From Actinomycetota bacterium (GTDB lineage: Bacteria > Actinomycetota > Thermoleophilia > Gaiellales > F1-60-MAGs149), in assembly GCA_009885805.1 (NCBI GenBank), contig VFJZ01000005.1, forward strand, positions 74,999 to 138,998: DNA of 64,000 nucleotides, given 5' to 3'. Within the stretch, counting starts at the first letter, position 1. The number at the start of each line of letters is the position of its first letter. Both the position numbers and the translations under genes were made by a program. Below are positions 1 to 64,000 of this stretch, one piece after another. The notes beneath the pieces were generated by a model, which saw nothing but the letters and a program-made list of their open reading frames with translations, had not been told where the DNA came from and searched no databases.

Positions 1-476
1 GCCGGGCCGAGTGGCAGGAACCCGTCCTGCCCCTTCACGCGGAGCATGGAGCCGCGGTCAGCGTGCCGGAAGTCATGCAGGCCGACGTCGTTCGCGGGCG
101 CGAACCCGTAGACGTAGTCGGGCACGTCCTCCAGCGCAACGCCCTTCATCCGCCGGCCGATGACGACCGCCACCTCGCCCTCGTAGTTGAGGAAATGCGC
201 CCCGCGCGGGCGGCGGATCTCGCCGAGATGGCCGTTCAGCGCGGTCGGCGGCATCATGAAGTACGACGGTTCGGACGGCATGCGCGCGACCTGGTACTCG
301 ACGAGCCGCGAACGCGTCGTCAGGTGGACGGCGACGATCTTCGTCGGCTCGGCCGGCGCCAGCCAGGAGACGTTCGCGACTGCGAGACGAACGCCGCCGC
401 CGTCCAGCACGACCTCGTCGCCATCGAGACGGCCCCAGTCCGGGGAGCCGTCATGGAGAATTCTCACCCTTCGCAT
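1..476 (-). CDS. Fumarylacetoacetate hydrolase (FAH) family protein, N-terminal part; the gene runs off the left edge
   Basis: Absent from the ORF track because it is open at the window edge. My minus-strand translation from the ATG at 476 reads MRRVRILHDGSPDWGRLDGDEVVLDGG...PSYFMMPPTALNGHLGEIRRPRGAHFLNYEGEVAVVIGRRMKGV...ANDVGLHDFRHADRGSMLRVKGQDGF, which is typical FAH-fold hydratase/isomerase text. Confidence 0.75.
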   Translation of the reverse strand, partial: MRRVRILHDGSPDWGRLDGDEVVLDGGGVRLAVANVSWLAPAEPTKIVAVHLTTRSRLVEYQVARMPSEPSYFMMPPTALNGHLGEIRRPRGAHFLNYEGEVAVVIGRRMKGVALEDVPDYVYGFAPANDVGLHDFRHADRGSMLRVKGQDGFLPLGP

Positions 477-858
477 GATTGGATACATTATCCCGACGGA
501 GCGCGTCGTGCAACATTCGAGCGCCAATCAGCGCCAGGAGGGCGGCGAACGCCAGGCGAAGTGCTTCCTCCGGGAGGGCCAGCGCCAGGCCGGAGCCTCC
601 CGCGGCGCCCGCGGCGCCGAGCAGGCCGATCAGGAGACCGGTGCGGAGGCCTGAGACGTGCCGCCGCCGTAGGGTCAGCGTGGCCACGACGGCGACGGGT
701 AGCACCATCAACAGCGAGGTGCCCTGCGCCTCGTGCTGCGTCAGTCCGCCGACGAGCACCAGCCAGGGGATGACGAGAGCGCCGCCACCGATACCGAGCA
801 CGCCGCTGACGACGCCGGCGGCCAGGCCGAAGGCGGCGGTGGCGATCAGCAGCGTCAC
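451..858 (-). CDS. TSUP (TauE/SafE) family membrane transporter, C-terminal half-size ORF
   Basis: 135 aa and hydrophobic, with the 'GVLGIGGGALVIPWLVLVGGL' motif typical of TauE/SafE repeat units. The GTG start overlaps the upstream stop (GTGA at 855..858). Confidence 0.8.
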   Translation of the reverse strand: MTLLIATAAFGLAAGVVSGVLGIGGGALVIPWLVLVGGLTQHEAQGTSLLMVLPVAVVATLTLRRRHVSGLRTGLLIGLLGAAGAAGGSGLALALPEEALRLAFAALLALIGARMLHDALRRDNVSNHAKGENSP

Positions 859-1250
859 TCCAGGGCCGTCACGATCGCGATCACGATCAGGAACGCGCCG
901 AACAGGCCTTTCAGCAGCCGCTCGTCAAGACGCGCAAGCAGCGAGGCGCCGGCGAACGACCCGACCACGGCGCCGGCCGCGAGCGCGGCGCCCAGTTCGT
1001 AGTCGGCCTCCCCCGCGCCGCCGTAGACCAGCAGCGCGACGGCGACGATGGGAATCACCGCAGCGATCGAGATCGTCTGCGCCTCGCGCTGGGGGCGACC
1101 GAGCCAGAGGACGAGGAGCGGCACCATGATCAGCCCGCCGCCGACGCCGAGCAGCCCGGCGAGCACACCGCCGGCGAGCCCGACTGCGAGAAGACGCGGG
1201 TCGAGGGAATGTCGCACGGCGGCGGACATCGTCGCAGGTACCGGCGACAA
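855..1250 (-). CDS. TSUP (TauE/SafE) family membrane transporter, N-terminal half-size ORF
   Basis: About 125-131 aa with 'GLLGVGGGLIMVPLLVLWLG' and 4 predicted TM stretches. The track start at 1250 is TTG. An in-frame ATG at 1229 (MSAAVRHS...) is an equally good start. Confidence 0.8.
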   Translation of the reverse strand: MSPVPATMSAAVRHSLDPRLLAVGLAGGVLAGLLGVGGGLIMVPLLVLWLGRPQREAQTISIAAVIPIVAVALLVYGGAGEADYELGAALAAGAVVGSFAGASLLARLDERLLKGLFGAFLIVIAIVTALE

Positions 1251-1260
1251 TCACCGGACG

Positions 1261-1578
1261 ATGCCGGATCGCTCGCTGCTGAGGAAGGCGGACGTCGAAT
1301 CGGCGCTGAACGACCTCGTCCCATTCGCGCTCCGGGAAGGCCGCCTGCACGCCGAGTTCCTGTTCCCGACCTTCGCGGAGGCCTTCGCGTTCATGACGGC
1401 GGTCGCAGCCGACGCCTCCGAACTCGACCACCACCCGGACTGGTCGAACAGCTACCGGCGTGTGACGATCGACCTCGTCACGCACAGCGCCGGCGGCGTC
1501 ACGGCGCTCGACCTGGAGCTGGCGCGGCGGATCTGCGCGCGATTCGACACCGACGCGCGTACCATCCCGCCACCGTGA
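1261..1578 (+). CDS. Pterin-4-alpha-carbinolamine dehydratase (PCD/DCoH family)
   Basis: The internal ATG at 1261 of track ORF 1048..1578 gives 105 aa: MPDRSLLRKADVESALNDLVPFALREGRLHAEFLFPTFAEAFAFMTAVAADASELDHHPDWSNSYRRVTIDLVTHSAGGVT. The HHPDW core is the family signature. Confidence 0.85.
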   Translation: MPDRSLLRKADVESALNDLVPFALREGRLHAEFLFPTFAEAFAFMTAVAADASELDHHPDWSNSYRRVTIDLVTHSAGGVTALDLELARRICARFDTDARTIPPP

Positions 1579-2672
1579 GCGCCACCAACCGCCGCGTCCG
1601 GCTCCCAAGCGACGTTTTCGACCTCCCCGTCGAGAAGATCCGCGACGGCTATTACTCCGACGCGTACTTCAACTACACGAAGGAGATCCTCGACCGCGAC
1701 GGCCGTCGGCCGGCGGTGCTGCTGCAGGTGTTCCAGCGTAAGCACGCGGTGCTGGGCGGCATGGACGAGGCGATCGCGATCCTGCGCGAGTGCAGCGGCG
1801 ACCACGACGCGGCGGGCGCGTGGCGACCCGGCTGGGACGCGCTCGAGGTACACGCCCTCCACGACGGGGACGAGATCGAGCCGTGGGAGAGCGTGCTGAC
1901 CGTGGAGGGCGACTACCGCCTCTTCTGCCACCTCGAGACGACGTTCCTCGGCGGCCTCGCGCGCCGGACGCTGATCGCGACGAACGTCCGCGAGGTCGTC
2001 GCCGCCGCACACGGCAAGCCGATCCTCTACTTCCCGGCCCGGCACGACCACTACCGCGTCCAGACCGGCGACGGCTACGCCGCGCACATCGCGGGCGCGA
2101 TCGGCGTCTCGACTGACGCGCAGGCCTCGTGGTGGGGCGGCCGCGGACTCGGCACCGTCCCGCACGGGCTGATCGCGGCGTACGGCGGCGACACCGTGGC
2201 AGCCGCCGAGGCCTTCGCCCGGACGATCGACGAGGACGTCAACATCGTCGTGCTGGTCGACTACGACAACGACAGCGCCGGCACCGCAGTCGCGGTCGCG
2301 CGCGCTCTCGGGCCCCGTCTGTGGGGCGTGCGGCTCGACACCTCGAACACCATGGTCGATCGCTCGCTCTGGCCGCAGATGGGCCGCTTCGATCCGCGCG
2401 GCGTCAATCCGCAACTCGTCCACAACGTGCGCGAGGCGCTGGATGACGCTGGCTTCGGCGCCGTCAAGATCGTCGTCTCCGGCGGGTTCACGGCAGAGAA
2501 GATCCGCGCGTTCGAGGCGGGCGGGGTCCCCGTCGACTCCTACGGTGTCGGCTCGACGCTGATCCGCGGCGAGAACGACTTCACGGCTGATGTCGTGCTC
2601 GTCGACGGTCAGCCGCGCGGGAAGGCCGGTCGCGCGTACCAGCCGACCGACCGGCTCGAACGCGTCCTCTGA
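1575..2672 (+). CDS. Nicotinate phosphoribosyltransferase family protein (type II PRTase)
   Basis: The GTG at 1575 overlaps the PCD stop (GTGA). Sequence 'EKIRDGYYSDAYFNYTKEILDRDG...VSTDAQASWWGGRGLGTVPHGLIAAYGG...VRLDTS...KIVVSGGF' matches the archaeal/actinobacterial NAPRTase family. The upstream part of track ORF 1209..2672 is a shadow over PCD. Confidence 0.85.
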   Translation: MSATNRRVRLPSDVFDLPVEKIRDGYYSDAYFNYTKEILDRDGRRPAVLLQVFQRKHAVLGGMDEAIAILRECSGDHDAAGAWRPGWDALEVHALHDGDEIEPWESVLTVEGDYRLFCHLETTFLGGLARRTLIATNVREVVAAAHGKPILYFPARHDHYRVQTGDGYAAHIAGAIGVSTDAQASWWGGRGLGTVPHGLIAAYGGDTVAAAEAFARTIDEDVNIVVLVDYDNDSAGTAVAVARALGPRLWGVRLDTSNTMVDRSLWPQMGRFDPRGVNPQLVHNVREALDDAGFGAVKIVVSGGFTAEKIRAFEAGGVPVDSYGVGSTLIRGENDFTADVVLVDGQPRGKAGRAYQPTDRLERVL

Positions 2673-2776
2673 TCGGGCGCGGGCCGCACCCAGACGCCGT
2701 CGCCGAACGTCGCGACATAGAGGTAGTTGCCGGCCGGAACGCCATCGGTGACGAGCGGCAGTGACGGCGGAGCGGC

Positions 2777-2809
2777 GTGAAAGAACGGGATCTGATCCTT
2801 TTCTTTCAC
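2777..2809. repeat. 33-bp near-perfect palindrome (9+5 bp arms) in an unusually AT-rich patch
   Basis: The sequence gtgaaagaa-cg-ggatc-t-gatcc-tt-ttctttcac was read directly. The outer 9-bp arms are perfect complements and the inner GGATC/GATCC arms are too. It lies about 100 nt downstream of the NAPRTase stop. Confidence 0.9.
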
Positions 2810-2852
2810 GGAGTCGTGACGCTCGCGACGAGCGCCGGGGCGCCGAGCGGGG

Positions 2853-3429
2853 GTGCTGTTCCTCGCGGCGGACGGCGGCGTCCATCGACTGCGCTATGGC
2901 AACTCCACCGTCGTCGCGACAGTGCCGGGCGGAACTGATCTCGCCTGGTCGCCGGACGCGTCCGCGATCGTCGTCGCCGCACGACTCTCGACCCGGACGG
3001 ACTCGGGAGGGTCTCCTTGCCGTCCATCGCCGGATGGTGCCGCTGACAGCCGGACCTCGCCGGGCGGCGCCGGCCTATCCGGGGCATGCACCGTCTGCTC
3101 GCGCTCCTCGGCCCCCTGCTGGTTGCGCCACCGCACGCCGTCGTGGCAAGTGGGCCGCTGACGTGGCGGCTTACCCGGCGGAGGCGGACGAGCCGATGAT
3201 CGGCTATCCGATGTCGCGGGTAACGGTCGGCAGCCGCGTGTTCACGCTCTACGAGGGCGAGAAGCCGTTCGTGCACGCGCTCGACACCGTCGCCGGCACG
3301 GCTCGCTGCATCGATCTCGAGGGCATGCCGACGGGTCTCCGGCTGAAGCTGGAGCCGTACGGTCGCCCGAGCGGCGTCCGCGTCGTCGCGACCGGGTCAC
3401 ACGAGGTCGCTCGACTGCCACTACGGTGA
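2853..3429 (+). pseudogene. Possible frameshifted remnant of a beta-propeller-like secreted protein
   Basis: Protein-like text sits in two different plus frames. The frame of 2853 reads 'LFLAADGGVHRLRYGNSTVVATVPGGTDLAWSPDASAIVVAA'. The frame of 2761 reads 'MSRVTVGSRVFTLYEGEKPFVHALDTVAGTARCIDLEGMPTGLRLKLEPYGRPSGVRVVATG'. No single ORF joins them, and the text between them is Arg/Pro-rich junk. Confidence 0.3.
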
Positions 3430-3433
3430 GACG

Positions 3434-4957
3434 GTGCCGCTACTCATCGACGCCGCGGGCATCCTCGGTGAGGTTCGCGACGTCCTCATCACCTGGCTGC
3501 CGATCCTCCTGATCGTCGCGCTGCTGTACTTCATGTGGCGCGCCGTCTCGATGATGCCGCGGACCAAGCCACGCGAGGTGAAGCCCGACTCCGCGTCTCT
3601 GGTCAGCTGGGACGAGATCGCCGGCCTCGACGAGGCAAAGGACGAGCTGCGCGAGGTCGTCGACTTCCTGCGCGAACCCGAGCGGTTCGCGAAGCTCGGC
3701 GCGCGCGTGCCGAAGGGAATCCTTCTGTACGGCCCGCCCGGGACCGGCAAGACGCTACTCGCGAAGGCCGTCGCGCACGAGTCGGGCGCTGCGTTCTTCT
3801 CGCAGTCGGCATCGTCGTTCGTGGAGATGTTCGCGGGCGTCGGTGCGGGACGGATCCGAAAGCTCTTCGAGACGGCGCGCAAGCACGCGCCCGCGATCGT
3901 GTTCATCGACGAGTTGGACGCGGTGGGCGCGGCCCGGTCCGTCAACAGCTTGAACCGCGAGCAGGACCAGACGCTGAACCAGCTGCTGGTCGAGCTCGAC
4001 GGCTTTGTCGCCGATCCGCGCGTCGTCGTGCTCGCCGCGTCTAACCGCCTCGATGCGCTCGATCCCGCGCTGTTGCGCCCGGGCCGTTTCGACCGGCAGG
4101 TGCTCGTCTCGACCCCCGACCTCGCCGGCCGCAGTGCGATCCTGAAGGTCCACACGCGGGCAAAGCCGATCGGTCCCGACGTCGATCTCGAGATCGTCGC
4201 GCGCCGCACCGCCGGGCTCGGCGGTGCCGACCTCGAGAACATCTGCAACGAGGCGGCGATTCGCGCCGGCCGCACGGGTCGCCAGGTGATCGAGGCCGAG
4301 GACTTCGACTGGGCGCTCGAGCGGATCATGGCCGGCCTGCAGACGAGCCGCATCCTCACCGAGAAGGAGAAGCGCGTCGTCGCCTACCACGAGGCCGGGC
4401 ACGCCCTTGTCGGGCACCTCCTCGGCGACACGACCGCGCTGCAGAAGGTGACGATCGTCCCGCGCGGCCATGCGCTCGGATACGTCCTCAACCTTCCCGA
4501 CGAGGATCGCTACATCCGCACGCGCGAGGAACTGGTCGACGAGATCACGATGCTCCTCGCGGGTCGCGCGGCGGAGGTCGTGACCTTTGGGCGCATCTCG
4601 ACCAGCGCCGCCTCCGACCTCGAACGCGTCACCGCGATCGCGCGCGCGATGGTGTTCGAGTACGGCATGGGCGAGACGGTTTCCGCGCGGACGATGCGCG
4701 CCGACAACTACGCGTTGTCAGAGGCGACCAAAAGGCTCCGCGACGCCGAGCAGGCGCGGATCGCCGACGAGGCGTACGCCGACGCGCTCGCGCTCTGCGA
4801 GGAGCATCGCGCCGCGCTGGAGCGTCTCGCGGTCGCTCTACTGGACCGCGAGACGCTCGATCGCGCCGACGTGAAACGCCTGCTCGCCGACGTTCCGCAG
4901 CGCGCGTCGTCGGGCTCCGCCGTCGGCGTCGCCCGCGCTCAGCCCTACGACTCCTGA
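3434..4957 (+). CDS. ftsH: FtsH-family AAA+ zinc metalloprotease paralog with a short N-terminus
   Basis: 507 aa with Walker A 'GPPGTGKT', Walker B 'IVFIDELDA' and the zinc site 'HEAGHALVGH'. There is a single N-terminal TM (ITWLPILLIVALLYFMW) and no periplasmic domain. Confidence 0.9.
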   Translation: MPLLIDAAGILGEVRDVLITWLPILLIVALLYFMWRAVSMMPRTKPREVKPDSASLVSWDEIAGLDEAKDELREVVDFLREPERFAKLGARVPKGILLYGPPGTGKTLLAKAVAHESGAAFFSQSASSFVEMFAGVGAGRIRKLFETARKHAPAIVFIDELDAVGAARSVNSLNREQDQTLNQLLVELDGFVADPRVVVLAASNRLDALDPALLRPGRFDRQVLVSTPDLAGRSAILKVHTRAKPIGPDVDLEIVARRTAGLGGADLENICNEAAIRAGRTGRQVIEAEDFDWALERIMAGLQTSRILTEKEKRVVAYHEAGHALVGHLLGDTTALQKVTIVPRGHALGYVLNLPDEDRYIRTREELVDEITMLLAGRAAEVVTFGRISTSAASDLERVTAIARAMVFEYGMGETVSARTMRADNYALSEATKRLRDAEQARIADEAYADALALCEEHRAALERLAVALLDRETLDRADVKRLLADVPQRASSGSAVGVARAQPYDS

Positions 4958-5235
4958 GCCGGCTCCTCGTCGCCGACGGCGTCGATCTCCGCCTGCTTCG
5001 CCGCAACCGCGGCCGTCGCGTCCCGGACAGCCTGCGCCTCGGACCCGAGCCCGTCTGCTGAGAGTGTCCCGCCTTCGGCGGCCGCAAACGCGGCGCGGCC
5101 GTACGCCGAGAACGCATCGTCGAGTTGCCCGTCGAGCTTCTTCAGCTCGAGCTTGAGCTGCTGGGTCTTGGCGAGCTCCTGGCCCTTCTCGAGCCCTTCG
5201 CTGGCCACAGCCTTGACGCGGTCGAGAAATCCCAT
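4945..5235 (-). CDS. Small coiled-coil hypothetical protein
   Basis: 96 aa with a non-shadow-like composition (K/E/Q-rich: 'EKGQELAKTQQLKLELKKLDGQLDDAFSAYG'). It is convergent with ftsH. Confidence 0.55.
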   Translation of the reverse strand: MGFLDRVKAVASEGLEKGQELAKTQQLKLELKKLDGQLDDAFSAYGRAAFAAAEGGTLSADGLGSEAQAVRDATAAVAAKQAEIDAVGDEEPAQES

Positions 5236-5299
5236 GCCAGCCTCGCTTTCCTTCGGTTTCGCCGCATTGTCGCACTCCGAGGCAGTACGATGGGCACCC

Positions 5300-5719
5300 G
5301 TGACGGGGACGCGTGGGATTCACCACATCGGCGTCGCCGTCCACGATGTTGCGGCGGCGGTCGAGCGGTATGCGCTGCTCGTCGGCGCGACCGTCGACCA
5401 CGAGGCGGTGGTCGACGAACAGGGCGTCCACGCGGTGGCGCTGCGCGCTGGCGACGGTCCCCTGATCGAGCTGCTCGCGCCGACCGGCGACGATACCCCG
5501 GTCGGCCGATTCCTGGCGAAGAGGGGCGAGGGAATGCACCACGTCGCGTACGAGGTGGATGACCTCCGAGCACACCTCGAGCGCCTGCGAGCAGAGGGCG
5601 TCGAGCTGATCGACGCCGAACCGCGGAACGGCCTGTTCGGCATGCAGGTCGCGTTCATCCACCCCGAGGCCGCCTTCGGCTGCCTCGTCGAGCTCGTCCA
5701 ACCAAAGGAGCACGCATGA
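5300..5719 (+). CDS. mce: Methylmalonyl-CoA epimerase (VOC/glyoxalase family)
   Basis: In-frame GTG at 5300. Sequence 'IHHIGVAVHDVAAAVERY...GDGPLIELLAPTGDDTPVGRFLAKRGEGMHHVAYEVDDL...GVELIDAEPRNGLFGMQVAFIHP' is the classic epimerase pattern. Confidence 0.85.
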   Translation: MTGTRGIHHIGVAVHDVAAAVERYALLVGATVDHEAVVDEQGVHAVALRAGDGPLIELLAPTGDDTPVGRFLAKRGEGMHHVAYEVDDLRAHLERLRAEGVELIDAEPRNGLFGMQVAFIHPEAAFGCLVELVQPKEHA

Positions 5720-5937
5720 GTGAAGGTAACGGCAGCCGCTTCGACCTGGGTTTCGTCGGCGGCGGCACGACCTCCGGCACCGTTGACGAGGCCGAATGGG
5801 CCCGGCTGCAGGCGGCGTTCGCGAGCGGCGGCGACGCGGTGATCGAGGTCGAGGAGGCCAGCTCGCGCCTCTGGGTGCGCGCCTCGCAGGTCGCCTGGGC
5901 GCGACTCCACACCCGCGACGCGCGGGTCGGCTTCTGA
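5716..5937 (+). CDS. Small hypothetical protein, translationally coupled to mce
   Basis: 73 aa with an ATGA overlap on the mce stop (5716..5719) and a protein-like composition. No family recognised. Confidence 0.5.
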   Translation: MSEGNGSRFDLGFVGGGTTSGTVDEAEWARLQAAFASGGDAVIEVEEASSRLWVRASQVAWARLHTRDARVGF

Positions 5938-6410
5938 GTCTCGATCGAGATCTCCTGCACGCGGTCGCCCGGCTCCGCCGCCCCTGGCTCAACCGGCTGG
6001 TCGCGTGGTACTCGTTGCTCGGGAACCAGGGCGCGGTGTGGGTCGCCGCCGGCGGTGCGCTCGCGCTCGATCGCGGCTCACCGCGAACGGCCGTCGCCGT
6101 GGCGGCCACCGTCTGGGGAACGCTCGGCGCGAACTACGCCGTCAAGCGAGTCGTACGCCGCGAGCGGCCGGCCGGCGAGGGACTCCCGCCCGCGCTGATC
6201 CACGCGCCGCCGAGCCCGTCGTTTCCCTCCTCCCACGCCGCGATGGCGGCCGCGGCCGCGGTCGTGCTGCCGGTCGCCGCGATTCCCGCTGCCGTGGTGA
6301 TGGCGGTGAGTCGCGTCTACCTCGGCGTCCACTATCCGTCCGACGTCGTCGGCGGCTGTGTGGTCGGCGTCGCCTGCGGCGGCATCGCCGCTATGCTCGG
6401 CGCGCGATGA
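5934..6410 (+). CDS. PAP2 family phosphatase (undecaprenyl-diphosphatase-like); start uncertain
   Basis: Motifs 'KRVVRRERP', 'PSFPSSHAA' and 'SRVYLGVHYPSDVVGG' correspond to the C1/C2/C3 acid-phosphatase motifs. The conserved N-terminal text starts at 'LSLDRDLLHAV'. No canonical start codon lies just upstream (CTG at 5934), and the ATG at 5796 would overlap the 73-aa ORF out of frame. Confidence 0.8.
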   Translation: MSLDRDLLHAVARLRRPWLNRLVAWYSLLGNQGAVWVAAGGALALDRGSPRTAVAVAATVWGTLGANYAVKRVVRRERPAGEGLPPALIHAPPSPSFPSSHAAMAAAAAVVLPVAAIPAAVVMAVSRVYLGVHYPSDVVGGCVVGVACGGIAAMLGAR

Positions 6411-7000
6411 CCGCCATCCACATCCCGGCCCGGGAGGGCCGCGCCTTCCGCATCCGCGCCGGCCAGGAGTTCCGGGTGATCGACCCCGAAGGCGAGCAGG
6501 TTGCCGACCTCTTCTGCTTCGTCGACGGCGACGTCTCGGAGTACCTGTCGGCGGAGCACACCCGCGTCGCGCTCGGCCGCCTGTGGCCGCGGATCGGGGA
6601 GTCGTTCGTCACCAACCGCCGCCGCCTCCCGGTCCTCACCTGGATCGCCGACGACTCGCCGGGCGTGCACGACATGCTCTGCGCGGCCTGCTCGCAGGAG
6701 CGCTACGCGCTGCTCGGGCACGTCGGCCACCACGCGTCGTGTGAGGAGAACCTCCGCCTCGCGATGGCCGCGCTCGGCCACTCGCAGATCGACGTCCCGC
6801 AGCCGGTCAACATCTTCGAGGCGAACCCGATCGAGGCGGACGGCACGCTCGGGATCGAGCCGGCTCCGACGATGCCCGGTGACTCGGTGACGCTGCGGGC
6901 GGAGATGGACGTGATCGTCGCCGTCACCGCCTGCCCGCAGGACATCACGCCGCTGTGCGGCGGCACGCCGACCGCGATCGACGTCGAGTTGTCGGGCTGA
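6407..7000 (+). CDS. DUF1989 (urea-carboxylase-associated) family protein
   Basis: The ATG at 6407 overlaps the PAP2 stop (ATGA). Sequence 'MTAIHIPAREGRAFRIRAGQEFRVIDPEGEQVADLFCF...DMLCAACS...VTACPQDITPLCGG' is characteristic. Confidence 0.8.
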   Translation: MTAIHIPAREGRAFRIRAGQEFRVIDPEGEQVADLFCFVDGDVSEYLSAEHTRVALGRLWPRIGESFVTNRRRLPVLTWIADDSPGVHDMLCAACSQERYALLGHVGHHASCEENLRLAMAALGHSQIDVPQPVNIFEANPIEADGTLGIEPAPTMPGDSVTLRAEMDVIVAVTACPQDITPLCGGTPTAIDVELSG

Positions 7001-7884
7001 CCGGGACGTCCGAGGCGCACGGCGACCGGCGTGCCGTCGCGGAGGTGCTGACCGCCGCCGTCCTGTTCGGCACCACCGGGACGGCGCGGGCGCTCGGCGC
7101 CGCTGCCGCGAGCCCCGTCGGCGTCGGCGCCGCTCGCCTGGCGGTCGGTGGTGCGGCGCTGGTGTGGCTCGCCCGCCGCGCGCAAGCGCACGTCCCGGCT
7201 CACGTGCCGCGCCGCCTACTGGTGCTCGCCGGCCTGCTAACCGCCGCGTACCAGCTCGTCTTCTTCGCCGGCCTCGACCACGCCGGCGTCGCGATCGGCA
7301 CCGTCGTGACGATCGGCTCCGGACCGCCGCTCGCCGGGCTGTTCGCGATCCTCGCCGGCCAGGGCCGACCGACCGCGCACTGGGCCGTCGCGACCGGGCT
7401 GGCGCTCGCCGGCGTCGTGCTCCTCGCCGGCCCCGCCGGCGACACCTCCGCGCTCGGCGTCGCCCTGGCGCTGCTGTCCGGCGCCGGCTACGCTGGTTAC
7501 ACCGTCGCCGCGAAGGAACTGCTCGATCGCGGCGCGCCGAGCGGTGCGGTGATCGCCTGGGCGTTCGGGATCGGCGGGCTGACGCTGCTGCCGGCGCTCG
7601 TCCTCACCGATCCCGCCTGGCTCGCCACCGGCAGCGGATTCGTCACGGCGCTCTACCTCGGCCTCGGCCCCACCGCCGTCGCCTACATCCTCTTCGCCCG
7701 CGGCCTTCGCCGGCTTTCGGCGGCTACCGTCACCACGCTCGTCCTCGCCGAACCGGTGGTGGCCTCCGTGCTGGGCGTCGTGGTCCTCGACGAGCGCCTG
7801 TCCGCCACCGCCGTTGCCGGCTGCGGTCTGGTGCTCGCGGGTCTGGTCGTCATCACACGCCGCGCCGGTACGCTGCCCGGATGA
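6955..7884 (+). CDS. EamA/DMT family transporter
   Basis: 10-TM-like hydrophobic text with two EamA repeats ('LFGTTGTARAL...', 'AGYAGYTVAAKEL...LAEPVVASVLGVVVLDERL'). The start is either the ATG at 6955 or the GTG at 7045. Confidence 0.8.
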   Translation: MRRHADRDRRRVVGLTGTSEAHGDRRAVAEVLTAAVLFGTTGTARALGAAAASPVGVGAARLAVGGAALVWLARRAQAHVPAHVPRRLLVLAGLLTAAYQLVFFAGLDHAGVAIGTVVTIGSGPPLAGLFAILAGQGRPTAHWAVATGLALAGVVLLAGPAGDTSALGVALALLSGAGYAGYTVAAKELLDRGAPSGAVIAWAFGIGGLTLLPALVLTDPAWLATGSGFVTALYLGLGPTAVAYILFARGLRRLSAATVTTLVLAEPVVASVLGVVVLDERLSATAVAGCGLVLAGLVVITRRAGTLPG

Positions 7885-8108
7885 GTGGCCCGCCGCGGAT
7901 CGTCCGGCGCTGGGAGGCGCTCGAAGGTGGTCACCAGGCCGCGATCGCGCTGCCGGTGCTCAGCGTGGTCCTCTTTCTTGCCCACCTCGGCCCACTCAAC
8001 CAGCCGATCGGCCGGGCGATCGGCTACGGCATCTTCTGGGCGATCCCGGCGACGTGGGTGGTCGTGACGGCCTCGCAGTACGAGCGCCGCAAGCGCGAGC
8101 GCGAGTGA
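7881..8108 (+). CDS. Small membrane protein
   Basis: 75 aa with two hydrophobic stretches. It has an ATGA overlap with the EamA stop and a GTGA overlap with the downstream MFS start, which argues that it is translated. Confidence 0.5.
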   Translation: MSGPPRIVRRWEALEGGHQAAIALPVLSVVLFLAHLGPLNQPIGRAIGYGIFWAIPATWVVVTASQYERRKRERE

Positions 8109-9574
8109 CCGTTCAGCGGGCGAACCACAAGTGGTGGACGCTGTTCGCGATGTGCTTCGCGCTGTTCATGATCATGCTCGACAACACGATCGTGAATGTC
8201 GCGCTGCCGACGATCCAGCGCGAACTCGACGCGACGCCGGCGAACCTGGAGTGGACGGTGAACGCGTACGTGCTGACGTTCGCGGCGCTGATCCTCTTCG
8301 GCGGCAAGCTCGGCGATCGCTTCGGGCGCAAGCGGATGTTCCTCGTCGGCGTCGCGCTCTTCACGCTGTTCTCGATCGCGTGCGCGCTGTCCGAGACGGA
8401 CACACAGCTGATCATCGCCCGCGCACTGCAGGGCAGTGGAGCGGCGCTGCTGAATCCGCTCAGCCTGTCGATCCTCGTCAACGTCTTCCCGCGGGAGCAG
8501 ATCCCGGTAGCAATTGGCGTCTGGGCGGGCATCTCCGGCCTCGGCATCGCGATCGGACCGCTGATCGGCGGCGTCCTCGTCGAGCACGTCGGCTGGGCGT
8601 CGGTGTTCTGGGTGAACGTCCCGATCGGTGTGATCGCGATCGCGGTCTGCGTCTGGGCGGTGAGCGAGTCGCGCGACCCGAGCGCGACGACGATGGACGT
8701 GGTCGGCACGAGCCTCGTCACGGCCGGCCTGTTCGCGCTGACGTACGGGCTCATCCGCACGACCGAGCACGCGTGGCTGTCGCCGTCGGTCCTGGCGCTG
8801 CTCGGCGGCGCCCTCGTGCTCCTCTGCGCCTGGCTGTTCTGGGAGGCGCGCGTGACCGAGCCGATGGTGCCGCTGGAGTTCTTCCGCATCCGATCATTCG
8901 CGGCGGCCAACGTGGTCGCGCTGCTGGTCGGCGTGGCGCTGTTCGGCTCGCTGTTCTTCGTCACGCTCTACTTCCAGAACATCCGCGGCTACTCGGCGCT
9001 GGAGGCGGGCGTTCGCTCGATGCCGATGACGCTGATGATCATGTTCGTCGCACCGATCGCCGGGCGCCTCAACATGAAGGTCGGCCCGCGGCCGCTGATG
9101 TCCCTCGGTATGGCCCTGGCAACGGTCGGGATGATCGGCCTCGCGCTCGTCGGCGCGTCATCGAGCTATCACGCGATCTGGCCCTACCTGGTCGCCCTCG
9201 GCGCCGGCGTCGCGATGACGATGCCGTCCCTGTCGAGCGCGGCGATGAGCGCGGTCGAGCCGGCCCGCTCCGGTATCGCCTCGGGCGTCGTCAACTCGGC
9301 GCGGCAGGTCGGCGGTGCGATCGGCATCGCCGTGATGGGCTCGATCGTCGCCAAGCTCGCGCTCGGCTCCTTCGGACCCGCGCCGGAGGAGGTAGAGCAC
9401 CTCGTCGTCGGCGGCCAGACGGCGCTGATCGGGGTCACCGCCGGCCCGGACGTCGCGGCGCGGGCGGCGGACGCGTTCGTCGCCGGCATGCACGGCGCGA
9501 TGCTGGCAGGCGGCGCGCTCACCTTCGCGGCGATGCTCGTGTCCGTGTTCTGGCTGCGCCCCGGCGTTCAGTAG
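8105..9574 (+). CDS. MFS transporter, DHA2 (EmrB/QacA, 14-TMS) family
   Basis: From the GTG at 8105: 'HKWWTLFAMCFALFMIMLDNTIVNVALPTIQRELDAT...WTVNAYVLTFAALILFGGKLGDRFGRKRMF' is the canonical DHA2 N-terminus. Confidence 0.9.
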   Translation: MTVQRANHKWWTLFAMCFALFMIMLDNTIVNVALPTIQRELDATPANLEWTVNAYVLTFAALILFGGKLGDRFGRKRMFLVGVALFTLFSIACALSETDTQLIIARALQGSGAALLNPLSLSILVNVFPREQIPVAIGVWAGISGLGIAIGPLIGGVLVEHVGWASVFWVNVPIGVIAIAVCVWAVSESRDPSATTMDVVGTSLVTAGLFALTYGLIRTTEHAWLSPSVLALLGGALVLLCAWLFWEARVTEPMVPLEFFRIRSFAAANVVALLVGVALFGSLFFVTLYFQNIRGYSALEAGVRSMPMTLMIMFVAPIAGRLNMKVGPRPLMSLGMALATVGMIGLALVGASSSYHAIWPYLVALGAGVAMTMPSLSSAAMSAVEPARSGIASGVVNSARQVGGAIGIAVMGSIVAKLALGSFGPAPEEVEHLVVGGQTALIGVTAGPDVAARAADAFVAGMHGAMLAGGALTFAAMLVSVFWLRPGVQ

Positions 9575-10329
9575 AGCGCGGAGGCGAGCCGGCGGCGGTA
9601 CTTCATCACCAGCGGGTCGTCGTTGCCGCGCTCGCCGAAGATGCCGATCATCACGCGCCGGAGCCGGTCGCGACGCTCCGGCGGCGCCGCGGTGATCACC
9701 TCGATCAACCGCTCCATGGCTGCCTCGGGGTCGTCCTCCAGCCCGGCGACAGCGGCGGCGGCTTCCGGGTCGAGCTCCGGATTCGCCTGCAACTCGGCCC
9801 GCGCCAGCAGACCCGCGCCGACGGCGTCGTGCGCAGCTTCGCGCAGGACCTCGACCGCCTCGGCGGGCACCGCGCGGCGGATCAAGACCCGCCCGAGGGC
9901 GAGGCGGGCTTCGAGATGTCGCGGCTCATGAACAAGCGCGTCGCGCAGCGCCTGCTCGTCGCCCGACTGCACAGCGAGGTCAGCGGCGGTGGGAACGAGG
10001 GCATCGAGGAAGGCGTCGACCTGTTGCCGAGGCAGGGCGCCGGTGAACTCGTCAACGAGCCGACCACCGCGGAAGGCCTTGACGTTCGGGATGCCACGGA
10101 TGCCGTAGTCGGCGGCGAGCCGCTGGTTCGCATCGGTGTCGACCTTGGCGAGGCGGACGGCACCCACGCGCGCCTCGACGGCCGCCTCGAGCACGGGCGT
10201 CAGCAATCGGCAGGGGCCGCACCAGGCCGCCCAGAAGTCGACGAGAACGGGCACCTCGTGCGAGGCGTCGAGCACGACCTGCTGGAAGTCAGCCTCGGTG
10301 GCATCGAAGACGTTCGGCACGCGTCTCAT
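9568..10329 (-). CDS. Thioredoxin-domain protein with a C-terminal TPR-like domain (YbbN/CnoX-like)
   Basis: 253 aa from the ATG at 10329, with 'VLVDFWAAWCGPCRLLTPVLE' (WCGPC active site) followed by a helical-repeat tail. It is the real C-terminal part of the 813-aa track ORF 9568..12009. Confidence 0.85.
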   Translation of the reverse strand: MRRVPNVFDATEADFQQVVLDASHEVPVLVDFWAAWCGPCRLLTPVLEAAVEARVGAVRLAKVDTDANQRLAADYGIRGIPNVKAFRGGRLVDEFTGALPRQQVDAFLDALVPTAADLAVQSGDEQALRDALVHEPRHLEARLALGRVLIRRAVPAEAVEVLREAAHDAVGAGLLARAELQANPELDPEAAAAVAGLEDDPEAAMERLIEVITAAPPERRDRLRRVMIGIFGERGNDDPLVMKYRRRLASALY

Positions 10330-10850
10330 TGTACGGAGCGGCGGTAGAGCACATGCCGCTGCAGGCGGTGCCCGGCGTGCAGACGGGGATGGTCGAACTC
10401 GCCGTCGCGGCGCATCCCCAGCCGTTCCATGACGGCAATCGAGCGGACGTTCGTCAGCGCCGTGAACGACACGATCTCGTCGAGGCCAGCGCGCTCGAAC
10501 CCGTCCGCGCAGGCGGCCTGCGCCGCCTCGGTCGCGTAGCCGTGCCCCCAATGCGCCGCAGCAAGCCGCCAACCCACCTCCACGCACGGCATGAACGACG
10601 CCTCGAACGTCGGGCGGGCGAGGCCGACGAACCCGACGAACGGCTCCTCGTCGACGACCTCGACCGCCCAGAGGCCAAATCCGTCGCGGTCGAAGTCGGC
10701 TTCGATCCGATCGACGGAGGCGTGAGACTCCGCCGCCGTGAGCGGCGCCGGGAAGTGCTCCATCACGACGGGATCGGCGTTGAGCGCCGCGAACGGCACC
10801 CGGTCGGATGCGCGCCAGCGCCGCAGGACCAGGCGCTTCGTCCGGATCAT
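10326..10850 (-). CDS. GNAT N-acetyltransferase (RimJ/RimL-like)
   Basis: 174 aa: 'RTKRLVLRRWRASD...GFGLWAVE...VGWRLAAAHWGHGYATEAA...'. ATGA overlap with the thioredoxin start. Confidence 0.85.
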   Translation of the reverse strand: MIRTKRLVLRRWRASDRVPFAALNADPVVMEHFPAPLTAAESHASVDRIEADFDRDGFGLWAVEVVDEEPFVGFVGLARPTFEASFMPCVEVGWRLAAAHWGHGYATEAAQAACADGFERAGLDEIVSFTALTNVRSIAVMERLGMRRDGEFDHPRLHAGHRLQRHVLYRRSVQ

Positions 10851-10872
10851 CGGGCCGCCCGCTGGTGTAATC

Positions 10873-10886
10873 TGAACACGTGTTCA
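10873..10886. promoter_or_regulatory. Perfect 14-bp palindrome TGAACACGTGTTCA in a divergent promoter region; candidate TetR operator
   Basis: Read directly. It lies 23 bp from the GNAT start (10850) and 29 bp from the acyl-CoA dehydrogenase start (10915). The downstream operon encodes a TetR regulator. Confidence 0.5.
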
Positions 10887-10914
10887 AAATACAAGACAAC
10901 TGTTCGGCGACCTG

Positions 10915-12075
10915 ATGGACCACCGCCCGCTCGACCTGACCGACGAGCAGCGCGCCCTCGTCGAGGTCTGCCACGACTTCGCCGAGCGTGAGCTCCGCCC
11001 CGTCGCACGCCTCTACGACAGCGACCATGACCATCCCGACCCGCGGCCGCTGCTGTACCGCGCCGCCGAACTCGGACTGCCAAGCTACTCCCTGCCCGCG
11101 GAGTACGGCGGCGGCGGCATCGATGACGTCTTCACCGCCTGCCTCGTCTCGGAGGAGCTCTCCTGGGGCGACGACGCGCTGTCGAGCCTGCTCTGTTCCG
11201 GCAGCTTCTTCGCGCACACCATCATCGCGCTCGGCGACGAGGAGCAGAGGCGCCGCTTCGTACCGCCGCTCTGCGGCCCGACGCCCGTCTTCGCCGCGCT
11301 CGCGACGACCGAGCCGGGCGCGGGCTCCGACGCCGCCGCGATCACGACCCATGCCCGCCGCGTCGACGGCGGCTACGAGTTGACCGGGCAGAAGACGTGG
11401 ATCTCGAACGCGCCGATCGCCGACCTCTTCATCGTCTTCGCCACCGTCGCCCCGGGCACGCGCTCGCGCGGGGTGACGGCGTTCGTGGTGGAGCGCGACG
11501 ACGCCGGGCTGACGGTCGGGCCGCCGATGGCGAAGCTCGGCCAGCGGGCGATCCCGACCGCCGAGCTGTTCCTCCAGAACTGCTTCGTCGCCGACGACCG
11601 TCGCATCGGCGAGGAGGGCCAGGGGTTCTACGGGCTGATGGAGACATTCGACGCGGCGCGGATCACGCTGGCTGCATCCGCCGTCGGCGCCGGCCGCGCC
11701 GCCGTCGAGTACGCCATCGCCTACGCCCGCGAGCGACAGGCGTTCGGCCGGCCGATCGCCGACTACCAGGCCGTTTCGTTCCGCATCGCCGACGCGGCGA
11801 TGAAGGTCGACCAGGCGCGCCTGCTCACGCACCACGCGGCGCGGCTGTGCGACGCGGGCCGTCGCGTCGCGAAGGAGGCGGCGATGGCGAAGCTCGCGGC
11901 CTCCGAAGCGGCGTCGTTCGCTGCCGACGCCTGCGTGAAGACGCTCGGCGGCTACGGCTACTCGCCCGAGTACCCGGCGGAGAAGTGGCTCCGCGACTCG
12001 AAGCTTCACGAACTCTGGGAGGGGACGAGCGACATCATGCGCCTGATCGTCTCCCGCGAACTCCTGAAGGGATGA
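10915..12075 (+). CDS. Acyl-CoA dehydrogenase
   Basis: 386 aa: 'ALATTEPGAGSDAAAITT...GQKTWISNAP...' with the C-terminal 'YEGTSDI'-like 'WEGTSDIMRLIVSRELL'. Confidence 0.9.
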   Translation: MDHRPLDLTDEQRALVEVCHDFAERELRPVARLYDSDHDHPDPRPLLYRAAELGLPSYSLPAEYGGGGIDDVFTACLVSEELSWGDDALSSLLCSGSFFAHTIIALGDEEQRRRFVPPLCGPTPVFAALATTEPGAGSDAAAITTHARRVDGGYELTGQKTWISNAPIADLFIVFATVAPGTRSRGVTAFVVERDDAGLTVGPPMAKLGQRAIPTAELFLQNCFVADDRRIGEEGQGFYGLMETFDAARITLAASAVGAGRAAVEYAIAYARERQAFGRPIADYQAVSFRIADAAMKVDQARLLTHHAARLCDAGRRVAKEAAMAKLAASEAASFAADACVKTLGGYGYSPEYPAEKWLRDSKLHELWEGTSDIMRLIVSRELLKG

Positions 12076-13247
12076 CGATGGACATCACGCTCACCGGGCG
12101 CCACCGCGAGATCAGCGCGAACGCGCGGCGCTACTGCGACACGTACCTGCTGCCGCTCGAGATCGCCTGCGACGAGCAGGACGGTCTACGCGCCGACCAG
12201 CTCATCGAGGCGCGCGCGGCCGTCGTCGAGCTGCGGCTGAACGGCATCAACATGCGGCCCGAGTGGGGCGGGCAGGGCTACAGCTCGTTCGAGCAGATGC
12301 TCACGCACGAGCAGCTCGGACGGGCCACGAACGCGCTCTGGGACGTGCCGTGGCGGCCGTCGAACGTCCTCAAGTACGCGTCGCCGGCCCAGGTGGAGGA
12401 GTACGTTCGACCGGAGATCGCCGGCCGGCGCCGCCATGCCTACGCGATCACGGAGGAGGGCGCGGGCTCCGATCCGTCCGTGCTCGAGACAAGAGCGGTG
12501 CGCGACGGCGCCGGCTGGCGAATCAACGGCACGAAGTGGTTCGTGACGACGGGTGACATCGCCGACTACTTCATCGTCGTCGCCGACGCCGAGGGCCACG
12601 GCCTGACGAGCTTCCTCGTCGACAAGCACCGCGACGGCGTCTCGGAGAAGCGACGGCCGCGATTCATGCACGCGTTCGTCTTCGAACATCCCGAGTTCAC
12701 GTTCGACAACGTCTACGTCGACGACACGAAGATCCTCGGCGGGCTGGGCCGCGGGCTCGAGCTGACCAGGGAGTGGTTCATGGACGAGCGGCTGCTGATC
12801 GCCGCGCGCAGCCTCGGCGGCGCCGAACGGTGCCTCGACACGGCCCTCGCCTACGCGCAGGAGCGGCGGCAGTTCGGCAACCTAATTCTCGACTACCAGG
12901 GCGTCTCGTTTCCGCTCGCAGACTGCGCCGTCGAGCTGCAGGCGGCGCGCGCGCTGACCTACCAGGTGGCCTGGGAGATCGACCGCAAGCAGGTCGATCC
13001 GAAGACGCTGCACGCGAAGGCGGCGTCGGTGAAGCTGTTCGCGTCGCAGATGGCAAACCGCGTCGCAGACCGCTGCGTGCAGGTCCTCGGCGGCCGCGGC
13101 TACATGCGCGAGAACCCGGTCGAGCGGCTGTTCCGGGATCTGCGTGTCGATCGCATCTGGGAGGGGACCGACGAGATCCAGAAGGTGATCGTCGCGAACG
13201 AGCTCGCAAAGCGCGGGCGCGCCGGCCTCTGCGCCTGGCCGGGCTGA
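12072..13247 (+). CDS. Acyl-CoA dehydrogenase (second, divergent paralog)
   Basis: The ATG at 12072 overlaps the upstream stop (ATGA). Sequence: 'YAITEEGAGSDPSVLETRAVRDGAGWRINGTKWFVTTG...IWEGTDEIQKVIVANEL'. Confidence 0.9.
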   Translation: MTMDITLTGRHREISANARRYCDTYLLPLEIACDEQDGLRADQLIEARAAVVELRLNGINMRPEWGGQGYSSFEQMLTHEQLGRATNALWDVPWRPSNVLKYASPAQVEEYVRPEIAGRRRHAYAITEEGAGSDPSVLETRAVRDGAGWRINGTKWFVTTGDIADYFIVVADAEGHGLTSFLVDKHRDGVSEKRRPRFMHAFVFEHPEFTFDNVYVDDTKILGGLGRGLELTREWFMDERLLIAARSLGGAERCLDTALAYAQERRQFGNLILDYQGVSFPLADCAVELQAARALTYQVAWEIDRKQVDPKTLHAKAASVKLFASQMANRVADRCVQVLGGRGYMRENPVERLFRDLRVDRIWEGTDEIQKVIVANELAKRGRAGLCAWPG

Positions 13248-13843
13248 TGCCGCGGCTGTCGGTCGAGGCGATCCGGCGCGAGCAGCTGCTCGACGCCGCG
13301 ATCGGGCTCGTCGCGGCGAAGGGGTACGAGGCGACGACCGTCCGCGACATCGCCGCCGCGGTCGACGTCGCACCGGGCACCGTCCTCTACTACTTCGAGG
13401 GCCGCGACGACCTGATGCAGGCGGCGCTCGTGGAGGCGGCTCGGCGCTTCGGCGCCCGCCTCGACGACGCGCTCGCCGAGGCCGACGGCCCGGCCGAGGC
13501 GATCGCGATCCATGCCGTCGTCGCCACGCCCCGCACGACCGAGGAACGCGCGGCGCAGACGCTGTGGATCGAGTTCTGGCGACAGGCAGTGCGCAACGAG
13601 GGGCAGCGCGCTCTGCACGAGCGGCTGTACGACTCGTGGCGGGCGCGGATCGCGGCGACGGTCCGCGAGGGCGTCGCCGGCAGCGTGTTCCGCCGCGACG
13701 TCGCGCCGGAAGACTGGGCGCGGCGGTTCGTCGCGCTCCTCGACGGCCTCGGCCTGCACGTCGTGCTGCACCCCGGATCGGTCGGCGCCGACGTGATGGA
13801 GCGGGCTTGCCGGGAGCACGTCGCAGCGACACTGCTGCGGTGA
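13247..13843 (+). CDS. TetR family transcriptional regulator
   Basis: The ATG at 13247 overlaps the stop by 1 nt (TGATG). The N-terminal HTH is 'REQLLDAAIGLVAAKGYEATTVRDIAAAVDVAPGTVLYYFEGRDDL'. Confidence 0.85.
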   Translation: MPRLSVEAIRREQLLDAAIGLVAAKGYEATTVRDIAAAVDVAPGTVLYYFEGRDDLMQAALVEAARRFGARLDDALAEADGPAEAIAIHAVVATPRTTEERAAQTLWIEFWRQAVRNEGQRALHERLYDSWRARIAATVREGVAGSVFRRDVAPEDWARRFVALLDGLGLHVVLHPGSVGADVMERACREHVAATLLR

Positions 13844-14967
13844 CCAGGCCGGACCGCTTCGCCACCCTCCCGCTCCACCTCGGCGGGTTCATCGGGCCGT
13901 TCGGCGGGGCCGTCCTGGTGGTGCTCGTGCCGGAGCTTCGCGAGGCGTTCGACGCCACCACCGGGGAGGTCGCGCTCGCCGTCCCCGCCTACTTCGTGCC
14001 GTTCGCGCTGCTGCTCCTCGTCTCCGGGACGATCGGCGAGCGGATCGGTCGGCGCCGCGTTGTCCGCCTCGCCTACCTCGCCTACGCGGCCGCGTCCGTG
14101 TTGACAGCGATCGCGCCGACGATCGAGTTGCTGCTCGTCGGCCGCGCCGCGCAGGGCGTCGCGAACGCCTTCACGACACCGCTCGTGATGGCGGCGCTCG
14201 CGGACGTCGTGCCGCGCGCGCGGCTCGGTCGGTCGATCGGCACCTTCGCCGGCGTGCAGGCGGCCGCGATCTTGTTCGCGCCGCTGATCGGTGGGCTGAT
14301 GGCGGAGGTCTCATGGCGACTGGCGTTCCTGGCGCCAGCCGTCGTCGCCGTGGCGCTGGCGCTGATCCCGCCCGCCGACCCGATCGGCGACACGGCGCAG
14401 GTTCGGCCGTCGCTTCGCGAACTGGCGACGCCGCGCGTCGGCCGGCTCGCGCTCGCCGCCACCGCCGGCTACGTCGGGTTCACCGGGATGCCGTTCCTCG
14501 TCTCGCTGCGGATCGACGACGCCTTCGCGCTCGGCGCGTCCTCGCGCGGCCTGATCCTCGCCGCGTACGGCGCCGCCGGGTTCGCGCTCGGCACCGCCGG
14601 CGGCCACCTCGTGGAGCGGATCGGCGGACGCCGTGGCGCGATCGTCGGCGCCGTGCTCGGCGCAGCGTTCATGCTCCCGATCGGCGTCGCCGGCACACCG
14701 CTGCTGCTGGCCGCCGCCTGGACGCTCGGCGGCGCCGCCTCCGCCCTCCTCTGGGCCGGCCTCAACACCCTCGCCATCGAGACCTCCGACACGAACCGCG
14801 CCGGCATCGTCAGCGCCTACCAGGCGTTCAAGTTCATCGGTACCGCGGCCGCGCCGATCGTCTGGCTCCCGGTCTACCACGCCTCGGCAGGCGCCGCGTT
14901 CGCCGCCGCCGCCGCCGTGACGCTCATCGTCTGTGTCGCCGCGCCGCACGACCTGCGCCGAGGCTGA
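13840..14967 (+). CDS. MFS transporter
   Basis: The GTG at 13840 overlaps the TetR stop (GTGA). 12-TM-like text includes 'GTIGERIGRRRVV' (the MFS loop 2-3 motif). Confidence 0.85.
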   Translation: MTRPDRFATLPLHLGGFIGPFGGAVLVVLVPELREAFDATTGEVALAVPAYFVPFALLLLVSGTIGERIGRRRVVRLAYLAYAAASVLTAIAPTIELLLVGRAAQGVANAFTTPLVMAALADVVPRARLGRSIGTFAGVQAAAILFAPLIGGLMAEVSWRLAFLAPAVVAVALALIPPADPIGDTAQVRPSLRELATPRVGRLALAATAGYVGFTGMPFLVSLRIDDAFALGASSRGLILAAYGAAGFALGTAGGHLVERIGGRRGAIVGAVLGAAFMLPIGVAGTPLLLAAAWTLGGAASALLWAGLNTLAIETSDTNRAGIVSAYQAFKFIGTAAAPIVWLPVYHASAGAAFAAAAAVTLIVCVAAPHDLRRG

Positions 14968-15035
14968 CGGCCGGCCGTTCCATTGGGCGCCGTCCGCAGC
15001 GGGAGTACACTCGGACTGCCGTCGGAAGTGATCGC

Positions 15036-15650
15036 ATGGTTCCGGCCCGAGCCCTTCGCTCGCTGGTACTGATCTGTGCGTTCGTCCTGCCCGGGACGGC
15101 TGTGGGCGCGAGCAAACCAGCGTGTACGGCCTCCCAGGCCGCGGACATCGCGATCGACAGCTTCGCGGCGTGGGACGCCGGAGACGTTGACGGAATCGTG
15201 GTCTCGGTCAACCAGACACTCGGCCCGTTCGGCATCGCTCTGCCGCGCCGGAAGGGGCGTCCCTGGCCGAGCGACGTAAGGGGTTACGACTCGAGCCATG
15301 GCGAACGCGCCGAACTGCTGCGCTGGCTGCATCGTCGCGTGCCGCTCGGCGATCGCGTTCGCCTGCTCGAGCTCAAACTCATCCATGAGGCGGCGGCCGG
15401 CGACGACCATTGGGGGTTCGATGGCTCCTTCCGCCGCCGCGCGCCGGACATCGCCGGGTCGCGCCGCTTCTACGTCGGCCACTCGAAGCTGGCGGTCGAC
15501 TGCCGCGGACTGCTCGCTCTCGGCGCCGGCCGCTCCTACTGGCATCGGAGTCCTCGGCAGCATGCCTGTGGACCGACGGCCAAGACCGTTCGCCGCGTTC
15601 GCAGCTGCGGCTTCGCCCACCACCCAACGTACGGGCCGCCGCTGCCTTGA
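15036..15650 (+). CDS. Secreted hypothetical protein
   Basis: The ATG at 15036 gives the signal-peptide-like 'MVPARALRSLVLICAFVLPGTAVGASK'. No family recognised. The upstream part of the track ORF is shadow. Confidence 0.5.
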   Translation: MVPARALRSLVLICAFVLPGTAVGASKPACTASQAADIAIDSFAAWDAGDVDGIVVSVNQTLGPFGIALPRRKGRPWPSDVRGYDSSHGERAELLRWLHRRVPLGDRVRLLELKLIHEAAAGDDHWGFDGSFRRRAPDIAGSRRFYVGHSKLAVDCRGLLALGAGRSYWHRSPRQHACGPTAKTVRRVRSCGFAHHPTYGPPLP

Positions 15651-15689
15651 GGTTCGGCGTCGCAGGGCGTCGCGTGTACGCTCGTCCCC

Positions 15690-17756
15690 GTGCCGCGCGA
15701 CCCACGCCACGACGTCCTCTTCGAGCCCGTCCAGATCGGCCCGAGGACCCTGCGCAACCGCTTCTACCAGGTGCCGCACTGCACCGGCTTCGGCACCGGT
15801 AAGCCCCTGTCGCAGGCGAGGCACCGCGGGGTCAAGGCGGAGGGCGGCTGGGCGGCTGTCTGCACCGAGTACGCCGCGGTCTCCCCCGACTCCGACGAGG
15901 CGCCGTTCGCGCACGTCCGGATCTGGGACGACGACGACATCCCGCTGATCCGCCCGACGGCAGAGGCGGCGCACGCCCACGGCGCACTGGCCGGGATCGA
16001 ACTGTTCCACGGCGGCGTCCACGGCCACAACGCCGACTCGCGGCTCCCGCCACTTGCGCCATCGCAGATCGCCGGCGACTACAACGGCCAGGTGCCGAAA
16101 GCGATGACGCAGAGCGACATCCGCCGCGTCCAGACCGAGTGGGTGCGGGCCGCGGAGCGCTCTCGCGACGCCGGCTTCGACATCGTCTACGCCTACGGCG
16201 GCCACACCTACCTGCTCGGCCAGTTCCTCTCCCCCTACTACAACCAGCGCAGCGACGCCTACGGCGGGTCGTTCCTGAACCGGGCCCGCTTCTGGCTGGA
16301 GCTGCTCGAAATGCTCGACGACGCAGTCGGGGAGGACTGCGCGATCGCTGCGCGGCTCGCGATCGCGGCGGGTGGCGCGGACGCCGGCGTCTCGCTCGAC
16401 GAGGGGCTCGAGTTCGTCCGCCTGGCCGACCGCCATGTCGACCTCTGGGACGTCAACATCAGCTCGATCTCCGAGTGGTCGCGCGACTCCGGCGTCTCCC
16501 GCTTTTTCAAGGCGGGCTGGCAACTCGAGTGGACGGGAGAGGTGCGACGCGCCACCGCGAAACCGATCGTCGGCGTCGGCCGCCTCACGGACGCCGACCA
16601 GATGGCGGCGATCATCCGCTCCGGCGTGTGGGACCTGATCGGAGCGGCGCGCCCATCGATCGCCGATCCGTACCTGCCGCGCAAGATCGAGGAGGGCCGC
16701 CTCGACGAGATCCGCGAGTGCATCGGCTGCAACATGTGCGTCGTCAAGGGCGACGGCAACGGCCACCTCGGCTGCACCCAGAACGCGACGGCGGGCGAGG
16801 AGTACCGCCGCGGCTGGCACCCCGAGCGCTTCGCGCCGGCGGCCAACCGGACGAAGGACGTCCTCGTCGTCGGCGCCGGACCGGCCGGCATGGAATGTGC
16901 GATCGTCCTCGCCCGGCGTGGCTTCGGGCGCGTCCACCTCGCAACCCGAGACACCGAGATCGGCGGAATCATGCGCTGGGTGCCCCGCCTACCCGGGCTC
17001 GGCGAATGGGGTCGCGTCCTCGACTGGCGTCGGATCCAACTGGAGAAGCTGCGCCGCCAGGTCGAGATCGTCACCGCCACCGACCTGGATGCCGCAGCGG
17101 TCCGCGACTACGGCGCCGAGATCGTCGTCGTCGCCACCGGCGCGCAGTGGTCGCCGGTCGGCCTGAACGGAATCACCCGCGGCCCGATCCTCGGCGCTGA
17201 CGCGCGGCTGGCGCACTGCCTCACACCCGAGCAGGTGATGCTCGACGGCAAGCGCCCGCCGGGATCACGCGTCGTCGTCTACGACTGCGAAGGCTGGTAC
17301 GCCGGCGCCGGTATGGCCGAGTTGCTGCGTGCCGAACGCTGCGAGGTGACGATCCTGACCCCACACGAGCGCGTCGCCCACGAGACCGACGCCGCCCTGG
17401 AGGGGCCGATGCTGCGTCAGCATCTGCACGACCTCGGCATCCGCCTGCGGCCGGGCCGGACGGTGACGACGGTTGCGCCCGAGGGTGTCAGCGGCACCGA
17501 CGAGTTCGGCGTGCCCTTCGAGCTCGCCTGCGACGCGGTCATCCTGACGACGCAACGCGTCTCGGACGGCGCGCTGTTCGCCGCTCTTGACGACGAGCCG
17601 GGGACGCTGGAGGCGGTCTACGCCGTCGGCGACTGCGTAGCGCCGCGCGTCATCGCCGACGCGATCTTCGACGGCCACCGCCTGGCCCGCGAGATCGACG
17701 CCGCCGACCCCGCCCGGCCGCTGCCCTGGCGCCGCGAGCGAGCGGCGCTCGCGTGA
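15690..17756 (+). CDS. Trimethylamine/dimethylamine/histamine dehydrogenase family flavoprotein (FMN + 4Fe-4S + ADP-binding)
   Basis: 688 aa with close colinearity to TMADH as I recall it: 'RDPRHDVLFEPVQIGPRTLRNRFYQVPHCTGFG' (includes the Cys used for 6-S-cysteinyl-FMN), 'CIGCNMCV...GCTQNATAGEEYRRGWHPE' (4Fe-4S cysteines) and 'VLVVGAGPAGME'. Confidence 0.9.
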   Translation: MPRDPRHDVLFEPVQIGPRTLRNRFYQVPHCTGFGTGKPLSQARHRGVKAEGGWAAVCTEYAAVSPDSDEAPFAHVRIWDDDDIPLIRPTAEAAHAHGALAGIELFHGGVHGHNADSRLPPLAPSQIAGDYNGQVPKAMTQSDIRRVQTEWVRAAERSRDAGFDIVYAYGGHTYLLGQFLSPYYNQRSDAYGGSFLNRARFWLELLEMLDDAVGEDCAIAARLAIAAGGADAGVSLDEGLEFVRLADRHVDLWDVNISSISEWSRDSGVSRFFKAGWQLEWTGEVRRATAKPIVGVGRLTDADQMAAIIRSGVWDLIGAARPSIADPYLPRKIEEGRLDEIRECIGCNMCVVKGDGNGHLGCTQNATAGEEYRRGWHPERFAPAANRTKDVLVVGAGPAGMECAIVLARRGFGRVHLATRDTEIGGIMRWVPRLPGLGEWGRVLDWRRIQLEKLRRQVEIVTATDLDAAAVRDYGAEIVVVATGAQWSPVGLNGITRGPILGADARLAHCLTPEQVMLDGKRPPGSRVVVYDCEGWYAGAGMAELLRAERCEVTILTPHERVAHETDAALEGPMLRQHLHDLGIRLRPGRTVTTVAPEGVSGTDEFGVPFELACDAVILTTQRVSDGALFAALDDEPGTLEAVYAVGDCVAPRVIADAIFDGHRLAREIDAADPARPLPWRRERAALA

Positions 17757-19114
17757 GCTCGCTCTGGCTGCGCGAGGCGCTCGGCGACGTGCCCAGGCGC
17801 CCGCCGCTCGATGGCGACCGCCGCTGCGACGTCTGCATCGTCGGCGGTGGCTTCACGGGTCTGTGGACGGCACTCGCGATCCACGACCTGGAGCCGTCGG
17901 CCGATGTCGTCCTGGTCGAGGCCGACGTCTGCGGCGGCGGCGCGAGCGGGCGCAACGGCGGCTTCGCGATGACGCTGTGGTCGAAGTTCGGGACGTTGAA
18001 GAAGCTCGGCCCGACAGCGGAAGCCGTCTGGCTCGCGCGCCAGGCGGCCGAGTCGGTGTCGGCGATCGGCCGCTTCTGCGACGAGAACGGCATCGACGCG
18101 GCGTACCGGCGCAACGGTTGGGTCTGGGCCGCGACGAGCAAGGCCCAGCTCGGCGCGTGGGACGACACCGTGGAAGCACTCGCGGCGGCCGGCGTCGGCG
18201 AGGCGCTCGAACCGCTGGAGCCGGCCGACGTCGCCCGCCTCGCCGGCTCCGACGTCCACATCGCCGGGGTCTTCGATCCCGACGTCGCCCACCTGCAGCC
18301 AGCCACCCTCGCGCGCGGGATGGCGCGGGTGGCGGAGGCGCGCGGCATCGTCATTCACGAGGGCACGCCGATGACCTCGCTCGGCCGCACGGCGACACCG
18401 AGCGTGACGACGCCCGGTGGCACCATCCACGCCCGCGCGGTCGTCCTCGCCCTGAACGCGTGGTCGGCCCGGCTGCCCGAGGTCCGCCGCGCGCTCGTCG
18501 TCACCTCGTCCGACATCGTCGCGACGCCGCCGATCGACCGTGACTGGGAGCACGGCCCGTGCGTGTCGGACTCGCGCCGGCTCGTCAACTACTACCGCCC
18601 CACCCGCGACGGACGGCTGGTGTTCGGCAAGGGCGGCGGCAGCCTCGCCCTCGGCGGCCGCGTCGGCGCAGCGTTCGAGGGCACCTCCCACCGGGCCGAC
18701 GTCGTCCTCTCCCACCTGCACCGCAGCTATCCGCAGCTCGCGGAGGTCGAGGCCGCCGAGAGCTGGCGCGGGCCGATCGACTACGCGCTCGACGGGCTGC
18801 CGTTCCTTCACCGCCTGCCCGCCGCCCCGGCGGTGATCGTCGCCGCCGGCTTCTCCGGCAACGGCGTCGGCCCCTCCCACACGGCGGGCCGGGCGCTCGC
18901 CTCGATGGCACTGCGGCGTGACGACGACTGGGCGCGCACGCTGCTCGCCCGCGCGCCCGCCGGTCGGTTGCCCCCGGAGCCGATCACCTGGCTCGGCGGT
19001 CAGGTCGTCAAGCGTGCGATCCGCCGCGGCGAGGACGCCGAGGACCGCGGCGGCCGCACCGACGCCGTCACACGGCGCGTCGCGGCGATGGACCCGACGA
19101 GCTTCGTGGGTTAG
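17753..19114 (+). CDS. FAD-dependent oxidoreductase (DAO family, gamma-glutamylputrescine/sarcosine-oxidase-like)
   Basis: The GTG at 17753 overlaps the upstream stop (GTGA). Contains the 'DVCIVGGGFTGLWTALAI' dinucleotide fold. 453 aa. Confidence 0.85.
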   Translation: MSSLWLREALGDVPRRPPLDGDRRCDVCIVGGGFTGLWTALAIHDLEPSADVVLVEADVCGGGASGRNGGFAMTLWSKFGTLKKLGPTAEAVWLARQAAESVSAIGRFCDENGIDAAYRRNGWVWAATSKAQLGAWDDTVEALAAAGVGEALEPLEPADVARLAGSDVHIAGVFDPDVAHLQPATLARGMARVAEARGIVIHEGTPMTSLGRTATPSVTTPGGTIHARAVVLALNAWSARLPEVRRALVVTSSDIVATPPIDRDWEHGPCVSDSRRLVNYYRPTRDGRLVFGKGGGSLALGGRVGAAFEGTSHRADVVLSHLHRSYPQLAEVEAAESWRGPIDYALDGLPFLHRLPAAPAVIVAAGFSGNGVGPSHTAGRALASMALRRDDDWARTLLARAPAGRLPPEPITWLGGQVVKRAIRRGEDAEDRGGRTDAVTRRVAAMDPTSFVG

Positions 19115-19117
19115 CCT

Positions 19118-20287
19118 GTGCCGCCAATGGACGTCATCGTCGTCGGCGGCGGGCTGATGGGGCTCGCCACCGCTCTCTACCTGGCGCGGGACGGCCACGC
19201 CACGACGCTGCTCGAAGCGCGCTCGGTCGGCCACGACCAGGGGTCGTCGCACGGGCCGAGCCGGATCATCCGCCTCACCTACCAGTCCGAGGACTACATC
19301 GCGCTTGCACGCGAGTCGTACCGGCAGTGGGGCGAACTCGCCGAGGAGGCCGGCGAGGCCCTCCTCGTCCCCTGCGGCGGGCTCGACTTCGGCCCGCCCG
19401 ACGCGACCTACCTGGCCGAGATGCGCGCCGCGATGGGCCTCGCCGGCGTCCCGTACGAGGCGGTCGACGCTGCCGAGATCCGCCGCCGCTTCCCGCAGAT
19501 CACTCCGGCAGACGACGCCGTCGGCTTCTATCAGCCGGACTTCGCGATGCTCCGCGCCGACCGCTGCATCGCCGCGCTCCACGCGCGTGCCGTCGCCGCC
19601 GGCGCGGTCGTGCGGGAGGGAGCTGCCGCCATCGCCGTCGCGCCCGACGGCGACGGCGTCCGCGTCACGACCGCGTCGGGCGACCTCACCGCCGACGCCT
19701 GCGTGCTTGCCGCCGGCTCGTGGGTGGGACCGCTGCTCGCGGGGCTCGGCCTCCATCCGCCGCTCACGGTCCTGAAGGAGCAACTCGCGTTCTTCGAGGC
19801 GGCCGATCCGACCGGCTTCATGCCCGGCCGCTTCCCGCTCTTCATCTCCCGCCTTCCGGGGACGACCACGCTCGGCTCGGCGTTCCCGATCGAAGGGGAG
19901 CCGAGCGGCGTCAAGTGCATGCTCGACCGGATCGGGCCGGAGGTCGCGTCGCCCGACGACGACGATCGCGCGATCGTCCCCGACGTCCGGCGTCGTCTCG
20001 ACGAGTGGGTGGCCGCGACGATCACGGGCCTGACGGGCCGCGTCGTCGCGGACGTCTCCTGCCGCTACACGATGACGCCCGACGAGCATTTCATCCTCGA
20101 CCGCCATCCGCTGCACCGGCAGATCGTCGTGGCGTCGGCCTGCTCCGGGCACGGCTTCAAGTTCGGGATCGTGATCGGGCGGATCCTCGCCGACCTCGCA
20201 ACGCGCGGCGCGACGGCGCACGACATCGACCGCTTCCGGCTCGACCGGCCCGCGCTAACCACCACCTGGGAGAACACGTATGCCTGA
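19118..20287 (+). CDS. Monomeric sarcosine oxidase / N-methyl-amino-acid oxidase family
   Basis: 'MDVIVVGGGLMGLATALYLARDG...SSHGPSRIIRLTY...' and 'ASACSGHGFKFG' (the Cys position used for covalent FAD in MSOX, as I recall). The start is the GTG at 19118 or the ATG at 19127. Confidence 0.85.
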   Translation: MPPMDVIVVGGGLMGLATALYLARDGHATTLLEARSVGHDQGSSHGPSRIIRLTYQSEDYIALARESYRQWGELAEEAGEALLVPCGGLDFGPPDATYLAEMRAAMGLAGVPYEAVDAAEIRRRFPQITPADDAVGFYQPDFAMLRADRCIAALHARAVAAGAVVREGAAAIAVAPDGDGVRVTTASGDLTADACVLAAGSWVGPLLAGLGLHPPLTVLKEQLAFFEAADPTGFMPGRFPLFISRLPGTTTLGSAFPIEGEPSGVKCMLDRIGPEVASPDDDDRAIVPDVRRRLDEWVAATITGLTGRVVADVSCRYTMTPDEHFILDRHPLHRQIVVASACSGHGFKFGIVIGRILADLATRGATAHDIDRFRLDRPALTTTWENTYA

Positions 20288-21065
20288 CGGCCGCCTGCAG
20301 GGCAAGGTCGCGATCGTGACGGGCGCGGCGAGCGGCATCGGCCGCGCGATCGCCGAGCGCTACGGCGCCGAGGGTGCGGCGGTCGTCGTCGCCGACCGAA
20401 ACGAGCCGGGAGCCGAGGCGGTCGCGGCGGGGATGGACGAGGCCCTCGGCGTCGCCTGCGACGTCGCCTCGCGGCCCGACTGCGACCGCCTTTTCAAGGC
20501 GACGCTCGCCCGCTTCGGTACCGTCGACGTGCTCGTCAACAACGCCGCGCTGACCGCAACGGAGCGTCACTTCCTCGAGGCCGACGACGACTGGTGGGAC
20601 TCGATCGTCGCGGTCAACCTGACGGGCGTCTACAACACGTCCGTGCGCGCCGCCCGGCTGATGGCCGCGAACCGCTCCGGCGTCATCATCAACCTGTCCT
20701 CCGGCGGCGCCTCGCGTGCCCACCGCGGCAACGCCGCCTACGACGCGGCCAAGGGCGGCGTCGAGGCGCTGACGCGCGCGCTCGCGCTCGACCTCGGCCC
20801 GTACGGCGTCCGCGTCTGCACCCTGATCCCCGGGTCGATCGACACGAAGGGACTGCCCGACGAGACCCGCCGCCAGCGCGGCGTCAACATCCCGCTGGGA
20901 CGCGTCGGCGAGCCGGACGAGCTCGCGGGACCGGCGGTGTTCCTCGCCTCCGACGACGCGCGCTACGTGACCGGCTCGACCGTGATGTCGGACGGCGGCA
21001 TGCTCGCCCAGCAGCGCTCCGCCACCGTCGACATCTTCGGGCTGGAGAAGTTCCCGGGCCTGTGA
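20280..21065 (+). CDS. Short-chain dehydrogenase/reductase (SDR)
   Basis: 'GKVAIVTGAASGIGRAIA', 'NNAA' and 'YDAAKGGV' motifs. 261 aa. Confidence 0.9.
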   Translation: MPDGRLQGKVAIVTGAASGIGRAIAERYGAEGAAVVVADRNEPGAEAVAAGMDEALGVACDVASRPDCDRLFKATLARFGTVDVLVNNAALTATERHFLEADDDWWDSIVAVNLTGVYNTSVRAARLMAANRSGVIINLSSGGASRAHRGNAAYDAAKGGVEALTRALALDLGPYGVRVCTLIPGSIDTKGLPDETRRQRGVNIPLGRVGEPDELAGPAVFLASDDARYVTGSTVMSDGGMLAQQRSATVDIFGLEKFPGL

Positions 21066-23119
21066 GGCGCGCGGGCGCCGACATCGGCGGCACGTTCACC
21101 GATCTGATCCTCGTCGACGACGACACCGGCTCGTTCCGGGTCGCGAAGGCGCTGACGACGCCCGACGACCCGTCGCGCGCCGTCGAGGAGGTACTCACGA
21201 GCGCCGCCGCCGCCGCGGGCGTGTCCGTGTCCGCGATCGACCAGGTGATCCACGGCACGACGCTCGTCACCAACGCGATCATCGAACGCAAGGGCGCGAT
21301 GACCGTGCTCCTCGCGACGGCCGGCTTCCGCGACGCGATCGAGATCGGCCGCGAGGCGCGGTTCGAGCTGTACGACATCGACCTCGAGCTGCCCGAGCCG
21401 CTCGTGCCGCGCTACCTGCGCTTCGACGTGCCCGAGCGGACGCTCTCGGACGGAACAACGCTGCGCGAGTTGGACGTCGCGTACGTGGAACGACTCGCCG
21501 CGGAGCTCGCCGAGGCCGGCGTCGAGGCGGTCGCGATCGCCTTCCTGCACAGCTATCTGAACCCCGCGGCCGAGCGCGCAGCCCGGGAGGCGATCGCCCG
21601 CGTCGCGCCGGCGCTGCGCGTCTCGATCTCCTCGGAGGTGGTCGCGGAGCTGCGCGAGTACGAGCGAACGTCGACAACGATTGCCAACGTGTACGTTCAG
21701 GGTCGCACAGAGGAATACCTCCGCGGGCTGCAGGCCCGTCTCGCCCGGCTCGGCTTCACCGGCGCCTTCCGCCTGATGCTGTCGGCGGGAGGGATCGCGA
21801 CGCCGGAGACGGCGATGCGCTTCCCGGTGCGCCTGCTCGAGTCCGGCCCCGCCGCCGGCGCCCTCGCCGCCGCCCATCACGGCACGGCGGCCGGGATCGA
21901 CGACCTGCTCAGCTTCGACATGGGCGGCACGACCGCGAAGTTCGCCGTCATCGTCGACGGCGCGCCGCTCACCGCCGGCGAGTTCGAGGTCGACCGCCGT
22001 TACCGCTTCAAGCGGGGTTCCGGCCTGCCCGTCAAGGTCGAGGTGATCGAGATGATCGAGATCGGCTCCGGCGGCGGTTCGATCGCGCGGATCGACTCGC
22101 TCGGATTGCTCCGGGTCGGGCCCGACTCGGCGGGCGCCGCACCCGGCCCGGTCGCCTACGGCCTCGGCGGCAGCGAGCCGACGGTGACCGACGCCGACCT
22201 CGTCCTGGGCTACCTCGACCCGGACTGGTTTCTCGGCGGCCGGATGGCGCTCGATCTCGCCGCGGCGCGCGAGGCGATCCGCACGCGCATCGCGGAGCCC
22301 CTCGGTCTCTCCACCGAGGCTGCGGCCTGGGGCATCCACCAGGCGGTGAACGAGTCGATGGCGAACGCGGCCCGCGTCCACGTGCTGGAACGCGGGCGTG
22401 ATCCGCGCGGCCTGCCGGTGCTCGTCTTCGGCGGGGCCGGCCCGGTCCACGGGCACCGTGTCGCGAAGGCGCTCGGCGCGCCGGCGATGATCGCGCCGCT
22501 CGGCGCGGGCGTGCTGTCCACCGTCGGCTTCCTGGTCGCGCCGCTGGCGTTCGACTTCGTCCGCTCCTGGCCGGCCGCGCTCGCGGGGCTCGACTGGACG
22601 CGGGCGCGCGCCCTGCTCGCGGAGATGGAGGCCGAGGGCGCGGCCGTGCTCGCGACGTCCGGCGTCCCCGCGGCGGAGACCACGCACGTCCGCGAGGCGG
22701 ACATGCGCTACGCCGGGCAGGGACACGAGATCCGCGTGCCGTGGCCGGCCGGGGACGATCCGGCGGCGGTGCGGGAGGCGTTCGAGACCGAGTACCGGCG
22801 ATTGTACGGACGGCTCGGCCCGGACGGCGTCGCGCTCGAGATCGTCTCCTGGCGTGTGCGGTCGAGCGGGCCACGACCGTCGGTCAACCTCGTCGTCGTC
22901 GGCGAGGCGGGCGAGGCGCGCAAGGGCACCCGTGACGCCTGGCATCCGGAGCGCGGCGGGATGGCGCCGACGCCGGTCTTCGACCGCTACCGGCTCGCGC
23001 GCGGTGCGACGCTCGAGGGGCCGGCGATCGTCGAGGAGCGCGAGTCGACGGTCGTGGTCGGCCCGGACACCTCCGCCCGGGTCGACGAACGTTGGAACCT
23101 GATCGTCACGCCGCGCTGA
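21062..23119 (+). CDS. hyuA: Hydantoinase A / oxoprolinase family (HyuA, N-methylhydantoinase A-like)
   Basis: The GTG at 21062 overlaps the SDR stop (GTGA). Sequence: 'GADIGGTFTDLILVDDDTGSFRVAKALTTPDDPS...LLSFDMGGTTAKF...'. 685 aa. Confidence 0.9.
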   Translation: MRRAGADIGGTFTDLILVDDDTGSFRVAKALTTPDDPSRAVEEVLTSAAAAAGVSVSAIDQVIHGTTLVTNAIIERKGAMTVLLATAGFRDAIEIGREARFELYDIDLELPEPLVPRYLRFDVPERTLSDGTTLRELDVAYVERLAAELAEAGVEAVAIAFLHSYLNPAAERAAREAIARVAPALRVSISSEVVAELREYERTSTTIANVYVQGRTEEYLRGLQARLARLGFTGAFRLMLSAGGIATPETAMRFPVRLLESGPAAGALAAAHHGTAAGIDDLLSFDMGGTTAKFAVIVDGAPLTAGEFEVDRRYRFKRGSGLPVKVEVIEMIEIGSGGGSIARIDSLGLLRVGPDSAGAAPGPVAYGLGGSEPTVTDADLVLGYLDPDWFLGGRMALDLAAAREAIRTRIAEPLGLSTEAAAWGIHQAVNESMANAARVHVLERGRDPRGLPVLVFGGAGPVHGHRVAKALGAPAMIAPLGAGVLSTVGFLVAPLAFDFVRSWPAALAGLDWTRARALLAEMEAEGAAVLATSGVPAAETTHVREADMRYAGQGHEIRVPWPAGDDPAAVREAFETEYRRLYGRLGPDGVALEIVSWRVRSSGPRPSVNLVVVGEAGEARKGTRDAWHPERGGMAPTPVFDRYRLARGATLEGPAIVEERESTVVVGPDTSARVDERWNLIVTPR
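22991..23090 (+). repeat. Direct repeat copy 1 (the functional 3' end of hyuA)
   Basis: My ungapped hand alignment to 23931..24030 (offset exactly 940 bp) gives 85/100 identical bases. Confidence 0.85.
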
Positions 23120-23434
23120 GCAGTTCGACCGCGCGGCGGATGCCGAGCGCGGCGGCGATCCTCACAACCCGCAGGGGCGCCCGCCTTGGAGCCTGAGCCT
23201 CGAGCGTCCCGGGTCATCCATGGCGCCCTTCCGGTGGTATCGTCCCGAACGGCTTCGTGGAAACGCTCGACGAACATCCGAGCGCGTCGGGTGGCACTGT
23301 CATTGCTGCGACTGCGGGTGGCCATCGATGACGCCGCGTCGGATGTGCAGCGCGATCAAGTCGCGGCGCTCCTACGACGAGGCCGCTCCGCTGATCCTCG
23401 AGCGTGTCGCCGACCGCGCGGCTCAAGGAGTGGC

Positions 23435-23674
23435 GTGAGCCCGACCGTCTTCCGTGAAGGCCCGTTCCGGTTCTTCTTCTTCTTGCGTGAGGAGTCGCGA
23501 CTGCACATTCACGTTTCCTCGGCAGACGGCGAGGCCAAGTTCTGGCTCGAGCCCACGATCGAGGTTGCGCGCAGTCACGGGCTCACCGCCCTCGACCTGC
23601 GACGCGCGACGGAAGCAATCGAACGACACGAGGAGAAGATCCGGGATGCCTGGACCAGTCACTTCGGCACCTGA
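23435..23674 (+). CDS. DUF4160 domain protein (putative toxin-antitoxin-like pair member)
   Basis: The GTG at 23435 gives 79 aa: 'VSPTVFREGPFRFFFFLREESRLHIHVSSADGEAKFWLEPTIEVARSHGLTALDLRRATEAIERHEEKIRDAW'. The 'HIHV...AKFWL' core is typical of DUF4160. Confidence 0.8.
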   Translation: MSPTVFREGPFRFFFFLREESRLHIHVSSADGEAKFWLEPTIEVARSHGLTALDLRRATEAIERHEEKIRDAWTSHFGT

Positions 23675-24362
23675 GGTAACTAACATCTCGCTGCATGGCT
23701 TCTGGCTGTTCATCGACGAACGTGAACTCTTCCTGCCCTTCGATAACTTCCCGTGGTTCAGGCGCGCCGCAATCGACGCGATCCTGCGCGTTGAGCGGCC
23801 GCATCCCGACCACCTCCGTTGGCCGGATCTCGATGTTGACCTGACAATCGATTCTCTCGAGCACCCCGGGGACTACCCCCTTGTGGCGAAAATCTGAGAC
23901 GAGAAGTCCCGCACGAGTCATCCAAAGCCTCGGCTCGCGCCCGGCGCGACGGTCGGGGGCTCGGCGATCGTGGAGGAACGCGAGTCGACAGTCGCGGTCG
24001 GCCCTGACACCTCGGCGCTGGTCGACGAGCACGAGCGGGCAGTCGAGGTCCTCAGCGAGGGCGACATAGGCCGCGGCGTAGGCGGTCAGGTTGTTGCGGA
24101 GCGCCCAGACGCGCGAGGCGCGCGGCGTCACTGGAAAGCGGCGAATGCGAGCGCGCCGAAGATCCTCGATCGCGAATTCGGCGCGCGACCGGTCGAGTTG
24201 CCCACCGCGGACCTGCTCGCGAAGCAGATTCAGTACCTCGTAGTCGATGAGGTCGGGAGCGGTGATCGATCTGGCGCGCCGAACGCGCACCCACACGCCG
24301 TCGCCGTAGGGCCCGTCGTCGGCGAGCACGGGGCCGAGCACCGAGGCGTCGATGACGATCAC
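23583..24362 (-). CDS. vapC: PIN-domain VapC toxin; native C-terminus apparently replaced, so the ORF reads through antisense DNA
   Basis: The GTG at 24362 overlaps the vapB stop (GTGA). Sequence 'VIVIDASVLG...DLIDYEVLNLL...LTAYAAAYVALAEDLDCPLVLVD' carries the PIN acidic residues. From about residue 111 the ORF is antisense to hyuA repeat copy 2 and then to DUF2442, ending only at 23583 (259 aa against about 130 expected). Confidence 0.7.
   Translation of the reverse strand: MIVIDASVLGPVLADDGPYGDGVWVRVRRARSITAPDLIDYEVLNLLREQVRGGQLDRSRAEFAIEDLRRARIRRFPVTPRASRVWALRNNLTAYAAAYVALAEDLDCPLVLVDQRRGVRADRDCRLAFLHDRRAPDRRAGREPRLWMTRAGLLVSDFRHKGVVPGVLERIDCQVNIEIRPTEVVGMRPLNAQDRVDCGAPEPREVIEGQEEFTFVDEQPEAMQRDVSYLRCRSDWSRHPGSSPRVVRLLPSRVAGRGR
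23646..23897 (+). CDS. DUF2442 domain protein (partner of DUF4160)
   Basis: 83 aa from the ATG at 23646, overlapping the upstream gene by 29 nt: 'VTNISLHGFWLFIDERELFLPFDNFPWFRRAAIDAILRVERPHPDHLRWPDLDVDLTIDSLEHP', the typical DUF2442 pattern. Confidence 0.75.
   Translation: MPGPVTSAPEVTNISLHGFWLFIDERELFLPFDNFPWFRRAAIDAILRVERPHPDHLRWPDLDVDLTIDSLEHPGDYPLVAKI
23931..24030 (+). repeat. Direct repeat copy 2 (displaced, diverged remnant of the hyuA 3' end)
   Basis: It translates in the hyuA frame as 'RLAPGATVGGSAIVEERESTVAVGPDTSALVDE', against 'RLARGATLEGPAIVEERESTVVVGPDTSARVDE' in hyuA. Homology stops at 24030, 29 nt short of the equivalent of the hyuA stop. Confidence 0.85.
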
Positions 24363-24595
24363 CGGGACGGATCGTCGCGGTCGGCGCGAATGAGACGCAC
24401 CGCGTCCTCGCCGGAGAGCGATCCGCCGCGCCTCGTCTCGATACGCGCGAGCCACTCCGCGACCGTCGGCTGCGTCGCCCGCTCCTCGAGGTGGAGGCGG
24501 AGCAGTTCCTGAAGGCTCTGCCCGTTGGCCGCCGCGCGCACCCGGAGCCGGCGCGCGGCATCCTCGGAGACGTTTCGTACCTGGAGTGTCGCCAT
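24359..24595 (-). CDS. vapB: VapB antitoxin (ribbon-helix-helix, Arc/FitA-like)
   Basis: 78 aa from the ATG at 24595: 'MATLQVRNVSEDAARRLRVRAAANGQSLQELLRLHLEERA'. Confidence 0.8.
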   Translation of the reverse strand: MATLQVRNVSEDAARRLRVRAAANGQSLQELLRLHLEERATQPTVAEWLARIETRRGGSLSGEDAVRLIRADRDDPSR

Positions 24596-24632
24596 GCATG
24601 CAATCGAGCGCTGTTCGCGCGTCTTTGCAACC

Positions 24633-26411
24633 ATGGCATCATCCCGCCCGATGGACGTCCTGCGCCTCGAGATGCTCTGGAACCGGCTGCTGTCCGTCGT
24701 CGACGAGCAGCAGGTGACGCTGATGCGAACGGCGTTCTCGACGGTCGTGCGCGAGTCGCAGGACCTCGCCTGCGGCGTCTTCGACCGGCGCGGGAACATG
24801 ATGGCCCAGTCGATGACCGGCACGCCCGGCCACATCAACACGATGGCGACCGGCATGCGCCACTTCCTCGCGGCGCACCCGCCGGACACGCTCGACGAGG
24901 GCGACGTCCTGATCACCAACGACCCCTGGCAGACCGCCGGACAGATCAACGACATGACGGTCGTCACACCGGTCTTCCACCGCGGCCGCGTGGTCGCCTT
25001 CTTCGCCTCGTGCTGCCACTCGCCGGACGTCGGCGGGCGCGTCTACGGCGGCGCCGCGAACGAGATCTACGAGGAGGGCATCCGGATCCCGATCATGCAC
25101 CTCGTTCGGCGCGGCGAGCCGAACGCGACGCTGGTCGCGATGATCCGCGCGAACGTCCGCGTGCCGGCGGAGACGATCGGCGACCTGTGGGCGCAGATGG
25201 CCTGCAACGACGTCGGCGGGCGCGACCTCGTGCGCTTCCTGGAGGAGTTCGACCTCACCGACTGCGAGGAGCTGTCCGACGAGATCCTGCGCCGCACCGA
25301 GGCTGCGCTGCGCGCCGCGATCCGGGCGTTGCCCGACGGCACGTACCGCAACGAGGCCTGGTCGGACGGGTTCGGCGGCGAGCCGGTGCACATCGTCGTC
25401 GCCGTCACGATCGACGGCGACGCCGTGCAGATCGACTACGCCGGCTCGTCGCCGCAGAGCCCGTCCGGCATCAATGTCGTCCTCAACTACACGCAGGCGT
25501 ACTCGTCGTTCGCGATCAAGGCGGCTCTGAACCCGGAGGTGCCCCACAACGAGGGCGCGTTCCGGCCGGTGACGACGACGGCGCCAGCGGGGTCGATCCT
25601 CAACTGCCTCGAACCGGCCGCGGTCGCCGCCCGGCACCTCGTCGGGCACCTGTTGCCATGCACCATCTTCGGTGCGCTCGCGAAGGCGATGCCGGGGCGG
25701 CTGATGGCCGGTGGCGCCGAGGCGAGCTGGCTGACCGTGTGGCGCGGCACCTGGCCCGGCCGCGACGACCTGTTCACGTTCACGCTCTTCCAGTCGGGCG
25801 GTGCCGGCGCCCGGGCAGCGAAGGACGGCCTGCAGACGAACGGCTTCCCGAGCGGTGTCGCCGGCGTCCCGGCCGAGGTGTACGAGACGCGGACGCCGCT
25901 CGTGATGCACCGCAAGGAACTGCTGATGGATTCGGGCGGGGCGGGGCGCTGGCGCGGCGGCCTCGCGATGCAGACCGAGTCGAGCTACCGCGGCGATGGA
26001 CACTGGGGCGTGTCGACCCTGGTCGAACGGACGCGGTTCGCCGGCCAGGGGATCGACGGCGGCCGGCCGGGCGCGCTCGGGGAGTACGTGCTCGGCGACG
26101 GTGAGCATCCGCCCGCCAAGACGATGGTTCGGTTGGCTAATGACGCGCACGTGCATCTGCGACTACCCGGCGGCGCCGGCTACGGCGACCCGCAGCTTCG
26201 CCCGCCAGCCGACGTCCTGCGCGACGTCGTGCACGGCTACGTGTCGCTCGACGCTGCTGCCGCCGAGTACGGTGTCGTGATCAGGTACGGCGGCGGCGAT
26301 CGCCTCGTTCGGCTACCGCACCACTACGCCGTCGACGAGACGGCGACCGCCCTGTTGCGGAACGAGACTCACGGGACCCGCACATCGACGCCCGTCGCCG
26401 ACGCGACGTAG
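24633..26411 (+). CDS. hyuB: Hydantoinase B / oxoprolinase family (HyuB, N-methylhydantoinase B-like)
   Basis: 'MASSRPMDVLRLEMLWNRLLSVVDEQQVTLMRTAFSTVVRESQDLACGVFD...ITNDPWQTAGQINDMTVVTPVF...GGAGYGDP'. The start is the ATG at 24633 or at 24651. Confidence 0.9.
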   Translation: MASSRPMDVLRLEMLWNRLLSVVDEQQVTLMRTAFSTVVRESQDLACGVFDRRGNMMAQSMTGTPGHINTMATGMRHFLAAHPPDTLDEGDVLITNDPWQTAGQINDMTVVTPVFHRGRVVAFFASCCHSPDVGGRVYGGAANEIYEEGIRIPIMHLVRRGEPNATLVAMIRANVRVPAETIGDLWAQMACNDVGGRDLVRFLEEFDLTDCEELSDEILRRTEAALRAAIRALPDGTYRNEAWSDGFGGEPVHIVVAVTIDGDAVQIDYAGSSPQSPSGINVVLNYTQAYSSFAIKAALNPEVPHNEGAFRPVTTTAPAGSILNCLEPAAVAARHLVGHLLPCTIFGALAKAMPGRLMAGGAEASWLTVWRGTWPGRDDLFTFTLFQSGGAGARAAKDGLQTNGFPSGVAGVPAEVYETRTPLVMHRKELLMDSGGAGRWRGGLAMQTESSYRGDGHWGVSTLVERTRFAGQGIDGGRPGALGEYVLGDGEHPPAKTMVRLANDAHVHLRLPGGAGYGDPQLRPPADVLRDVVHGYVSLDAAAAEYGVVIRYGGGDRLVRLPHHYAVDETATALLRNETHGTRTSTPVADAT

Positions 26412-27040
26412 GCGACGGCGGCCATGCCGACGAACAGGCCGTGACCGGCGACGCCCGGGATCGCCGAGATCGCGGTCGCCAGGGCGTCGGGATCCTCGAT
26501 CGGGTCGAAGCGGCAGTCGAGGATGACGTTCCCCTCATCCGTCGTGAACCCGTCCCGCCGGGTCGAGTCACCGCCCAACGCTGCGAGCAGGCGAGCGCAG
26601 ACCGGTTCGGCGAAGCGGATCACCTCGACGGGTAGCGGCGCTCGCTCTCCGAGCCGGCCAACGCACTTCGACTCATCGACGACGACGACGAACCGGTCCG
26701 CCGCGACCGCCACAACCTTCTCCCGCAGCAGCGCGCCACCGAGTCCCTTCGTCAGGGCGAGGCCCGGCCCGATCTCGTCCGCGCCGTCGAGGCAGACGGC
26801 GAGGCGCGGGCGCTCGGCGAGGGTCGCGAGCGGGATGCCGTGCGTGCGCGCGAGCACCGCCGTCGCCTCGGAGGTCGGGACGCCGACGACATCGCGGAGC
26901 CGGCCGTCGCGCAGGCGCTCGCCGATCGCGATCACGACGAACGCCGCCGTCGACCCCGAACCGAGGCCCACCGTCATGCCGCTCCGCACCTCGGCAGCCA
27001 CGGCCGCCTCGGCGGCACTGCGCTTCGCCGCTCCACTCAT
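26369..27040 (-). CDS. rpiA: Ribose-5-phosphate isomerase A
   Basis: 223 aa from the ATG at 27040: 'GMTVGLGSGSTAAFVV...DGADEI...LTKGLGGALLREKVVA...'. It is convergent with hyuB and overlaps its 3' end by 43 nt. Confidence 0.85.
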   Translation of the reverse strand: MSGAAKRSAAEAAVAAEVRSGMTVGLGSGSTAAFVVIAIGERLRDGRLRDVVGVPTSEATAVLARTHGIPLATLAERPRLAVCLDGADEIGPGLALTKGLGGALLREKVVAVAADRFVVVVDESKCVGRLGERAPLPVEVIRFAEPVCARLLAALGGDSTRRDGFTTDEGNVILDCRFDPIEDPDALATAISAIPGVAGHGLFVGMAAVAYVASATGVDVRVP

Positions 27041-28068
27041 GGCCGGTAGCCGGCTGCGAAGTGACGCGCCGTTCGCGGCGTCGGACCGGCGCCGATGCGC
27101 GCGAAGCGGAGCGCCGCCTCCTCCGCCCCGGCCGGAACCTGGCCGAACCGAGCACGAACGAGGTCGAGGACGATCTCGAGGTACCACTGCTCGCCGCGCA
27201 CGTCGAAGCGGACGCGACGGCCGAACCGGTTCGCCAGCGCCACCTTCTCACCGCGCGCCTCCTCCGGATCGATCTCGTCGGCCCGCTCGGTGTGGGTCTG
27301 GTGCGTCATGTTGAGACGGTTCGAGGTGGCCCACACCAGCACGTTGCGCGGCCGACCGACGACGCCGCCTTCGAGCGCCGCCCGCAGCGCCCGATCGGCC
27401 CGACCGGCGTCGTCGAAGACGAGGTCGTCGAGATACAGCAGACACCAGGGCGCATCGCCGTCGACGGCCGTGAACACGGCGTCGAGATGTTCCAGTTCGT
27501 CGTGCGCGACCTGGATCAGGCGCAGGCCACGGTCGGCGTACGCCGACGCGCACGCCCGCACGGTCGCGGACTTCCCCGTTCCCGGCGGCCCGTACAGCAG
27601 GGCATCATTCGCCGGCTCGCCACGCGTGAAGGCATCGAGATCGGCGAGCAGGTCGGCGCGCAACTCTGGCCGGCCGACGAGATCGTCGAGCGTGATCGGA
27701 TCGGGCTTCTCGACGCCGTGCAGGCCCCGCGCGTCCGCGACCAGCACGCGGTGGACGGCGAGCGGCCCGAGCCCCTCCCGCCGGTACCAGTCCGCGAGCG
27801 CAACCGCGTCGACAGCAAGGCCGGGGACGGCGGCGGCGAGCCGGCCGAGCTCGGCGTCGGCCCGGTCGAGGCGCCCGCGATCGGCGAGGCCGGCCCGTGC
27901 GGCTCGTGCGAACGGTCCGGACGACGCCCGCAGCCGCTGCGACACGGCGCCCGCCAGGTCTCCAGGCGCCGCGAACAGCTCCCGCTCGACGCCGACCGCG
28001 TCGCCGGCGAGGACTGCGGCGACCAGCGGCTCGTCGGCGAGATCGGCGAACGCGACGAGCTCGATCAC
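27037..28068 (-). CDS. DUF815 family AAA-type ATP-binding protein
   Basis: The GTG at 28068 overlaps the agmatinase stop (GTGA). Sequence: 'LDDLVGRPELRADLLADLDAFTRGEPANDALLYGPPGTGKSATVRA...LLYLDDLVFD'. The stop overlaps the rpiA ATG (ATGA). Confidence 0.8.
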   Translation of the reverse strand: MIELVAFADLADEPLVAAVLAGDAVGVERELFAAPGDLAGAVSQRLRASSGPFARAARAGLADRGRLDRADAELGRLAAAVPGLAVDAVALADWYRREGLGPLAVHRVLVADARGLHGVEKPDPITLDDLVGRPELRADLLADLDAFTRGEPANDALLYGPPGTGKSATVRACASAYADRGLRLIQVAHDELEHLDAVFTAVDGDAPWCLLYLDDLVFDDAGRADRALRAALEGGVVGRPRNVLVWATSNRLNMTHQTHTERADEIDPEEARGEKVALANRFGRRVRFDVRGEQWYLEIVLDLVRARFGQVPAGAEEAALRFARIGAGPTPRTARHFAAGYRP

Positions 28069-29048
28069 GATCGCTCGGGCCGCGCCGGACGACCGCTGCG
28101 CCGCAGCGCCAGGCCGGACAGCGTCTCGTAGACGACGCGGTGGCCGGCCATCGCCGTGATGTTGGCGTGGTCGTACGGTGGCGAGACCTCGACCAGATCC
28201 ATCGCGCAAAGGTCGACCTCCGAGGCGATCGCGCGCGCCGCAAAGAGCAGCTCGCGCGTCATCAGACCGCCGGGCTCGGCCGTCCCCGTCCCGGGCGCGA
28301 ACGCCGGGTCGAGGACGTCGATGTCGATCGTCAGATAGGTGCGCGGTGCCCGCGCCCGGGCGAACTCGATCGCCTCGCGCACGACGGCGCCGATGCCAAG
28401 TTCGACGACCTCGCTCATCGTCCGCCAGCGGAAGCCCTGCTCACGCATCCAGTCGAACTCGTGCGGATAGGGCCAGTTCCCGCGCAGGCCGATCTGCATG
28501 ATGTTCGAGCCGAGCAGGAATCCCTCCTTGACGCCGGTCGAGAAGGGAATCGCGTGCGGCGTCGTGTCGTCGAGACCGGTGTCGGCGTGCGTATCGAAAT
28601 GGATGACGGAGTAGCCGTCAGCGCCATGACGGTCGGCGATCGCCTGCATCACGGGGGTCGACAGCGAGTGGTCGCCGCCGAGGACGATTGCGACGGCGTC
28701 GGCAGCCAGCACCTCGGACACCCGTGCGCGGAGCGCCGCGTGCGACTGCTGAAGGAACGCCGGCGCGACGTCGACGTCGCCGGCGTCGACCACGCGCAGC
28801 GCCGTGAACGGGTCGATGCCGAGCTCCATGTTCGGCCGGCCGGCGGGCGCCCCGACGTCCTCGGCCTGGCGGATCGCGCGCGGGCCGAAGCGCGTGCCCG
28901 GGCGGAAGGACACGCCCTCGTCGAACGGCGCTCCGACGATGACGACGTCGGCGTCGGCGAACTCGGCCGGATCGATCGCGAACGGCACGCGGCCGTACGT
29001 CAGGCCAACGCCTGCGTACCCTGCCTCGTAGGGGCGGTTCGGCTGCAT
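28065..29048 (-). CDS. Agmatinase / guanidino-acid hydrolase (ureohydrolase family)
   Basis: 327 aa with the Mn-binding motifs 'GGDHSLS', 'HFDTHADT' and 'DIDVLDPAFAPGTGTAEPGG'. Confidence 0.9.
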   Translation of the reverse strand: MQPNRPYEAGYAGVGLTYGRVPFAIDPAEFADADVVIVGAPFDEGVSFRPGTRFGPRAIRQAEDVGAPAGRPNMELGIDPFTALRVVDAGDVDVAPAFLQQSHAALRARVSEVLAADAVAIVLGGDHSLSTPVMQAIADRHGADGYSVIHFDTHADTGLDDTTPHAIPFSTGVKEGFLLGSNIMQIGLRGNWPYPHEFDWMREQGFRWRTMSEVVELGIGAVVREAIEFARARAPRTYLTIDIDVLDPAFAPGTGTAEPGGLMTRELLFAARAIASEVDLCAMDLVEVSPPYDHANITAMAGHRVVYETLSGLALRRSGRPARPERS

Positions 29049-29058
29049 GGCGCGGATG

Positions 29059-29520
29059 CTACAGGCGCCGTACGTACAGGGTGGCCGGGTTGTCCGGTCC
29101 CCAGATCGCCAGCTCCTGCAGCGGCTCGAACCCGCAGGCGACGTAGAAGGCGCGCGTCGCGTCGTAGGGGGCGTAGTCCGCCGTGACCGACAGGGTCTTC
29201 ACCGTCAGCCACCGCTCGGCCGGGCTCGACGCGACCAGGGCCTCGATCAGCGCCCTCCCGACGCCCCGTCCGCGCTCTTCGGCCGCCACCGCCAGCCAGG
29301 TGATCTCGACCGACCCGGGATGGTGCCGCTTCCACGTGAGGAACCCGATCACGACGCCCTCATCGACGTAGATCAGGCCGCACTGGGCGCGGACGGCCTC
29401 GGCGCACTCGCGGATGCCCTCGTCGTTGGCGAACCAGAGCGGCAGCGTCAGCACGATCGCATCGCACCGACCCGCATCGTCCGGGGCCAGCGGCCGGATC
29501 ACTCCTCCGAGATCTGCCAA
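29059..29520 (-). CDS. GNAT family acetyltransferase
   Basis: 153 aa: 'LAVAAEERGRGVGRALIEALV...RAFYVACGFEP' (acetyl-CoA-binding motif A). Confidence 0.8.
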   Translation of the reverse strand: MADLGGVIRPLAPDDAGRCDAIVLTLPLWFANDEGIRECAEAVRAQCGLIYVDEGVVIGFLTWKRHHPGSVEITWLAVAAEERGRGVGRALIEALVASSPAERWLTVKTLSVTADYAPYDATRAFYVACGFEPLQELAIWGPDNPATLYVRRL

Positions 29521-29942
29521 TCCACCAGCACCGGAGCGGTCGAGGTGGCAGAGATGAAGCAGTCACGCTCCGCCTTCGGCGTCAGGGCGTTCGCGGCCTC
29601 TGCCTGACCGCCCGCAACCAGCACCCGTGGGGTCAGTCGCAGCTCGACGAAGGCGTAACGGCCATCGCGCTCCCGGCGCGTGATCGTGCCCGACACGTCG
29701 GCCTCGTAGGAGCGCACGTCGATCTCCGCCTTCGTCGCATGGGCGAGGAATGACAGCAAGGTGCACGAGGACAGCGACGCCAGGAACAGGTGCTCGGGGC
29801 TCCACTGGCTCGCGTCGCCGCCCGGGAAGCCCGCCGGTGGCGCCATCGCCAGTACCGGTCGCTCGCCGGCCGTCGCGATCGCCGCGCGGCCGCCGGCCCA
29901 CGTCAGGCCGACGTCGTACCCGAACGTCTTCGCCACCCGCAT
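29499..29942 (-). CDS. osmC: OsmC/Ohr family peroxiredoxin-like protein
   Basis: 147 aa from the ATG at 29942: 'WSPEHLFLASLSSCTLLSFLAHA...KAERDCFISATS' (the two conserved Cys). It is the real C-terminal part of track ORF 29499..31079. Confidence 0.85.
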   Translation of the reverse strand: MRVAKTFGYDVGLTWAGGRAAIATAGERPVLAMAPPAGFPGGDASQWSPEHLFLASLSSCTLLSFLAHATKAEIDVRSYEADVSGTITRRERDGRYAFVELRLTPRVLVAGGQAEAANALTPKAERDCFISATSTAPVLVDWQISEE

Positions 29943-29994
29943 CGTGATGATCGTAGCGGCAGGGGACGGGCCGCCACCGGAGAACCAGGTTGGC

Positions 29995-30834
29995 ATGGTG
30001 ATGGTTCTCCGTTTCGCCCTGGCCGCGGTGCTCGTCTTCGCGGCGCTCGGCAAGCTGCGCGATCGCCGCGTCGTCGCGGCGCGGCTCGGGCTCGGAGCAA
30101 CCGTCGCCGCCGTCCTCGCCGAGGGAGCCGTCGGTGTCTGGCTAGCGTCCGGCCTGGCTCCCGGGGCCGCCGGCGCCGCGGCCGCCCTTCTCTTCGCGCT
30201 GTTCACGGTCTGGCTCCTGCGGCGCCGCGCGGCCGGAGCGCGACGCCTGCCCTGCGCGTGCTTCGGCGCCGGACCGGAGCGACCGACCTGGCTCCTCGCG
30301 ACGCGGGCGGGAGCGCTCGCCCTCCTCGCAGCCGTCGTCGCCTGGTCGCCGGCGACGCCCGCGCGGGAGACGGCAGTGGCGATCGCGGTCGCCCTCCTGG
30401 TCGTCGCCGTCGCCGCCCTGACGGTGCTCGTCCTCGCGCTGTACCGCCAGGTCGGCCTCCTGACGCTGCGACTCGGCCCGCGGTCGGCGCTCGAGTTGGC
30501 GGAGGAAGGTCCCGAACTCGGCCGCGATGCACCCACGCTCGACGGTCTCGGCCGAGCCGGTAGCGAACTGGTCGCCTTCATCGGCGAGGGCTGCCCCGTC
30601 TGCCACGACCTCGAACCGTCTCTACGCGCGCTCGCGCGCGAGGGCATCGCCCTCCGCCTCGTCGTGGACGTCGACGAGCCCGACGTCATCGAGCGCTGGG
30701 AGGTTCCGGGCACGCCGTTCGTGGTCGTCGTGGAAGACGGCATCGTCGCCGCGAAAGGCACCGTGAACACGCTGGAGGAGATCGAGGGCCTCATCGACCG
30801 CGCGCGTGCGCGAGTGGCGTATGCGGCGGCCTGA
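29995..30834 (+). CDS. MauE/DoxX-like membrane domain fused to a thioredoxin-like (MauD-like, CPVC) domain
   Basis: The ATG at 29995 gives 279 aa. The N-terminal 4-TM region contains 'RRLPCACFG' (the CxCFG motif I associate with the MauE family). The C-terminal domain is 'LVAFIGEGCPVCHDLEP...WEVPGTPFVVVVEDGIV', a thioredoxin fold with CxxC. Confidence 0.8.
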   Translation: MVMVLRFALAAVLVFAALGKLRDRRVVAARLGLGATVAAVLAEGAVGVWLASGLAPGAAGAAAALLFALFTVWLLRRRAAGARRLPCACFGAGPERPTWLLATRAGALALLAAVVAWSPATPARETAVAIAVALLVVAVAALTVLVLALYRQVGLLTLRLGPRSALELAEEGPELGRDAPTLDGLGRAGSELVAFIGEGCPVCHDLEPSLRALAREGIALRLVVDVDEPDVIERWEVPGTPFVVVVEDGIVAAKGTVNTLEEIEGLIDRARARVAYAAA

Positions 30835-31402
30835 TCCGGACTCGCTCGCGATGCGTCTCGCCGCGGGGCGGACGCGACGGTCCTTCCTGGCCCGGGTCGG
30901 CGCGGCGACGTTCGCGGTCGTCGGCGGCCGCCTGGTTGCGGCCGCGGTGGCGCCGGAGGAGGCGCAGTCGTTTCACTTCTGCGGCCACATCTGGACGACC
31001 GGGTCCTGTCCGCATCCCGGGAAGCTGCCGCGCGTCGATCGACGCGGCCGGCCGGTGCGGACGAGTGATGGCCGGCCACTGGACAACCTCGGACGCCTGG
31101 TCAACGGCGAGGGCTACCCCGTCGACGAGGCCGGCGTCCGCCTGCTCGGCCCCGACGGCCAGCCGTTGCCGCGGGCGCCGCGCACGCGCCTGTGCGACGA
31201 CTGGGTGACGGAGCAGTACGGATTCGACGCGCGCCTCCAGGGGTCGTGGTTCCGCTGCTGCGGCAACCAGATCCGCAAGCTCCTCGACTGCTGCGCGACG
31301 AGCGACCGCCGCATCAACGGCGACCGCGCGCTCACCGGCTACTGCTGGGGCAATCGGAAGGTGTTCTGCGTGGTCTACCGGGACACGGGCCTGCCATGCT
31401 GA
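30821..31402 (+). CDS. Methylamine dehydrogenase light-chain (MauA)-like, Tat-exported Cys-rich protein
   Basis: The twin-arginine signal is 'GRTRRSFLARVGAATFAVVGG'. The mature part has 10 Cys: 'FCGHIWTTGSCPHPG...LCDDWVTEQ...GSWFRCCGNQIRKLLDCCATS...GYCWGNRKVFCVVYRDTGLPC'. The 'xxCCG' and Trp-containing blocks are colinear with MADH/AADH small subunits as I recall them. In-frame start candidates are 30806, 30821 and 30851. Confidence 0.75.
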   Translation: MRRPDPDSLAMRLAAGRTRRSFLARVGAATFAVVGGRLVAAAVAPEEAQSFHFCGHIWTTGSCPHPGKLPRVDRRGRPVRTSDGRPLDNLGRLVNGEGYPVDEAGVRLLGPDGQPLPRAPRTRLCDDWVTEQYGFDARLQGSWFRCCGNQIRKLLDCCATSDRRINGDRALTGYCWGNRKVFCVVYRDTGLPC

Positions 31403-31473
31403 CCATCGCGCTCCTCTGCACGGCCGGGCTGATCGCGGGCGTGTCGGGCGCCTGGTCACCCTGAGGACTGTCG
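31396..31473 (+). other. In-frame upstream extension of the next CDS: 22 hydrophobic codons, TGA (31462..31464), then 3 codons before the ATG
   Basis: The ATG at 31396 overlaps the MauA-like stop (ATGCTGA). It reads MLTIALLCTAGLIAGVSGAWSP-TGA-GLS-MMETIG... in the same frame as ORF 31474..32745 (78 nt = 26 codons). Confidence 0.8.
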
Positions 31474-32745
31474 ATGATGGAGACCATCGGGCCCGCCGTG
31501 TGCGGGTCGAAGAGCCGCACCGCCCTCGCCCTGACCTGCTTCGCGATCGGTGCCGTCGGCGTCGCCGCCGCCGTCGGGCTGGCGCTGGGCCTGATCGGCT
31601 CGCCGGCCCTGCTCCCACTCGCCATCGGCGTCGCGATCGCCGGTGCGCTGCGCGAGGCGGGGTTCGTACGCCTGCCACTGCCGCAGCTCCGCCGCCAGGT
31701 GCCTGAGCGCTGGCACCACGAACTGCCGCTGCCGATCTGGGCGGCGGGGTACGGAGCCGGCCTCGGCGCGGGGCTGCTGACCTTCCAACCCGTCGCGACC
31801 TTCATCGTCGTCGCAGTCGCCGCGGCGGCGTCCGGCCCGACGGCGGCTGCCCTGGCGCTGGCCGCGTTCGGCGTCGGGCGTGCGCTGGCCGCCGCCCTGC
31901 CGGGCCGGTTCATCGAGCGGATGGCGGGCCTGCTCGTCGGGATGCGCCGCGCGAACGCACTCACCCTCGCCCTGGTCGCGCTGGTGCTCGTGGTCGCGCC
32001 GGCCGGTGCGGCGCCGCTCGATCTCGGCGCCGGCAGTCAACTCGACCCGGCGGTCGGGGACGACGGCGCGCTTGCCTTCTCGCAGCGCAACGACGACGGC
32101 ACGACGGCCGTCGTCATCCACCCGCGGAGCGGAGCGCCGATCGTGATCGCGGGTGCCTCCGAGCCCAGCCTGCGCGACGAGTACCTCGCCGTCCGTGACG
32201 CCGCCGGCATCGTCGTCACGCGCTGGGCGACGGGCGAGATCGTCGGTCGCCTCGACGGCGCCTGGTCGAAGCCCGCGCTCGCGTGGCCGTTCATCGTCGG
32301 CGTGCTCGATCGCGGCTCACGGCGCCGCCTCGTCGTCGTCGACCTGCGCACGCGGAAGGGTCGGCAGATCGATGTCGTCAACCAGGGCGATGATCTCGGC
32401 AGGCCATCGATCGACCGCCATTACGTCGTCTGGCACCAGGCGACGCGGACGGCGTCGCGAATCCGGCTCGCCGACATCCGCACCTTCAGGACCTCGACGA
32501 TCCGCCGCTCGCGCCGGGTCCTCGTCTCGAATCCGTCGCTGCGACGAGGCACCGTCGTCTGGGTGGAGCAGAGTCTCGGCGTCTCGCGGCTCATGCAACG
32601 ACGGTTCAGTGGTGGACGGATCCGCGCGCGCCGTCTGGTGCGGTCGCCGCGGCTGTACTGGACGACGGCGATCGGCCCCGGCGGGGTGTATGTGACCACC
32701 TGGAACACGGCTCTGGGCCGGGCGCAGATCGAGCGGATCCGATGA
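31474..32745 (+). CDS. Membrane protein with a C-terminal extracytoplasmic repeat (beta-propeller-like) domain
   Basis: 423 aa. The N-terminal ~170 aa is polytopic membrane text. The C-terminal ~250 aa carries repeated blade-like units ('PSLRDEYLAV', 'PALAWPFIVGV', 'PSIDRHYVVWHQ', 'PSLRRGTVVWVEQ', 'GGVYVTTW'). The conservative start is the ATG at 31474, with an SD-like GAGGA 6 nt upstream. A possible extension to 31396 runs through the TGA. Confidence 0.8.
   Translation: MMETIGPAVCGSKSRTALALTCFAIGAVGVAAAVGLALGLIGSPALLPLAIGVAIAGALREAGFVRLPLPQLRRQVPERWHHELPLPIWAAGYGAGLGAGLLTFQPVATFIVVAVAAAASGPTAAALALAAFGVGRALAAALPGRFIERMAGLLVGMRRANALTLALVALVLVVAPAGAAPLDLGAGSQLDPAVGDDGALAFSQRNDDGTTAVVIHPRSGAPIVIAGASEPSLRDEYLAVRDAAGIVVTRWATGEIVGRLDGAWSKPALAWPFIVGVLDRGSRRRLVVVDLRTRKGRQIDVVNQGDDLGRPSIDRHYVVWHQATRTASRIRLADIRTFRTSTIRRSRRVLVSNPSLRRGTVVWVEQSLGVSRLMQRRFSGGRIRARRLVRSPRLYWTTAIGPGGVYVTTWNTALGRAQIERIR
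31490..31508 (+). other. GC hairpin downstream of the in-frame TGA (bSECIS-like geometry, unproven)
   Basis: GGCCCGC-CGUGU-GCGGGUC: a 7-bp stem including one G.U pair and a 5-nt loop. The loop starts 33 nt after the TGA. Paired by hand. Confidence 0.4.
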
Positions 32746-33242
32746 CGGTCGCCGAGGCGATCCGGGGTCGCCGAACGGTGAAGGAGTTCGGCCCGGACGA
32801 GGTGCCGCGTGCGCTCGTCGCGGATCTTCTCGACCTCGCCGTCTACGCCCCCAACCACCACCGGACCGAGCCCTGGCGCTTCGTCGTCGCCGGTCCCGAG
32901 GCGATCCGCGCCCTCGCGGACGCAACCGGCGACGCCAAGCTGCTGCGGTCGAGGACCGCGATCGTGGTGGCGCAGGTGGTTGCCGACGACGCGGTCGTCG
33001 CGCGCGAGGACTTCGCGGCCTGCGCGTGCGCGATCCAGACGCTGATGCTGGCAGCGCGGGCGCTGGGGCTGGCGTCGTACTGGCGGACACCGAGGGCGCT
33101 GCAGACAGCGGCGGCAGCGGACGTCCTCGGACTCGAGGCCGGCACCGATCCGGTTGGCATCGTCCACCTCGGACATCCGGCCGGCCCGTTCCCCACCCCG
33201 CCCGTGCGCGCGGCCGGCACTCGGACGCGCTGGCTGCCGTAG
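32742..33242 (+). CDS. Nitroreductase family flavoprotein
   Basis: The ATG overlaps the upstream stop (ATGA). Sequence: 'AIRGRRTVKEFGPDEVPRALVADLLDLAVYAPNHHRTEPWRFVV...QTLMLAARALGLASYW'. Confidence 0.85.
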   Translation: MTVAEAIRGRRTVKEFGPDEVPRALVADLLDLAVYAPNHHRTEPWRFVVAGPEAIRALADATGDAKLLRSRTAIVVAQVVADDAVVAREDFAACACAIQTLMLAARALGLASYWRTPRALQTAAAADVLGLEAGTDPVGIVHLGHPAGPFPTPPVRAAGTRTRWLP

Positions 33243-33255
33243 ACTTCCGGGTGAG

Positions 33256-33480
33256 ATGGAAGCCTCCGCCACCACCAAGAATGCCAGCGTCTTCATCTGC
33301 AAGGACGGCCATCGCACCGTCGCGCTGTGGTCGACGCCTGACAGCTGCCGCCACGTGCGCGTACGCGCTCAGGGACCCTGCGGCCTGCCGGTCGTGCCGC
33401 TCGGCGACGCGCCGGCCGATGCCAAGGAGAAGATGCTGAATCCACTCAAGGCATCGAAGAAGGCGGCGAAGAAGAAGTGA
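33256..33480 (+). CDS. Small Cys/His-containing protein with a lysine-rich tail
   Basis: 74 aa from the ATG at 33256, 13 nt after the nitroreductase stop: 'FICKDGHRTVALWSTPDSCRHVRVRAQGPCG...KASKKAAKKK'. No family recognised. Confidence 0.5.
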   Translation: MEASATTKNASVFICKDGHRTVALWSTPDSCRHVRVRAQGPCGLPVVPLGDAPADAKEKMLNPLKASKKAAKKK

Positions 33481-33731
33481 GTGCGGCGACGCGCTCGTTC
33501 GGCTGGATGTCCGGCCTCGACGACGCCGAGCGCGGTTCGGTCGCCTACTCCGAGCCCGGGACGATGCTCACCGACGGCGACGACTATCTCGACGCGACGT
33601 CGCCCAAGCGAGGCGCCGTGCGCGCCCTGGAGGGTGAACGCGTGCCGGAGGGCGGCGTCTACGTCTGCCGCAGCGCGGTCGGCGACGCGCTCTTCGACCG
33701 CCTGACGCAGGCCGCGTCGGGCAAGATCTAG
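33477..33731 (+). CDS. Small acidic hypothetical protein
   Basis: 84 aa. The GTG overlaps the upstream stop (GTGA). Composition is protein-like ('FGWMSGLDDAERGSVAYSEPGTMLTDGDDYLD'). No family recognised. Confidence 0.5.
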   Translation: MSAATRSFGWMSGLDDAERGSVAYSEPGTMLTDGDDYLDATSPKRGAVRALEGERVPEGGVYVCRSAVGDALFDRLTQAASGKI

Positions 33732-34774
33732 GCCGCGTTCCCCGCGAGCCAGAGCTCGAGTGTCGCGGTGACGTTCGCGACCGCGTCGAGGTGCGCGATC
33801 TCGCAGCCGTGCGTGTTGTCGGTCGCGATCGCCACGCAGGCAGCCCGGCCGACGCCCCCGTCCGAGTAGGCGCTCGACCCGTCGGACGCATAGCGGTCGA
33901 GCACGACGTGCCGCGGCTCCAGCGAGAGGGAACGGGCGGCGGCCGCGATCTCCTCGGACAACGCGTGATCGAGCGTCGAGCGAACGTCGGCCTCGACCAG
34001 GACCGGGTCGGCGACGGCCGACAGGCCGTACTCGACGGCGGTCGGCGCGACCTCGATGGCGACGAGCCGGTCGATCTCGCTGCGGCGCGCGTAGTAGCGG
34101 GCGCCCATGCAGCCCGTTTCCTCCCGGCTCGTGAAGACGAGGTCGACGTCGCCGGCCGGAGCCGTGAGCCGCTCCGCGAGAAGGAGCAGCACGGCGCAGG
34201 CGATGCGATCGTCGAGGTTCGAGGCGGCGACGAACTCCTGCTCGCTGCCGAGTCGGATGGGGAGGCGCCGGGCGGCGCCGAGCACGGCACGCGTCCCCGG
34301 CCGGACACCGGCGGCGGCCAGGTCCTCGGCCGTCCTCTTCGTCTCGGCCCACACGTCGCGCCAGGAGATACCGCCGGTACCGTCGACCGCTGGCCGCTGC
34401 GGCGATTCCGCCGAGACGTGCCGCGAGCCGAACGAGAGTACCGCGGGAATCGTCCCGCCGTCGACCAGCAGGTCGAGCGGCCCTTCACCCCACACCCAGG
34501 GATGGGCGTCACCGACGGCGACGAGACGGACGCGACCGTCGTCGGAGACGCGCTTGACGATCGCGCCGATCTCATCCTTGTGGGCGGCCAGCGCCGTCGC
34601 TGGACCGTCGCCGCGGCCGGCGATCCGCACGATCCGATTCCCCGCGCCGTCACTGCGCACGCCGAGTGCGGCGAGCCGCCGGTCGAGGTACGCGTCGAAC
34701 TCCTGCTCGGCGCCCGAGGGCGCGCGAAGCGAGAGCAGCTCCGCCAGCAGGGAGAAGGTCGAATCGCGATCCAC
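33728..34774 (-). CDS. M42 family peptidase (glutamyl aminopeptidase / FrvX-like)
   Basis: From the GTG at 34774: 'LLAELLSLRAPSGAEQEF...LAAHKDEIGAIVKRVSDDGRV...ASNLDDRIACAVLL...FTSREETGCMGA'. Confidence 0.85.
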   Translation of the reverse strand: MDRDSTFSLLAELLSLRAPSGAEQEFDAYLDRRLAALGVRSDGAGNRIVRIAGRGDGPATALAAHKDEIGAIVKRVSDDGRVRLVAVGDAHPWVWGEGPLDLLVDGGTIPAVLSFGSRHVSAESPQRPAVDGTGGISWRDVWAETKRTAEDLAAAGVRPGTRAVLGAARRLPIRLGSEQEFVAASNLDDRIACAVLLLLAERLTAPAGDVDLVFTSREETGCMGARYYARRSEIDRLVAIEVAPTAVEYGLSAVADPVLVEADVRSTLDHALSEEIAAAARSLSLEPRHVVLDRYASDGSSAYSDGGVGRAACVAIATDNTHGCEIAHLDAVANVTATLELWLAGNAA

Positions 34775-34804
34775 CCGGCAAGCGTACTCGCGTACCCTGC
34801 GCGA

Positions 34805-35602
34805 GTGCCGCTGACACCGGAGCAGGTGAACTACTCCGCCGAGTTGCTCGCCGAGGCCCGTCACCGCGTCGCGACGATCCCCGCGCTGCCGGCCGCGTGC
34901 CGGCCGGCCGACCTCGCCGACGCCTACGCGATCTGCGACCGGCTCGATGAGATCCTCGGGTGGGAGGTCGCCGGCTGGTACCTGGGCGCGACCAACGTCG
35001 AGATCCAGCGTCTGCTCGGGCTCGACGGTCCGTACATGGCGCGCCTGTACGCGCGGCTCGCGATCGCGAGCCCGGCTCGACTCGACGCCTCGGCCTACCC
35101 GCCGATGGTGCTGGAGTGCGAGTTCGCGTTCCGGCTCGGCCGCGATCTGCCCGCCCGCGACACCCCCTACGACCGGGCGGACGTCGCCGCCGCGATCACG
35201 ACCGTCCACCCGTCGATCGAGGTCGTCGCCGGCCACATCGCCGACTGGACGGAGCAGGACGTCTGGTCCGTGATCGCCGACAACGGCACCGACGGCGCAC
35301 TCGTCTACGGCGAGGGCGTGACCGACTGGCGCACCATCGACCTGCGGGGCGTCGACGTCGTGCTACGGGTGAACGGCGAGATCGTGCGTAAGGGTCGGGG
35401 AGAGGCCGTGCTGGGCGATCCGCTCGATGCCATGGTGTGGCTCGCGAATGCCCGACGAGCCGCCGGAGACGGTCTGCGCGCCGGCATGATCTGCAACACG
35501 GGCACGGCGACGTCGATCTGCCCCGTCGCGGCGGGCGATCGGGCGGAGGCGACGTTCAGCTCGCTCGGCAGCACCGCGCTGACGGTGGTGCTGGAACCCT
35601 GA
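34805..35602 (+). CDS. 2-keto-4-pentenoate hydratase family protein (MhpD/HpcG-like)
   Basis: From the GTG at 34805: 'GWEVAGWYLGATN...LECEFAFRLGRDL...PSIEVV...ADNGTDGALVYGE...VLGDPLDAMVWLANARRAAGDGLRAGMICNTGT'. Confidence 0.8.
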   Translation: MPLTPEQVNYSAELLAEARHRVATIPALPAACRPADLADAYAICDRLDEILGWEVAGWYLGATNVEIQRLLGLDGPYMARLYARLAIASPARLDASAYPPMVLECEFAFRLGRDLPARDTPYDRADVAAAITTVHPSIEVVAGHIADWTEQDVWSVIADNGTDGALVYGEGVTDWRTIDLRGVDVVLRVNGEIVRKGRGEAVLGDPLDAMVWLANARRAAGDGLRAGMICNTGTATSICPVAAGDRAEATFSSLGSTALTVVLEP

Positions 35603-36858
35603 TGCTCCGCCGGGTCGCGGTCGACCTCTCGCCGCTCCGCGACGCGCCAGCGTTCCGCCGCCTCCTCGCCGGCCAGGCGTTCGAGACGATCGCCGGGTTC
35701 ATCGTCTACGTCGCGATCCCGATCCAGGTCTACGACGAGACCCGCTCGACGCTCGCCGTCGGCCTGCTCGGCATCGTCGAGCTCGGCCCGCTCCTGGCGG
35801 CGTCGATCATCGGCGGCGGGATCGCCGACGCCGTCGACCGCGTCCGCGTGATCGTCCGGGTCGAACTCGGCGTCATCGCCGTCGCCGTCGCCCTCGCCGT
35901 CAACGCCTTCACCGGCACGCAGGTGTGGCTCCTCTACGTCCTCGCCGCCGCCTCGACGGGGATCGGGGCGCTCGGCTGGCCGGCCGCCCGGGCGCTGCTC
36001 CCCCGCTATGTGCCGCCGGAAGCGCTCGCGCCGGCCAACGCCCTGAACGGCACCGTCCTCAACTTCGGCGCCGTCGCCGGCCCCGGCCTCGGCGGCGTGC
36101 TCGTCGCGTTCCTCGGCGCCGGGGGTGCCTATCTGATCGCCGCCGCCCTCGCCCTCGCGGCGGTCGCGGCCTTCACGGGCCTGCCGTCCACGCCGCCGCT
36201 CGCAGGCGAGGGTGCGGCCGAGCGGGTGTCGGTCGGATCGATCGTCGCCGGGTTCCGCTACGTCCGCACGCAACCGGTGATCCTCGGCGTCTTCCTCGCC
36301 GACTCGACGGCGATGGTCTTCGGCATGCCACGCGCGCTCTTCCCGGCCTACGCCGACGACCTCGGCGGCGCCGCAACCGCGGTCGGCCTCCTCTACGCGA
36401 TGCCCTACGCAGGCGCCCTGCTTGCGAGCCTCATGAGCGGCTGGACGAACCACGTGGTCCGTCAGGGCCGCTGGGTGAACGGGATGATCGTGCTCTGGGG
36501 TTTCGCAATCGCCGGGTTCGGGCTCCTCGGCAACGTCTGGCTCGCGCTCGCCTGTCTCGCGATCGCCGGTGGCGCCGACACCATCTCGGCGATCTTCCGG
36601 TCCGTCATCGTCCAGCGCGAGACCCCCGACGCGATGCGCGGCCGGGTATCGGGGATGGAGCTGGCGCAGGTCGCCGCGGCGCCGATGATCGGTGACTTCG
36701 AAGCGGGTCTCGTCGCCTCGCTGACGTCCGTGAAGGTGTCGATCGTGTCGGGCGGCGTCGCCTGCGTCGGCGTCATCGCCGCCCTCGCCGTCGTCGTCCC
36801 GGCCCTCGATCGCTATCGCCGGCCCACGGTGGGCCGTTTGCCGACCGATGCTGTTTAA
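35602..36858 (+). CDS. MFS transporter (EntS/MFS_3-like)
   Basis: The ATG at 35602 overlaps the stop by 1 nt (TGATG). Sequence: 'FRRLLAGQAFETIAGFIVYVAIPIQVY...', 12-TM-like. Confidence 0.85.
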   Translation: MLRRVAVDLSPLRDAPAFRRLLAGQAFETIAGFIVYVAIPIQVYDETRSTLAVGLLGIVELGPLLAASIIGGGIADAVDRVRVIVRVELGVIAVAVALAVNAFTGTQVWLLYVLAAASTGIGALGWPAARALLPRYVPPEALAPANALNGTVLNFGAVAGPGLGGVLVAFLGAGGAYLIAAALALAAVAAFTGLPSTPPLAGEGAAERVSVGSIVAGFRYVRTQPVILGVFLADSTAMVFGMPRALFPAYADDLGGAATAVGLLYAMPYAGALLASLMSGWTNHVVRQGRWVNGMIVLWGFAIAGFGLLGNVWLALACLAIAGGADTISAIFRSVIVQRETPDAMRGRVSGMELAQVAAAPMIGDFEAGLVASLTSVKVSIVSGGVACVGVIAALAVVVPALDRYRRPTVGRLPTDAV

Positions 36859-36875
36859 CCCGGAGGGAGGACCAC

Positions 36876-38346
36876 ATGGCACGACGGATCCTGATCGTGC
36901 TCGCAGCGGCGCTGGCGCTGGCGGCCGCGGCCGGCACATCGACCGCGAGCGCCGAACGCGGACACCCCGACCGCGATCGCGGTGAGCGCACGCGACCGAC
37001 GCGCGTCCTGATCGTCGTGTTCGACCAGATGCGGCCGGAGTACGCCGACCGCTTCAACATGGTCAACTTCAAGGCGCTCCGCGACGGCGGCACGAACTTC
37101 AAGAAGGCGTTCCTCGGCCACATGGGCTCGGAGACCGTCATCTCCCACAACGTGATGGTCTCGGGCCAGTCGCCCCGCAACGTGGGCTAAGTCGACGAGG
37201 TCTACCGCGCCGAGCAGAACCTGCTCGGCGCGGCGCCGGCAAGATGCGGGTGACCGGCGGCCTGACGCTGGCGCAATTCGAGATCATCGGCAACGCCGAG
37301 GGCTACCCGAAACTCTCGGACTACCTCCACACCAGGAGCCCGGGCAGCAAGTTCATCGCTGTCGGCGAGAAGTCGCATGCCGTGGAGTCCGTGATCGCCG
37401 GCACCGGCGATAGCGGCGTCCGCATGTCGAGCCGCCGCGCCGCCGCGGGGACGGCAATCGCTTCGTGCCCGGCAACGACCCCGCGCATCTCGCCGGCGAC
37501 GTCTGGGTGGCGGACGCGGCGATGGCGATGATGGAGAAAGAGCCCTGGAGCGGCATGCTCGTCACGCTCGGCGGCATCGACAAGGGTGGCCACATGTGGG
37601 GCGGCGACCAGGACACGGCGACGCCGATCCGGCCGTCGACCCGACCGACGTGCCGTACCTGGCCAAGGTCGCCGACGACCAGCTGGGGCGGATGGTCGCC
37701 AAGCTGCAGGCGCTCGGCCAGCTCGATGACACGCTGATCGTGCTCACCGCCGACCACGGCGTCACCCACGGCGCCGAGTTCTACGGCAACACCGGACCGG
37801 TCGACCAGGGCAACTTCAACTGGTACTACGGCGACAGCGTCAACGACGGGCCGTTCCTGCAGCCGTCGCCGCCCGTCGCGGCCCTGCAGACCGCCCTCGG
37901 CGGCAACATCCCCGTCGCGAAGAAGCAAGAGGCCGCCAAGGCGCTGCGCAGCGCACCCGGCGTGATCGCCACCTACTGGCGGGACGGCGACCGGTACGTG
38001 CTCGACTCGAAGCGGACCGACCGGAAGATGACCCGAGCCGAGCGGCGCTGGTTCAAGAAGAACGCCCGCGCGATCGTGAACTCGATGGCCGCAGACAACG
38101 GCCCGGACGCGGTCGGGCCGTTCGGCGACAACGTCACCTGGAGCGTCTACGGCGACCACGGCGGCCATTCCGAGGAGGCGCAGCGCGTCCCGCTGGTCTT
38201 CTGGAGCGCCGGCATGGCGGACGAGTCCTCATCCACACCGTTTCCGCACCGTCGACATCCTGCCGAGGATCCTGCGCACGATGGGGATCTCCAGGACGCA
38301 TGTGATGGACGGGCGCGCCCGCAAGCTCGACATCGACGACGACTGA
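36876..38346 (+). pseudogene. Alkaline-phosphatase-superfamily (nucleotide pyrophosphatase/phosphodiesterase-like) secreted enzyme, heavily decayed
   Basis: A signal peptide and 'VLIVVFDQMRPEYADRF' are followed by an in-frame TAA at 37188..37190. Family text then continues in alternating frames: 'GYPKLSDYLHTRSPGSKFIAVGEKSHA', 'EKEPWSGMLVTLGGIDKGGHMWGG', 'DDTLIVLTADHGVTHG...GDHGGHSEEAQRVPLVFWSAGM' and 'VDILPRILRTMGISRTHVMDGRARKL...*'. That is at least 4 frameshifts plus 1 nonsense codon. Confidence 0.8.
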
Positions 38347-38373
38347 TCCGACCCGAAGCGACGCCGGGGGCGG

Positions 38374-39021
38374 CTATGGCCGCTCCCGGCGGAGCACCCG
38401 TGGACGGCGCGCCTCGAGCAGGTGCCGCCAGTCGAGGCGAGCGATCACGACAATCGGGACGATCGCGATGACCAGGCCGATCGCGAGCGGCAGAGGGGTG
38501 GCTCGCTCCCGCACGACCCGTTCGATCGAGCTCGCCGCGAAGGCGGCCGTCCCGACCGCCCAGCCGTAGACGAGCAGACGGCCGCTCGCGTAACAGCAGG
38601 CGATCGGCATCAGCCGGAGCCGCAGCGCACCGGCGGTGACGAAGATCGCGAGCGCCGGGTTGACCGGCGAAGCTGAGAGCAGCGCGAGGAACCTCGTCGC
38701 GTGCGAACGCGCACCGACGTACTCGGTGAGGAACTGCACGTTCGCGGCCAGCGCGCCGCGGACGAATCGCAGCGCACCGTGCCGCACGGCGATTGCCAGG
38801 AGCAGCCGACCGATGGTGGCGCCGGCCGCGCCCACCACGACGGCCTCGACATCACCGACGCCGTCCCTGAGCGCGACGACGGCGACGACCGCCGCCGTCG
38901 CGATCGCGGACGGGACGAGGTTGAGGAGAACGCAGATCCCGAGCAGCACCGCGAGCGTGAGCACCGCTGGCACGGTACCCGCGGGGAAGAACGGACGACG
39001 CTCCGACGTTATCCTTCGCAC
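38374..39021 (-). CDS. Integral membrane protein (DedA/VTT-like); start uncertain
   Basis: Hydrophobic text of 215-234 aa. The GTG at 39021 avoids an overlap with the lon start. Family assignment is tentative. Confidence 0.6.
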   Translation of the reverse strand: MRRITSERRPFFPAGTVPAVLTLAVLLGICVLLNLVPSAIATAAVVAVVALRDGVGDVEAVVVGAAGATIGRLLLAIAVRHGALRFVRGALAANVQFLTEYVGARSHATRFLALLSASPVNPALAIFVTAGALRLRLMPIACCYASGRLLVYGWAVGTAAFAASSIERVVRERATPLPLAIGLVIAIVPIVVIARLDWRHLLEARRPRVLRRERP

Positions 39022-39044
39022 ACCTGGTAACAGAAGGAAACTGG

Positions 39045-41353
<2,309 letters not shown>

Positions 41354-41357
<4 letters not shown>

Positions 41358-41716
41358 GCCTCGATCCGAACTGCGTCGGACGGGTCTGCGGCCGCTATCA
41401 CGCGGCCGCAGATCTCCTCTGCAAGCGTTGGTCGGTCAGCGTCGTCGCGGTGCTCATCTCGTCCGAAACGATCCGCTTCAACCAGCTGCGGGACGCCGTG
41501 CCTGGCATCTCGCCGAAACTGCTCGTCGAGCGCCTGCGCGAGCTGGAACGTGCAGGCGTCGTCGAACGCCGGATCACGGCGTCGCATCCGATACTGGTCG
41601 AGTACCGGCTGACGGAGAAGGGGCACGCCCTGCGTGAGATCGTCCACGCGATCCAGGTCTGGGCCGACAGATGGGGCCCGTCCGTGAGGGCAGAGGGCGA
41701 ACGGACGCGCCGGTGA
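41354..41716 (+). CDS. HxlR family transcriptional regulator
   Basis: The GTG overlaps the lon stop (GTGA). Sequence: 'LLCKRWSVSVVAVLISSETIRFNQLRDAVPGISPKLLVERLRELERAGVVERR...VEYRLTEKG'. Confidence 0.85.
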
Positions 41717-42475
41717 CTACATGGAGGCGATCGACTCGACGACCCGGGTCGGCGCGGCGCCGGTCCAGGCTCTGAGTTCGGCCTCGCCCGTCGAGCCGGT
41801 GAGGACGAGCACCGTCTCGATGCCCACCGCGGCGGCGCCGGCAATGTCCGCGTCGAGCCGATCGCCGACCATCACGTAGCGGCCGGCTCCGAGGCGTCGC
41901 CGGGCCTCCTCGAACATCGCCGACTCGGGCTTGCCAGCGCACCGCGCAACCGCGCCGGATCCATACTCGACGGCCGCGATCAGCGTCCCAGCGCCGGGCG
42001 ACGGTCCGTCGGCCGCCGGGAACGTCGCGTCGCGGCTCGATCCGTACAGGACCGCGCCGCCGATGACGGCTCTGATCGACAGCTCCAGTTCGCGGTAGCC
42101 GAAGGAGGGGTCGCCGCCGAGCGACACGACATTGGCCGCGGCACCGTCCTCGACGAGCTCGAGGCCGGCGGATCGGTGAGCGGCCGACCACGCCGGCGAG
42201 CCGAGCGCGAGGACCCGCGCGCCCTGCTGCTCGACCGCGATCAGGCTAGCCGTGGCGTCGGCGCAGGTCACGATCTCCCGCTCGGCCGCGGCGATCCCGA
42301 TCGAGCCGAGGCGGATGACGAAGTCGGCGGCGGACCGGACCGGATCGTTGCTGACGAACGCGAGGCGGACACCTGCGGCGCGGAGGCGGCCGATCGCCTC
42401 GGCAGCCCCGGGCACCACCCGTTCGCCGACGTAGACGGTGCCGTCGAGGTCGAGCAGGACGCGGTCGTACGTCAC
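41717..42475 (-). CDS. HAD-IIA family hydrolase (NagD-like sugar phosphatase)
   Basis: 'VLLDLDGTVYVGERVVPGAAEAI...AFVSND...MVGDRLDADIAGA'. Confidence 0.85.
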   Translation of the reverse strand: MTYDRVLLDLDGTVYVGERVVPGAAEAIGRLRAAGVRLAFVSNDPVRSAADFVIRLGSIGIAAAEREIVTCADATASLIAVEQQGARVLALGSPAWSAAHRSAGLELVEDGAAANVVSLGGDPSFGYRELELSIRAVIGGAVLYGSSRDATFPAADGPSPGAGTLIAAVEYGSGAVARCAGKPESAMFEEARRRLGAGRYVMVGDRLDADIAGAAAVGIETVLVLTGSTGEAELRAWTGAAPTRVVESIASM

Positions 42476-45096
42476 TCGGTGTCTGGGGCGGGCGGCGGCG
42501 CGGCGGCGCCAGGGCGGCGGCGACGCCGGCGGCGCTTGCGCTTCCGTGCCGCTGCGTCAACGAGGCTCTCCGCCGCGTCCGGCTCCGCGCCGTCGGCGTC
42601 GGGCGGCGACTCGCCGACGACGGGCGCCGGCTGAGCCTTCTTGGAGGCCGGTCGACGCTGCTGTGGTCGCGGGCGAGGACCACGCGGCAGGGGGATGTTC
42701 GCGGCGAGCGCGGCAGCGAGCGCGGCCGCGTCGACCGACAGACGCTGCGTGGCCTCCTCGAGGATGCGACTCGCGCCCGGGTCGGTCGTGTGGACGACGG
42801 CGAGGAGCGCCGTGCCGAGGTCGAGCGGGCTCGTCAGGGCGGTCGCCGCAACCCCGTGCGCAGCCTTCAGGAGATCGTCGCCCGACTTGCCGGCGAGGGC
42901 GCGGGCGAGCTCGCGGCCGGCCTCGTGTCCGACCACGAGACGCCGGAACTGTGCCTCCCGAGATGCCTTCGCCAGGCGCCAGGCCCACGCCACCATCTGG
43001 TGCTCGGAGGCCTCGACTCGCCGGTCGCCGAGCGCGAGCAGCAGCGTGCGCGCGCCCGGCGCCCGGTCGAGCCGCCAGGTCGGCGCTGCCTCGACCAGCT
43101 GCACCGCGCGTTGGAAGACGTTCGAGCTGGGACGGTTCTGGGCGAGGTCGCCGAGCGCAACGAGCCGCAGCTGCCGATGCTTGTTCTCGGCCGCACAGGT
43201 GGCGAAGAACAGCATCCGCGGGCCCTCGGAGATCGACGCGAGCACTCGCGCCAGCCGCTGCAGGTCCTTCTGTCCGACGCGACGGCCGGCGTTCTCGGCC
43301 CACATCCCCTGCTCGTCCGGTGGCAGGCGCTCGATCGCGATCTGCTTCCAGTCGCGGAGGATGATCTCGCTCCGGCGGACCGGGTCGGCGGTCACCGGGA
43401 CGAGCCAGCCGGCCTCGCGGACAAGCGGCTTGGCGAGGCGACGCCACCGCTGTCGCCGCCGTGGCGACCGTGGCGTGACGAGCGCGCCGGGATGGTACGT
43501 GTCGACGCCGAGCAGCGAATGGACGGTGACGGTGCGGTCGGAGTGCGGCGCCGTCGCCTCCGCGAAGTCGACGACGACACCGGCTTCCTTGCGTCGGTGG
43601 AGGCGCATGATCCGGCCGATGCGCTGCTGGTAGACCCGCTTGCTCGCGGTCGGCGCCAGATGCATGCAGACCGTTGCGCGCGGCGCGTTCCAACCCTCGG
43701 CGAGGAGCTGCGCGTTGACGAGGACGTTGATCTCGCCGCGCTCGTAGGCGGCGAGCGTCGTCGCCAGCTCACGCGGCGGCGTCCGACCGGAGACGGCGGC
43801 AGCCTTCAGCCCGACCGCCCGCATCGCGGCCGCGACCCGGACTGCGTGGTCGACGCCGGCGGAGTAGACGATTCCCGGCCTGGCACCGAACATGTCCGAG
43901 TAGTACATGGCGGCCGCCATGTTGAGGGCGTCGTGATCGAGCGCCTGGGCGAGTTCCTGCTGGTCGTAGTCGCCGCCCACGATCTTCACGCGCTTCAGGG
44001 AGGCCCCCGGGCGGACGCGGATCGAGCGGAGCGGGGCGACGACCCCGGAGCGGACGGCATCGGCGAGCGGGAAGTCGGCCACCTCGGCCGGGAACACGTC
44101 ACCGACGTGCTTCTGCAGCAGTTGGTCGGTCGCCGTCATGCCGATGTAGGTGGGCGTGTCGAACGAGCGGATCGCCGCCGCCGTCTTGTCGCCGAGCGCG
44201 GTGTGCGCCTCGTCGCACAGCACGACCCCGTAGACGTCGCGGTTGATCTCGCCGACGTTGCGGATGAACCACGCGTACGTCTGCACCGTCACCGGCGGGC
44301 GCAGCGGCCCGCGCTGGCGCCCGAGGACGGCGTCGTGGAGACGCTCGCCGTAGCCCTGGTCGACGAGGTCGCGACGGAACTGGTCGACGAGCAGGCGGCG
44401 GTGGGTGAGGATCAGGACGCCCGTGATGCTGGCGGCATCGACGAAACCCGCGGCGGCGATCGTCTTGCCCGAGGCGGTCGGATGCTTGAAGCGGTAGCGA
44501 CGCGCAGCGCCCGGGTCGTGGAGCGGCTCGGTCGGTTCCTCATCATCGTCGCCATCGTCCTCGTCGGCGACGGTGTCGACGTCGTCCTCGTCGTCCTCGT
44601 CGACCTCGAAGTCGACCGTGATCGTCACGTCGTCGGCCGGCGTCAGAGCATCGTCGGCCAGTGGCGGCGGCACCTCGTGATCGTCGTCGTCGTCGCCGCC
44701 GTTGCCATTGGCGTCCCCGCTGCCATCGGCGTCCTCCCAGTTGCGCTGCGCATCGCCGAGCAGCGCCGCGAGCATCCCGGCCAGCGCGTCGCACTGGTGC
44801 TCGCGCAACTCGAGGCCGTTCGCGAGCCGCGGGCGCGCGTCGGCGAGGATCCGCTGCAGCCCAAGCAGGAGCGCGAACCGACGTCGCCACTCGACCGAAG
44901 GCGAGGCGAGTCCGGCCGCGATCTCGGCTCGGGCCTCGTCGTAGGCAGCCCTGAACGCCGTTCCCGCGGCGAGCGCCTCGTCGAGGTCGTCGCCCTGCGT
45001 GACCAGGCTTTCACCCGCCCATTGTTCGACCTGTTCGAGCTCGGCCGGCGTCATGCCCGGAACCTCGTTGACCACCGCGGAGTCCGAATCCGGCAA
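42472..45096 (-). CDS. Superfamily 2 DEAH-box helicase with an acidic insertion and a long C-terminal domain
   Basis: 874 aa: 'LREHQCDA' ... 'HPTASGKT' (motif I), 'LCDEAH' (motif II), 'MTAT' (motif III), 'AQLLAEGWNAP' and 'QQRIGRIMR' (motif VI). It also has a C-terminal ~370 aa of unknown function and an Arg/Lys tail. Confidence 0.85.
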   Translation of the reverse strand: MPDSDSAVVNEVPGMTPAELEQVEQWAGESLVTQGDDLDEALAAGTAFRAAYDEARAEIAAGLASPSVEWRRRFALLLGLQRILADARPRLANGLELREHQCDALAGMLAALLGDAQRNWEDADGSGDANGNGGDDDDDHEVPPPLADDALTPADDVTITVDFEVDEDDEDDVDTVADEDDGDDDEEPTEPLHDPGAARRYRFKHPTASGKTIAAAGFVDAASITGVLILTHRRLLVDQFRRDLVDQGYGERLHDAVLGRQRGPLRPPVTVQTYAWFIRNVGEINRDVYGVVLCDEAHTALGDKTAAAIRSFDTPTYIGMTATDQLLQKHVGDVFPAEVADFPLADAVRSGVVAPLRSIRVRPGASLKRVKIVGGDYDQQELAQALDHDALNMAAAMYYSDMFGARPGIVYSAGVDHAVRVAAAMRAVGLKAAAVSGRTPPRELATTLAAYERGEINVLVNAQLLAEGWNAPRATVCMHLAPTASKRVYQQRIGRIMRLHRRKEAGVVVDFAEATAPHSDRTVTVHSLLGVDTYHPGALVTPRSPRRRQRWRRLAKPLVREAGWLVPVTADPVRRSEIILRDWKQIAIERLPPDEQGMWAENAGRRVGQKDLQRLARVLASISEGPRMLFFATCAAENKHRQLRLVALGDLAQNRPSSNVFQRAVQLVEAAPTWRLDRAPGARTLLLALGDRRVEASEHQMVAWAWRLAKASREAQFRRLVVGHEAGRELARALAGKSGDDLLKAAHGVAATALTSPLDLGTALLAVVHTTDPGASRILEEATQRLSVDAAALAAALAANIPLPRGPRPRPQQRRPASKKAQPAPVVGESPPDADGAEPDAAESLVDAAARKRKRRRRRRRPGAAAPPPAPDTE

Positions 45097-45227
45097 CCGC
45101 GCTCCTCGGGACGGCCATACGCCGTCGCGCCCTCCGCAGGGCAGGCATATGGCGCTTCGATTGCGCTCGCGACGAGCTTCCGATCCGGAAACCCATCAGC
45201 GCCGGTGGGACCGGCACAGACCGAACC

Positions 45228-45971
45228 TTAGCAGTCGTCGCGGGATGCAGTGGCGATGGTCGCGATCGCCTCATCCGGGTCGTCCGTCAGCGTGATCAGC
45301 GCGAGATCCGACTCCGCAATCCGGCCGTCCGCCAGCGCGTCCTCCCGCAGCCACTCGATCAGGCCGCGCCAGGTCGAGCCGCCCATCAGCACGAGCGGGA
45401 AGCGGCCGATCTTTCCGGTCTGGATCAGGGTCAGCGCCTCGAACAACTCATCGAGAGTGCCGAATCCGCCCGGCAGCACGACAAAGCCCTCGGCGTACTT
45501 GACGAACATCGTCTTACGGACGAAGAAGTAGCGGAAGTCGATCGAGACGTCGAGGTACGGATTCGGCGCCTGCTCGTGCGGCAGTTCGATGTTGCAGCCG
45601 ACCGAGAGGCCGCCGGCGTCGCGGGCGCCGCGGTTCGCCGCCTCCATCAGCCCCGGCCCGCCGCCGGTGATCACGGTCAGTCCGGCGCGGGCCGCCGAGC
45701 GGCCGACCTCTCTCGCCAGGCTGTAGAGCGGGTCGTCTTCACCGAGGCGGGCGCTGCCGAACACCGACACCGCGCGGCCACAACGTGACAGGGCGTCGAA
45801 GCCGTCGACGAACTCGCCGAGGATCCGCAGGGCACGCCAGGGGTCGGTGTGCACGAACGACGGGTCGATCGTCGAGCGCAGGAGTCCCTGGTCGGCAATG
45901 CCGACGACGTCGCGCGCGTGATCGCCCGTGACGCGGACGCGCCCTGCTCGGAAATTGCGGTCTGAATCCAT
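45228..45971 (-). CDS. LOG family (TIGR00730) nucleotide phosphoribohydrolase
   Basis: 'VITGGGPGLMEAANRGA' and 'VVLPGGFGTLDELFEALTLIQTGK' motifs. Confidence 0.9.
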   Translation of the reverse strand: MDSDRNFRAGRVRVTGDHARDVVGIADQGLLRSTIDPSFVHTDPWRALRILGEFVDGFDALSRCGRAVSVFGSARLGEDDPLYSLAREVGRSAARAGLTVITGGGPGLMEAANRGARDAGGLSVGCNIELPHEQAPNPYLDVSIDFRYFFVRKTMFVKYAEGFVVLPGGFGTLDELFEALTLIQTGKIGRFPLVLMGGSTWRGLIEWLREDALADGRIAESDLALITLTDDPDEAIATIATASRDDC

Positions 45972-45993
45972 GGTTGGGTGCTAGCCTCTCGCC

Positions 45994-47061
45994 ATGGAGT
46001 TCGCCTTTCACGGCGCCGTCCCTCCGGCGCTCCAGGCCTTTCGCGAAGGGCTCGAAGCGGCCCTGGTTCGGCGCGGCTACACGTACCTCGCGGCGCCCGA
46101 CGACGCCACGCTGGTCTGCAACTTCGTCGACGCGGCGCGGCCGCGACCGTATCGCCGGACGAACAAGTGGACGTTTGTCGCCTCGTTCTGGCACGCGGCA
46201 GCACCGCCGGACGACTTCGTCCGCATCGGCTATCCGGTCCTCCTGAAGGCGCTGTCGAACCTCTCCGTCTGCGTCGTGCCGGAGCTGATGGCGCGCTTCC
46301 TGACCCTGGAGCAGGGCAACTACGAAGTGCACGTGGACGCCGATCCAGCCACGTACTTCGACCGCATCGTCGATCGGCTCGCTCCGCTCGCCGAGTCGAA
46401 CCTCGTGATCGAGAACATCTGGACACCCGACCTCGAGCCCGAACTGTGGGACGGCGACGAGATCTCCGCGACGCTGACCGCGGCGGGCGAGCGGCTCGAG
46501 GAGCTTCACCTCCACCCCGCCCCGTGGCCGATCGAGGACATCCTCTCGCCGCGCGATCTGGCGCACGTGAAGCGGCTCTACTCGATCGGCGGCCTCTCGT
46601 ACGGCAACCTCTCCGCCCGCAAGGACGACACCCGGTTCTGGATGAGCGCGTCGGGCGTCGACAAGTCGAATCTCCGCGAGATCGGCCGCGACATCCTGCT
46701 CGTCACCGGCTACGTCCCGGAGCAGCGGGCGATGGTGCTCTCGGTCCCGCCCGGCATCGAACCACGGCGCGTGTCCGTCGATGCGATCGAGCACTGGAAG
46801 ATCTACCAGGAGCACCCTTCGGTGGGCGCGATCATGCACATCCACGCGTGGGTCGACGGCATCGAGGCGACGGAGTTCAACTTCCCCTGCGGCACGGCCG
46901 AGTTGGCCGACGCGGTCGCCGAGATCATCCGCCGGGCGCCCGACCCGGCGCGCGCGATCGTCGGGCTGAAGAACCACGGCCTGACGATCACCGGCCCGAG
47001 CCTTGGCGAGATCTTCGAGCGCGTCGGTCCGCACATCCAGCGCCAGGTGCCGATGAGTTGA
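45994..47061 (+). CDS. Class II aldolase/adducin-domain protein with an N-terminal extension of unknown function
   Basis: The C-terminal ~170 aa reads 'GNLSARKDDTRFWMSASGVDKSNL...IMHIHAW...GLKNHGLTITGPSLGEIFERV'. The N-terminal ~180 aa has no family I recognise. Confidence 0.8.
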   Translation: MEFAFHGAVPPALQAFREGLEAALVRRGYTYLAAPDDATLVCNFVDAARPRPYRRTNKWTFVASFWHAAAPPDDFVRIGYPVLLKALSNLSVCVVPELMARFLTLEQGNYEVHVDADPATYFDRIVDRLAPLAESNLVIENIWTPDLEPELWDGDEISATLTAAGERLEELHLHPAPWPIEDILSPRDLAHVKRLYSIGGLSYGNLSARKDDTRFWMSASGVDKSNLREIGRDILLVTGYVPEQRAMVLSVPPGIEPRRVSVDAIEHWKIYQEHPSVGAIMHIHAWVDGIEATEFNFPCGTAELADAVAEIIRRAPDPARAIVGLKNHGLTITGPSLGEIFERVGPHIQRQVPMS

Positions 47062-47071
47062 CGCCGACGGG

Positions 47072-49615
47072 CTACTCGTACTGGAGGGCCTGGAGCACGT
47101 CCAGCCGCGCCGCGCGGCGCGCGGGGAGGATCGCCGCCAGCACGCCGCAGACGACGGCGGCGAGCAGGTAGATGACGATCTGCGCGACGGGTAGGACGAA
47201 CCCGAGCCCGTCGACCGCGCGCGTCGCGAGGAAGCCGAAGACCATCCCGACGGCGACGCCGATGACCGCGCCGATGACCGCTGTGATGACGCTCTCGTAG
47301 CGCACGATCCAGCGCAGCTGCCGTCGCGTCGCGCCAACTGCGCGGAGCAGACCGATCTCACGCGTCCGCTCGTAGATCGACAGGACAAGGGTGTTCACGA
47401 GGCCGAGCAGTGAGATCACCACGCTGAAAGCGAGTAGCGCGTAGAGCAGTGCCAGGAACTGGTCGAGCTGGCGCTCGAAGCGCTGGAGGGCTGCGCGGTT
47501 CGACTCCGCCCGGACCTGCGGGAACGCAGTCTCGAGCGCGTCCACCACCGCCTGATCCGTCGCCTTGCGATCGACGCCCTCGCCAAACCGGACGAACGCG
47601 ATCCCGATCTCCGGCTTCTCGCCGAGTGAGTCGTACGCGTCCCGCGAGACGATGAACGTCTTGAAGATGGTCGGGGCGGAGTAGACACCACGAACGGTGA
47701 ACGTCGCCGAACGTCCCGATTCGGTGGCGACGGCAAACGTCGAGCCGACCGTCAGCGATCGCCCCTTCGCCCACTCCCTCTCGACGAGCGCGCCGTCGGC
47801 GCCCAGTTGCGTCACGAGGCTGTCGTCGCCGTTGACCCAGTCCATGCGATACGACTTCGTCAGCTCCGGCCCGGTCGCGGCGAGGGTGTCGTCGCGGCCG
47901 TCGATTCGCACCGCGAGCGTCTCGACCGCCACGACGGCGGACACACCCTCGACGCCCGCGACCGTCCCGATGACATCGGGCGGCATCACGTCGAACGACT
48001 TCGACTGGACGAGCATGTCCGACAGCAACGACGTCGAGAGCGTGCTGCGGAGCTGCTCCTTGAAGCCGGTCGTGAAGATCGCCGCCCACGTGATGAGCGC
48101 AACGGAGATCATCAGCGCCGCTGCCGTCACCGCCGTCCGGCCGGGGTTGCGGACGGTGTTCTCCGTCGCAATTCGCCCGGGCAGACCCGCCGCGCGAAGC
48201 GACCGACCGATGAGCCGCGCGAGTGGTGGGACGAGCCAGCGAGAACCCATTGCGACGCCGACCATCGTCAGCAGGACGCCAGCTCCCATCGCCGCGAGCG
48301 CCTGCCGGGGAGTACCGTCCGTGAAGAAGCCGATCGACGCCACGCCAAGGCCGAGCAGCACCATGACGGGTGCCAGCCAGGGCACGAACCGACCGCCGCG
48401 GGCCGGTGGCGGCGCGGTGCCCTCGCGGACGGCGGCGATCGGCGGGACGCGAGTCGCACGCAGGCCGGGTGCGAGGGCGGCGGCCAGCGTCACACCGACG
48501 CCGACAAGGAGGCAGATCGCGACGGTCCGCGGCGCGATCGCGAGATCGGCGCCCGGCAGACCGAACCCGAGGGCATCGAAGGCGACCAGGAGTAGGCTCG
48601 CAAAGCCGAGGCCGGCGACGATGCCGACCACCGTCGCGACGAGCGATACGACGATCGCCTCCCCGAGAACGCTCGCGAGGATCTGTCGGCGCGTCGCGCC
48701 GAGCGTCCGCAGCATCGCAAGCTCGCGGACGCGGTGGCCAATCGTCATCGAGAAGGCGTTGAAGATGATGAAGGCCGAGACGAAGATCGCGACGCCCGCG
48801 AAGGCGAGGAGGGCGGGACGGAGGAAGCCGTTGATCGAGTCGGAGATGCGCCTGGCCTCGGCGACGGCACGCTCACGGCCGGTCTCGACCGTGAGGTCGG
48901 CGGGCAGGGCCGCGGTGAGCCGTCGCCGCAACTCCTCGACCGAGACACCCTCGTCCGCGGCGACGTCGATCTCGTGGACCAGCCCCCGGCTGCGGAACCA
49001 CCGCTGCACGTCGTTGATGTCGGCCAGCACGACGGTCGCCCCGCCGAAGTCAACAGCTGACGTGAAGATGCCGACGATCGTCACCGGCTGTGCCCGCTGG
49101 TCGGTCGCCATCAAGGCGGTGTCGCCGACGCGGAGGTCACCGCGATCGGCGACCGACTTGAGGATCGCGACCTCACCCGGCGCCTCGACCTGCCTCCCCT
49201 CGATGTAGGTGCCGGTGTCGAACGGCGCGCCGGTCGAGTTGAAGACGAGCGGCGGCGCTCCGCCCGTCGGACCGAGGAACTTCGACTCGCCATCTCGCTC
49301 GATGACGAGGCCGCCGAAGCCCTGGATGAGTGGCTGCGCGACGGCGACACCGTCCACGGCAATGACGTCGATCAGCACCGACTGGTCGAACGGGACGATG
49401 TCAGCGTTGTCGTCCGTCGCGAACGCGGCTGCTTTCGTCACGACGATATCGGTCGTGGCGCGCGTCTCGACGAAGATGTTCTCGAACGCCGTCCCGATCT
49501 GGTCGGTCAGCGCGAAGGTGCCGGAGATCATCGCGACGCCGAGGACGATCGCGAGGGTTGTCAGGGTGCTGCGCAGCTTCCGCGCGAGCATTCCCCGCAG
49601 CGTCACGCGCCGCAC
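47072..49615 (-). CDS. ABC transporter permease, double FtsX domain (MacB-like), tandem copy A
   Basis: 847 aa from the GTG at 49615 (homologous to the start of copy B). By eye it is roughly three quarters identical to copy B along its whole length. Confidence 0.85.
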   Translation of the reverse strand: MRRVTLRGMLARKLRSTLTTLAIVLGVAMISGTFALTDQIGTAFENIFVETRATTDIVVTKAAAFATDDNADIVPFDQSVLIDVIAVDGVAVAQPLIQGFGGLVIERDGESKFLGPTGGAPPLVFNSTGAPFDTGTYIEGRQVEAPGEVAILKSVADRGDLRVGDTALMATDQRAQPVTIVGIFTSAVDFGGATVVLADINDVQRWFRSRGLVHEIDVAADEGVSVEELRRRLTAALPADLTVETGRERAVAEARRISDSINGFLRPALLAFAGVAIFVSAFIIFNAFSMTIGHRVRELAMLRTLGATRRQILASVLGEAIVVSLVATVVGIVAGLGFASLLLVAFDALGFGLPGADLAIAPRTVAICLLVGVGVTLAAALAPGLRATRVPPIAAVREGTAPPPARGGRFVPWLAPVMVLLGLGVASIGFFTDGTPRQALAAMGAGVLLTMVGVAMGSRWLVPPLARLIGRSLRAAGLPGRIATENTVRNPGRTAVTAAALMISVALITWAAIFTTGFKEQLRSTLSTSLLSDMLVQSKSFDVMPPDVIGTVAGVEGVSAVVAVETLAVRIDGRDDTLAATGPELTKSYRMDWVNGDDSLVTQLGADGALVEREWAKGRSLTVGSTFAVATESGRSATFTVRGVYSAPTIFKTFIVSRDAYDSLGEKPEIGIAFVRFGEGVDRKATDQAVVDALETAFPQVRAESNRAALQRFERQLDQFLALLYALLAFSVVISLLGLVNTLVLSIYERTREIGLLRAVGATRRQLRWIVRYESVITAVIGAVIGVAVGMVFGFLATRAVDGLGFVLPVAQIVIYLLAAVVCGVLAAILPARRAARLDVLQALQYE

Positions 49616-49617
49616 TG

Positions 49618-49653
49618 CTACTCGAGCCCCATGACGACGTCCCGGATCTGATC
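49618..49653 (-). other. Vestige of the ABC ATPase 3' end carried along by the tandem duplication
   Basis: The minus strand reads 'gat cag atc cgg gac gtc gtc atg ggg ctc gag tag' = DQIRDVVMGLE*. The real ATPase ends 'DQILDVVKGLE*' at 52247. Both are followed 2 nt later by the permease GTG. Confidence 0.7.
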
Positions 49654-49706
49654 GGCGATGGCGGCCGAAGGAGGCATGGAATGAGCTTACAGCGGCCCCG
49701 CCGCCG

Positions 49707-52244
49707 TCACTCGTACTGCAGGGCGTGGAGGACGTCGAGCCTGGCCGCCCGCCGAGCCGGGAGAATCGCAGCGAGCACTCCACAGACGACGGCCGCGACG
49801 AGGAACAGCACGACCTGCACCACCGGCACGACGAAGCCGAGTCCGTCGATCGCCCGGGTCGCGAGGAAGCCGAAGACCATCCCGACCGCGACGCCGATGA
49901 CGGCGCCGATGATCGAGGTGATGACGCTCTCGTAGCGGACGATCCGGCGCAGCTGGCGACGGGTCGTGCCGACGGCGCGAAGCAGGCCGATCTCGCGGGT
50001 TCGCTCGTAGATCGCCAGCACGAGCGTGTTGACGAGCCCGAACAGGGAGATCACGACGCTGAAGGCGAGCAGGGCATACAGCAGCGCGAGGAACTGGTTC
50101 AGCTGACCCTCGAAGCGATCGAGGGCAGCGCGGTTCGACTCGGCACGAACCTGCGGATAGGCGGCGTCAACGGCAGCGGTGACAGCCTTTTCCGTGCTCG
50201 CCGCATCGATGCCTCCGGCGAAGCGGACGAACGCGATGCCGATCTCGGGTTTCTCGGCGATCGCCGCGTACGCGTCCCGGGAGACGATGAACGACTGGAA
50301 GAAGGTTGCGTCGGAGAAGACGCCCTGCACGGTGAACGTCGCGGAGCGTCCGGCCTGCGTGTCGACGGCGAAGGTCGACCCGATCGCCAGGGAGCGGGTC
50401 TGGGCCCAGTCCTTCTCAACGAGGGCGCCGTCCACGCCGAGCCGCGCCACGAGGCTGTCGTCGCCGGTGACCCAGTCGATCTTGTACGCCTCCGTCAGCT
50501 CGGGCCCGGCGGCCGCGAGCGTGTCCTCGGTGCCGTCCACACGGACTGGCGTCGCCTCGATCGCCACAACGGTCGAGACCCCCTCGACAGCGGCCGCGAC
50601 GTCGACGACGCCGGGCGGCATCGCGCCGAACGACTTGGACTGGATCAGCATCTCGGAGGTGAACGAGGTGCCGAGCGCGCTGCGGATCTGCTGCTTGAAG
50701 CCAGTCGTGAAGATCGCTGCCCAGGTGATCAGGGCGACCGTGATCATGAGCGCAGCGGCCGTGACGGCGGTGCGACCGGGGTTCCGCACGGAGTTCTCGG
50801 TCGCGATCTGTCCCGGCAGGCCTCGCAGTGGGCGGCCGACGAGCCGCGCGATCGGTGGGACGAGCCATCGCGATCCCATCGCGACCCCGACCATCGTCAC
50901 CAGCACGCCGGCACCCATCGCGAACAGCACCTGCTGCGCGGTGCCGTCGCCGAAGAAGCCGATCGAGGTCACGCCGACGCCGATCAGCACGAGCAGCGGA
51001 GCCAGCCACGGGACCAGTCGTCCCGAACGTGCGACGGGAAGCGCGGCGCCCTCACGCACGGCCGCGATCGGCGGTACGCGCGTCGCGCGCAGCCCGGGCG
51101 CGAGCGCGGCCGCCAGCGTGACGCCGACACCGACCGCGAGGCAGATCGCGACCGTTCGGGGGGCCACCGTGAGATTCGAGCTGGGCAGGCCGAACCCAAC
51201 CGCATCGAACAGCGCCAGGAGCACCGAGGCGAAGCCGAGGCCGGCGACGATGCCGACGGCGGTCGCGAGGAGGGAGACCACGACCGCCTCCGCCATGACG
51301 CTGCCGAGCACCTGGCGGCGCGTCGCGCCCAGCGTCCGCAACATCGCGAATTCACGAACGCGCTGCCCGATCGTCATCGAGAAGGCGTTGAAGATGATGA
51401 AGGCCGACACGAAGACCGCGACGCCGGCGAAGGCCAGCAGCGCCGGGCGCAGGAAGCTGTTGATCGAGCCGGAGATGCTCGCTGCCTCGGCGAGACCGCG
51501 TTCACGCCCGGTCTCGACGGTGAGGTCGGCCGGCAGGGCGGCGGCGATGCGGGACTTCAACACCTCACCCGCGACGCCGTCCTTCGCGGCCACGACGATC
51601 TCGTGGGCCTTGCCCTCGCTGCGGAACCACCGCTGCACGTCGGTCGTCTCGCCGAGCACTACCGTCGCTCCGCCGAAGTCTGCCTTCGACGTGAAGACAC
51701 CAACGATCGTGACGGGTTCGGCACCCGTGTCCGTCGCCATCTGCGCCGCATCGCCGACGCCGACGTCGCCGCGGTCGGCGACCGCTTTCAGAATCGCGAC
51801 CTCACCGGGCGCAGCGACCGGGCGGCCCTCGATGTAGGTGCCCGTATCGAATGGCGGTCCGGCGGAGTTGAAGACGAGCGGCGGGGCGCCGCCGGTCGCG
51901 CCCAGAAACTCGGGCTTGCCGTCCTTGACGACGATCAGTCCGCCCAGGCCCTGGACGACGGGCTGCGCGACCTCGACACCCTCGACGGCCCGCACCTGCT
52001 CGATCAGCGACTCGTCGAAGGGCACGATGTCGCCCGTCTCGTCACTCGAGAACGTCGCCGCCTTCGTCACGACGACGTCGGTCGTCGCCCTCGTCTCGAT
52101 GAAGATGTCCTCGAAGGCCGACCCGATCTGGTCGGTCAGCGCGAACGTGCCGGAGATCATCGCGACGCCGAGGACGATCGCGAGGGCGGTCAGGGTGCTT
52201 CGCAGCTTGCGGGCAAGCATCCCGCGCAGGGTCACGTGCCGCAC
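49707..52244 (-). CDS. ABC transporter permease, double FtsX domain (MacB-like), tandem copy B
   Basis: 845 aa: 'MLARKLRSTLTALAIVLGVAMISGTF...' and 'LRAVGTTRRQLRRIVRYESV...'. It starts 2 nt after the ATPase stop. Confidence 0.9.
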   Translation of the reverse strand: MRHVTLRGMLARKLRSTLTALAIVLGVAMISGTFALTDQIGSAFEDIFIETRATTDVVVTKAATFSSDETGDIVPFDESLIEQVRAVEGVEVAQPVVQGLGGLIVVKDGKPEFLGATGGAPPLVFNSAGPPFDTGTYIEGRPVAAPGEVAILKAVADRGDVGVGDAAQMATDTGAEPVTIVGVFTSKADFGGATVVLGETTDVQRWFRSEGKAHEIVVAAKDGVAGEVLKSRIAAALPADLTVETGRERGLAEAASISGSINSFLRPALLAFAGVAVFVSAFIIFNAFSMTIGQRVREFAMLRTLGATRRQVLGSVMAEAVVVSLLATAVGIVAGLGFASVLLALFDAVGFGLPSSNLTVAPRTVAICLAVGVGVTLAAALAPGLRATRVPPIAAVREGAALPVARSGRLVPWLAPLLVLIGVGVTSIGFFGDGTAQQVLFAMGAGVLVTMVGVAMGSRWLVPPIARLVGRPLRGLPGQIATENSVRNPGRTAVTAAALMITVALITWAAIFTTGFKQQIRSALGTSFTSEMLIQSKSFGAMPPGVVDVAAAVEGVSTVVAIEATPVRVDGTEDTLAAAGPELTEAYKIDWVTGDDSLVARLGVDGALVEKDWAQTRSLAIGSTFAVDTQAGRSATFTVQGVFSDATFFQSFIVSRDAYAAIAEKPEIGIAFVRFAGGIDAASTEKAVTAAVDAAYPQVRAESNRAALDRFEGQLNQFLALLYALLAFSVVISLFGLVNTLVLAIYERTREIGLLRAVGTTRRQLRRIVRYESVITSIIGAVIGVAVGMVFGFLATRAIDGLGFVVPVVQVVLFLVAAVVCGVLAAILPARRAARLDVLHALQYE

Positions 52245-52246
52245 GA

Positions 52247-52998
<752 letters not shown>

Positions 52999-53069
52999 GC
53001 CCGCAGGGTACCGCCGGTCGACGGCACGGAACGTCGTCCGAGCGGCTGATCTGCCTCGTTCTTGCGGCT

Positions 53070-53164
53070 GATCAGCGGTACACGTACACCGTCTCGCCGA
53101 CGGGCGACTGGCGGTAGAGCCAGTCCGCCGCCCACATCGGGACGCGCGCGCAGCCGTGGCTGGC
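53070..53164 (-). repeat. Direct repeat copy 1: displaced remnant of the L,D-transpeptidase 3' end
   Basis: My ungapped alignment to 54372..54466 (offset 1302 bp) gives 86/95 identical bases. It still encodes '...HGCARVPMWAADWLYRQSPVGETVYVYR*'. Confidence 0.85.
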
Positions 53165-53208
53165 GATGCTGTTGTTGATGTGATACTCTTTACATGAACT
53201 ACTGAAAT

Positions 53209-53218
53209 GGGGGGGGGG
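53209..53218 (+). repeat. G10 homopolymer immediately upstream of the islet's first gene
   Basis: Counted directly: g at 53209-53218, followed by 'agcacaATG' (ATG at 53225). The tract ends in an SD-like GGAG. An upstream ATG at 53207 would read through it as MGGGST. Confidence 0.95.
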
Positions 53219-53224
53219 AGCACA

Positions 53225-53758
53225 ATGAAGATCCTTTCCAAGCGCAATGCCGTGGTCGTCGCGGTTGTCGTTGTCGGTTCCATCGCCGCGTTCGGGTCGG
53301 CACTCGCCTCGTCCGAGGACGAGGACGTCAAGGTCGATGCGTCGTGGGCGGTCGAGGCGGTGGCCACGCAGCGCGCAGCGGAAGAAAACCTGCCGCCGTC
53401 GCCGCCGGCCGCTGCGACGGCGGTGGGCGCGGAACTCGCGGCTCTCGAGGCGGCGAACGGGCACGCCGCGCCACCGCTTCTCCCGCCCACCGTTGACGAG
53501 AACGGCCTCGAGGTGAAAATCGGGAGCGCGCAGGAACCGCCGCGATTCGTTCCTGGCGGTGCGGTGCGTATCTACCCGGATACGCCCGAAGGTCTCAAGT
53601 ACGGCCTGACCGGAGCGCTTGAGGACCAGACGACGCTGCTCTGCAGGTATCCGAACGGCAACCTCGGGGGCATGGAGATCCTGCGGCGGGCAGGCGCGAC
53701 GGGTGACCCGTTCCCACCGCAGAACCCCAATGCCCGGAGTTGGGAGCGGCCATGCTGA
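53225..53758 (+). CDS. Secreted/membrane-anchored hypothetical protein (islet cargo)
   Basis: 'MKILSKRNAVVVAVVVVGSIAAFGSALASSEDED...' looks like a signal peptide or anchor. A Pro/Ala-rich linker follows, then a ~90-aa domain with no family I recognise. Confidence 0.65.
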   Translation: MKILSKRNAVVVAVVVVGSIAAFGSALASSEDEDVKVDASWAVEAVATQRAAEENLPPSPPAAATAVGAELAALEAANGHAAPPLLPPTVDENGLEVKIGSAQEPPRFVPGGAVRIYPDTPEGLKYGLTGALEDQTTLLCRYPNGNLGGMEILRRAGATGDPFPPQNPNARSWERPC

Positions 53759-54307
53759 GCTGCCGGCCTCGCCTCACGCTCTGCATGTTCGCACTGCTCG
53801 GACTATCACTATCGGCGCCTACGGCGTCGGCCATACACCCCGGGCCCGGTCACCTTGCAACCTTGGGGCTGGCTGTTCCGCGGGTCTACTTTGTCGACAC
53901 GACAGGCCCGAACTGGCCGGTCACGGCGGCGGCGCAGAAATGGAACGAATCGACTGCCGTCGGCGCCTATCGCGTGTCTGCCTGCCCGTCGACGTCCTAC
54001 TACTGCCTGCCCACCGTAGCCGTAAACCTGGGGACCTCTCCATGCGATGGCTCGATCGACGGCGTGTTCTTGTTCAACGTGTCGTCGGCGGGCCACTGGA
54101 TGCGTGACAGCCGGTTCAGACATCGTGTTCTGTAACGACACGCCGTCGGATCGCCGCCTGTCGACCGCGTGCCACGAGGAAGGCCACCCTCTCGGGCTAG
54201 GCCACAGAGGAAACGTCCTTGGCACCTGCATGAGGACTGGAACTATCTACCCGCAGTACCCGGACGCTCACGACTACGCACAGCTGGTGTCCGTCTACAA
54301 CCACTGA
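53752..54307 (+). pseudogene. Secreted metzincin-type zinc metalloprotease, split by one frameshift
   Basis: The ATG at 53752 (ATGCTGA overlap with the upstream stop) gives the signal peptide 'MLSCRPRLTLCMFALLGLSLSAPTASA', and this frame ends at 54135. A second frame (54047..54307) carries 'IVFCNDTPSDRRLSTACHEEGHPLGLGHRGNVLGTCM', that is HExxHxxGxxH plus a Met-turn-like 'CM'. The frame switch lies somewhere around 54070-54110. Confidence 0.7.
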
Positions 54308-54371
54308 TCGTCCCCGTCGGTGGCGCGAACTCCCCCGGTGGGGGTTCGCGCCATCGACTGGGCGCTGCCTG

Positions 54372-54466
54372 GATCAGCGGTAGACGTAGACGGTCTCGCC
54401 GACCGGGGACTGGCGGTACAGCCAGTCCGCCGCCCACATCGGAATCCGCGCGCAGCCGTGGCTGGC
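54372..54466 (-). repeat. Direct repeat copy 2: functional 3' end of the L,D-transpeptidase gene
   Basis: See 53070..53164. It encodes '...HGCARIPMWAADWLYRQSPVGETVYVYR*'. Confidence 0.85.
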
Positions 54467-55534
54467 CGGGTAGGCGGGCACCGGCGCGAAGCCGTGGATG
54501 GCGAAGCTGTTCCCCTTGAACGTCAGCGTCCGGTAGAGGATCGCCGGCCCGAGCCACGTGCGGGTGCTCGGCGCCTTCCAGCGGATGCGGTGGCGGCCCT
54601 CGGGCGTGTTCCCCGTCGCGCCGGTCGAGGTCGGGATGACGTGCCGGACACGACCGTTCCTGACGACGAGCAGGACCTGCCGGGTCTTGTCGATCTCGAT
54701 GTGGAGACCGTGGCCCCGGAAGCGCGGCCGGATCCGTCGCGCGGTCTGCAGCTTGCGCCAGTCGTCCGCGTCGATCACGTAGGTGCGGGGCAGGCGGTAG
54801 GCCTTCTGGAAGGCGACGACCGCATCGGTCGCGTCGCGGGAAAGGATCGAGGCGATGCCCGGCGTGTGGAACCCGAGTTCCTCGAGTCGGCGCAGCAGGG
54901 CCCGCACGTCGGCGCCGCGCGAGCCGGCCGCGAGCCGGCGGCCAGCGGCGCGGAAGGAGCGGTGGACGGTGCGTGCGGCGAGCCCGTCGGACGCCGGCAC
55001 CTCGACCTCGGCTCGGAAGCGCTCGACGCCGGGGGCGGAGAGCCGTACCCGCGCCCGCCCGTCCCGGATCTGCACTCGCCGCGCCGCGAGACGGTTCGAG
55101 CCGCGCAACGTCCGCGCGATCACCTCGCCGGTCCAGGTCGAGGGCTGGATCTGGATGTGCAGCGTCGCGCCGAGGTACGCGTTCGCCTTCGTGATGCGCG
55201 TGATCACCCGCGGCACGACCACCAGTGCGGCCGGCGTGCTGACGGCGCCGTCCGCCAGTCGCGCCGTGACGGCGCCGCCGCGGCTCGCCTGGAACGTCGC
55301 GGCAAACGCCCCGGCCACATCGGTCATGGTCGTTCCGACGTCCGTCCCGTCAATCGCGATCGTCAGCGTGAGGCCGGCGACGGCTGGCTGGACCGCACCC
55401 GAGAGGTCGACGGGGCCGTGCCACTCGACCTCGGGCGCGGGCAGCGAGATCGAGATGGTCTCCCCGGCCGCGGAGGCGGCGGCCGGGAGTCCGAGCGTGA
55501 GGAGCAGGGCGATCAGGGTCCGTTGCACGGTCAC
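54374..55534 (-). CDS. L,D-transpeptidase (YkuD domain) with a peptidoglycan-binding domain
   Basis: GTG at 55534 or 55528. The signal peptide is 'QRTLIALLLTLGLPAAASAAG'. The PG-binding-like segment is 'GSRGADVRALLRRLEELGF...AVVAFQKAY', and the catalytic 'SHGCARIP' is present. The upstream part of track ORF 54374..56320 is shadow over the next gene. Confidence 0.85.
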   Translation of the reverse strand: MTVQRTLIALLLTLGLPAAASAAGETISISLPAPEVEWHGPVDLSGAVQPAVAGLTLTIAIDGTDVGTTMTDVAGAFAATFQASRGGAVTARLADGAVSTPAALVVVPRVITRITKANAYLGATLHIQIQPSTWTGEVIARTLRGSNRLAARRVQIRDGRARVRLSAPGVERFRAEVEVPASDGLAARTVHRSFRAAGRRLAAGSRGADVRALLRRLEELGFHTPGIASILSRDATDAVVAFQKAYRLPRTYVIDADDWRKLQTARRIRPRFRGHGLHIEIDKTRQVLLVVRNGRVRHVIPTSTGATGNTPEGRHRIRWKAPSTRTWLGPAILYRTLTFKGNSFAIHGFAPVPAYPASHGCARIPMWAADWLYRQSPVGETVYVYR

Positions 55535-55594
55535 CAGATCGGCGAGAGGGGCCCTGGGGTTGAGCACGAGTGATCGGCGTGCTACACCGGCGGT

Positions 55595-56494
55595 ATGGAA
55601 CGCCCCATCGGCCTGATCGGCCTCGGCATGCTTGGCACCATTTTCGCCGGCCACCTCACACGCGACGGTCGCCGTGTGCTCGCCTACGACCAGGATCCAC
55701 AGCGGTCGCATCCGGACGTCGAGCGCGTCGCCGACGTCGCGGCGGTGGCGCGGTCGTGCAACGTGATCGTGCTCTCGCTCCCCGATCCGCCCGCGGTCGA
55801 TGCGGTGATGGCGGCGATCCTGGGCGCGGCCGGGCCGGGAATCGTTGTCGTCGACACGAGCACGATCGACCCGCCGACGGCACGTCGCTCGCACGCGGCG
55901 GCGGCCGCGGCGGGTATCGGCTACGTCGAGGCGCCGATCTCCGGCGGTGAACCGCTCGAGGGCGGTACCGACGGTGCCCGCGCCGCCTCGGTGACGTTCA
56001 TGGTCGGCGGCGAGGCCCACGATCTCGCGCTGGCCGAACCGGTCCTGCGTCTCCTCGGTCGCCACATCTTCCACCTCGGTCCGGCCGGCGCCGGCGCCGA
56101 GGTGAAGCTGATCTCCAACATGTGTTCGGGCGCATACGCGCTCGTGACCGCCGAGGCGTTCGCGGCTGGCGCCGCGCTCGGCATCGCCCCCGAACGGCTG
56201 GTCGAGGTCTTCCGGCACACCGACGCGAAGAGCTACTTCATGACCGACTACCTGCTCCCACGGCTCGTCGGCGACCGCTACGACGACGGCTTCGCCGTCC
56301 GGCTCCAGCTCAAGGACCACCGGTTGTTCGGAGCGATGGCCGACGAGCTCGGTCTGGCAACACCGGTCAACGATCTCGCGACGGCCGCGTACACCGAGGC
56401 GCTCGCGGCCGACGGCGACCGTGACGTCACCAGCGTCGTGGAGCGCGCGATCAGCCGGGCGCGGCCGTCGGCGGATCGAGATCGGCCGGCGTGA
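55595..56494 (+). CDS. NAD(P)-dependent 3-hydroxyisobutyrate/6-phosphogluconate dehydrogenase-like oxidoreductase
   Basis: 'IGLIGLGMLGTIFAGHL...DTSTIDP...EAPISGG...GAGAEVKLISN'. Confidence 0.85.
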   Translation: MERPIGLIGLGMLGTIFAGHLTRDGRRVLAYDQDPQRSHPDVERVADVAAVARSCNVIVLSLPDPPAVDAVMAAILGAAGPGIVVVDTSTIDPPTARRSHAAAAAAGIGYVEAPISGGEPLEGGTDGARAASVTFMVGGEAHDLALAEPVLRLLGRHIFHLGPAGAGAEVKLISNMCSGAYALVTAEAFAAGAALGIAPERLVEVFRHTDAKSYFMTDYLLPRLVGDRYDDGFAVRLQLKDHRLFGAMADELGLATPVNDLATAAYTEALAADGDRDVTSVVERAISRARPSADRDRPA

Positions 56495-57170
56495 CCTCGG
56501 TCGTCACGGAGCGGGCGAGGACGGAGACACCGGGGACGGTCAGCTCCGTGATGAACCCCGAGCGCGAGACGCAGAGCCGCGACCCGGAGGTAGCGAGGCA
56601 CGAGACGGCGATCTCGCCGGCCTGCAGATCGGGGCCGACACCGACATCGGCCGTCTTCGCCGCCACGGGCGCGAAGCTGGCGACGACGAAATCGTTGCCG
56701 ACCAGCCGGGCGATCGCGTCGGCGATGCGCGACGCGCCGCCGTCGGGGTCGCCGTCGACGCATTCGGGCGCCTGACCGACGGGCGCGGTGCAGGTGTACG
56801 TGACGACGCGCCCGTTGAGATCGAGCCCGACCCACGTGTCGCCCTCGGCAAGCGACTGGTGGAGGCGCGCGCGGAGATCGTCACTGCCGATCTCGACGGT
56901 GTACGTCGCGGGCGGCTCGGCATCGCTGCCGGCGAGCGCGACGTCGTACGCAACGATCCCGGCGGGTCGTTGGGCGGCGAGCGCGAGCACGCCGGCGCCG
57001 GTCGTTGCCGGGAAGGCGACCTCCTCGCGCGCCTCCACCTCGCCCGCCGTCGCAGCAGCCGTCGGCGCGGCCGGCTCCGGGGCGGTGACAGCCGGCGCCG
57101 TCGCGCTGCCGCCGCCACAGCCGGCTGCGACGAGCAACGGCAGCGCAAGCAGGATCGCGGCGGCGCGCAC
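56451..57170 (-). CDS. Lipoprotein of unknown function
   Basis: 'MRAAAILLALPLLVAAGCGGG' has a lipobox (VAAGC). 239 aa. No family recognised. Confidence 0.65.
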   Translation of the reverse strand: MRAAAILLALPLLVAAGCGGGSATAPAVTAPEPAAPTAAATAGEVEAREEVAFPATTGAGVLALAAQRPAGIVAYDVALAGSDAEPPATYTVEIGSDDLRARLHQSLAEGDTWVGLDLNGRVVTYTCTAPVGQAPECVDGDPDGGASRIADAIARLVGNDFVVASFAPVAAKTADVGVGPDLQAGEIAVSCLATSGSRLCVSRSGFITELTVPGVSVLARSVTTEVTPADLDPPTAAPG

Positions 57171-57204
57171 GGCGGCATCCTACCGGGCTGTAGTCTTCGA
57201 ATCG

Positions 57205-58017
57205 TTGAGCGCCACCGTCCCCGACCTCGTCGCCGACCTCGCTGCGCTGCGGAGCCGCCCTGAGCTCGGGTCGACGATGTGGCGCCACCCGGCGCTCGTG
57301 CTGCGGGTGCTGCAGCCGGCCGTCGCATTCGCGCTGCGCGCGGCAGAGGGTCGCCGACGGGCCCTCGACGTCGGCGCCGGGTACGGCAGCGTCGCCCTGG
57401 AGCTGGCGCGCGCCGGCCACGAGGTCACGGCGATCGACGCCAACGCCCACGTCTGCACCGTCGCGCGGGCGACCCTGGCGAGCGTCGAGGCAACGGTGAT
57501 CGAGGCGGCGTTCGGCGACGACGGGCTCGCCGACGGGACGTTCGACGCGATCCGCTTCGGCCGCTCCCTGCACCACCTCGACGTCGATGCCGCCGCCGAA
57601 CGCGCGGCGCTGCTGCTCGCACCCGGCGGAGTCGTGATCGTCGACGAGTTCTGCGGGGAGCGGATCGACCGGGCGACGGCGACCTGGCTCGCGACGATCG
57701 GATCGTCCCTGGCGGCAGCCGGCGCGATCGACGCCTCCGCGATCGGCGACGCCGACCAGATCCTCGACGTCTGGGTCGGCAAGCGCGCCGGCCACGGCCT
57801 CGCAACCGGCGAGCAGATGTGGCGCGCACTCGAGGCGCGCTTCGTCCTCGACGAGCCGTTCTGGTACCCCTACCTCTGGAAAGAGGCGGCGAAGCACGTC
57901 GCCGACCCGTCGCTCGCCTCGCTGGTCGCGAAGCAGGTCGAGGCGGCCGAGGCGGCGCTGATCGCGGCCGGCACGATCCCCGGCGTCGCGTTCCGCGCCC
58001 GCGGCGTCGTGCGCTGA
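57205..58017 (+). CDS. Class I SAM-dependent methyltransferase; start uncertain
   Basis: 'ALDVGAGYGSVALELARAGHEVTAIDAN' (motif I) and 'LLAPGGVVIVDEF'. The start is the TTG at 57205 or the ATG at 57277. Confidence 0.75.
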   Translation: MSATVPDLVADLAALRSRPELGSTMWRHPALVLRVLQPAVAFALRAAEGRRRALDVGAGYGSVALELARAGHEVTAIDANAHVCTVARATLASVEATVIEAAFGDDGLADGTFDAIRFGRSLHHLDVDAAAERAALLLAPGGVVIVDEFCGERIDRATATWLATIGSSLAAAGAIDASAIGDADQILDVWVGKRAGHGLATGEQMWRALEARFVLDEPFWYPYLWKEAAKHVADPSLASLVAKQVEAAEAALIAAGTIPGVAFRARGVVR

Positions 58018-58023
58018 GCCGCT

Positions 58024-58911
58024 TCAGGCGCGGCCGAGACGACCGGGGTGCGCGCCGTAGGCGGCGATGAGCTCGGACGGGCCGGCGACCGTGCCCTCCG
58101 CAACGAGCCCGACCGACGCGGCGAGGGCGCCGACGACCGCCGCCGGCGTCGCACCGGCGTCGCGCAGGGAGGCGATCGTCTCCGCTCCGTGCCGCTTCGC
58201 GAGGCGCTCGCCGTCGAGGGCATAGAGAAGCGGCACGTGCGCGTACTGCGGCGGCGGCAGAGCGAGGAGACGGTGCAGCACGATCTGGCGGGGCGTCGAC
58301 GGCAACAGGTCGTCGCCGCGGAGGACGTGCGTCACGCCGGCCGCGCCGTCATCGACGACCACGGCGAGCTGATAGGCGTGCAGGCCGTCCGCCCGGCGCA
58401 CCACGAAGTCGCCGAGCGCCGCGACGTCGAGCTCGGTCGACCCGAGGACGAGGTCCTCGAACGCGACCGTCTCCGGCTCGACGCGGAGCCGAAGCGCCGG
58501 GCGGCGTCCGGCCGCCAGCCGCGCGGCCCACGCGGCGGCGGAGAGGTCCCGGCACGTCCCCGGGTACACCGGCTCGGGACCGTGCGGCGCCGAGGCGGCC
58601 CGCACCTCGGCGCGCGTGCAGAAGCACGGGTAGAGGCGCCCACCGGCGTCGAGGCGTCGGATCGCCTCGTCGTAGATCGCGCCCCGCTCGGACTGCCGCT
58701 GCTGCTCGCGATCCCAGTCGAGGCCCAGCCACTCGAGATCGACGCGGAGGGCGCTCTCGAACTCGGGCCGGCACCGATCGCGGTCGAGATCCTCGATCCG
58801 CAGGACGATCTCGCCGCCGACGGCGCGCGCCTGCAACCAGGCGAGGAGCGCGGTGCGCGCGTTGCCGCGGTGCATCCGTCCGGAGGGCGAGGGGGCGTAG
58901 CGTGCGAGCAT
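58024..58911 (-). CDS. gluQ: Glutamyl-Q tRNA(Asp) synthetase
   Basis: 295 aa, a truncated GluRS-like protein: 'RYAPSPSGRMHRGNARTALLAWL', 'LRIEDLD', Zn-site Cys 'YPCFCTR...YPGTCR', and 'VVVDDGAAGVTHVLRGDDLL'. No anticodon-binding domain. Confidence 0.85.
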   Translation of the reverse strand: MLARYAPSPSGRMHRGNARTALLAWLQARAVGGEIVLRIEDLDRDRCRPEFESALRVDLEWLGLDWDREQQRQSERGAIYDEAIRRLDAGGRLYPCFCTRAEVRAASAPHGPEPVYPGTCRDLSAAAWAARLAAGRRPALRLRVEPETVAFEDLVLGSTELDVAALGDFVVRRADGLHAYQLAVVVDDGAAGVTHVLRGDDLLPSTPRQIVLHRLLALPPPQYAHVPLLYALDGERLAKRHGAETIASLRDAGATPAAVVGALAASVGLVAEGTVAGPSELIAAYGAHPGRLGRA

Positions 58912-58920
58912 ACCGGCGGC

Positions 58921-59250
58921 ATGGTGTCGGACAGCCGCCCCGTCTACTCCACCGAGGGTGGCGATCTCCGCAAGACCGCCGGCGAACGGCGGCTGCCGGA
59001 GCGCGAGCCGCCGGGTGACGGGATCGTCCGCATCTTCCGGGAGAAGAGCCAGCGCGGCGGCAAGGTCGTGACGGTGATCCGCGGACTGCCGCGGTCAGAC
59101 CTCCGTGACGTCGCCTCCGACCTCAAGCGCCGCTGCGGCTCGGGTGGCGCCGTCAAGGACGACACGGTCGAGATCCAGGGCGACCACCGCGAGAAGATCG
59201 CGGCCCATCTCGCGTCGCTCGGCCATCGGGTCAAGCTCGCGGGCGGGTAG
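58921..59250 (+). CDS. yciH: Translation initiation factor SUI1/eIF1 family (YciH)
   Basis: 109 aa from the ATG at 58921: 'VRIFREKSQRGGKVVTVIRGL...LKRRCGSGGAVKDDTVEIQGDHREKIAAHL'. Confidence 0.85.
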   Translation: MVSDSRPVYSTEGGDLRKTAGERRLPEREPPGDGIVRIFREKSQRGGKVVTVIRGLPRSDLRDVASDLKRRCGSGGAVKDDTVEIQGDHREKIAAHLASLGHRVKLAGG

Positions 59251-60109
59251 CGGCACCACCCGGCGTTTCAGCGACGAACGTCGTCTCGCTGTACGGTTGG
59301 TAGCCGAGCGTCTCGTTCAGGTGGCGGATCGGCGCGTTCCGCAGCTCGTTCGAGGTGACGAGGAGCCGGAAGCCCGCATCGCGGGCGGCGGCGATCTGCG
59401 CCAGCTTCAGCGCTCGCGCGATGCCGCGCCCGCGGGCGGCGCGGGCGACGCCGGTCATGCCGTGGTCGCAGCGGTCGCCGGGTCCGGCGTGGAGGATCGC
59501 GTAGCCGACGACGACGTCTGCCTCCCTGGCGATGAACGTCAGCTCCGGCCGCCGCGCCGGGCGGCCGAGGTTGAGCGCGAACCACTCGTCGAACGTGCCC
59601 GGCCCGCGCGGCTCGTCGGCCGGGATGTCGAGGTCGGCCTCGAGCGCGACGCCGTACATCGCTCGCTCGAGGCCGGGGGCGTCAGCGCGGCGGACGATCG
59701 TCACGCCCGGCGGCGCCTCGGCCGGCGCCGGTCTGGCCGTGGCGAGGTCGAGCGCCACGTCCGCCTCGTGACCGACGACGACGAAGCTGCGCGCGAGCGC
59801 GAACGCGAGCCCCTCCTCCGACCGCGTCTCACCGACGAGCCGGGCGCCTGCGGCATGACGGCGGAGATCGTCGAGGAGGGCCGCTGCGAGGCCACGGCGG
59901 CGTGCGTCGGGATGGACGTGGATCGCCGCCTCGAACTCATCCGGGCCGGACGGCGCGGCGAACGCCCAGGCGACGATCCGCTCGTCCTCGTATCGGAGAA
60001 GATCGATACGACCAGCGGTCGTGCGCGCGAGGTGCAGAACGTCGTCGATGTCCCAGTCGTACAGGGGGTCGGTCAGCCGCGCGAGCGCGACGGCCGCCTC
60101 GAGGGTCAC
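59231..60109 (-). CDS. GNAT family acetyltransferase (two-domain)
   Basis: 292 aa: 'IHVHPDARRRGLAAALL' and 'TGVARAARGRGIARALK' (two acetyl-CoA-binding motifs). Confidence 0.75.
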   Translation of the reverse strand: MTLEAAVALARLTDPLYDWDIDDVLHLARTTAGRIDLLRYEDERIVAWAFAAPSGPDEFEAAIHVHPDARRRGLAAALLDDLRRHAAGARLVGETRSEEGLAFALARSFVVVGHEADVALDLATARPAPAEAPPGVTIVRRADAPGLERAMYGVALEADLDIPADEPRGPGTFDEWFALNLGRPARRPELTFIAREADVVVGYAILHAGPGDRCDHGMTGVARAARGRGIARALKLAQIAAARDAGFRLLVTSNELRNAPIRHLNETLGYQPYSETTFVAETPGGAATRPRA

Positions 60110-60933
60110 GCGATCCGTTCAAGCAGGGCCTGAAGCACCGTCGGCGCGGCACCGCACTGGCCGAGGCAGATCCCGAACTCCTCCCCGGCCGGGCCGTGGT
60201 AGTCGGAGCCGCCGGTGGCGAGGAGTCGGTGTCGCGCGGCGATCGACGCGAACAGCTCGAGCTCGGTCGCGCGGAGACCGATGCGAACGACCTCGACGGC
60301 GTCGAGGCCGACGGCAGCGAGTTCGGCGACGAGCCGGTCGAGGACGTCGGGCTCCAGCAGGAGCGTCGCCGGGTGGGCGAGCGTCGCGGCGCCGCCGCAG
60401 GTCTTGACGAGGCGGACAGCCTCGATCGGGTCGAGAGCGCCGGCCGGGACATGGGCCGGCTGGCCGTCGCCGATCAGCCGGTCGAAGGCGTCAGTGACAT
60501 CGCTCGCGTGCCCGGCCTCGACGAGGGCAGCCGCGATGTGCGGCCGCCCGATCCGTCCGCTCGCGTACGCCGCGACGGCCTCGGGGTCGAGCGGCGCGCC
60601 CAGCACGGCGAGGCGGGCGAGGATCATGGCGTTGCGCCGCTCGCGAGCCGTCGCGATCTCGTCCATCCGGGCGACGAGCGGCGCCGGCGCCGACGTCGCG
60701 AAGTGGCCGAGCAGGTGGAACGTCCCGCGGTCGGTGCGGACCGAGAGCTCGATCCCGGGAACGAGGCGAATTCCGGCCGTGGCGGCCGCGACGAGCGCCT
60801 CGTCGCAGCCGGCGAGCGTGTCGTGATCGGTCAGCGCGAGCACCGTGACGTCCGCCGCCGCGGCACGCGCGACGAGCGCTGCGGGCGCAAGTGCACCGTC
60901 CGACGCGGTCGAGTGCGCGTGGAGCTCGATCAC
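60106..60933 (-). CDS. PHP-domain metal-dependent phosphoesterase (TrpH/YciV-like)
   Basis: From the GTG at 60933: 'IELHAHSTASDGAL...LALTDHDTLAG...GIELSV...ATGGSDYHG'. The stop overlaps the GNAT start. Confidence 0.8.
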   Translation of the reverse strand: MIELHAHSTASDGALAPAALVARAAAADVTVLALTDHDTLAGCDEALVAAATAGIRLVPGIELSVRTDRGTFHLLGHFATSAPAPLVARMDEIATARERRNAMILARLAVLGAPLDPEAVAAYASGRIGRPHIAAALVEAGHASDVTDAFDRLIGDGQPAHVPAGALDPIEAVRLVKTCGGAATLAHPATLLLEPDVLDRLVAELAAVGLDAVEVVRIGLRATELELFASIAARHRLLATGGSDYHGPAGEEFGICLGQCGAAPTVLQALLERIA

Positions 60934-60972
60934 GCTGACACCGTATCGGCGGGCCCGGCGTACGATGCCGCC

Positions 60973-61272
60973 GTGGCCGACCTCCAGACCGGCACGCTCC
61001 TCCGGCTTCCCGCCGGCGCACGCGGCCCCTTCCACGTCTTCGTGAACGGCGCCGAGCAGCGCGAGGGCAGCGACTACGCCATCGACGGTGACGGTCTACG
61101 GTTTGCCGTCCCGCTGCGGTTCGCCGGGCGCGAGGGGCTGTGGAAGAAGCTCGTGATGTCGACGGCCGGGATCGGCTTCTACGGACGCGGCGATGCGATC
61201 GACGTGCACTACACGGCTGCCGACGGCGCGACGGCGGTCGGTACCGGCCTGCAGGTCGAGCCGCGGTCATGA
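60973..61272 (+). CDS. Small hypothetical protein, translationally coupled to nudC
   Basis: About 99 aa from the GTG at 60973. Its stop overlaps the nudC ATG (ATGA at 61269..61272). No family recognised. Confidence 0.45.
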   Translation: MADLQTGTLLRLPAGARGPFHVFVNGAEQREGSDYAIDGDGLRFAVPLRFAGREGLWKKLVMSTAGIGFYGRGDAIDVHYTAADGATAVGTGLQVEPRS

Positions 61273-62081
61273 GATTCGAGCCGCTGCTCGACCTGCCGGG
61301 CGTCCTCGAGCCGGACGCGCTCGTCTTCGCCTTCGCCTCCGAGCGGCTCCTCCTGATCGGCAACGACCTGCCCAGCCTCGCCCGGCTGGGCCCGCTCGAC
61401 CCGCTGCCGCTCGGGCGGCTCGACGGCCGGCTCTGCCTGGCGGTGGCGCTCGATCCGACCCACGAACCCGAGTCGGGCACCTCGCTCGACGCCCTGCGCG
61501 ACGCCTGGGGCCGGCTCGACGAGCCGCTCTGGACGATGGCGGGGCGCGCCCTGCAGACACTGGCATGGGCCCGCGACCATGCTCACTGCGGACGCTGCGG
61601 CACGCCGACCGCAAAGCTCCCAGGCGAGCGGGCCCTGGCGTGCACCTCATGCGGCGTCGCCGCGTATCCTCGCCTGTCGCCGGCGATCATCGTCCTCGTC
61701 CGGCGCGGCGACGAGGTGCTCCTCTGCCACGGCACCCGCTTCCCGTCCCGGATGTACTCCTGCCTGGCCGGCTTCGTCGATCCGGGCGAGTCGCTGGAGG
61801 AGGCGGTGCATCGCGAGATCCGCGAGGAGGCCGGGATCGAGATCGACGACGTGACGTACGTGTCGTCCCAGCCCTGGCCGTTCCCGAACTCGCTGATGGT
61901 CGGTTTCACGGCGCGGTACGCGGGAGGCGACCTGACGCTCGACCCGTCGGAGATCGTCGACGGCGGCTGGTTCTCCCGCGAGGCGCTGCCCGAACTGCCG
62001 CCGTATCCGTCGATCGCGCGCCACCTGATCGACGGCTGGATCGACGGTGCCGACGCGCCTGCCGCTCAGCGCACGTCGTAG
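61269..62081 (+). CDS. nudC: NADH pyrophosphatase (Nudix, zinc-ribbon type)
   Basis: 'HCGRCGTPTAKLPGERALACTSCG' (zinc ribbon) and the Nudix box 'GFVDPGESLEEAVHREIREEAGI'. Confidence 0.85.
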   Translation: MRFEPLLDLPGVLEPDALVFAFASERLLLIGNDLPSLARLGPLDPLPLGRLDGRLCLAVALDPTHEPESGTSLDALRDAWGRLDEPLWTMAGRALQTLAWARDHAHCGRCGTPTAKLPGERALACTSCGVAAYPRLSPAIIVLVRRGDEVLLCHGTRFPSRMYSCLAGFVDPGESLEEAVHREIREEAGIEIDDVTYVSSQPWPFPNSLMVGFTARYAGGDLTLDPSEIVDGGWFSREALPELPPYPSIARHLIDGWIDGADAPAAQRTS

Positions 62082-63700
62082 ACGATGACGCCGTCGATCG
62101 GGCGCCCGGTCAGCCCGGCTTCCCGCAGCAGCGCGGCGTAGGTGAACCCATGGCGGGCGTCGACGATCACGTGCGTCACGTGCTTGGCGGCGAGGAGGCG
62201 TCGTAGCCCGGCGCTGTCAACGGCCGGCCGCGTGACGTCGTACAACTGCGGGAGGATCGGCTCGGACGAGTACCACGTCGGCACGACGCTCGACGCGTAG
62301 CCACCAGCCTGGCGGAACGCCATGCCGGTCTTCGCCTGCCAGTACATGCCGTTCGCGAGGAACCCGTACGGCAGGAGCAGGACGACCGGTTCGCGGCCGA
62401 GCGCCGTCTCGGCGCGGCCGTTCAGGAAGAAGGCCGGTGGCTCGAGCCGGTGCCACCAGAAGCCGGCCGCAAGCGTCGGCGTCAGCATCACGATGCCGAG
62501 CAGCGCGACGGCCGAGCGGACGACGCCGAGGCGCGCCGGTGTCGCCAGCATGAGCGCCACCATCACCGCCAGCGCGAGCCAGGCATGGACGACGAACCGC
62601 GTCGGCAGGGCGAGGTCGAGCAGCGGCAGGTCGTCGACGAGGCCCCACGGGAGCGGCGGCCCGACCGACCCCGCCACGACGAGGCGCGAACCGAGCGCGC
62701 AGACGACGGCGACCAGCGCCACCAACGGCAGCAGGCGACCGGCGAACGTGCGGCGGGCCGTGACGGCGAACGCCACCGCCAGTCCGAGCAGTGGCAGTGG
62801 CATGTAGCCGAGTTGCTCGGTGACGTTCCCGGTGAAGCGCGCACTGGTCGGGGCGAGGAGCCCGCCGCCGATCTCCGTCACCCCGGTCGGAACGACGAGG
62901 TTGGCGAGGTCGAGGACGTAGAAGCCCGGACTGAGGCGGTCGGCGATCGGATTCGGATGAGCGAAGGCCGCGTACAGGTACGGCGAGACGACGGCCATCG
63001 CAACCAGCCCGCCGGCAGCAATCCGGACCGCCGTCCGCACGAGTGTCGGTCGCAGATCGGGTCCGGCGAGGACGATCGCGAGGAGACCGGCGAGGCCCCC
63101 GAACAGAACGAGGCCGAGCAGCATCTCCGTGAAGATCAGGAACTGCGCCACGAAGACGGCGGCGATCGCGAGCACGAACCGCCGATCGCCGATCCGTCCT
63201 GAGGCGTGCCGCAGTACGAGCAGCGCTGCCAGTGGCAGGGGGAAGACGAGCGCGAGGTTGAGGTGGTTCTGCATCTCGACCGTCACGTAGCTGGAGAAGC
63301 CGAACACCGCCCCGCCGGCGAGCGCCGGCCCGACCCGACCGCATGCCTCGCGGCAGAGCAGGTAGCAGCACCAGGCCGCCAGGGGCGGCGCGGCCAACGC
63401 GAGGAGGTTGTAGGCGACCTCCGGTCCAGCCGTCGCCGTGACCGGTGCCATCAGCACGGCCGGTAACGGAATGACCGTCGCCCAGGCGAGGTTGAAGCCC
63501 TCCGGGGAGAAGATCAGATCGGTCAGGAACGGACTCTCGGCACCCTGGAGAACGCGCTTCCAGTGCACCAGGCTCCACATGAAGAAACCCTGATCCGAGC
63601 CGAAGCGGCCGACGACGGTGTCGCTGGCGTCGCCGAACACGATCCCGCGCCCGAAGAGCAGGACCGACCCGACGGTGTAGAGCGCAAGTGCCCGCACCAT
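62066..63700 (-). CDS. Large polytopic membrane protein (possible GT-C-type glycosyltransferase)
   Basis: 544 aa, with about 12 or more hydrophobic segments followed by a soluble C-terminal domain. The functional call is tentative. Confidence 0.65.
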   Translation of the reverse strand: MVRALALYTVGSVLLFGRGIVFGDASDTVVGRFGSDQGFFMWSLVHWKRVLQGAESPFLTDLIFSPEGFNLAWATVIPLPAVLMAPVTATAGPEVAYNLLALAAPPLAAWCCYLLCREACGRVGPALAGGAVFGFSSYVTVEMQNHLNLALVFPLPLAALLVLRHASGRIGDRRFVLAIAAVFVAQFLIFTEMLLGLVLFGGLAGLLAIVLAGPDLRPTLVRTAVRIAAGGLVAMAVVSPYLYAAFAHPNPIADRLSPGFYVLDLANLVVPTGVTEIGGGLLAPTSARFTGNVTEQLGYMPLPLLGLAVAFAVTARRTFAGRLLPLVALVAVVCALGSRLVVAGSVGPPLPWGLVDDLPLLDLALPTRFVVHAWLALAVMVALMLATPARLGVVRSAVALLGIVMLTPTLAAGFWWHRLEPPAFFLNGRAETALGREPVVLLLPYGFLANGMYWQAKTGMAFRQAGGYASSVVPTWYSSEPILPQLYDVTRPAVDSAGLRRLLAAKHVTHVIVDARHGFTYAALLREAGLTGRPIDGVIVYDVR

Positions 63701-64000
63701 CAGCTCCAGGTGAGTTCGACCGCAGCGAGCAGGCTGTCGCCGCCGTCTCCCTCGACGGGCGCGATGACCCGGAGCGCTATCGCGCCCGGCGCGACCTGGA
63801 GGTCGCGCTCGGCCTGTTCGGGCGGGACGACCGCGACGCGCGGGACGCGGCCAGCGACCCGACCGAGCCCGAGCACGTCCGAGCGGGCGCCCTCGATGAC
63901 GTAGAACGCCGCCAGCACGAGCGCGATCAGGTACGGATTGTCGCGCTGGTCGCCGAACGCCAGCCGCTCCCGCGTCCGCTGGGTCGCGTCGACGAGGAAC
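63700..64000 (-). CDS. Hypothetical protein, C-terminal part (gene runs off the right edge)
   Basis: The reading frame is open to the window edge. Its stop overlaps the downstream ATG by 1 nt (TGATG at 63698..63702). No family recognised. Confidence 0.4.
   Translation of the reverse strand, partial: FLVDATQRTRERLAFGDQRDNPYLIALVLAAFYVIEGARSDVLGLGRVAGRVPRVAVVPPEQAERDLQVAPGAIALRVIAPVEGDGGDSLLAAVELTWS

Follow-up and report, generated by a model that had tools for sequence, protein, structure and literature searches.

The window, by which we mean the whole 64,000-nucleotide stretch of DNA that was analysed, carries genes for two hydantoinase subunits, hyuA (21062–23119, forward strand) and hyuB (24633–26411, forward strand). 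The hyuA gene is intact and encodes a hydantoinase/oxoprolinase A subunit of 685 aa with the Pfam domains Hydant_A_N, Hydantoinase_A and Hydant_A_C (100% identical to P0001 and 94% to P0002), and hyuB matches Pfam Hydantoinase_B at E=3e-149; its start may lie at 24651, as in the gene call for the sibling strain L143. The last 43 codons and the stop of hyuA (22991–23119) fall within a left repeat, S_left (22991–23159, forward strand), which also holds, on the opposite strand, a displaced remnant of a vapC 3′ end (23106–23159, ending ...RIAAALGIRRAVELLSAA*). This is followed by an insert, X, which begins with a 275-nt spacer upstream of a predicted toxin gene (23160–23434, forward strand), continues with two overlapping genes and finishes in a 33-nt tail (23898–23930, forward strand) that is identical in L143 and has no homolog among the comparison loci. 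The spacer likewise lacks a homolog, showing no similarity to any of the comparison loci, and scans of the spacer and insert returned no Rfam family and no sigma-70 promoter or terminator consensus. Beyond the insert lie a displaced hyuA fragment that forms a truncated right repeat (23931–24032, forward strand; the first 102 nt of a 182-nt S_right) and, on the reverse strand, two further genes. The first is a vapC remnant, identified by comparison with L143 as a PIN toxin gene cut off after 110 of its 133 codons (24033–24362), whose open frame continues antisense across the repeat and the insert to 23583. The second is an intact vapB antitoxin gene (24359–24595), which encodes a FitA-like ribbon-helix-helix protein of 78 aa (Pfam PF22513, E=7.6e-10; the NCBIfam VapB match is weak).

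The domains and order of the two genes within the insert point to a DhiTA-type toxin-antitoxin module, toxin first and antitoxin second. The DUF4160 gene (23435–23674, forward strand; 79 aa; PF13711, E=1.5e-14, residues 11–73) is the predicted DhiT-like toxin and the DUF2442 gene (23646–23897, forward strand; 83 aa; PF10387, E=1.5e-13) the predicted DhiA-like antitoxin; they overlap by 29 nt, as they do in L058–L060 and L143. DUF4160/DUF2442 is a validated toxin-antitoxin family that stabilises plasmids, and for its Dickeya and Thermus members it has been shown that the product of the first gene is a toxin, that the product of the second neutralises it and that the complex represses its own promoter (PMC8198452, PMC12724237). 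Apart from the spacer, this operon is the only cargo. More than 100 homologs of equal length to the DUF4160 protein were found, the best non-self identity being 81%, and a search for other copies of the cargo, suggested in an earlier note on this DNA, located the module in unrelated contexts where nucleotide homology to the window is confined to the two ORFs. This suggests that the module moves as a unit. A PADLOC defence-system search gave no match, and nor did a nucleotide search of the insert against plasmids.

The earlier note had reported a gapless 100-nt repeat of the hyuA end at an offset of 940. Realignment of 22991–23090 with 23931–24030 reproduces it, with 85/100 identities, zero gaps and sharp edges (flanking identity of 0/10 just to the left and 2/10 just to the right), and our recount in the hyuA frame gives the same split of the 15 differing codons, nine synonymous and six non-synonymous. 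A repeat search of 20000–27000 returned the hyuA-end pair as the longest repeat (98 nt, 86%), and a self-BLAST of the whole window, which gave three repeats in total, recovered it at E=1e-25. GC content between the copies is 0.61–0.64, compared with 0.715 for the window and 0.74 for hyuA, so that the description of the intervening DNA as lower in GC and carrying a DUF4160/DUF2442 pair is upheld by GC and Pfam. The source is probably a metagenome-assembled contig and strain variants co-occur, which raises the question of whether the copies or their order arose from mis-assembled strain mixtures, as the earlier note had also considered. A Logan assembly (SRR8670876, L057) is 100% identical over 22969–24032, and therefore a single contig spans both copies and the insert; this contig ends at 24032, which is a deletion junction in the window (see below). 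However, the same order is found throughout three independent Logan assemblies from three runs (L057, L143 and L144), and the longest exact run shared between the copies is 11 nt in the window and 20 nt in L143, which is too short to confuse a k-mer assembler. An assembly artefact is accordingly a negligible prospect.

Empty sites, which the earlier note had proposed to seek in relatives, were found in L056, L061 and L062. In each of these, hyuA (94% aa identity to the window in L056 and 79% in L061/L062) is followed by convergent PIN(-)-RHH(-) genes, that is vapC-vapB, and then by hyuB, without the DUF pair. Their homology to the window ends at 23158/23159 (S_left is collinear with L056 to 23159 and with L061 to 23158) and resumes at 24335/24346. 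It can be seen that in this clade hyuA and hyuB are parted by convergent vapC-vapB, with the vapC stop overlapping the hyuA end by 8–14 nt. The separation of hyuA and hyuB by 1.5 kb in the window is therefore real, as originally described, but approximately 0.6 kb of it is vapBC that is ancestral in the clade and not insert.

The sibling strains L143 and L144 (97–99% identical) carry the insertion with neither neighbour gene damaged. Here the insert is 773 nt, in keeping with the earlier estimate of less than 1 kb, and is flanked by 182-nt direct repeats that are 82% identical and spaced 955 nt. The repeat is made up of the final 43 codons of hyuA and the final 22 of vapC; in L143 the end of hyuA is supplied by the left copy and that of vapC by the right, and the repeat edges coincide exactly with the edges of the insert. 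Both hyuA and vapC, a 133-aa PIN gene, are thus intact in L143/L144. The L143 vapC matches PIN at E=2.2e-7, whereas the window fragment has no Pfam match, and a FitA-like RHH vapB stands beside the PIN gene in L143, as expected of VapBC, in which an RHH antitoxin gene lies upstream of the PIN toxin gene and overlaps it. These comparisons show that insertion of approximately 773 nt at the overlap took place in a common ancestor, before the window strain split from L143/L144. The suggestion that the hyuA 3′ end was the target holds in so far as that end is duplicated, although the duplicated target is in fact the convergent hyuA/vapC overlap. Overlapping convergent genes with no spare base can evidently take an insert if the overlap is duplicated. 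The repeats are 15–18% diverged, so the event is old, and this would suit a local duplication of the hyuA end that was older than the insert and unrelated to it. Such a history is nevertheless very improbable, given the exact agreement of repeat and insert edges in L143 and the single copy, without insert, in L056, L061 and L062; a duplicate lacking the insert, which the earlier note had envisaged in relatives, was not seen there.

Base-by-base comparison with L143 revealed later changes in the window strain. Window positions 20661–24032 align to L143 1–3387, and within this span a 15-nt deletion (gap at ~23146) has shortened the left repeat of the window. L143 S_right is 3286–3467, and a second deletion, of 85 nt (L143 3388–3472), falls between 24032 and 24033 of the window (junction 24031–24034), with a 2-nt microhomology, AC. 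It removed the last 80 nt of S_right, and with them the vapC stop and the 22 codons that precede it. In the window the left repeat now measures 167–169 nt and the right one 100–102 nt. The 100-nt length of the copy is therefore secondary, a product of the deletion that killed vapC, and the window vapB is predicted to be without a working toxin partner. A reading initially made from L056 only, in which an insertion of 873 nt had taken the place of 18 nt of vapC and brought a 100-nt hyuA filler copy, was overturned by L143. A 6–9-nt microhomology (GTCGAC...) at the right joint was also discarded, since L143 shows the 85-nt deletion and its 2-nt microhomology. Divergence between the window and L143 is uneven, at 0.5–1% overall, 13% in 22945–23152 and ~8% in 20761–21160, from which we conclude that homologous exchange is active in this population; a patch of ~200 nt of exchanged sequence now lies over the left repeat of the window. 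The locus thus provides a rare natural series of three states (empty, insertion with intact neighbours, and decay) in which every junction can be read. It also bears on the replacement of resident modules, since one strain, once a new addiction module had arrived, lost its vapC toxin gene and was left with an orphan antitoxin.

The lack of an integrase, a transposase and terminal inverted repeats, noted previously, was borne out by Pfam and repeat scans. The only Pfam matches in 23120–24030 are DUF4160 and DUF2442, no recombinase or integrase gene was found in the islet or adjoining it, and the genes flanking the islet are syntenic with L061. The insert has no ORF resembling a transposase, and a comparison of its two ends for inverted matches gave a best score of 8 against a shuffle mean of 8.1; a transposon, IS or MITE was therefore rejected. 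An integron cassette was rejected in the same way, since 23100–24100 contains zero RYYYAAC motifs and a single stray GTTRRRY, inside DUF2442, and there is no intI near the islet. No arm repeats were found at the islet.

The islet is a known kind of insertion from which, here, the recombinase gene is absent, and site-specific integration into hyuA is possible. An integrative element could have used a tyrosine or serine integrase targeted to the hyuA/vapC 3′ ends, with its own copy of them in attP, and then decayed; cis-mobilizable elements (CIMEs), att-flanked remnants of integrative elements, have by definition lost their integration and transfer genes and keep attL and attR (PMC6323972). Alternatively, a mini-element could have been served by an integrase in trans. 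The attL/attR-like footprint described in the earlier note stands to the extent that the insertion is derived and that direct repeats, the full 182 nt including the hyuA stop, bracket the L143/L144 insert exactly and hold complete gene ends. The last 36 nt of the L143 repeat are 34/36 identical, including the 20-nt exact run near the vapC-side end, which might be a core; this run would be expected just as well from a conserved vapC C-terminus. Elsewhere, DhiTA-like pairs in other phyla are placed at conserved-gene 3′ ends with displaced end copies, namely at dnaE (L074/L077, 45 nt), rsmE (L107, 81 nt) and tRNA-Met (L122, 76 nt), and these 3′ ends are typical integrase targets; in L122 an IntI-like integrase lies beside the tRNA-Met pair. 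Against this, the islet and its surroundings hold no recombinase gene, and its flanks are syntenic with relatives. Moreover, there is nothing but a toxin-antitoxin pair between the repeats at the hyuA/vapC, dnaE and rsmE islets, and it is unlikely that large elements decayed independently to such equally bare islets in L074/L077 and L107. Taken together with the resident appearance of the hyuA end described below, these observations lead us to regard an integrative element as rather unlikely.

If an element had brought a replacement end, as the earlier note proposed, the end now attached to hyuA should be the foreign one. That end is as close to the empty-site relative as is the rest of hyuA (89% in L143). 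S_left diverges from L056 by 13.5%, no more than the whole 3′ third of hyuA (10–15%) and in line with L056–L061 rates, and there is no significant mosaic breakpoint in hyuA relative to L056 (maximum chi-square p ~0.2). A foreign hyuA end is not supported, for lack of such a breakpoint, and the attached end looks resident, not imported. A foreign vapC tract arriving with the insert was also considered, as vapC is anomalously diverged from L056 (47% aa identity compared with 94% for hyuA), but with no vapC relative closer than 50% it was set aside. The displaced hyuA fragment, with five synonymous to eight non-synonymous lineage-specific codon changes, looks like a product of neutral decay. The 18% copy divergence in L143 is made up of ~11% neutral decay of the displaced fragment and ~6% change in the working copy, and the four-fold site divergence between window and L056 is 0.20. 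Copy divergence would thus date roughly to the split from L056, with a foreign copy not required. We found no donor allele to match the right copy.

Two copies that started out identical, and are approximately as old as the L056 split, would fit both this divergence and the 5:8 ratio of changes, and the 9:6 count in the window is compatible with them (p=0.21). They would be expected from break repair, in which a staggered or two-ended break at the overlap, resolved by end joining or unequal sister-chromatid joining, duplicated 182 nt and captured a stray toxin-antitoxin fragment. Both novel junctions would then stem from one event, and the duplication lengths of comparable islets (45, 81, 95 and 182 nt) vary as they would with random break spacing. 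However, no microhomology or filler is recognisable at the two insert junctions, and the chance capture of an intact, promoter-bearing operon is demanding. The window has a second islet built in the same way, at 53070–54466, and here seven of the eight differing codons between the gene-end copies are synonymous, which rejects copies identical at birth there (p ~0.01) and fits an end brought in from another lineage. Break repair is in our view an unlikely origin for the islet. Exact-protein look-ups with hyuA and hyuB (both starts of each), vapB and the secreted protein of the second islet gave no match.

We give about an even chance to insertion and duplication together through a crossover inside a junction copy carried by incoming DNA. 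This DNA, probably circular, would have come from a related strain and carried a copy of the junction segment beside the toxin-antitoxin pair, and a single reciprocal crossover with the chromosome inside that segment would yield both the insert and the duplication. The process would amount to Campbell-type insertion-duplication, of which homology-facilitated illegitimate recombination is the linear equivalent; host recombination would suffice and no element-encoded recombinase would be needed. Toxin-antitoxin addiction would have penalised loss of the islet by recombination of repeat with repeat until the repeats diverged. The crossover leaves aside how the junction segment and the toxin-antitoxin DNA came together, for which a first event of another kind is needed.

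Toxin-antitoxin modules move between genomes, and a route without mobility genes of their own is poorly documented. That the window holds another such islet, and that comparable mini-islets occur in other phyla, hints that the process recurs and would lend itself to a systematic survey. With considerable doubt, we suggest that DhiTA-type pairs may constitute a class of mini-islets without a recombinase, in which each operon is accompanied by a copy of a host gene end. A single crossover in that copy would let them in at the 3′ end of a conserved gene, and the host gene would survive because its end is duplicated. They would spread between strains as small circles and would be retained by addiction, as cells that lost them through recombination of the repeats would die. 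The design is matched by four independent loci, hyuA/vapC (182 nt), dnaE, rsmE and tRNA-Met. If the class is real, it offers a concrete route for the long-puzzling mobility of transposase-less toxin-antitoxin modules.

The e14 element and phage 21 of E. coli show prophage-type integration into the 3′ end of icd with a substitute end. As there, a diverged direct duplicate of a 3′ end brackets the insert, with the gene left intact and a partial copy of its end displaced beyond the insert. By contrast, the window islet has no integrase, its insert is only 0.77 kb, its duplicate takes in the ends of two convergent genes that overlap, and the hyuA-attached end looks resident. Integron cassettes with DUF4160/DUF2442, found in the metagenome loci L066, L076, L087, L100 and L105, are similarly compact units between repeated recombination sites, whereas the flanking repeat of the window islet is host coding sequence, without attC cores or intI. 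With CIMEs the islet shares direct-repeat flanks and the lack of integrase and transfer genes. However, CIMEs belong to known ICE families with defined att sites and partner ICEs, while no partner element or recombinase is known for the islet, and its repeats, at 182 nt, are long and match at only 82%. The cargo resembles dhiTA of Dickeya dadantii and the ‘persistence enhancing module’ of a Thermus thermophilus plasmid in having DUF4160 followed by an overlapping DUF2442, each of ~80–90 aa, and the DhiTA module occurs on plasmids and in many unrelated chromosomal contexts. It differs from the characterised examples in its host, a high-GC uncultured bacterium, and its likeness to them is one of domains and gene order. 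Finally, homology-facilitated illegitimate recombination and the C-terminal displacement arrays of Rhs and T6SS effector-immunity loci likewise place foreign DNA beside a conserved anchor gene, with an orphaned 3′ piece downstream and no need for a dedicated recombinase (PMC3240628, PMC5361080). In Rhs/T6SS arrays the incoming DNA replaces the working 3′ part with one of the same gene family, whereas at the hyuA/vapC overlap unrelated cargo has been added and both neighbours have been kept whole by the duplication.

The duplicate of the hyuA 3' end described in the earlier note was recovered exactly as stated, with bases 22991–23090 matching 23931–24030 at 85 of 100 positions, gapless and at an offset of 940 nt, and with nine of the 15 codon differences being synonymous in the hyuA frame. 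The edges of the repeat are sharp, identity dropping straight away beyond either end. This is the longest repeat of the region and one of only three found by self-BLAST of the whole 64 kb (E = 1e-25). Upstream lie an SDR gene (20280–21065) and hyuA itself (21062–23119). Between the copies are the overlapping genes for a DUF4160 protein (23435–23674) and a DUF2442 protein (23646–23897), in DNA that is indeed lower in GC (0.61–0.64, against 0.715 in the window). Beyond them come, on the minus strand, a VapC-like open frame starting at 24362 and a FitA-like RHH antitoxin gene, vapB (24359–24595), and then hyuB, from 24633 or 24651. Both copies and the insert are found together on one Logan contig (L057, run SRR8670876) that is identical to 22969–24032, which argues against an assembly artefact.

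In 55 species-level relatives, the hyuA of which is at most 69% identical, hyuB directly follows hyuA. The earlier note had proposed a search for empty sites, and three were identified: in L056 (hyuA 94% identical at the amino acid level) and in L061 and L062 (79%), hyuA is followed by PIN toxin and RHH antitoxin genes on the opposite strand and then by hyuB, with no DUF pair and no second copy of the hyuA end. In these three loci the PIN stop and the end of hyuA overlap by 14 or 8 nt. The three are homologous to the window past the hyuA stop as far as 23158/23159 and again from 24335/24346. This gene order and homology indicate that vapBC already stood between hyuA and hyuB in the ancestor of this clade, and that the DUF pair was inserted later.

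Two further Logan contigs, L143 (SRR32626291) and L144 (SRR32626290), were retrieved by exact-protein look-up with the DUF2442 protein as query, and are 97–98.7% identical to window positions 20661–26416. The gene order in L143 is hyuA, DUF4160, DUF2442, an intact 133-codon PIN gene (Pfam match E = 2.2e-7), vapB and hyuB. Here the insert is 773 nt (2513–3285) and is bracketed by 182-nt direct repeats (2331–2512 and 3286–3467) of 82.4% identity. Each repeat is made up of the final 43 hyuA codons, the stop codon and another 53 nt; read on the other strand, it covers the final 22 vapC codons, as far back as that for the C-terminal Asp. From this content, the left copy completes hyuA and bears a useless vapC tail, and the right copy completes vapC and bears a useless hyuA tail with its stop codon kept (...STVAVGPDTSALVDEHWNSVVTPR*).

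Relative to L143, the window strain has lost 85 nt (L143 3388–3472), at a joint between 24032 and 24033 with a microhomology of AC only. With it went the terminal 80 nt of the right repeat, and hence the final 22 vapC codons and the stop, so that only 100 nt of the repeat had been visible in the window and the vapC frame now runs without a stop down to 23583; in its remaining 110 codons the PIN match is lost. The left repeat has a 15-nt deletion compared with L143. Since L057 ends exactly at 24032, the deletion joint is outside its coverage; this contig starts within a variable patch of the left repeat (22969) and ends at the deletion junction, which may reflect the presence of both deletion and non-deletion strains in SRR8670876.

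Mismatches to L143 number only 3 in the insert and right copy (about 870 positions) and amount to 0.5–1% over the rest of the locus, but 28 cluster in 22945–23152 (13%) and a second cluster lies at 20761–21160. The divergence of these two patches (8–13%) is evidence that short homologous exchanges among strains are frequent in the population. In part the left-repeat patch resembles the right copy (GACACC), and intrachromosomal conversion may contribute to it. Separately, window 24033–24445, aligned with L056 2258–2690, shows far more divergence in vapC and in the last, C-terminal third of vapB than around them: VapC is 47% identical to that of L056, equal to its distance from the far more remote L061, against 94% for HyuA, and there is only one difference in the first 50 residues of VapB. 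No relative of the window VapC closer than 50% was found, and the pattern looks like an allelic swap of vapC together with the toxin-binding part of vapB.

Against L056, identity is about 89% for the left copy of L143 and about 83% for its right copy. The left copy diverges as much as the whole 3' third of hyuA, with no detectable recombination breakpoint in hyuA against L056. The displaced hyuA fragment has accumulated about five synonymous and eight non-synonymous changes of its own, at some 9–12% of sites, a pattern that looks neutral. At four-fold sites the window and L056 have diverged by 0.20, which gives each lineage about 0.1; as the changes in the displaced fragment are of similar extent, the insertion dates from about the time at which L056 split off. 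The 9:6 ratio of synonymous to non-synonymous differences fits one constrained and one free copy (p = 0.21), and nothing in these data requires a diverged donor copy.

DUF4160 and DUF2442 proteins together form type II toxin-antitoxin systems, in which the toxin gene comes first (PMC8198452, PMC12724237). The dhiTA pair of Dickeya dadantii is active; the antitoxin represses the promoter of the pair, an effect that is stronger with the toxin-antitoxin complex (PMC8198452). A Thermus plasmid module with the same two domains confers plasmid stabilisation, its first ORF being neutralised by the second (PMC12724237). The cargo family is widespread, also on plasmids, and is conserved in length at 79 amino acids, with a best non-self match of 81%. 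In the nearest relative, from a Solirubrobacteraceae MAG, the pair sits among unrelated genes and nucleotide homology to the window covers the two ORFs only. Neither the 275-nt spacer nor the 33-nt tail of the insert has a homolog among the loci compared.

Direct repeats on both sides were present at 21 of the 68 metagenome DUF4160/DUF2442 loci with enough flank (two in a reversed-sequence control). REP-like elements or integron attC arrays account for many of these. In L066, L076, L087, L100 and L105 the pairs are integron gene cassettes, with repeats bearing RYYYAAC...GTTRRRY cores after the pair and recurring along the locus (five copies in L087). In other bacteria the end of a gene next to the pair is duplicated: L107 carries two copies of the rsmE 3' end (81 nt, 97.5% identical; 418–498 and 1055–1135), and L074 and L077 a displaced 45-nt copy, about 85% identical, of the last 14 codons and stop of dnaE (L074 1128–1172 and 1659–1703). 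At all three loci the toxin-antitoxin pair is the sole content between the repeats. In L122 two identical 76-nt tRNA-Met gene copies bracket the pair (219–294 and 866–941), only the upstream one being called by ARAGORN, and a partial third copy (1875–1905) lies beside an IntI-like integrase gene (1918–2934). Judged from these sequences, gene-end duplicates around such pairs may form a wider pattern, which we regard as a lead.

The window contains a second islet built in the same way, with repeats at 53070–53164 and 54372–54466 (86/95 identity, 1302 nt apart) and an insert at 53165–54371 (GC 0.656). The repeat corresponds to the last 30 codons, stop and 2 nt of a minus-strand L,D-transpeptidase gene (54374–56320; YkuD and PG_binding_1 domains). 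Eight codons differ between the copies, seven synonymously and one as I to V, which argues that each copy evolved as the end of a functional gene (for duplication in place, p is about 0.01). Within the insert, an ORF with a signal peptide runs from 53207 or 53225 to 53758, and a zinc-protease-like gene (53740–54135/54047–54307; motif HEEGHPLGLGH) is apparently frameshifted; no integrase was found in 53070–54466. An adjoining ABC ATPase gene (52247–53000) appears split between two frames, perhaps by a frameshift or through a sequencing error, with the Walker A half in ORF 52591–53490 and the signature-motif half in ORF 52247–52576. Two tandem minus-strand paralogues of about 850–900 codons (47074–49653 and 49709–52282; 78% nucleotide identity over 2.6 kb), located upstream of an ABC ATPase gene, look like duplicated ABC transporter permease genes.

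At the hyuA islet the edges of repeat and insert coincide and the insertion left both neighbouring genes whole; neither a recombinase gene nor an attC site or inverted repeat is found there. Such an islet could arise by a single crossover within a junction copy on incoming DNA, which would be a Campbell-type insertion-duplication or, if the DNA were linear, homology-facilitated illegitimate recombination (PMC3240628, PMC5361080). We favour this single crossover, at about an even chance, since homologous patches are frequent in the population, the unit is bare, and the synonymous-only pattern of the second islet points to an imported homologous end; it leaves the origin of the very first junction-plus-cargo molecule unexplained. 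The same structure can result from break repair, if the stretch between two breaks was duplicated and the fragment captured. Toxin-antitoxin addiction would plausibly have guarded the islet against deletion between the repeats. A site-specific element, decayed or served in trans, can also produce this structure, in the manner of CIMEs (PMC6323972). We conclude that the feature is a real toxin-antitoxin mini-islet with target-end duplication, here decayed and well explained by the comparative data, and that in its design it is a variation on kinds of insertion already known.

Follow-up and report, generated by a model that had tools for sequence, protein, structure and literature searches.

Two gene-end-flanked islets in an uncultured actinobacterium look like scars of DNA uptake from related bacteria rather than a new kind of mobile element

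Foreign DNA lying beside a homologous anchor can enter a chromosome without an element-encoded recombinase, by Campbell-type integration or by homology-facilitated illegitimate recombination (de Vries and Wackernagel, 2002; Prudhomme et al., 2002, both as cited in PMC5361080). In E. coli conjugation assays for the latter, single crossover of a circular molecule accounted for 56 of 60 events, and in 14 sequenced events the end of lacZ was duplicated by 109–950 bp (PMC3240628). The two islets described here share the layout and size of such products. Yet, the laboratory anchors were identical or nearly so, whereas ours differ by 9–14%, and the laboratory events were observed, while ours are ancient and their recombination route is reconstructed.

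A comparable anatomy is known from site-specific elements. In the icd locus, the gene is intact with a 3' end supplied from the side of e14, and the displaced fragment icdC, which differs conservatively from that end, is found beyond the element (PMC13626634). However, e14 is 15 kb long and encodes its own integrase, while none was found in the islets, and islet 1 occupies a hyuA/vapC junction specific to its lineage instead of a conserved gene end. CIMEs, by definition, have no integration and transfer genes but keep attL and attR (PMC5704250); the islets resemble them in lacking an integrase and in retaining both repeats, but a CIME must also be related to a functional ICE or IME that shares its att sites at the same target, and no such parent turned up here in collections almost devoid of close relatives.

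At T6SS and Rhs loci, too, homology-facilitated recombination was proposed as the source of displaced 3' ends and of orphan immunity genes (PMC5361080). At the Rhs, CDI and T6SS effector-immunity loci, as in our islets, an incoming module with a homologous upstream anchor pushes the resident 3' end downstream and the protective resident gene is kept, which in our case is the vapBC pair beside the new DUF4160/DUF2442 pair. There, variable toxin domains are displaced and arrays are formed; here, the displaced ends are ordinary enzyme C-termini, and each locus shows a single displacement with no array. The minimal mobile elements known from Neisseria (Saunders and Snyder, 2002, cited in PMC1797815), as far as that account describes them, are likewise cassettes of 1–3 genes between conserved genes, without a recombinase and exchanged by homologous recombination in the flanks. 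According to the same account, they show alternative cassettes per site among strains and need no flanking repeat, whereas the islets are seen only as filled or empty sites and bear a repeat scar.

We detected two direct-repeat pairs in the window, i.e., the whole 64-kb stretch of DNA that was analysed. The pair next to hyuA joins positions 22991–23088 and 23931–24028 (98 nt, 86% identity, offset 940; self-BLAST E 1e-25), and that next to ldt joins 53070–53164 and 54372–54466 (95 nt, 90.5%, offset 1302; E 1e-30), in agreement with the offsets (940 and 1302) and identities (85% and about 90%) given in a preliminary description of this DNA. Apart from a 2.6-kb tandem pair of permease paralogues and weak paralogue matches, no comparable pairs occur in the window. 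The search for further gene-end repeats proposed earlier thus left these two unique within 64 kb, and it yielded no pair of 90–190 bp with at least 85% identity outside this lineage in ~834 kb of other loci, a sample that is biased because every locus was taken from hyuA neighbourhoods. That a 64-kb stretch has two cases, and ~834 kb of other loci none at comparable identity, hints at something specific to the lineage and counts against simple homology anchoring. Islet 1 was seen again in three Logan assemblies (L001–L003) and islet 2, diverged from the window, in the JGI contig L086. As the structures are reproduced in independent assemblies, both islets are real and an assembly artefact is excluded.

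In both islets, the repeats abut the insert exactly (182 bp and 95 bp), and the anchor is partly duplicated at the insert, its size falling within the range reported for the lacZ events. The host gene is restored, with the target 3' end present as flanking direct repeats; neither hyuA nor ldt is damaged, and each displaced copy points the same way as its gene. The cargo has a GC content of 63.5% in islet 1 and 65.6% in islet 2, compared with 71.5% for the window. The common layout proposed earlier, namely an intact gene, a low-GC cargo of two overlapping small genes and a displaced gene end in the same orientation, holds. The cargo is co-directional with hyuA in islet 1 and convergent with ldt in islet 2.

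The hydantoinase/oxoprolinase A gene hyuA (21062–23119, plus strand) next to islet 1 is intact. Its ORF of 685 aa matches relatives end to end, and the L001 orthologue contains the Pfam domains Hydant_A_N, Hydantoinase_A and Hydant_A_C. Repeat copy 1 (22991–23159, plus strand) takes in the final 128 bp of the gene together with a non-functional vapC 3'-end fragment whose minus-strand translation gives a VapC-like C-terminus. The insert (23160–23930, plus strand, 771 bp) consists of a 275-bp leader, in which neither a recognisable coding remnant nor any Pfam match in six frames was found, followed by a DUF4160 gene (23435–23674; PF13711, 1.5e-14) and a DUF2442 gene (23646–23897; PF10387, 1.5e-13) overlapping by 29 nt. 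Judging from the families and the overlap, this cargo is a toxin-antitoxin-like two-gene module of putative activity; the pair is also annotated on 21 plasmid records. Downstream are repeat copy 2, a displaced hyuA 3' fragment (23931–24028, plus strand), vapC, encoding a PIN-domain toxin with a weak PIN match in the window (24029–24362, minus strand), vapB, encoding a FitA-like ribbon-helix-helix antitoxin (24359–24595, minus strand; PF22513, 7.6e-10), and hyuB (24651–26411, plus strand).

The islet 1 haplotype of the window is a shortened one. An 83-bp deletion between 7-bp repeats (GACGAGC) in copy 2 removed the last 23 codons of vapC and fused this gene to the hyuA remnant in antisense, so that its ORF continues to 23583; copy 1, in turn, carries a 15-bp deletion relative to L001. 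In L001, which has an intact PIN gene of 133 aa, copy 2 is complete through the hyuA stop codon and runs into the intact vapC end. The repeat of this undeleted haplotype measures ~182 bp, i.e., the last 128 bp of hyuA plus ~57 bp past its stop, the latter representing the 3' end of the convergent vapC, which overlaps hyuA by 14 bp. The repeat length of ~100 bp reported before is therefore valid for the window copy (98 nt) and not for the original unit, and the cargo does not directly follow the stop codon as claimed, since the repeat reaches past it: between the hyuA stop and the cargo lie 40 bp in the window and 57 bp in L001. Repeat 1 is a lineage-specific composite of the hyuA and vapC ends; this junction is confined to the lineage, because hyuB directly adjoins hyuA in more than 50 other lineages. 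At the left edge of the repeat, the copies are identical over 10 nt in the window and over none in L001; copy 1 was later replaced.

Islet 2 adjoins an intact L,D-transpeptidase gene, ldt (54374–55567, minus strand), whose 397-aa product is 100% identical to P0121 and contains YkuD (PF03734) and peptidoglycan-binding (PF01471) domains. Its 3' end, which is conserved across hosts, constitutes repeat copy B (54372–54466, minus strand). The insert (53165–54371, plus strand, 1207 bp) begins with an AT-rich leader containing a G10/ribosome-binding region, followed by genes for a secreted protein of 177 aa (53225–53758, plus strand) and a small metzincin-like protease with the HExxHxxGxxH motif (53753–54307, plus strand). 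The latter is frameshifted at 54121, whereas in L086 it is intact (184 aa) and gives sub-threshold matches to matrixin, reprolysin and snapalysin. A terminator-like stem (54312–54362) is shared by the cargo and the convergent ldt. Repeat copy A (53070–53164, minus strand), a displaced fragment that holds the final 92 bp of ldt with the stop codon, is contiguous with the native DNA downstream of ldt, and 72 bp further lies an ABC transporter ATPase gene (52247–52998, minus strand), frameshifted at 52615 relative to L086; the ABC_tran domain was found in L086–L089. Read in the ldt orientation, the two copies are identical over the first 20 nt, at the upstream edge.

The displaced copies still resemble ends of working genes. 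In islet 2, eight of the nine differences between the copies fall at third codon positions, a single residue differs (I to V), and the ldt remnant retains its reading frame and stop codon. Frame and stop are also retained in the hyuA fragment of islet 1 copy 2 in L001, while the functionless vapC fragment of copy 1 reads ADARIAAAPGIRCPVEVLSAA and a stop, where the real vapC end reads ADARLAAAPGISCAVELFSAA and a stop. This shows that the repeat copies are orthologue-like alleles and not decayed local duplicates, one copy of the anchor probably having come from a diverged homologous locus. Moreover, each copy of repeat 1 includes a stretch that restores nothing, as is expected of a homology arm taken from the same locus of a related genome. 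An e14-like site-specific element predicts allelic copies equally.

The ldt site was observed in both filled and empty states, with no unrelated alternative cassette. The islet is also present in a relative with 90% Ldt identity, while in three syntenic relatives more distant than L086 (L087, L088 and L089), ldt is followed by 235–370 bp and then by the ABC ATPase gene, and the repeat is absent. Its presence in a diverged lineage and its absence from the more distant relatives mark it as an old single event. For islet 1, the relatives available for an empty-site comparison are all distant and lack vapBC. Identity between the window and L086 swings from 50% to 100% in blocks, one block of 95–100% stops inside the cargo, and the cargo alleles are 50–77% identical. 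The window and L001, in turn, are 99–100% identical save for short diverged patches, one of which swaps copy 1 of the islet 1 repeat almost exactly. These strongly mosaic comparisons show pervasive recombination with diverged relatives in this region. Both islets are decaying, as seen from the 83-bp deletion truncating vapC, the 15-bp deletion in copy 1 and the protease frameshift.

Our searches for element machinery agree with the earlier report that integrase, transposase, inverted repeats and a tRNA target are lacking. Pfam and NCBIfam searches of every ORF in the islets, and of the leader of islet 1 translated piecewise in six frames, turned up no recombinase domain; nor was an integrase, an integrase fragment or a parent element found at either site in the four islet-carrying assemblies. 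The 64-kb window contains no tRNA, neither islet has terminal inverted repeats, and the 26–47 kb region between them comprises housekeeping genes without a recombinase or integrase. L001 and L086 have the same two-gene content in their islets. The cargos are unrelated (a DUF4160/DUF2442 pair versus a secreted protein and a metzincin-like protease), and, as described before, the repeat pairs share no motif; no hairpin or core common to both islets was found either. Neither cassette was detected at a second locus, and no donor-like arrangement, in which a cassette would adjoin hyuA or ldt without the displaced copy, was found in collections where close relatives are almost absent. An insertion sequence, MITE or transposon was rejected on account of the missing terminal inverted repeats and transposase and of repeats that are 95–182 bp long and diverged, and an integron cassette because the sole strong hairpin is the terminator-like stem and no integrase lies at 26–47 kb.

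With about evenly balanced confidence, we regard each islet as the scar of a homology-anchored uptake in which a diverged relative supplied the small accessory cassette and no element-encoded recombinase was needed. The incoming DNA would have carried, beside the cassette, the donor's allele of the end of the host gene and would have paired with the resident gene through this homology. The fragment may have circularised and then integrated in one Campbell-type crossover; alternatively, a homologous crossover may have been combined with an illegitimate joint lying inside the anchor. Both routes would give the same product, namely an intact gene followed by the cassette and by a displaced part of the gene's end. 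The survivors would be events that left both neighbours functional, hyuA and the overlapping vapC in islet 1, ldt and the ABC operon leader in islet 2. Gene ends would be preserved because a homology-guided insert brings its own copy, and with such a survivorship filter the process would look as if it targeted and preserved 3' ends. Later, the islets would have spread and been reshuffled through homologous recombination in their flanks before decaying. The route taken by recombination and the part played by selection are what we infer here. Against homology anchoring, 86–91% identity over 95–185 bp is a poor substrate for RecA; the identity of the repeats at the time of the event may have been higher.

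The main rival, possible but rather unlikely, is that the islets are decayed elements of the e14/icd type, in which a tyrosine recombinase inserted the element into a gene 3' end, attP supplied the new end and the integrase and most of the element's other genes were later lost, leaving a CIME-like remnant of attL, two cargo genes and attR. The correspondence with icd, e14 and icdC and the very definition of CIMEs favour it, the 20 identical nt of islet 2 are a possible crossover core, and DUF4160/DUF2442 pairs occur on plasmids. In L090, the protease pair lies ~510 bp from a borderline tRNA match, and in other lineages (L093–L096) its relatives (41% identity) directly follow a DUF6262 gene and a partial ORF resembling the C-terminal tail of Tn554-type tyrosine recombinases, probably a recombinase C-terminus; this neighbourhood also speaks against homology anchoring. 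One described element (PMC10868621) encodes a DUF6262 protein alongside two tyrosine recombinases. However, this explanation requires two elements of different specificities, each shrunk to two genes, and neither integrase, fragment nor parent was found at either site in four assemblies. Further, the hyuA/toxin junction is lineage-specific and so no conserved attB, the repeat has stretches of homology (111 bp and 57 bp) that restore nothing, unlike attP arms, and the L001 copies differ at the left edge.

It is doubtful, although conceivable, that the islets are recombinase-less cassettes which use the copy of the host gene end as a homology arm, cycle by host recombination and pass between related strains. 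Such cycling would consist of Campbell-type integration and loop-out, and as its footprint the 182-bp repeat unit in islet 1 would have been exchanged as one module between two genomes otherwise 99–100% identical; this unit has three star-like alleles.

An origin in situ, whereby a tandem duplication of 95–185 bp or a long staggered break with end joining trapped unrelated DNA and the copies diverged in place, seems quite improbable. Ku/LigD end joining is common in Actinobacteria and is a plausible route, a duplication would neatly keep both neighbours, and the repeats flank the insert exactly. But divergence of 9–14% needs long neutral decay, and there are almost no changes at first or second positions or in frame: the functionless copies diverged as if under coding constraint (for islet 2, a rough estimate of the neutral probability of eight third-position differences in nine is P ~0.01), and the vapC fragment in islet 1 retains a VapC-like C-terminus. 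Gene conversion from the intact copy could hide decay in islet 2.

We find it highly improbable that the islets represent a new class of recombinase-less mini-elements aimed at gene 3' ends and dependent on an enzyme from another locus for mobilisation in trans. The density of cases in this window relative to the ~834-kb sample, and the replacement of islet 1 copy 1 as a unit between two near-identical genomes, would suit such a class. Yet the islets share no motif, hairpin or core, their repeats are unlike in length and in position relative to the stop codon, their cargos face opposite ways, neither cassette was found at a second locus and no recombinase lies in the 26–47 kb between them. Islet 2 is of ancient origin and decay is under way in both islets, while the lineage-specific hyuA/toxin junction would make a poor site-specific target and neither repeats nor cargos are related; on these comparisons, the dedicated and currently or recently active 3'-end-targeting mechanism suggested at first is not supported. 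Finally, a diversity-generating retroelement, with the gene end as variable repeat and the downstream copy as template repeat, has practically no probability: its layout is superficially similar, with a copy within ~1 kb downstream of the gene's 3' repeat, and the in-gene copy of islet 1 varies among strains while the downstream one is constant, but no reverse transcriptase lies in or near the islets, the variation runs past the stop codon into non-coding DNA, and the substitution spectrum, with 2 of 14 (islet 1) and 0 of 9 (islet 2) differences at downstream-copy adenines, refutes it.

Read as homology-anchored scars, the islets would provide two clean natural cases, in an uncultured high-GC actinobacterial lineage, of accessory cassettes entering the chromosome without an element-encoded recombinase, and the displaced gene-end fragment would be a datable scar of that entry. 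Homology-guided insertion plus survivorship can mimic a process that targets and preserves 3' ends, and caution is due before such repeats are taken for the att sites of some new class of element. If it is true that the repeat unit moves as a module, such scars may mark a cassette mobility that depends on host recombination, and a turnover of toxin-antitoxin genes. Were the cycling common in the lineage, it would be a distinct host-dependent route by which addiction modules and secreted-protein genes are moved.

We found that the two repeat pairs proposed in the preliminary description are both recovered by a repeat search, the first at the end of hyuA (22991-23088 and 23931-24028; 98 nt, 86% identity, offset 940) and the second at the end of the L,D-transpeptidase gene ldt (53070-53164 and 54372-54466; 95 nt, ~91% identity, offset 1302). 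Their self-BLAST E-values are 1e-25 and 1e-30, respectively, and no further same-strand pairs of this kind were detected in the window, even at E = 0.1. The remaining self-matches comprise a 2.6-kb tandem pair of ABC permease paralogues and weak paralogue matches. The former are FtsX/MacB-type genes on the minus strand (47072-49606 and 49707-52235) with ~78% nucleotide identity over 2.6 kb, while adjacent genes with ~75% identical stretches at 11416-11977 and 12558-13119 (offset ~1140 bp) are probably tandem paralogues as well. Outside the present lineage, pairs of 90-190 bp with at least 85% identity were absent from ~834 kb of other loci, a biased sample drawn entirely from hyuA neighbourhoods. 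The insert beside hyuA (islet 1) is present again in L001-L003, Logan assemblies of three different runs, and that beside ldt (islet 2) in a diverged JGI contig (L086). As the same structures are reproduced in four independent assemblies, an assembly artefact could be ruled out.

The intact hyuA gene (21062-23119) is followed by the islet 1 insert (23160-23930), a 771-bp segment with a GC content of 63.5% vs 71.5% for the window, which carries a DUF4160 gene (23435-23674) and a DUF2442 gene (23646-23897) overlapping by 29 nt. Past the insert come the displaced hyuA fragment, a minus-strand vapBC pair and hyuB. The vapBC module (24029-24595; 3742-4376 in L001), located between hyuA and hyuB, encodes a PIN-domain toxin and a FitA-like antitoxin. 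The undamaged structure is displayed by L001, which is 97-99% identical to the window. There, the repeat spans 182 bp and consists of the final 128 bp of hyuA and ~57 bp past its stop codon, the latter being the 3' end of vapC; vapC converges on hyuA with a 14-bp overlap of their ends, and the start of vapB is 56 bp away from hyuB. Compared with L001, the window lacks 83 bp, lost between two copies of the heptamer GACGAGC; this deletion takes out the terminal part of the hyuA remnant along with the final 23 codons of vapC, leaving the toxin gene truncated. In addition, copy 1 of the repeat, which includes the 3' end of intact hyuA, bears a 15-bp deletion. Over 50 other lineages have hyuB immediately next to hyuA; thus, the vapBC module and later the DUF4160/DUF2442 module were inserted successively into a normally coupled gene pair. 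The closest VapC relatives belong to Acidimicrobiales (best identity 57%), and no HyuA relatives above 69% identity were found in GTDB representative genomes or JGI metagenomes, where this lineage is poorly sampled. Annotation also places DUF4160 and DUF2442 genes side by side on 21 plasmid records, among them a Yersinia ruckeri plasmid of 6.9 kb, which is consistent with an addiction-type module; a scan of viral contigs with DUF2442 gave no match.

In islet 2, the insert (53165-54371, plus strand, GC 65.6%) converges on the minus-strand ldt gene (54374-55567), which ends 2 nt short of it. It opens with an AT-rich leader (53165-53224), in which the ribosome-binding region for the first cargo gene includes a G10 run. 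That gene encodes a secreted protein of 177 aa. The second cargo gene encodes a small HExxHxxGxxH protease with sub-threshold metzincin matches only; L086 has it intact (184 aa), whereas a frameshift interrupts it in the window. A hairpin at the end of the insert is common to the cargo and the convergent ldt. Beyond the insert lies the ldt remnant, i.e., the displaced final 92 bp with the stop codon, contiguous with a native 72-bp spacer and an ABC ATPase gene, downstream of which the permease paralogue pair is located. A consensus scan for a promoter in or near the remnant yielded nothing useful. With respect to L086, the window carries a 1-bp insertion at 54121, which causes the protease frameshift, and a single-base frameshift at 52615 in the ATPase gene (G4 run vs G5); these represent either real pseudogenes or assembly errors.

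Contig L086, whose Ldt is 90% identical, possesses the same islet 2 with the same junctions and both repeat copies. In turn, three relatives with 66-74% identical Ldt and the same gene order (L087, L088 and L089) are devoid of cargo or repeat at ldt, which is followed after 235-370 bp by the ABC ATPase gene. Islet 2 is therefore one derived insertion, older than the separation of the window and L086 lineages. Exact look-ups with the islet 2 partner protein, VapB and the ldt product (P0121) returned zero matches, and a word-index search with the protease retrieved L086 and the window, nothing else. Identity between the window and L086 is mosaic, ranging from 50% to 100%. A block of 95-100% identity (52435-53280) spans the 5' part of the ATPase gene, the spacer, the ldt remnant, the leader (nearly identical, with a G10 run of the same length) and the signal peptide, and ends within the first cargo gene, whereas identity drops to 50-77% in the cargo body outside it. 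Apart from short diverged patches, L001 matches the window at 99-100% identity. Taken with the mosaic, these patches make it evident that this lineage often recombines with diverged relatives. The final 93 bp of ldt show 8-12 nt differences even between lineages with 66% identical Ldt, meaning that divergence is saturated at a few synonymous sites, and the recent recombination block also covers the remnant, so that repeat divergence is a poor guide to the age of the duplication.

The differences between the repeat copies are of a particular kind. In islet 2, the remnant differs from the intact ldt end at nine nucleotides, eight of them at third codon positions; the sole amino-acid change is I to V, and the frame and stop codon are retained. 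By a rough estimate, such a bias has P ~0.01 under neutral evolution of the remnant, and gene conversion from the intact ldt copy could contribute to it. In islet 1, the hyuA fragment in copy 2 retains its frame and stop codon in L001, while the functionless vapC fragment in copy 1 reads ADARIAAAPGIRCPVEVLSAA and the functional vapC end reads ADARLAAAPGISCAVELFSAA, each followed by a stop. Judged by these sequences, the copies are alleles rather than decayed duplicates, so that one copy of each pair derives from a diverged homologous locus, the incoming DNA having brought its own version of the gene end.

The strongest diverged patch between the window and L001 (22981-23159; 2662-2853 in L001), with ~15% divergence and a 15-bp indel, coincides almost exactly with copy 1 of the islet 1 repeat, whereas neither the cargo nor copy 2 differs between the two genomes, and the surroundings are 99-100% identical over 6 kb. 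The 182-bp unit occurs as three star-like alleles with interspersed differences, and both copy-1 alleles encode plausible HyuA C-termini. A diverged copy 1 between near-identical genomes, together with the star-like alleles, argues that the unit was swapped as a module at least once after islet 1 had formed. This may reflect a conversion tract from an islet-less donor, stopping at the border of homology, or cycles of integration and excision with cassettes bearing other repeat alleles. If such cycles occur, the replacement could be likened to e14, the excision of which yields a chimeric icd (PMC13626634). We consider it improbable that cassettes with a gene-end homology arm cycle in dependence on host recombination.

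In line with the preliminary description, recombinase and transposase domains are lacking from both islets, also when pieces of the islet 1 leader are translated in six frames, and so are terminal inverted repeats. The window harbors no tRNA, which rules out a tRNA target. The 275-bp islet 1 leader is free of coding remnants, e.g., an integrase fragment. That the preliminary description saw no common motif by eye was borne out by a check of the junctions, which share none; for one junction pair the score of 15 exceeded the highest score among shuffles (13), yet the sequence there is GC-rich and of low complexity, and we did not deem the match meaningful. The stretch between the islets (26-47 kb) is occupied by housekeeping genes. 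Without terminal inverted repeats, an attC-like hairpin or a transposase, an IS, MITE or integron was ruled out, and only 2/14 and 0/9 repeat differences lie at adenines of the downstream copy, which disposes of a diversity-generating retroelement. On the features tested, the islets belong to none of the integrase-bearing elements, transposons, integron cassettes and diversity-generating retroelements.

We give about even chances to homology-anchored acquisition without an element-encoded recombinase; the anatomy, the allelic copies, the empty sites, the age and the mosaicism are demonstrated by the data above, and from them we infer the following route and role of selection. DNA of a diverged relative would bring in a cassette adjoining its own gene end, and would either circularise and integrate via a single crossover or undergo homologous recombination on one side and form an illegitimate joint within the anchor on the other. 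The product of both routes would be an intact gene, the cassette and a displaced partial gene end. Selection would retain only events sparing both neighbours, namely hyuA and the resident toxin gene with its overlapping end in islet 1, and ldt and the leader of the ABC operon, starting only 72 bp past the old ldt stop, in islet 2; the apparent targeting and preservation of gene 3' ends, initially ascribed to an active or recently active mechanism, would follow from it. Of 60 events recovered from conjugation assays in E. coli, 56 were single crossovers of such kind, and the lacZ end was duplicated over 109-950 bp in the 14 sequenced events (PMC3240628). Homology-facilitated illegitimate recombination was also put forward to explain displaced 3' ends and the retention of immunity genes at T6SS and Rhs loci (PMC5361080).

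Decay of e14-like, CIME-like integrative elements accounts equally well for the architecture and the allelic copies, and we regard it as a possible, rather unlikely origin. The secreted partner and the protease (~185 aa) form a conserved two-gene module in differing contexts, the protease pair family counting 273 representatives at E <= 1e-3. In four loci (L093-L096), the pair (41% identity) directly follows a DUF6262 gene and a partial ORF, which we take to resemble the C-terminal tail of Tn554-type recombinases, as a candidate only. One element described in the literature combines a DUF6262 protein with two tyrosine recombinases (PMC10868621), which we counted as some support for such decay. 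In L090, which we counted likewise, the pair (51% identity; 98-1221) is located ~510 bp upstream of a borderline tRNA(CAU) match. In L091 (64-1025), its neighbours are a gene for an ECF sigma factor and an ABC operon of the MacB/FtsX type. Yet, none of the four islet-bearing assemblies contains an integrase or parent element, the islet 1 target is lineage-specific, the repeat includes homology that restores nothing, and two different elements would each have to have shrunk to two genes. In-situ duplication with capture fits the allelic pattern of repeat differences poorly and seems very unlikely. Apart from the fact that the structure occurs twice and that copy 1 was exchanged like a module, nothing speaks for a dedicated class of trans-mobilised elements, which we consider very improbable.

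Under homology-anchored acquisition, the islets function like the product of a single crossover or of homology-facilitated illegitimate recombination, while in appearance they resemble the e14/icdC scar or a CIME. We regard them as a new and well-documented case of an event type already known, found here in a high-GC lineage of uncultured actinobacteria.

What the first reader, a model, noticed from the sequence alone, without database searches (positions are those of the whole stretch)
53070..54466. Second cargo islet, after the L,D-transpeptidase gene, bounded by a 95-bp duplicate of the ldt 3' end that differs almost only at synonymous sites
Bases 54372..54466 (the ldt 3' end including the stop) recur at 53070..53164. 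I count 86/95 identities with no gaps. In the ldt frame the 9 differences comprise 7 synonymous third-position changes and one Ile-to-Val codon change. Both copies still end '...HGCAR(I/V)PMWAADWLYRQSPVGETVYVYR*'. That pattern means the displaced copy evolved as functional coding sequence, presumably in another lineage or on the element, before or after the insertion. The 1.2 kb between the copies begins with strikingly AT-rich DNA, has lower-GC codon usage, and encodes a secreted protein and a secreted metzincin. No recombinase gene is present.
Basis: seen in the sequence. Interest (0 to 1): 0.7.

Follow-up and report, generated by a model that had tools for sequence, protein, structure and literature searches.

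The report
Insertion scar beside the ldt gene
A two-gene operon for a secreted mini-protease and its partner was inserted long ago just after a cell-wall enzyme gene, leaving a dead 95-base copy of that gene's end; it is a fixed scar of gene gain rather than an active mobile element, and a second scar of the same design lies 30 kb away.

Summary
Bases 53070-53164 repeat the ldt 3' end (54372-54466) at 86/95 with no gaps: 7 synonymous changes plus one Ile/Val codon. Chance cannot explain it. An independent assembly (L053, ldt 90% identical) has the same architecture, so it is not a misassembly.

Four more distant syntenic relatives have empty sites (ldt, spacer, ABC ATPase). The cargo is a conserved two-gene operon: a small secreted partner plus a roughly 190-aa minimal metzincin. 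The metzincin fold is confirmed, but the gene is frameshifted in this window.

- A four-way comparison puts 5 of the 9 differences on the functional gene's branch and 3-4 on the stub's branch.
- A clock test shows the stub was coding until recently, so the two copies are different functional ldt alleles brought together by recombination. The locus is strongly mosaic (dS 0.06-0.9).
- There is no recombinase, no inverted ends, no other copy of the islet, and no evidence of current mobility.

The same architecture occurs at 22991-24028, where a 98-nt hydantoinase-A 3' stub sits beside a DUF4160/DUF2442 pair. This favours a generic host mechanism: homology-anchored single-crossover insertion.

This is a new instance of a known kind of event, of moderate interest.

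The parts
54374..55567 (-). Full-length L,D-transpeptidase gene (ldt), 397 aa. It has a signal peptide, a PG_binding_1 domain and a YkuD catalytic domain.
   Evidence: Pfam YkuD 1.9e-17 and PG_binding_1 3.4e-06. The 397-aa product is identical to P0001 from an NCBI contig of 157,718 bp.
54372..54466 (-). Repeat copy A: the last 30 codons of the functional ldt, its stop codon and 2 further nt.
54312..54362 (.). Strong GC-rich hairpin between the convergent ldt and metzincin genes. It is probably a bidirectional terminator (inferred).
   Evidence: Inverted repeat I2 has 23-nt arms, 87% complementary. Folding gives -46.3 and -42.9 kcal/mol on the two strands, z = -4.8 and -5.1. The simple T-tail terminator scan did not call it.
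53752..54307 (+). Minimal secreted metzincin-like gene (about 184 aa once repaired). In this window it is split by a 1-nt insertion at about 54121 into ORFs 53752-54135 and 54047-54307.
   Evidence: HEEGHPLGLGH motif. The frameshift was located against the intact 184-aa L053 orthologue. Family alignment A3 has invariant C-HE..H and CM. The AlphaFold model has pLDDT 90.7, and every top Foldseek PDB hit is a metzincin. dN/dS against L053 is 0.385.
53225..53758 (+). Small secreted partner protein, 177 aa, with signal peptide MKILSKRNAVVVAVVVVGSIAAFGSALA. Its stop overlaps the metzincin start codon.
   Evidence: ORF; identical to P0271. It is 57% identical by BLASTP to L053's 151-aa orthologue and 72% in the MAFFT alignment, with an indel-rich middle. 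It matches no Pfam or NCBIfam family. A partner ORF precedes the metzincin gene in all 7 other family members sampled.
53165..53224 (+). AT-rich (47% GC) upstream region of the cargo operon, ending in a G10 run next to the start codon. It is presumed to be the promoter and RBS, and it abuts the stub directly.
   Evidence: It differs from L053 at 2 of 60 positions, and the G10 run is present in both assemblies. The consensus promoter scan found nothing here.
53070..53164 (-). Repeat copy B: the displaced ldt 3' stub (30 codons, the stop codon and 2 further nt). It has no in-frame start nearby and is a non-coding remnant.
   Evidence: It differs from L053's stub at 5 of 95 positions, the same rate as the flanking non-coding DNA.
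52999..53069 (-). 71-bp spacer between the stub's stop codon and the ABC ATPase start.
   Evidence: It differs from L053 at 5 of 71 positions. It cannot be aligned with the 230-370 bp spacers of the empty sites.
52247..52998 (-). ABC transporter ATPase, the native downstream gene. In this window it is split by a 1-nt deletion in or next to a short C run near 52617-52628, which is probably an assembly error.
   Evidence: ABC_tran matches both halves. L053 has an intact 250-aa orthologue, 98% identical over residues 1-128.
49707..52244 (-). MacB/FtsX-type permease of the same ABC operon. It completes the conserved synteny.
   Evidence: FtsX 1.8e-36 and MacB_PCD 4.2e-20. The same synteny is seen in L001, L025, L053 and L054.
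22991..24028 (+). Parallel islet with the same design. The hydantoinase-A 3' end (22991-23088) is followed by the rest of the gene, a DUF4160 + DUF2442 gene pair, and then a 98-nt hydantoinase-A stub (23931-24028, 86% identical).

Best explanation
This is the fixed scar of one old gene-gain event, not an active element.

**Proposed history**
1. In an ancestor shared with the L053 organism, a foreign piece of DNA entered between ldt and the ABC-transporter operon. It carried a two-gene operon (small secreted partner plus minimal metzincin) attached to an ldt 3' end.
2. Entry was by recombination anchored in the last ~95 bp of ldt.
3. The topology is Campbell-type: a small circular or re-circularised molecule of about 1.3 kb, holding 95 bp of ldt homology, crossed over once with the resident gene.
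4. This left an intact ldt, then the cargo, then a displaced 95-bp ldt stub joined to the native downstream flank.

**Most likely agent**
I think the host's general recombination machinery did this, not a dedicated integrase.

**Why the differences look synonymous**
The stub is now decaying neutrally. Its near-synonymous differences from the neighbouring gene arise because the two copies are different functional ldt alleles. Later homologous recombination replaced the block from mid-ldt to the start of the secreted-protein gene with divergent alleles in at least one of the two lineages.

**Shown**
- The insertion, the duplication and the empty sites.
- The mosaic divergence.
- The stub's recent coding past and its current neutral rate.
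- The nature of the cargo.

**Inferred**
- The circular intermediate.
- RecA rather than an integrase.
- The order of the recombination events.
For: **It is an insertion**
- Empty sites occur in four syntenic relatives.
- The site is occupied, with the identical junction, in independent contig L053.

**The topology fits a single crossover**
- A direct duplication of the homologous segment flanking an insert is the experimentally observed product of a single crossover with a re-circularised molecule. That study found duplications of 109-950 bp, whereas classical HFIR gave deletions (PMC3240628).

**A generic mechanism rather than a specific recombinase**
- A second islet in the same 64 kb has the same design but a different target gene, different cargo and no shared sequence motif. 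It also has no recombinase. Its stub is 98 nt.
- These two stubs and one tandem gene duplication are the only self-similarities in the window.
- No recombinase is present in the islet, in L053 or in the neighbouring genes.
- The islet has no terminal inverted repeats.

**Recombination is pervasive at this locus**

| Segment (window vs L053) | dS |
|---|---|
| ldt, 5' half | 0.13 |
| ldt, 3' half | 0.54 |
| metzincin gene | 0.89 |
| secreted-protein gene, codons 34 to end | 0.86 |
| secreted-protein signal peptide | 0.06 |
| ABC ATPase, codons 1-170 | 0.11 |
| ABC ATPase, codons 171 to end | 0.46 |

- Third-position divergence shows no step at the repeat edge.

**The stub is neutral now but was coding recently**
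- It differs from L053's stub at 5/95, against 5/71 and 2/60 for the flanking non-coding DNA.
- Only 3-4 changes lie on its branch, where 26-33 are expected for a long-dead copy.

**The stub travels with the native flank**
- The stub sits in the low-divergence block that continues into the ABC gene.
- The full gene's 3' end sits in the high-divergence block that continues into the cargo.

**The cargo is a real operon that appears in varied contexts**
- dN/dS is about 0.39 for both genes.
- The same two-gene unit occurs in 7 other family members.
- One of these contexts lies directly downstream of a TnpC-like DUF6262 gene.
Against: - Only two occupied genomes exist, so the order and number of recombination events cannot be fixed.
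- 95 bp is slightly below the 109-bp minimum duplication seen in the E. coli experiments. It is also a poor RecA substrate if the partners already differed by 5-6%.
- The repeat ends 2 nt after the stop codon and starts at the most conserved (SHGC) motif. That is also what an integrase att site mimicking a gene end would look like.
- The model needs donor lineages in which the cargo already lay directly downstream of ldt. It therefore does not explain the very first juxtaposition.
- No circular form or donor genome was found.
- Gene conversion that keeps the stub similar to a functional allele cannot be excluded as an alternative to a recent coding past.
Confidence: 0.45

Rival explanations
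1. This is a degenerate integrase-type integrative islet (CIME-like). On this reading, a site-specific element whose attP mimicked the last 95 bp of ldt integrated into the gene's 3' end and restored the reading frame. It later lost its integrase module, leaving attL and attR around two cargo genes. An integrase acting in trans might still mobilise it.
For: - The direct repeats include the target gene's 3' end and stop codon, and ldt stays intact.
- The repeat begins at the most conserved nucleotides of the gene (the SHGC motif is invariant in all relatives) and ends 2 nt past the stop codon.
- The repeat contains an 8-6-8 palindrome (GGACTGGC-N6-GCCAGTCC) that resembles a recombinase core site.
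- A repeat length of about 95 nt lies within the range of att identity segments of actinomycete integrative elements (own knowledge: pSAM2 58 bp, SLP1 112 bp).
- In L059-L061 a homologous cassette lies next to a Tn554-type tnpC-like gene.
Against: - No recombinase is present in the islet, in L053 or in the neighbours.
- The same architecture at a second locus, with a different target and no shared motif, would need a second lost integrase.
- The high-divergence block extends about 400 bp upstream of the repeat into ldt, instead of ending at a crossover inside it.
- No other copy of the islet exists in 5.8 billion proteins or in the metagenome scans.
- The palindrome is largely forced by the codons for D-W...Q-S.
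Confidence: 0.22
2. This is classical homology-facilitated illegitimate recombination of a linear fragment. On this reading, a donor fragment reading [ldt 3' part - cargo] recombined homologously in mid-ldt. Its non-homologous end joined illegitimately 95 bp upstream of the resident ldt stop codon, which displaced the native 3' end.
For: - The high-divergence block starts in mid-ldt and runs through the cargo, as expected for a homologous anchor followed by foreign DNA.
- The islet|stub junction is shared by both genomes and has no homology basis.
- HFIR is the model proposed for the displaced 3' ends in T6SS effector arrays, and the same paper cites Rhs C-terminal displacement (PMC5361080).
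Against: - Where it has been measured, HFIR typically couples insertion with deletion of recipient DNA, not duplication (PMC3240628).
- No 3-10 bp microhomology is visible at the junction...AGCATC|GCCAGC against ...TACCCG|GCCAGC.
- The block boundaries seen today may come from a later allelic replacement rather than from the founding event.
Confidence: 0.15
3. This is a purely local rearrangement. On this reading, the cargo was already resident, and the stub arose by an intragenomic duplication (tandem duplication followed by deletion, or a replication template switch). Ordinary mutation and gene conversion then shaped the differences.
For: - The reconstructed ancestor of the two stubs differs from the reconstructed ancestor of the two full copies at only 1 of 95 sites.
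- A tandem duplication of the neighbouring FtsX permease gene shows that this region does duplicate.
Against: - Each genome's own full copy differs from its stub at 9 sites (window) or 7 sites (L053), mostly on the functional gene's branch. A recent in-genome copy predicts about 1 change there.
- There is no second copy of any sequence downstream of the repeat.
- This model does not explain the low-GC foreign cargo, which is absent from four syntenic relatives.
Confidence: 0.08
4. The repeat is an assembly artefact caused by mixed strains in a metagenome-assembled genome.
For: - The source is a MAG-type contig, and the window carries probable indel errors.
- Related long-read MAGs show many frameshifts.
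Against: - An independent assembly from another source and sample (JGI 3300082540) has both copies, the same order and the identical islet|stub junction.
- The junction has no shared k-mers that could cause a mis-join.
Confidence: 0.01

Closest known systems
Single-crossover (Campbell-type) integration of re-circularised DNA, which duplicates the homologous segment (E. coli conjugation experiments, PMC3240628)
   Same: - The product has a direct duplication of the homologous target segment flanking the inserted DNA.
- No dedicated recombinase is needed.
- The duplicated length equals the residual homology on the circle.
   Different: - The experimental duplications were 109-950 bp of lacZ in E. 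coli, under selection.
- Here there are natural 95- and 98-nt stubs at gene 3' ends in an uncultured actinobacterium.
- No circular intermediate has been observed, and whether RecA was involved is untested.
attL/attR repeats of integrative islands and AICEs that insert into the 3' end of a gene and carry a surrogate 3' end (own knowledge: pSAM2, SLP1; CIME-type integrase-less derivatives)
   Same: - The direct repeats include the target's 3' end.
- The target gene stays intact.
- The cargo has lower GC.
- Relatives have empty sites.
   Different: - No integrase is present.
- The cargo is only 1.2 kb.
- The divergent block extends beyond the repeat.
- The twin islet has an unrelated target.
- There is no evidence of excision or of the element elsewhere.
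C-terminal displacement in Rhs, CDI and T6SS effector loci, proposed to occur by HFIR (PMC5361080, which cites Jackson et al. 2009)
   Same: An incoming module anchored by homology to the conserved gene pushes the resident 3' end downstream, where it remains as an orphan fragment.
   Different: - Those loci are polymorphic toxin systems in which the displaced 3' end encodes a toxin tip and immunity gene, and displacement is recurrent.
- Here the displaced piece is 30 codons of a housekeeping L,D-transpeptidase.
- The incoming cargo is not a variant of the target gene.
Snapalysin (M7) and karilysin/MMP-type minimal metzincins
   Same: - The HExxHxxGxxH zinc site is present.
- A conserved Met follows it (SCM in the family).
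- The secreted catalytic domain is about 130-160 aa.
- The model matches 1kuh (TM 0.70 normalised to the target), 4in9 and MMP-7.
- The protease gene is paired with a small secreted partner. This recalls the protein inhibitors crystallised with these two proteases (sermetstatin with snapalysin, 4hx3; potempin A with karilysin, 8b2q).
   Different: - It scores below the curated cut-offs of every Pfam and NCBIfam metzincin model.
- Sequence identity to solved structures is 12-18%.
- It has additional invariant Cys, His and Asp residues (A3).
- The partner has no detectable similarity to any Pfam or NCBIfam family, and its role is unknown.

Membership tests
Integrase-type integrative element / genomic island | Direct repeats (attL/attR) flank the element, and one of them overlaps the 3' end of the target gene | tested here: met
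   95-nt repeats at 53070-53164 and 54372-54466. The second is the ldt 3' end and its stop codon.
Integrase-type integrative element / genomic island | The element encodes a site-specific recombinase (integrase) | tested here: not met
   Only two cargo genes lie between the repeats. L053 also has none. Neighbouring genes are a methyltransferase, a tRNA-synthetase-like gene, a LOG-family gene, HIBADH and the ABC/FtsX operon.
Integrase-type integrative element / genomic island | Related genomes have unoccupied target sites | tested here: met
   L001, L025, L054 and L055 have ldt, a 230-370 bp spacer and then the ABC ATPase. These relatives are distant, however (ldt 66-74% aa).
Integrase-type integrative element / genomic island | The same element occurs in other genomes or sites, or there is evidence of excision or circular forms | tested here: not met
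   No other close copy of either cargo protein was found. The junction DNA and the cargo protein were absent from the metagenome scans. Excision cannot be tested without reads.
Transposon / insertion sequence | A transposase gene, terminal inverted repeats and a short (2-14 bp) target-site duplication | tested here: not met
   There is no transposase, no terminal inverted repeats at the islet ends, and the duplication is 95 nt.
Campbell-type single-crossover insertion | A direct duplication of one contiguous target segment flanks the insert, with nothing deleted from inside the duplicated segment | tested here: met
   The duplication is ungapped and 95 nt, and both copies are complete to the stop codon plus 2 nt. 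The same topology occurs at 22991-24028.
Campbell-type single-crossover insertion | A circular donor molecule, and dependence on homologous recombination | not testable with these tools
   This needs read-level data or genetics. There is literature precedent only (PMC3240628).
Homology-facilitated illegitimate recombination | 3-10 bp microhomology at the illegitimate joint, with insertion coupled to deletion of recipient DNA | tested here: not met
   No microhomology is visible at the islet|stub junction. Recipient DNA is duplicated rather than deleted. Possible loss of part of the ancestral spacer cannot be judged because the spacers do not align.
Metzincin metallopeptidase | An HExxHxxGxxH/D zinc-binding motif followed by a conserved Met-turn methionine | tested here: met
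   The window has HEEGHPLGLGH and L053 has HESGHGLGLTH. Across 26 family members E141, H144, C159 and M160 are invariant, and G143 and G147 are nearly invariant.
Metzincin metallopeptidase | The metzincin catalytic-domain fold | tested here: met
   The model has pLDDT 90.7 and pTM 0.84. 55 PDB matches have E <= 1e-3, and all 50 listed are metzincins: serralysin, MMP-7, karilysin, snapalysin (1kuh, TMt 0.70) and fragilysin. The profile search of PDB sequences also listed only metzincins (best 60 of 77 shown), but weakly (E >= 0.019).
Metzincin metallopeptidase | A score above the curated cut-off of a named family (Pfam M10 or reprolysin; NCBIfam snapalysin) | tested here: not met
   Peptidase_M10 scores 20.2 bits against a cut-off of 24, Reprolysin_5 scores 20.5 against 27, and snapalysin scores 14 against 300. 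It belongs to an uncurated family with 273 representatives at E <= 1e-3.
Metzincin metallopeptidase | An intact reading frame in this window | tested here: not met
   A 1-nt insertion at about 54121 separates the N-terminal 127 aa from the zinc site. It is not in a homopolymer, so whether it is a real pseudogene or an assembly error is unresolved.
YkuD L,D-transpeptidase (the target gene) | A YkuD domain above the Pfam cut-off, with the catalytic His-Gly-Cys motif | tested here: met
   YkuD scores 64.7 bits against a cut-off of 23.4. SHGC is present in the full gene and also in the stub.

The most novel reading that the evidence does not exclude
In this actinobacterial lineage, small two-gene operons (toxin-antitoxin-like pairs, or a protease with its partner) may be gained routinely by a recombinase-free route. 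In that route, a short circular DNA carrying about 95-100 bp of the 3' end of a host gene integrates by a single crossover. Each gain would then leave a gene-end stub of characteristic length. The stub and the gene end would form a pair of direct repeats that allow the operon to loop out and re-enter related genomes. That would amount to a homology-guided cassette system without its own enzymes. Two such scars, with 95- and 98-nt stubs, in 64 kb are compatible with this idea.
Probability: 0.12. Interest if true: 0.65.

Novelty: new member of a known kind. Interest (0 to 1): 0.35.

Why it matters
**The general question**
How small accessory operons that carry no mobility genes move between bacterial genomes is poorly documented. 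Toxin-antitoxin pairs and secreted enzyme/partner pairs are typical examples. Here two independent insertions in one 64-kb window carry the same tell-tale mark: a ~95-100-nt stub of the upstream gene's 3' end. With an occupied relative and four empty relatives, the event can be reconstructed in unusual detail.

**What would follow if the stubs are general**
A genome-wide survey could test whether they are a general signature. If they are, they would offer:
- a simple sequence marker for recombinase-free gene gain;
- a way to estimate how often homology-anchored single-crossover insertion happens in nature.

**A methodological point**
A 'synonymous-only' difference between a gene and its truncated copy does not show that the truncated copy is under selection. 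Adding one more genome showed that most changes lie on the functional gene's branch and that the locus is a recombination mosaic.

**The cargo**
It defines an uncurated family of about 190-aa secreted metzincins that are always paired with a small upstream partner.

Tried and rejected
**Searches that gave nothing useful**
- The Rfam scan of 52500-55000 found only sub-threshold chance hits.
- The consensus promoter and terminator scan found nothing in the AT-rich segment or at the hairpin.
- The spacers downstream of ldt in the empty sites do not align with either the stub's or the full copy's downstream sequence, so the native copy could not be identified this way.
- The look-up of the window's own ldt protein found no contig on record.
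- Word-indexed protein searches with the metzincin and with the secreted-partner alignment returned only the two known genomes.
- An exact-match metagenome scan for the 24-nt islet|stub junction gave 0 hits, and a protein-pattern metagenome scan with the partner alignment gave 0 confirmed hits.
- A second ldt C-terminal stub was sought in 52 related GTDB loci, and none was found.
- The two islets share only chance 9-11-mers, so they have no common motif.
- No terminal inverted repeats were found at the islet ends.
- ARAGORN found no tRNA in the window or in L056, although the L056 tail looked like a tRNA by eye.

**Ideas considered and rejected**
- The stub is under purifying selection as DNA or as a regulatory element. 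Rejected because it diverges from L053 at the same rate as the flanking non-coding DNA.
- The stub is translated. Rejected because there is no nearby in-frame start, and the only extended ORF runs antisense through the secreted-protein gene.
- The stub was recently gene-converted from the adjacent gene. Rejected because neither genome's stub shares any of its own gene's private changes.
Full report
**1. The observation**

The repeat is real and is as described.
- The repeat finder reports one 95-nt ungapped direct repeat, 53070-53164 and 54372-54466, at 91% identity.
- Read in the ldt frame on the minus strand, the 9 differences are seven synonymous third-position changes plus one ATT/GTC codon (Ile/Val).
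- Similarity begins abruptly at the Ala codon before the catalytic SHGC motif and ends 2 nt after the stop codon.
- At the window's base composition, about 4e-26 such repeats are expected by chance.
- Nine randomly placed substitutions would leave one or fewer amino-acid changes with P = 4e-5.
- The first 60 nt of the islet are 47% GC against 71.5% for the window. Islet GC3 is 0.77-0.80 against 0.84-0.93 in the neighbouring genes.

**2. Anatomy**

The target gene (54374-55567, minus strand) is an L,D-transpeptidase with PG_binding_1 and YkuD domains. Reading downstream in its direction, the locus contains the following.

| Order | Coordinates | Feature | Evidence |
|---|---|---|---|
| 1 | 54312-54362 | Strong hairpin, -46 and -43 kcal/mol on the two strands, z about -5 | |
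| 2 | 53752-54307 | HExxHxxGxxH protein gene, convergent with ldt | |
| 3 | 53225-53758 | Signal-peptide protein gene whose stop overlaps the start of the previous gene | |
| 4 | 53165-53224 | AT-rich upstream segment ending in a G10 run | |
| 5 | 53070-53164 | The 95-nt ldt stub | |
| 6 | 52999-53069 | 71-bp spacer | |
| 7 | 52247-52998 and 49707-52244 | ABC ATPase and MacB/FtsX permease operon | |

Two genes carry 1-nt frameshifts in this window.
- The ABC ATPase is shifted in or next to a short C run. L053 has it intact, so this is probably an assembly error.
- The metzincin gene is shifted at about 54121, not in a homopolymer. This one is unresolved.

**3. The cargo**

- Once repaired, the second gene gives a 184-aa secreted protein.
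- It scores below every curated cut-off (Peptidase_M10 20.2 bits against 24; snapalysin 14 against 300).
- An exhaustive HMMER search finds 273 cluster representatives at E <= 1e-3, mostly about 190 aa.
- Their alignment has invariant C-HE..H, C-M, D and H positions.
- An AlphaFold model (pLDDT 90.7) matches only metzincins in the PDB: serralysins, MMP-7, karilysin and snapalysin 1kuh.
- In all seven other family members whose contigs I retrieved, a small ORF of about 90-190 aa immediately precedes the metzincin gene, overlapping its start in all but one locus. The pair is therefore a conserved operon.
- The contexts of these homologues differ:
  - an ECF sigma factor with a MacB/FtsX ABC transporter (L057);
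  - an ECF sigma factor (L065);
  - directly downstream of a DUF6262 gene (L059-L061). DUF6262 is annotated as TnpC of Tn554-type transposons (PMC11947258) and is reported within a mobile element that also carries two tyrosine recombinases (PMC10868621).
- Between the window and L053 both cargo genes have dN/dS of about 0.39. They are real genes under relaxed constraint.

**4. Relatives: empty and occupied sites**

- A scan of one genome per GTDB species found 52 related ldt loci. Only L001 and L025 (ldt 66-67% aa) share the synteny orf-HIBADH-ldt-ABC-FtsX. Both lack the cargo and have a single ldt 3' end.
- Two further relatives, L054 and L055 (71-74% aa over the C-terminal part), are also empty. 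In them ldt is followed by about 230 bp and then the ABC ATPase.
- The only close relative in 5.8 billion proteins is P0002 (90% aa) on JGI contig L053.
- L053 has the complete architecture: ldt, both cargo genes, the stub and the ABC ATPase. Its islet|stub junction is identical to the window's.
- This excludes misassembly. It also shows that the junction arose once, in a common ancestor.

**5. What the synonymous pattern means**

With four copies (full and stub, in each genome) there are 15 variable sites.

| Where the change lies | Sites | Kind |
|---|---|---|
| Private to the window's functional copy | 5 | all synonymous |
| Private to L053's functional copy | 4 | all synonymous |
| Private to the window's stub | 3 | third positions |
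| Private to L053's stub | 2 | both would be non-synonymous |
| Separating both stubs from both genes | 1 | Ile/Val; outgroups have Ile |

- For the 3-4 changes on the stub's own branch the bias is not significant (P = 0.14-0.04).
- Since the two genomes split, the stub has diverged at 5/95. This is the same rate as the adjacent spacer (5/71) and the AT-rich segment (2/60). It is now evolving neutrally.
  - The two functional copies differ at dS of about 0.7 over these codons, and at 0.54 over the ldt 3' half.
  - A copy that had been non-coding for that long should carry 26-33 changes. The stub lineage carries 3-4 (P < 1e-6).
  - The stub was therefore part of a functional ldt allele until shortly before the two stubs diverged.
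  - The full-length 3' ends now beside it in both genomes are different alleles.

**6. A recombination mosaic**

Synonymous divergence between the window and L053 varies about tenfold along 5.4 kb.

| Segment | dS |
|---|---|
| ldt, 5' half | 0.13 |
| ldt, 3' half | 0.54 |
| metzincin gene | 0.89 |
| secreted-partner body (codons 34 to end) | 0.86 |
| secreted-partner signal peptide (codons 1-33) | 0.06 |
| ABC ATPase, codons 1-170 | 0.11 |
| ABC ATPase, 3' end | 0.46 |
| FtsX permease, N-terminal part | 0.62 |

- Third-position divergence in ldt rises gradually from about 54950 and shows no step at the repeat edge at 54466.
- The stub lies in the low-divergence block that continues into the ABC gene, which is the native flank.
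- The functional 3' end lies in the high-divergence block that continues into the cargo.
- The simplest reading is that the stub is the resident allele's displaced end, and the ldt 3' half plus cargo has been exchanged as a unit with divergent lineages that also carry the cargo.

**7. A second scar of the same design**

- A sensitive self-comparison of the window finds only three similarities: this repeat, a tandem duplication of the FtsX permease gene, and a 98-nt repeat at 22991-23088 and 23931-24028.
- The 98-nt repeat is a piece of the 3' end of hydantoinase A (20594-23119), duplicated downstream of a low-GC DUF4160 + DUF2442 gene pair.
- Beyond that stub lie a PIN-like ORF, a FitA-like antitoxin gene, and then hydantoinase B.
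- This stub is more decayed: 14 differences, of which 6 are non-synonymous.
- The two islets share no sequence motif, and neither has a recombinase.

**8. Mechanism**

- A direct duplication of a target segment flanking an insert is the product of a single crossover between the chromosome and a circular molecule that carries that segment.
- In E. coli conjugation experiments designed to detect homology-facilitated illegitimate recombination (HFIR), true HFIR gave insertion with deletion. Most recombinants were instead single crossovers with re-circularised molecules, and these duplicated 109-950 bp of the homologous segment (PMC3240628).
- The architecture here matches that product. The recurrence at an unrelated gene with unrelated cargo argues for a generic host process rather than two separately decayed integrase elements.
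- I therefore favour homology-anchored single-crossover insertion (0.45).
- The rivals are:
  - an integrase-type islet that lost its integrase (0.22). Supporting points are that the repeat ends at the stop codon and starts at the most conserved motif, and that it contains an 8-6-8 palindrome;
  - classical HFIR (0.15). This is the model proposed for displaced 3' ends in T6SS arrays and cited there for Rhs loci (PMC5361080);
  - a purely local duplication (0.08);
  - an assembly artefact (0.01).
- Whichever mechanism made it, the evidence that it is a fixed scar rather than a currently mobile element is good. I estimate about 0.8.

**9. Verdict**

It is an insertion, and the two copies are two once-functional alleles.
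- The att-bounded mobile islet is not supported, and most of the synonymous signal comes from the functional gene.
- It is a new instance of a known kind of event.
- Interest is moderate, and comes mainly from the twin scar, which makes the route of small-operon gain testable.

Noticed in passing
window 22991-24028 (context 20594-26411): A second islet has the same architecture. A 98-nt piece of the hydantoinase-A 3' end (22991-23088) is duplicated at 23931-24028 (86% identity; 8 synonymous and 6 non-synonymous differences). It lies downstream of a low-GC DUF4160 + DUF2442 gene pair. The stub stops 30 nt short of the gene's stop codon. A PIN-like ORF and a FitA-like antitoxin gene follow on the minus strand, and then hydantoinase B.
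   Followed up: partly
window 47074-49653 and 49709-52282: The MacB/FtsX permease gene is tandemly duplicated (2.6 kb, 78% nucleotide identity; ORFs 47072-49783 and 49707-52244). The syntenic relative L054 shows a single permease region, fragmented into several ORFs.
   Followed up: partly
window ~52617-52628 and ~54121: The ABC ATPase has a 1-nt frameshift in or next to a short C run, which is probably an assembly error. The metzincin gene has one that is not in a homopolymer, so it may be a real pseudogene. Both genes are intact in L053. Related long-read MAGs (L001, L025, L054) show many similar frameshifts.
   Followed up: partly
window 53209-53218; L053 3901-3910: A G10 homopolymer lies immediately upstream of the secreted-partner start codon and has the same length in two independent assemblies. 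It may serve as the ribosome-binding region and could be a slippage-prone site.
   Followed up: no
window 54407-54428 (and 53105-53126 in the stub): Inside the repeat there is a perfect 8-6-8 palindrome, GGACTGGC-TGTACC-GCCAGTCC (minus-strand reading), within the codons for ADWLYRQS. It resembles a tyrosine-recombinase core site, but the amino-acid sequence largely forces it.
   Followed up: no
window 53042-53051 and 53064-53073: GCGGCTGATC occurs twice, 22 bp apart, in the spacer between the stub and the ABC ATPase start. The second copy overlaps the stub's stop codon. Only one copy is intact in L053.
   Followed up: no
L057 1-5527; L065 1-2351: Homologous partner + metzincin operons sit next to ECF sigma-factor genes in L057 and L065. 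In L057 the operon is also 1.4 kb from a MacB/FtsX + ABC ATPase operon whose ATPase is about 62-64% identical to the window's. This hints at a possible functional link between this protease pair and such transporters or envelope-stress regulation.
   Followed up: no
L059 220-648 (also L060, L061): A DUF6262 (Tn554 TnpC-like) gene lies directly upstream of a homologous partner + metzincin operon on three short contigs. This suggests the operon can be transposon cargo elsewhere. The contigs are too short to show the recombinase genes.
   Followed up: partly
L001 ~9270-9400; L025 ~9270-9350: The ldt-to-ABC spacers of the empty sites contain a conserved GGTGCCTGGCAC-containing element. It appears as a tandem ~49-bp duplication in L001 relative to L025.
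   Followed up: no
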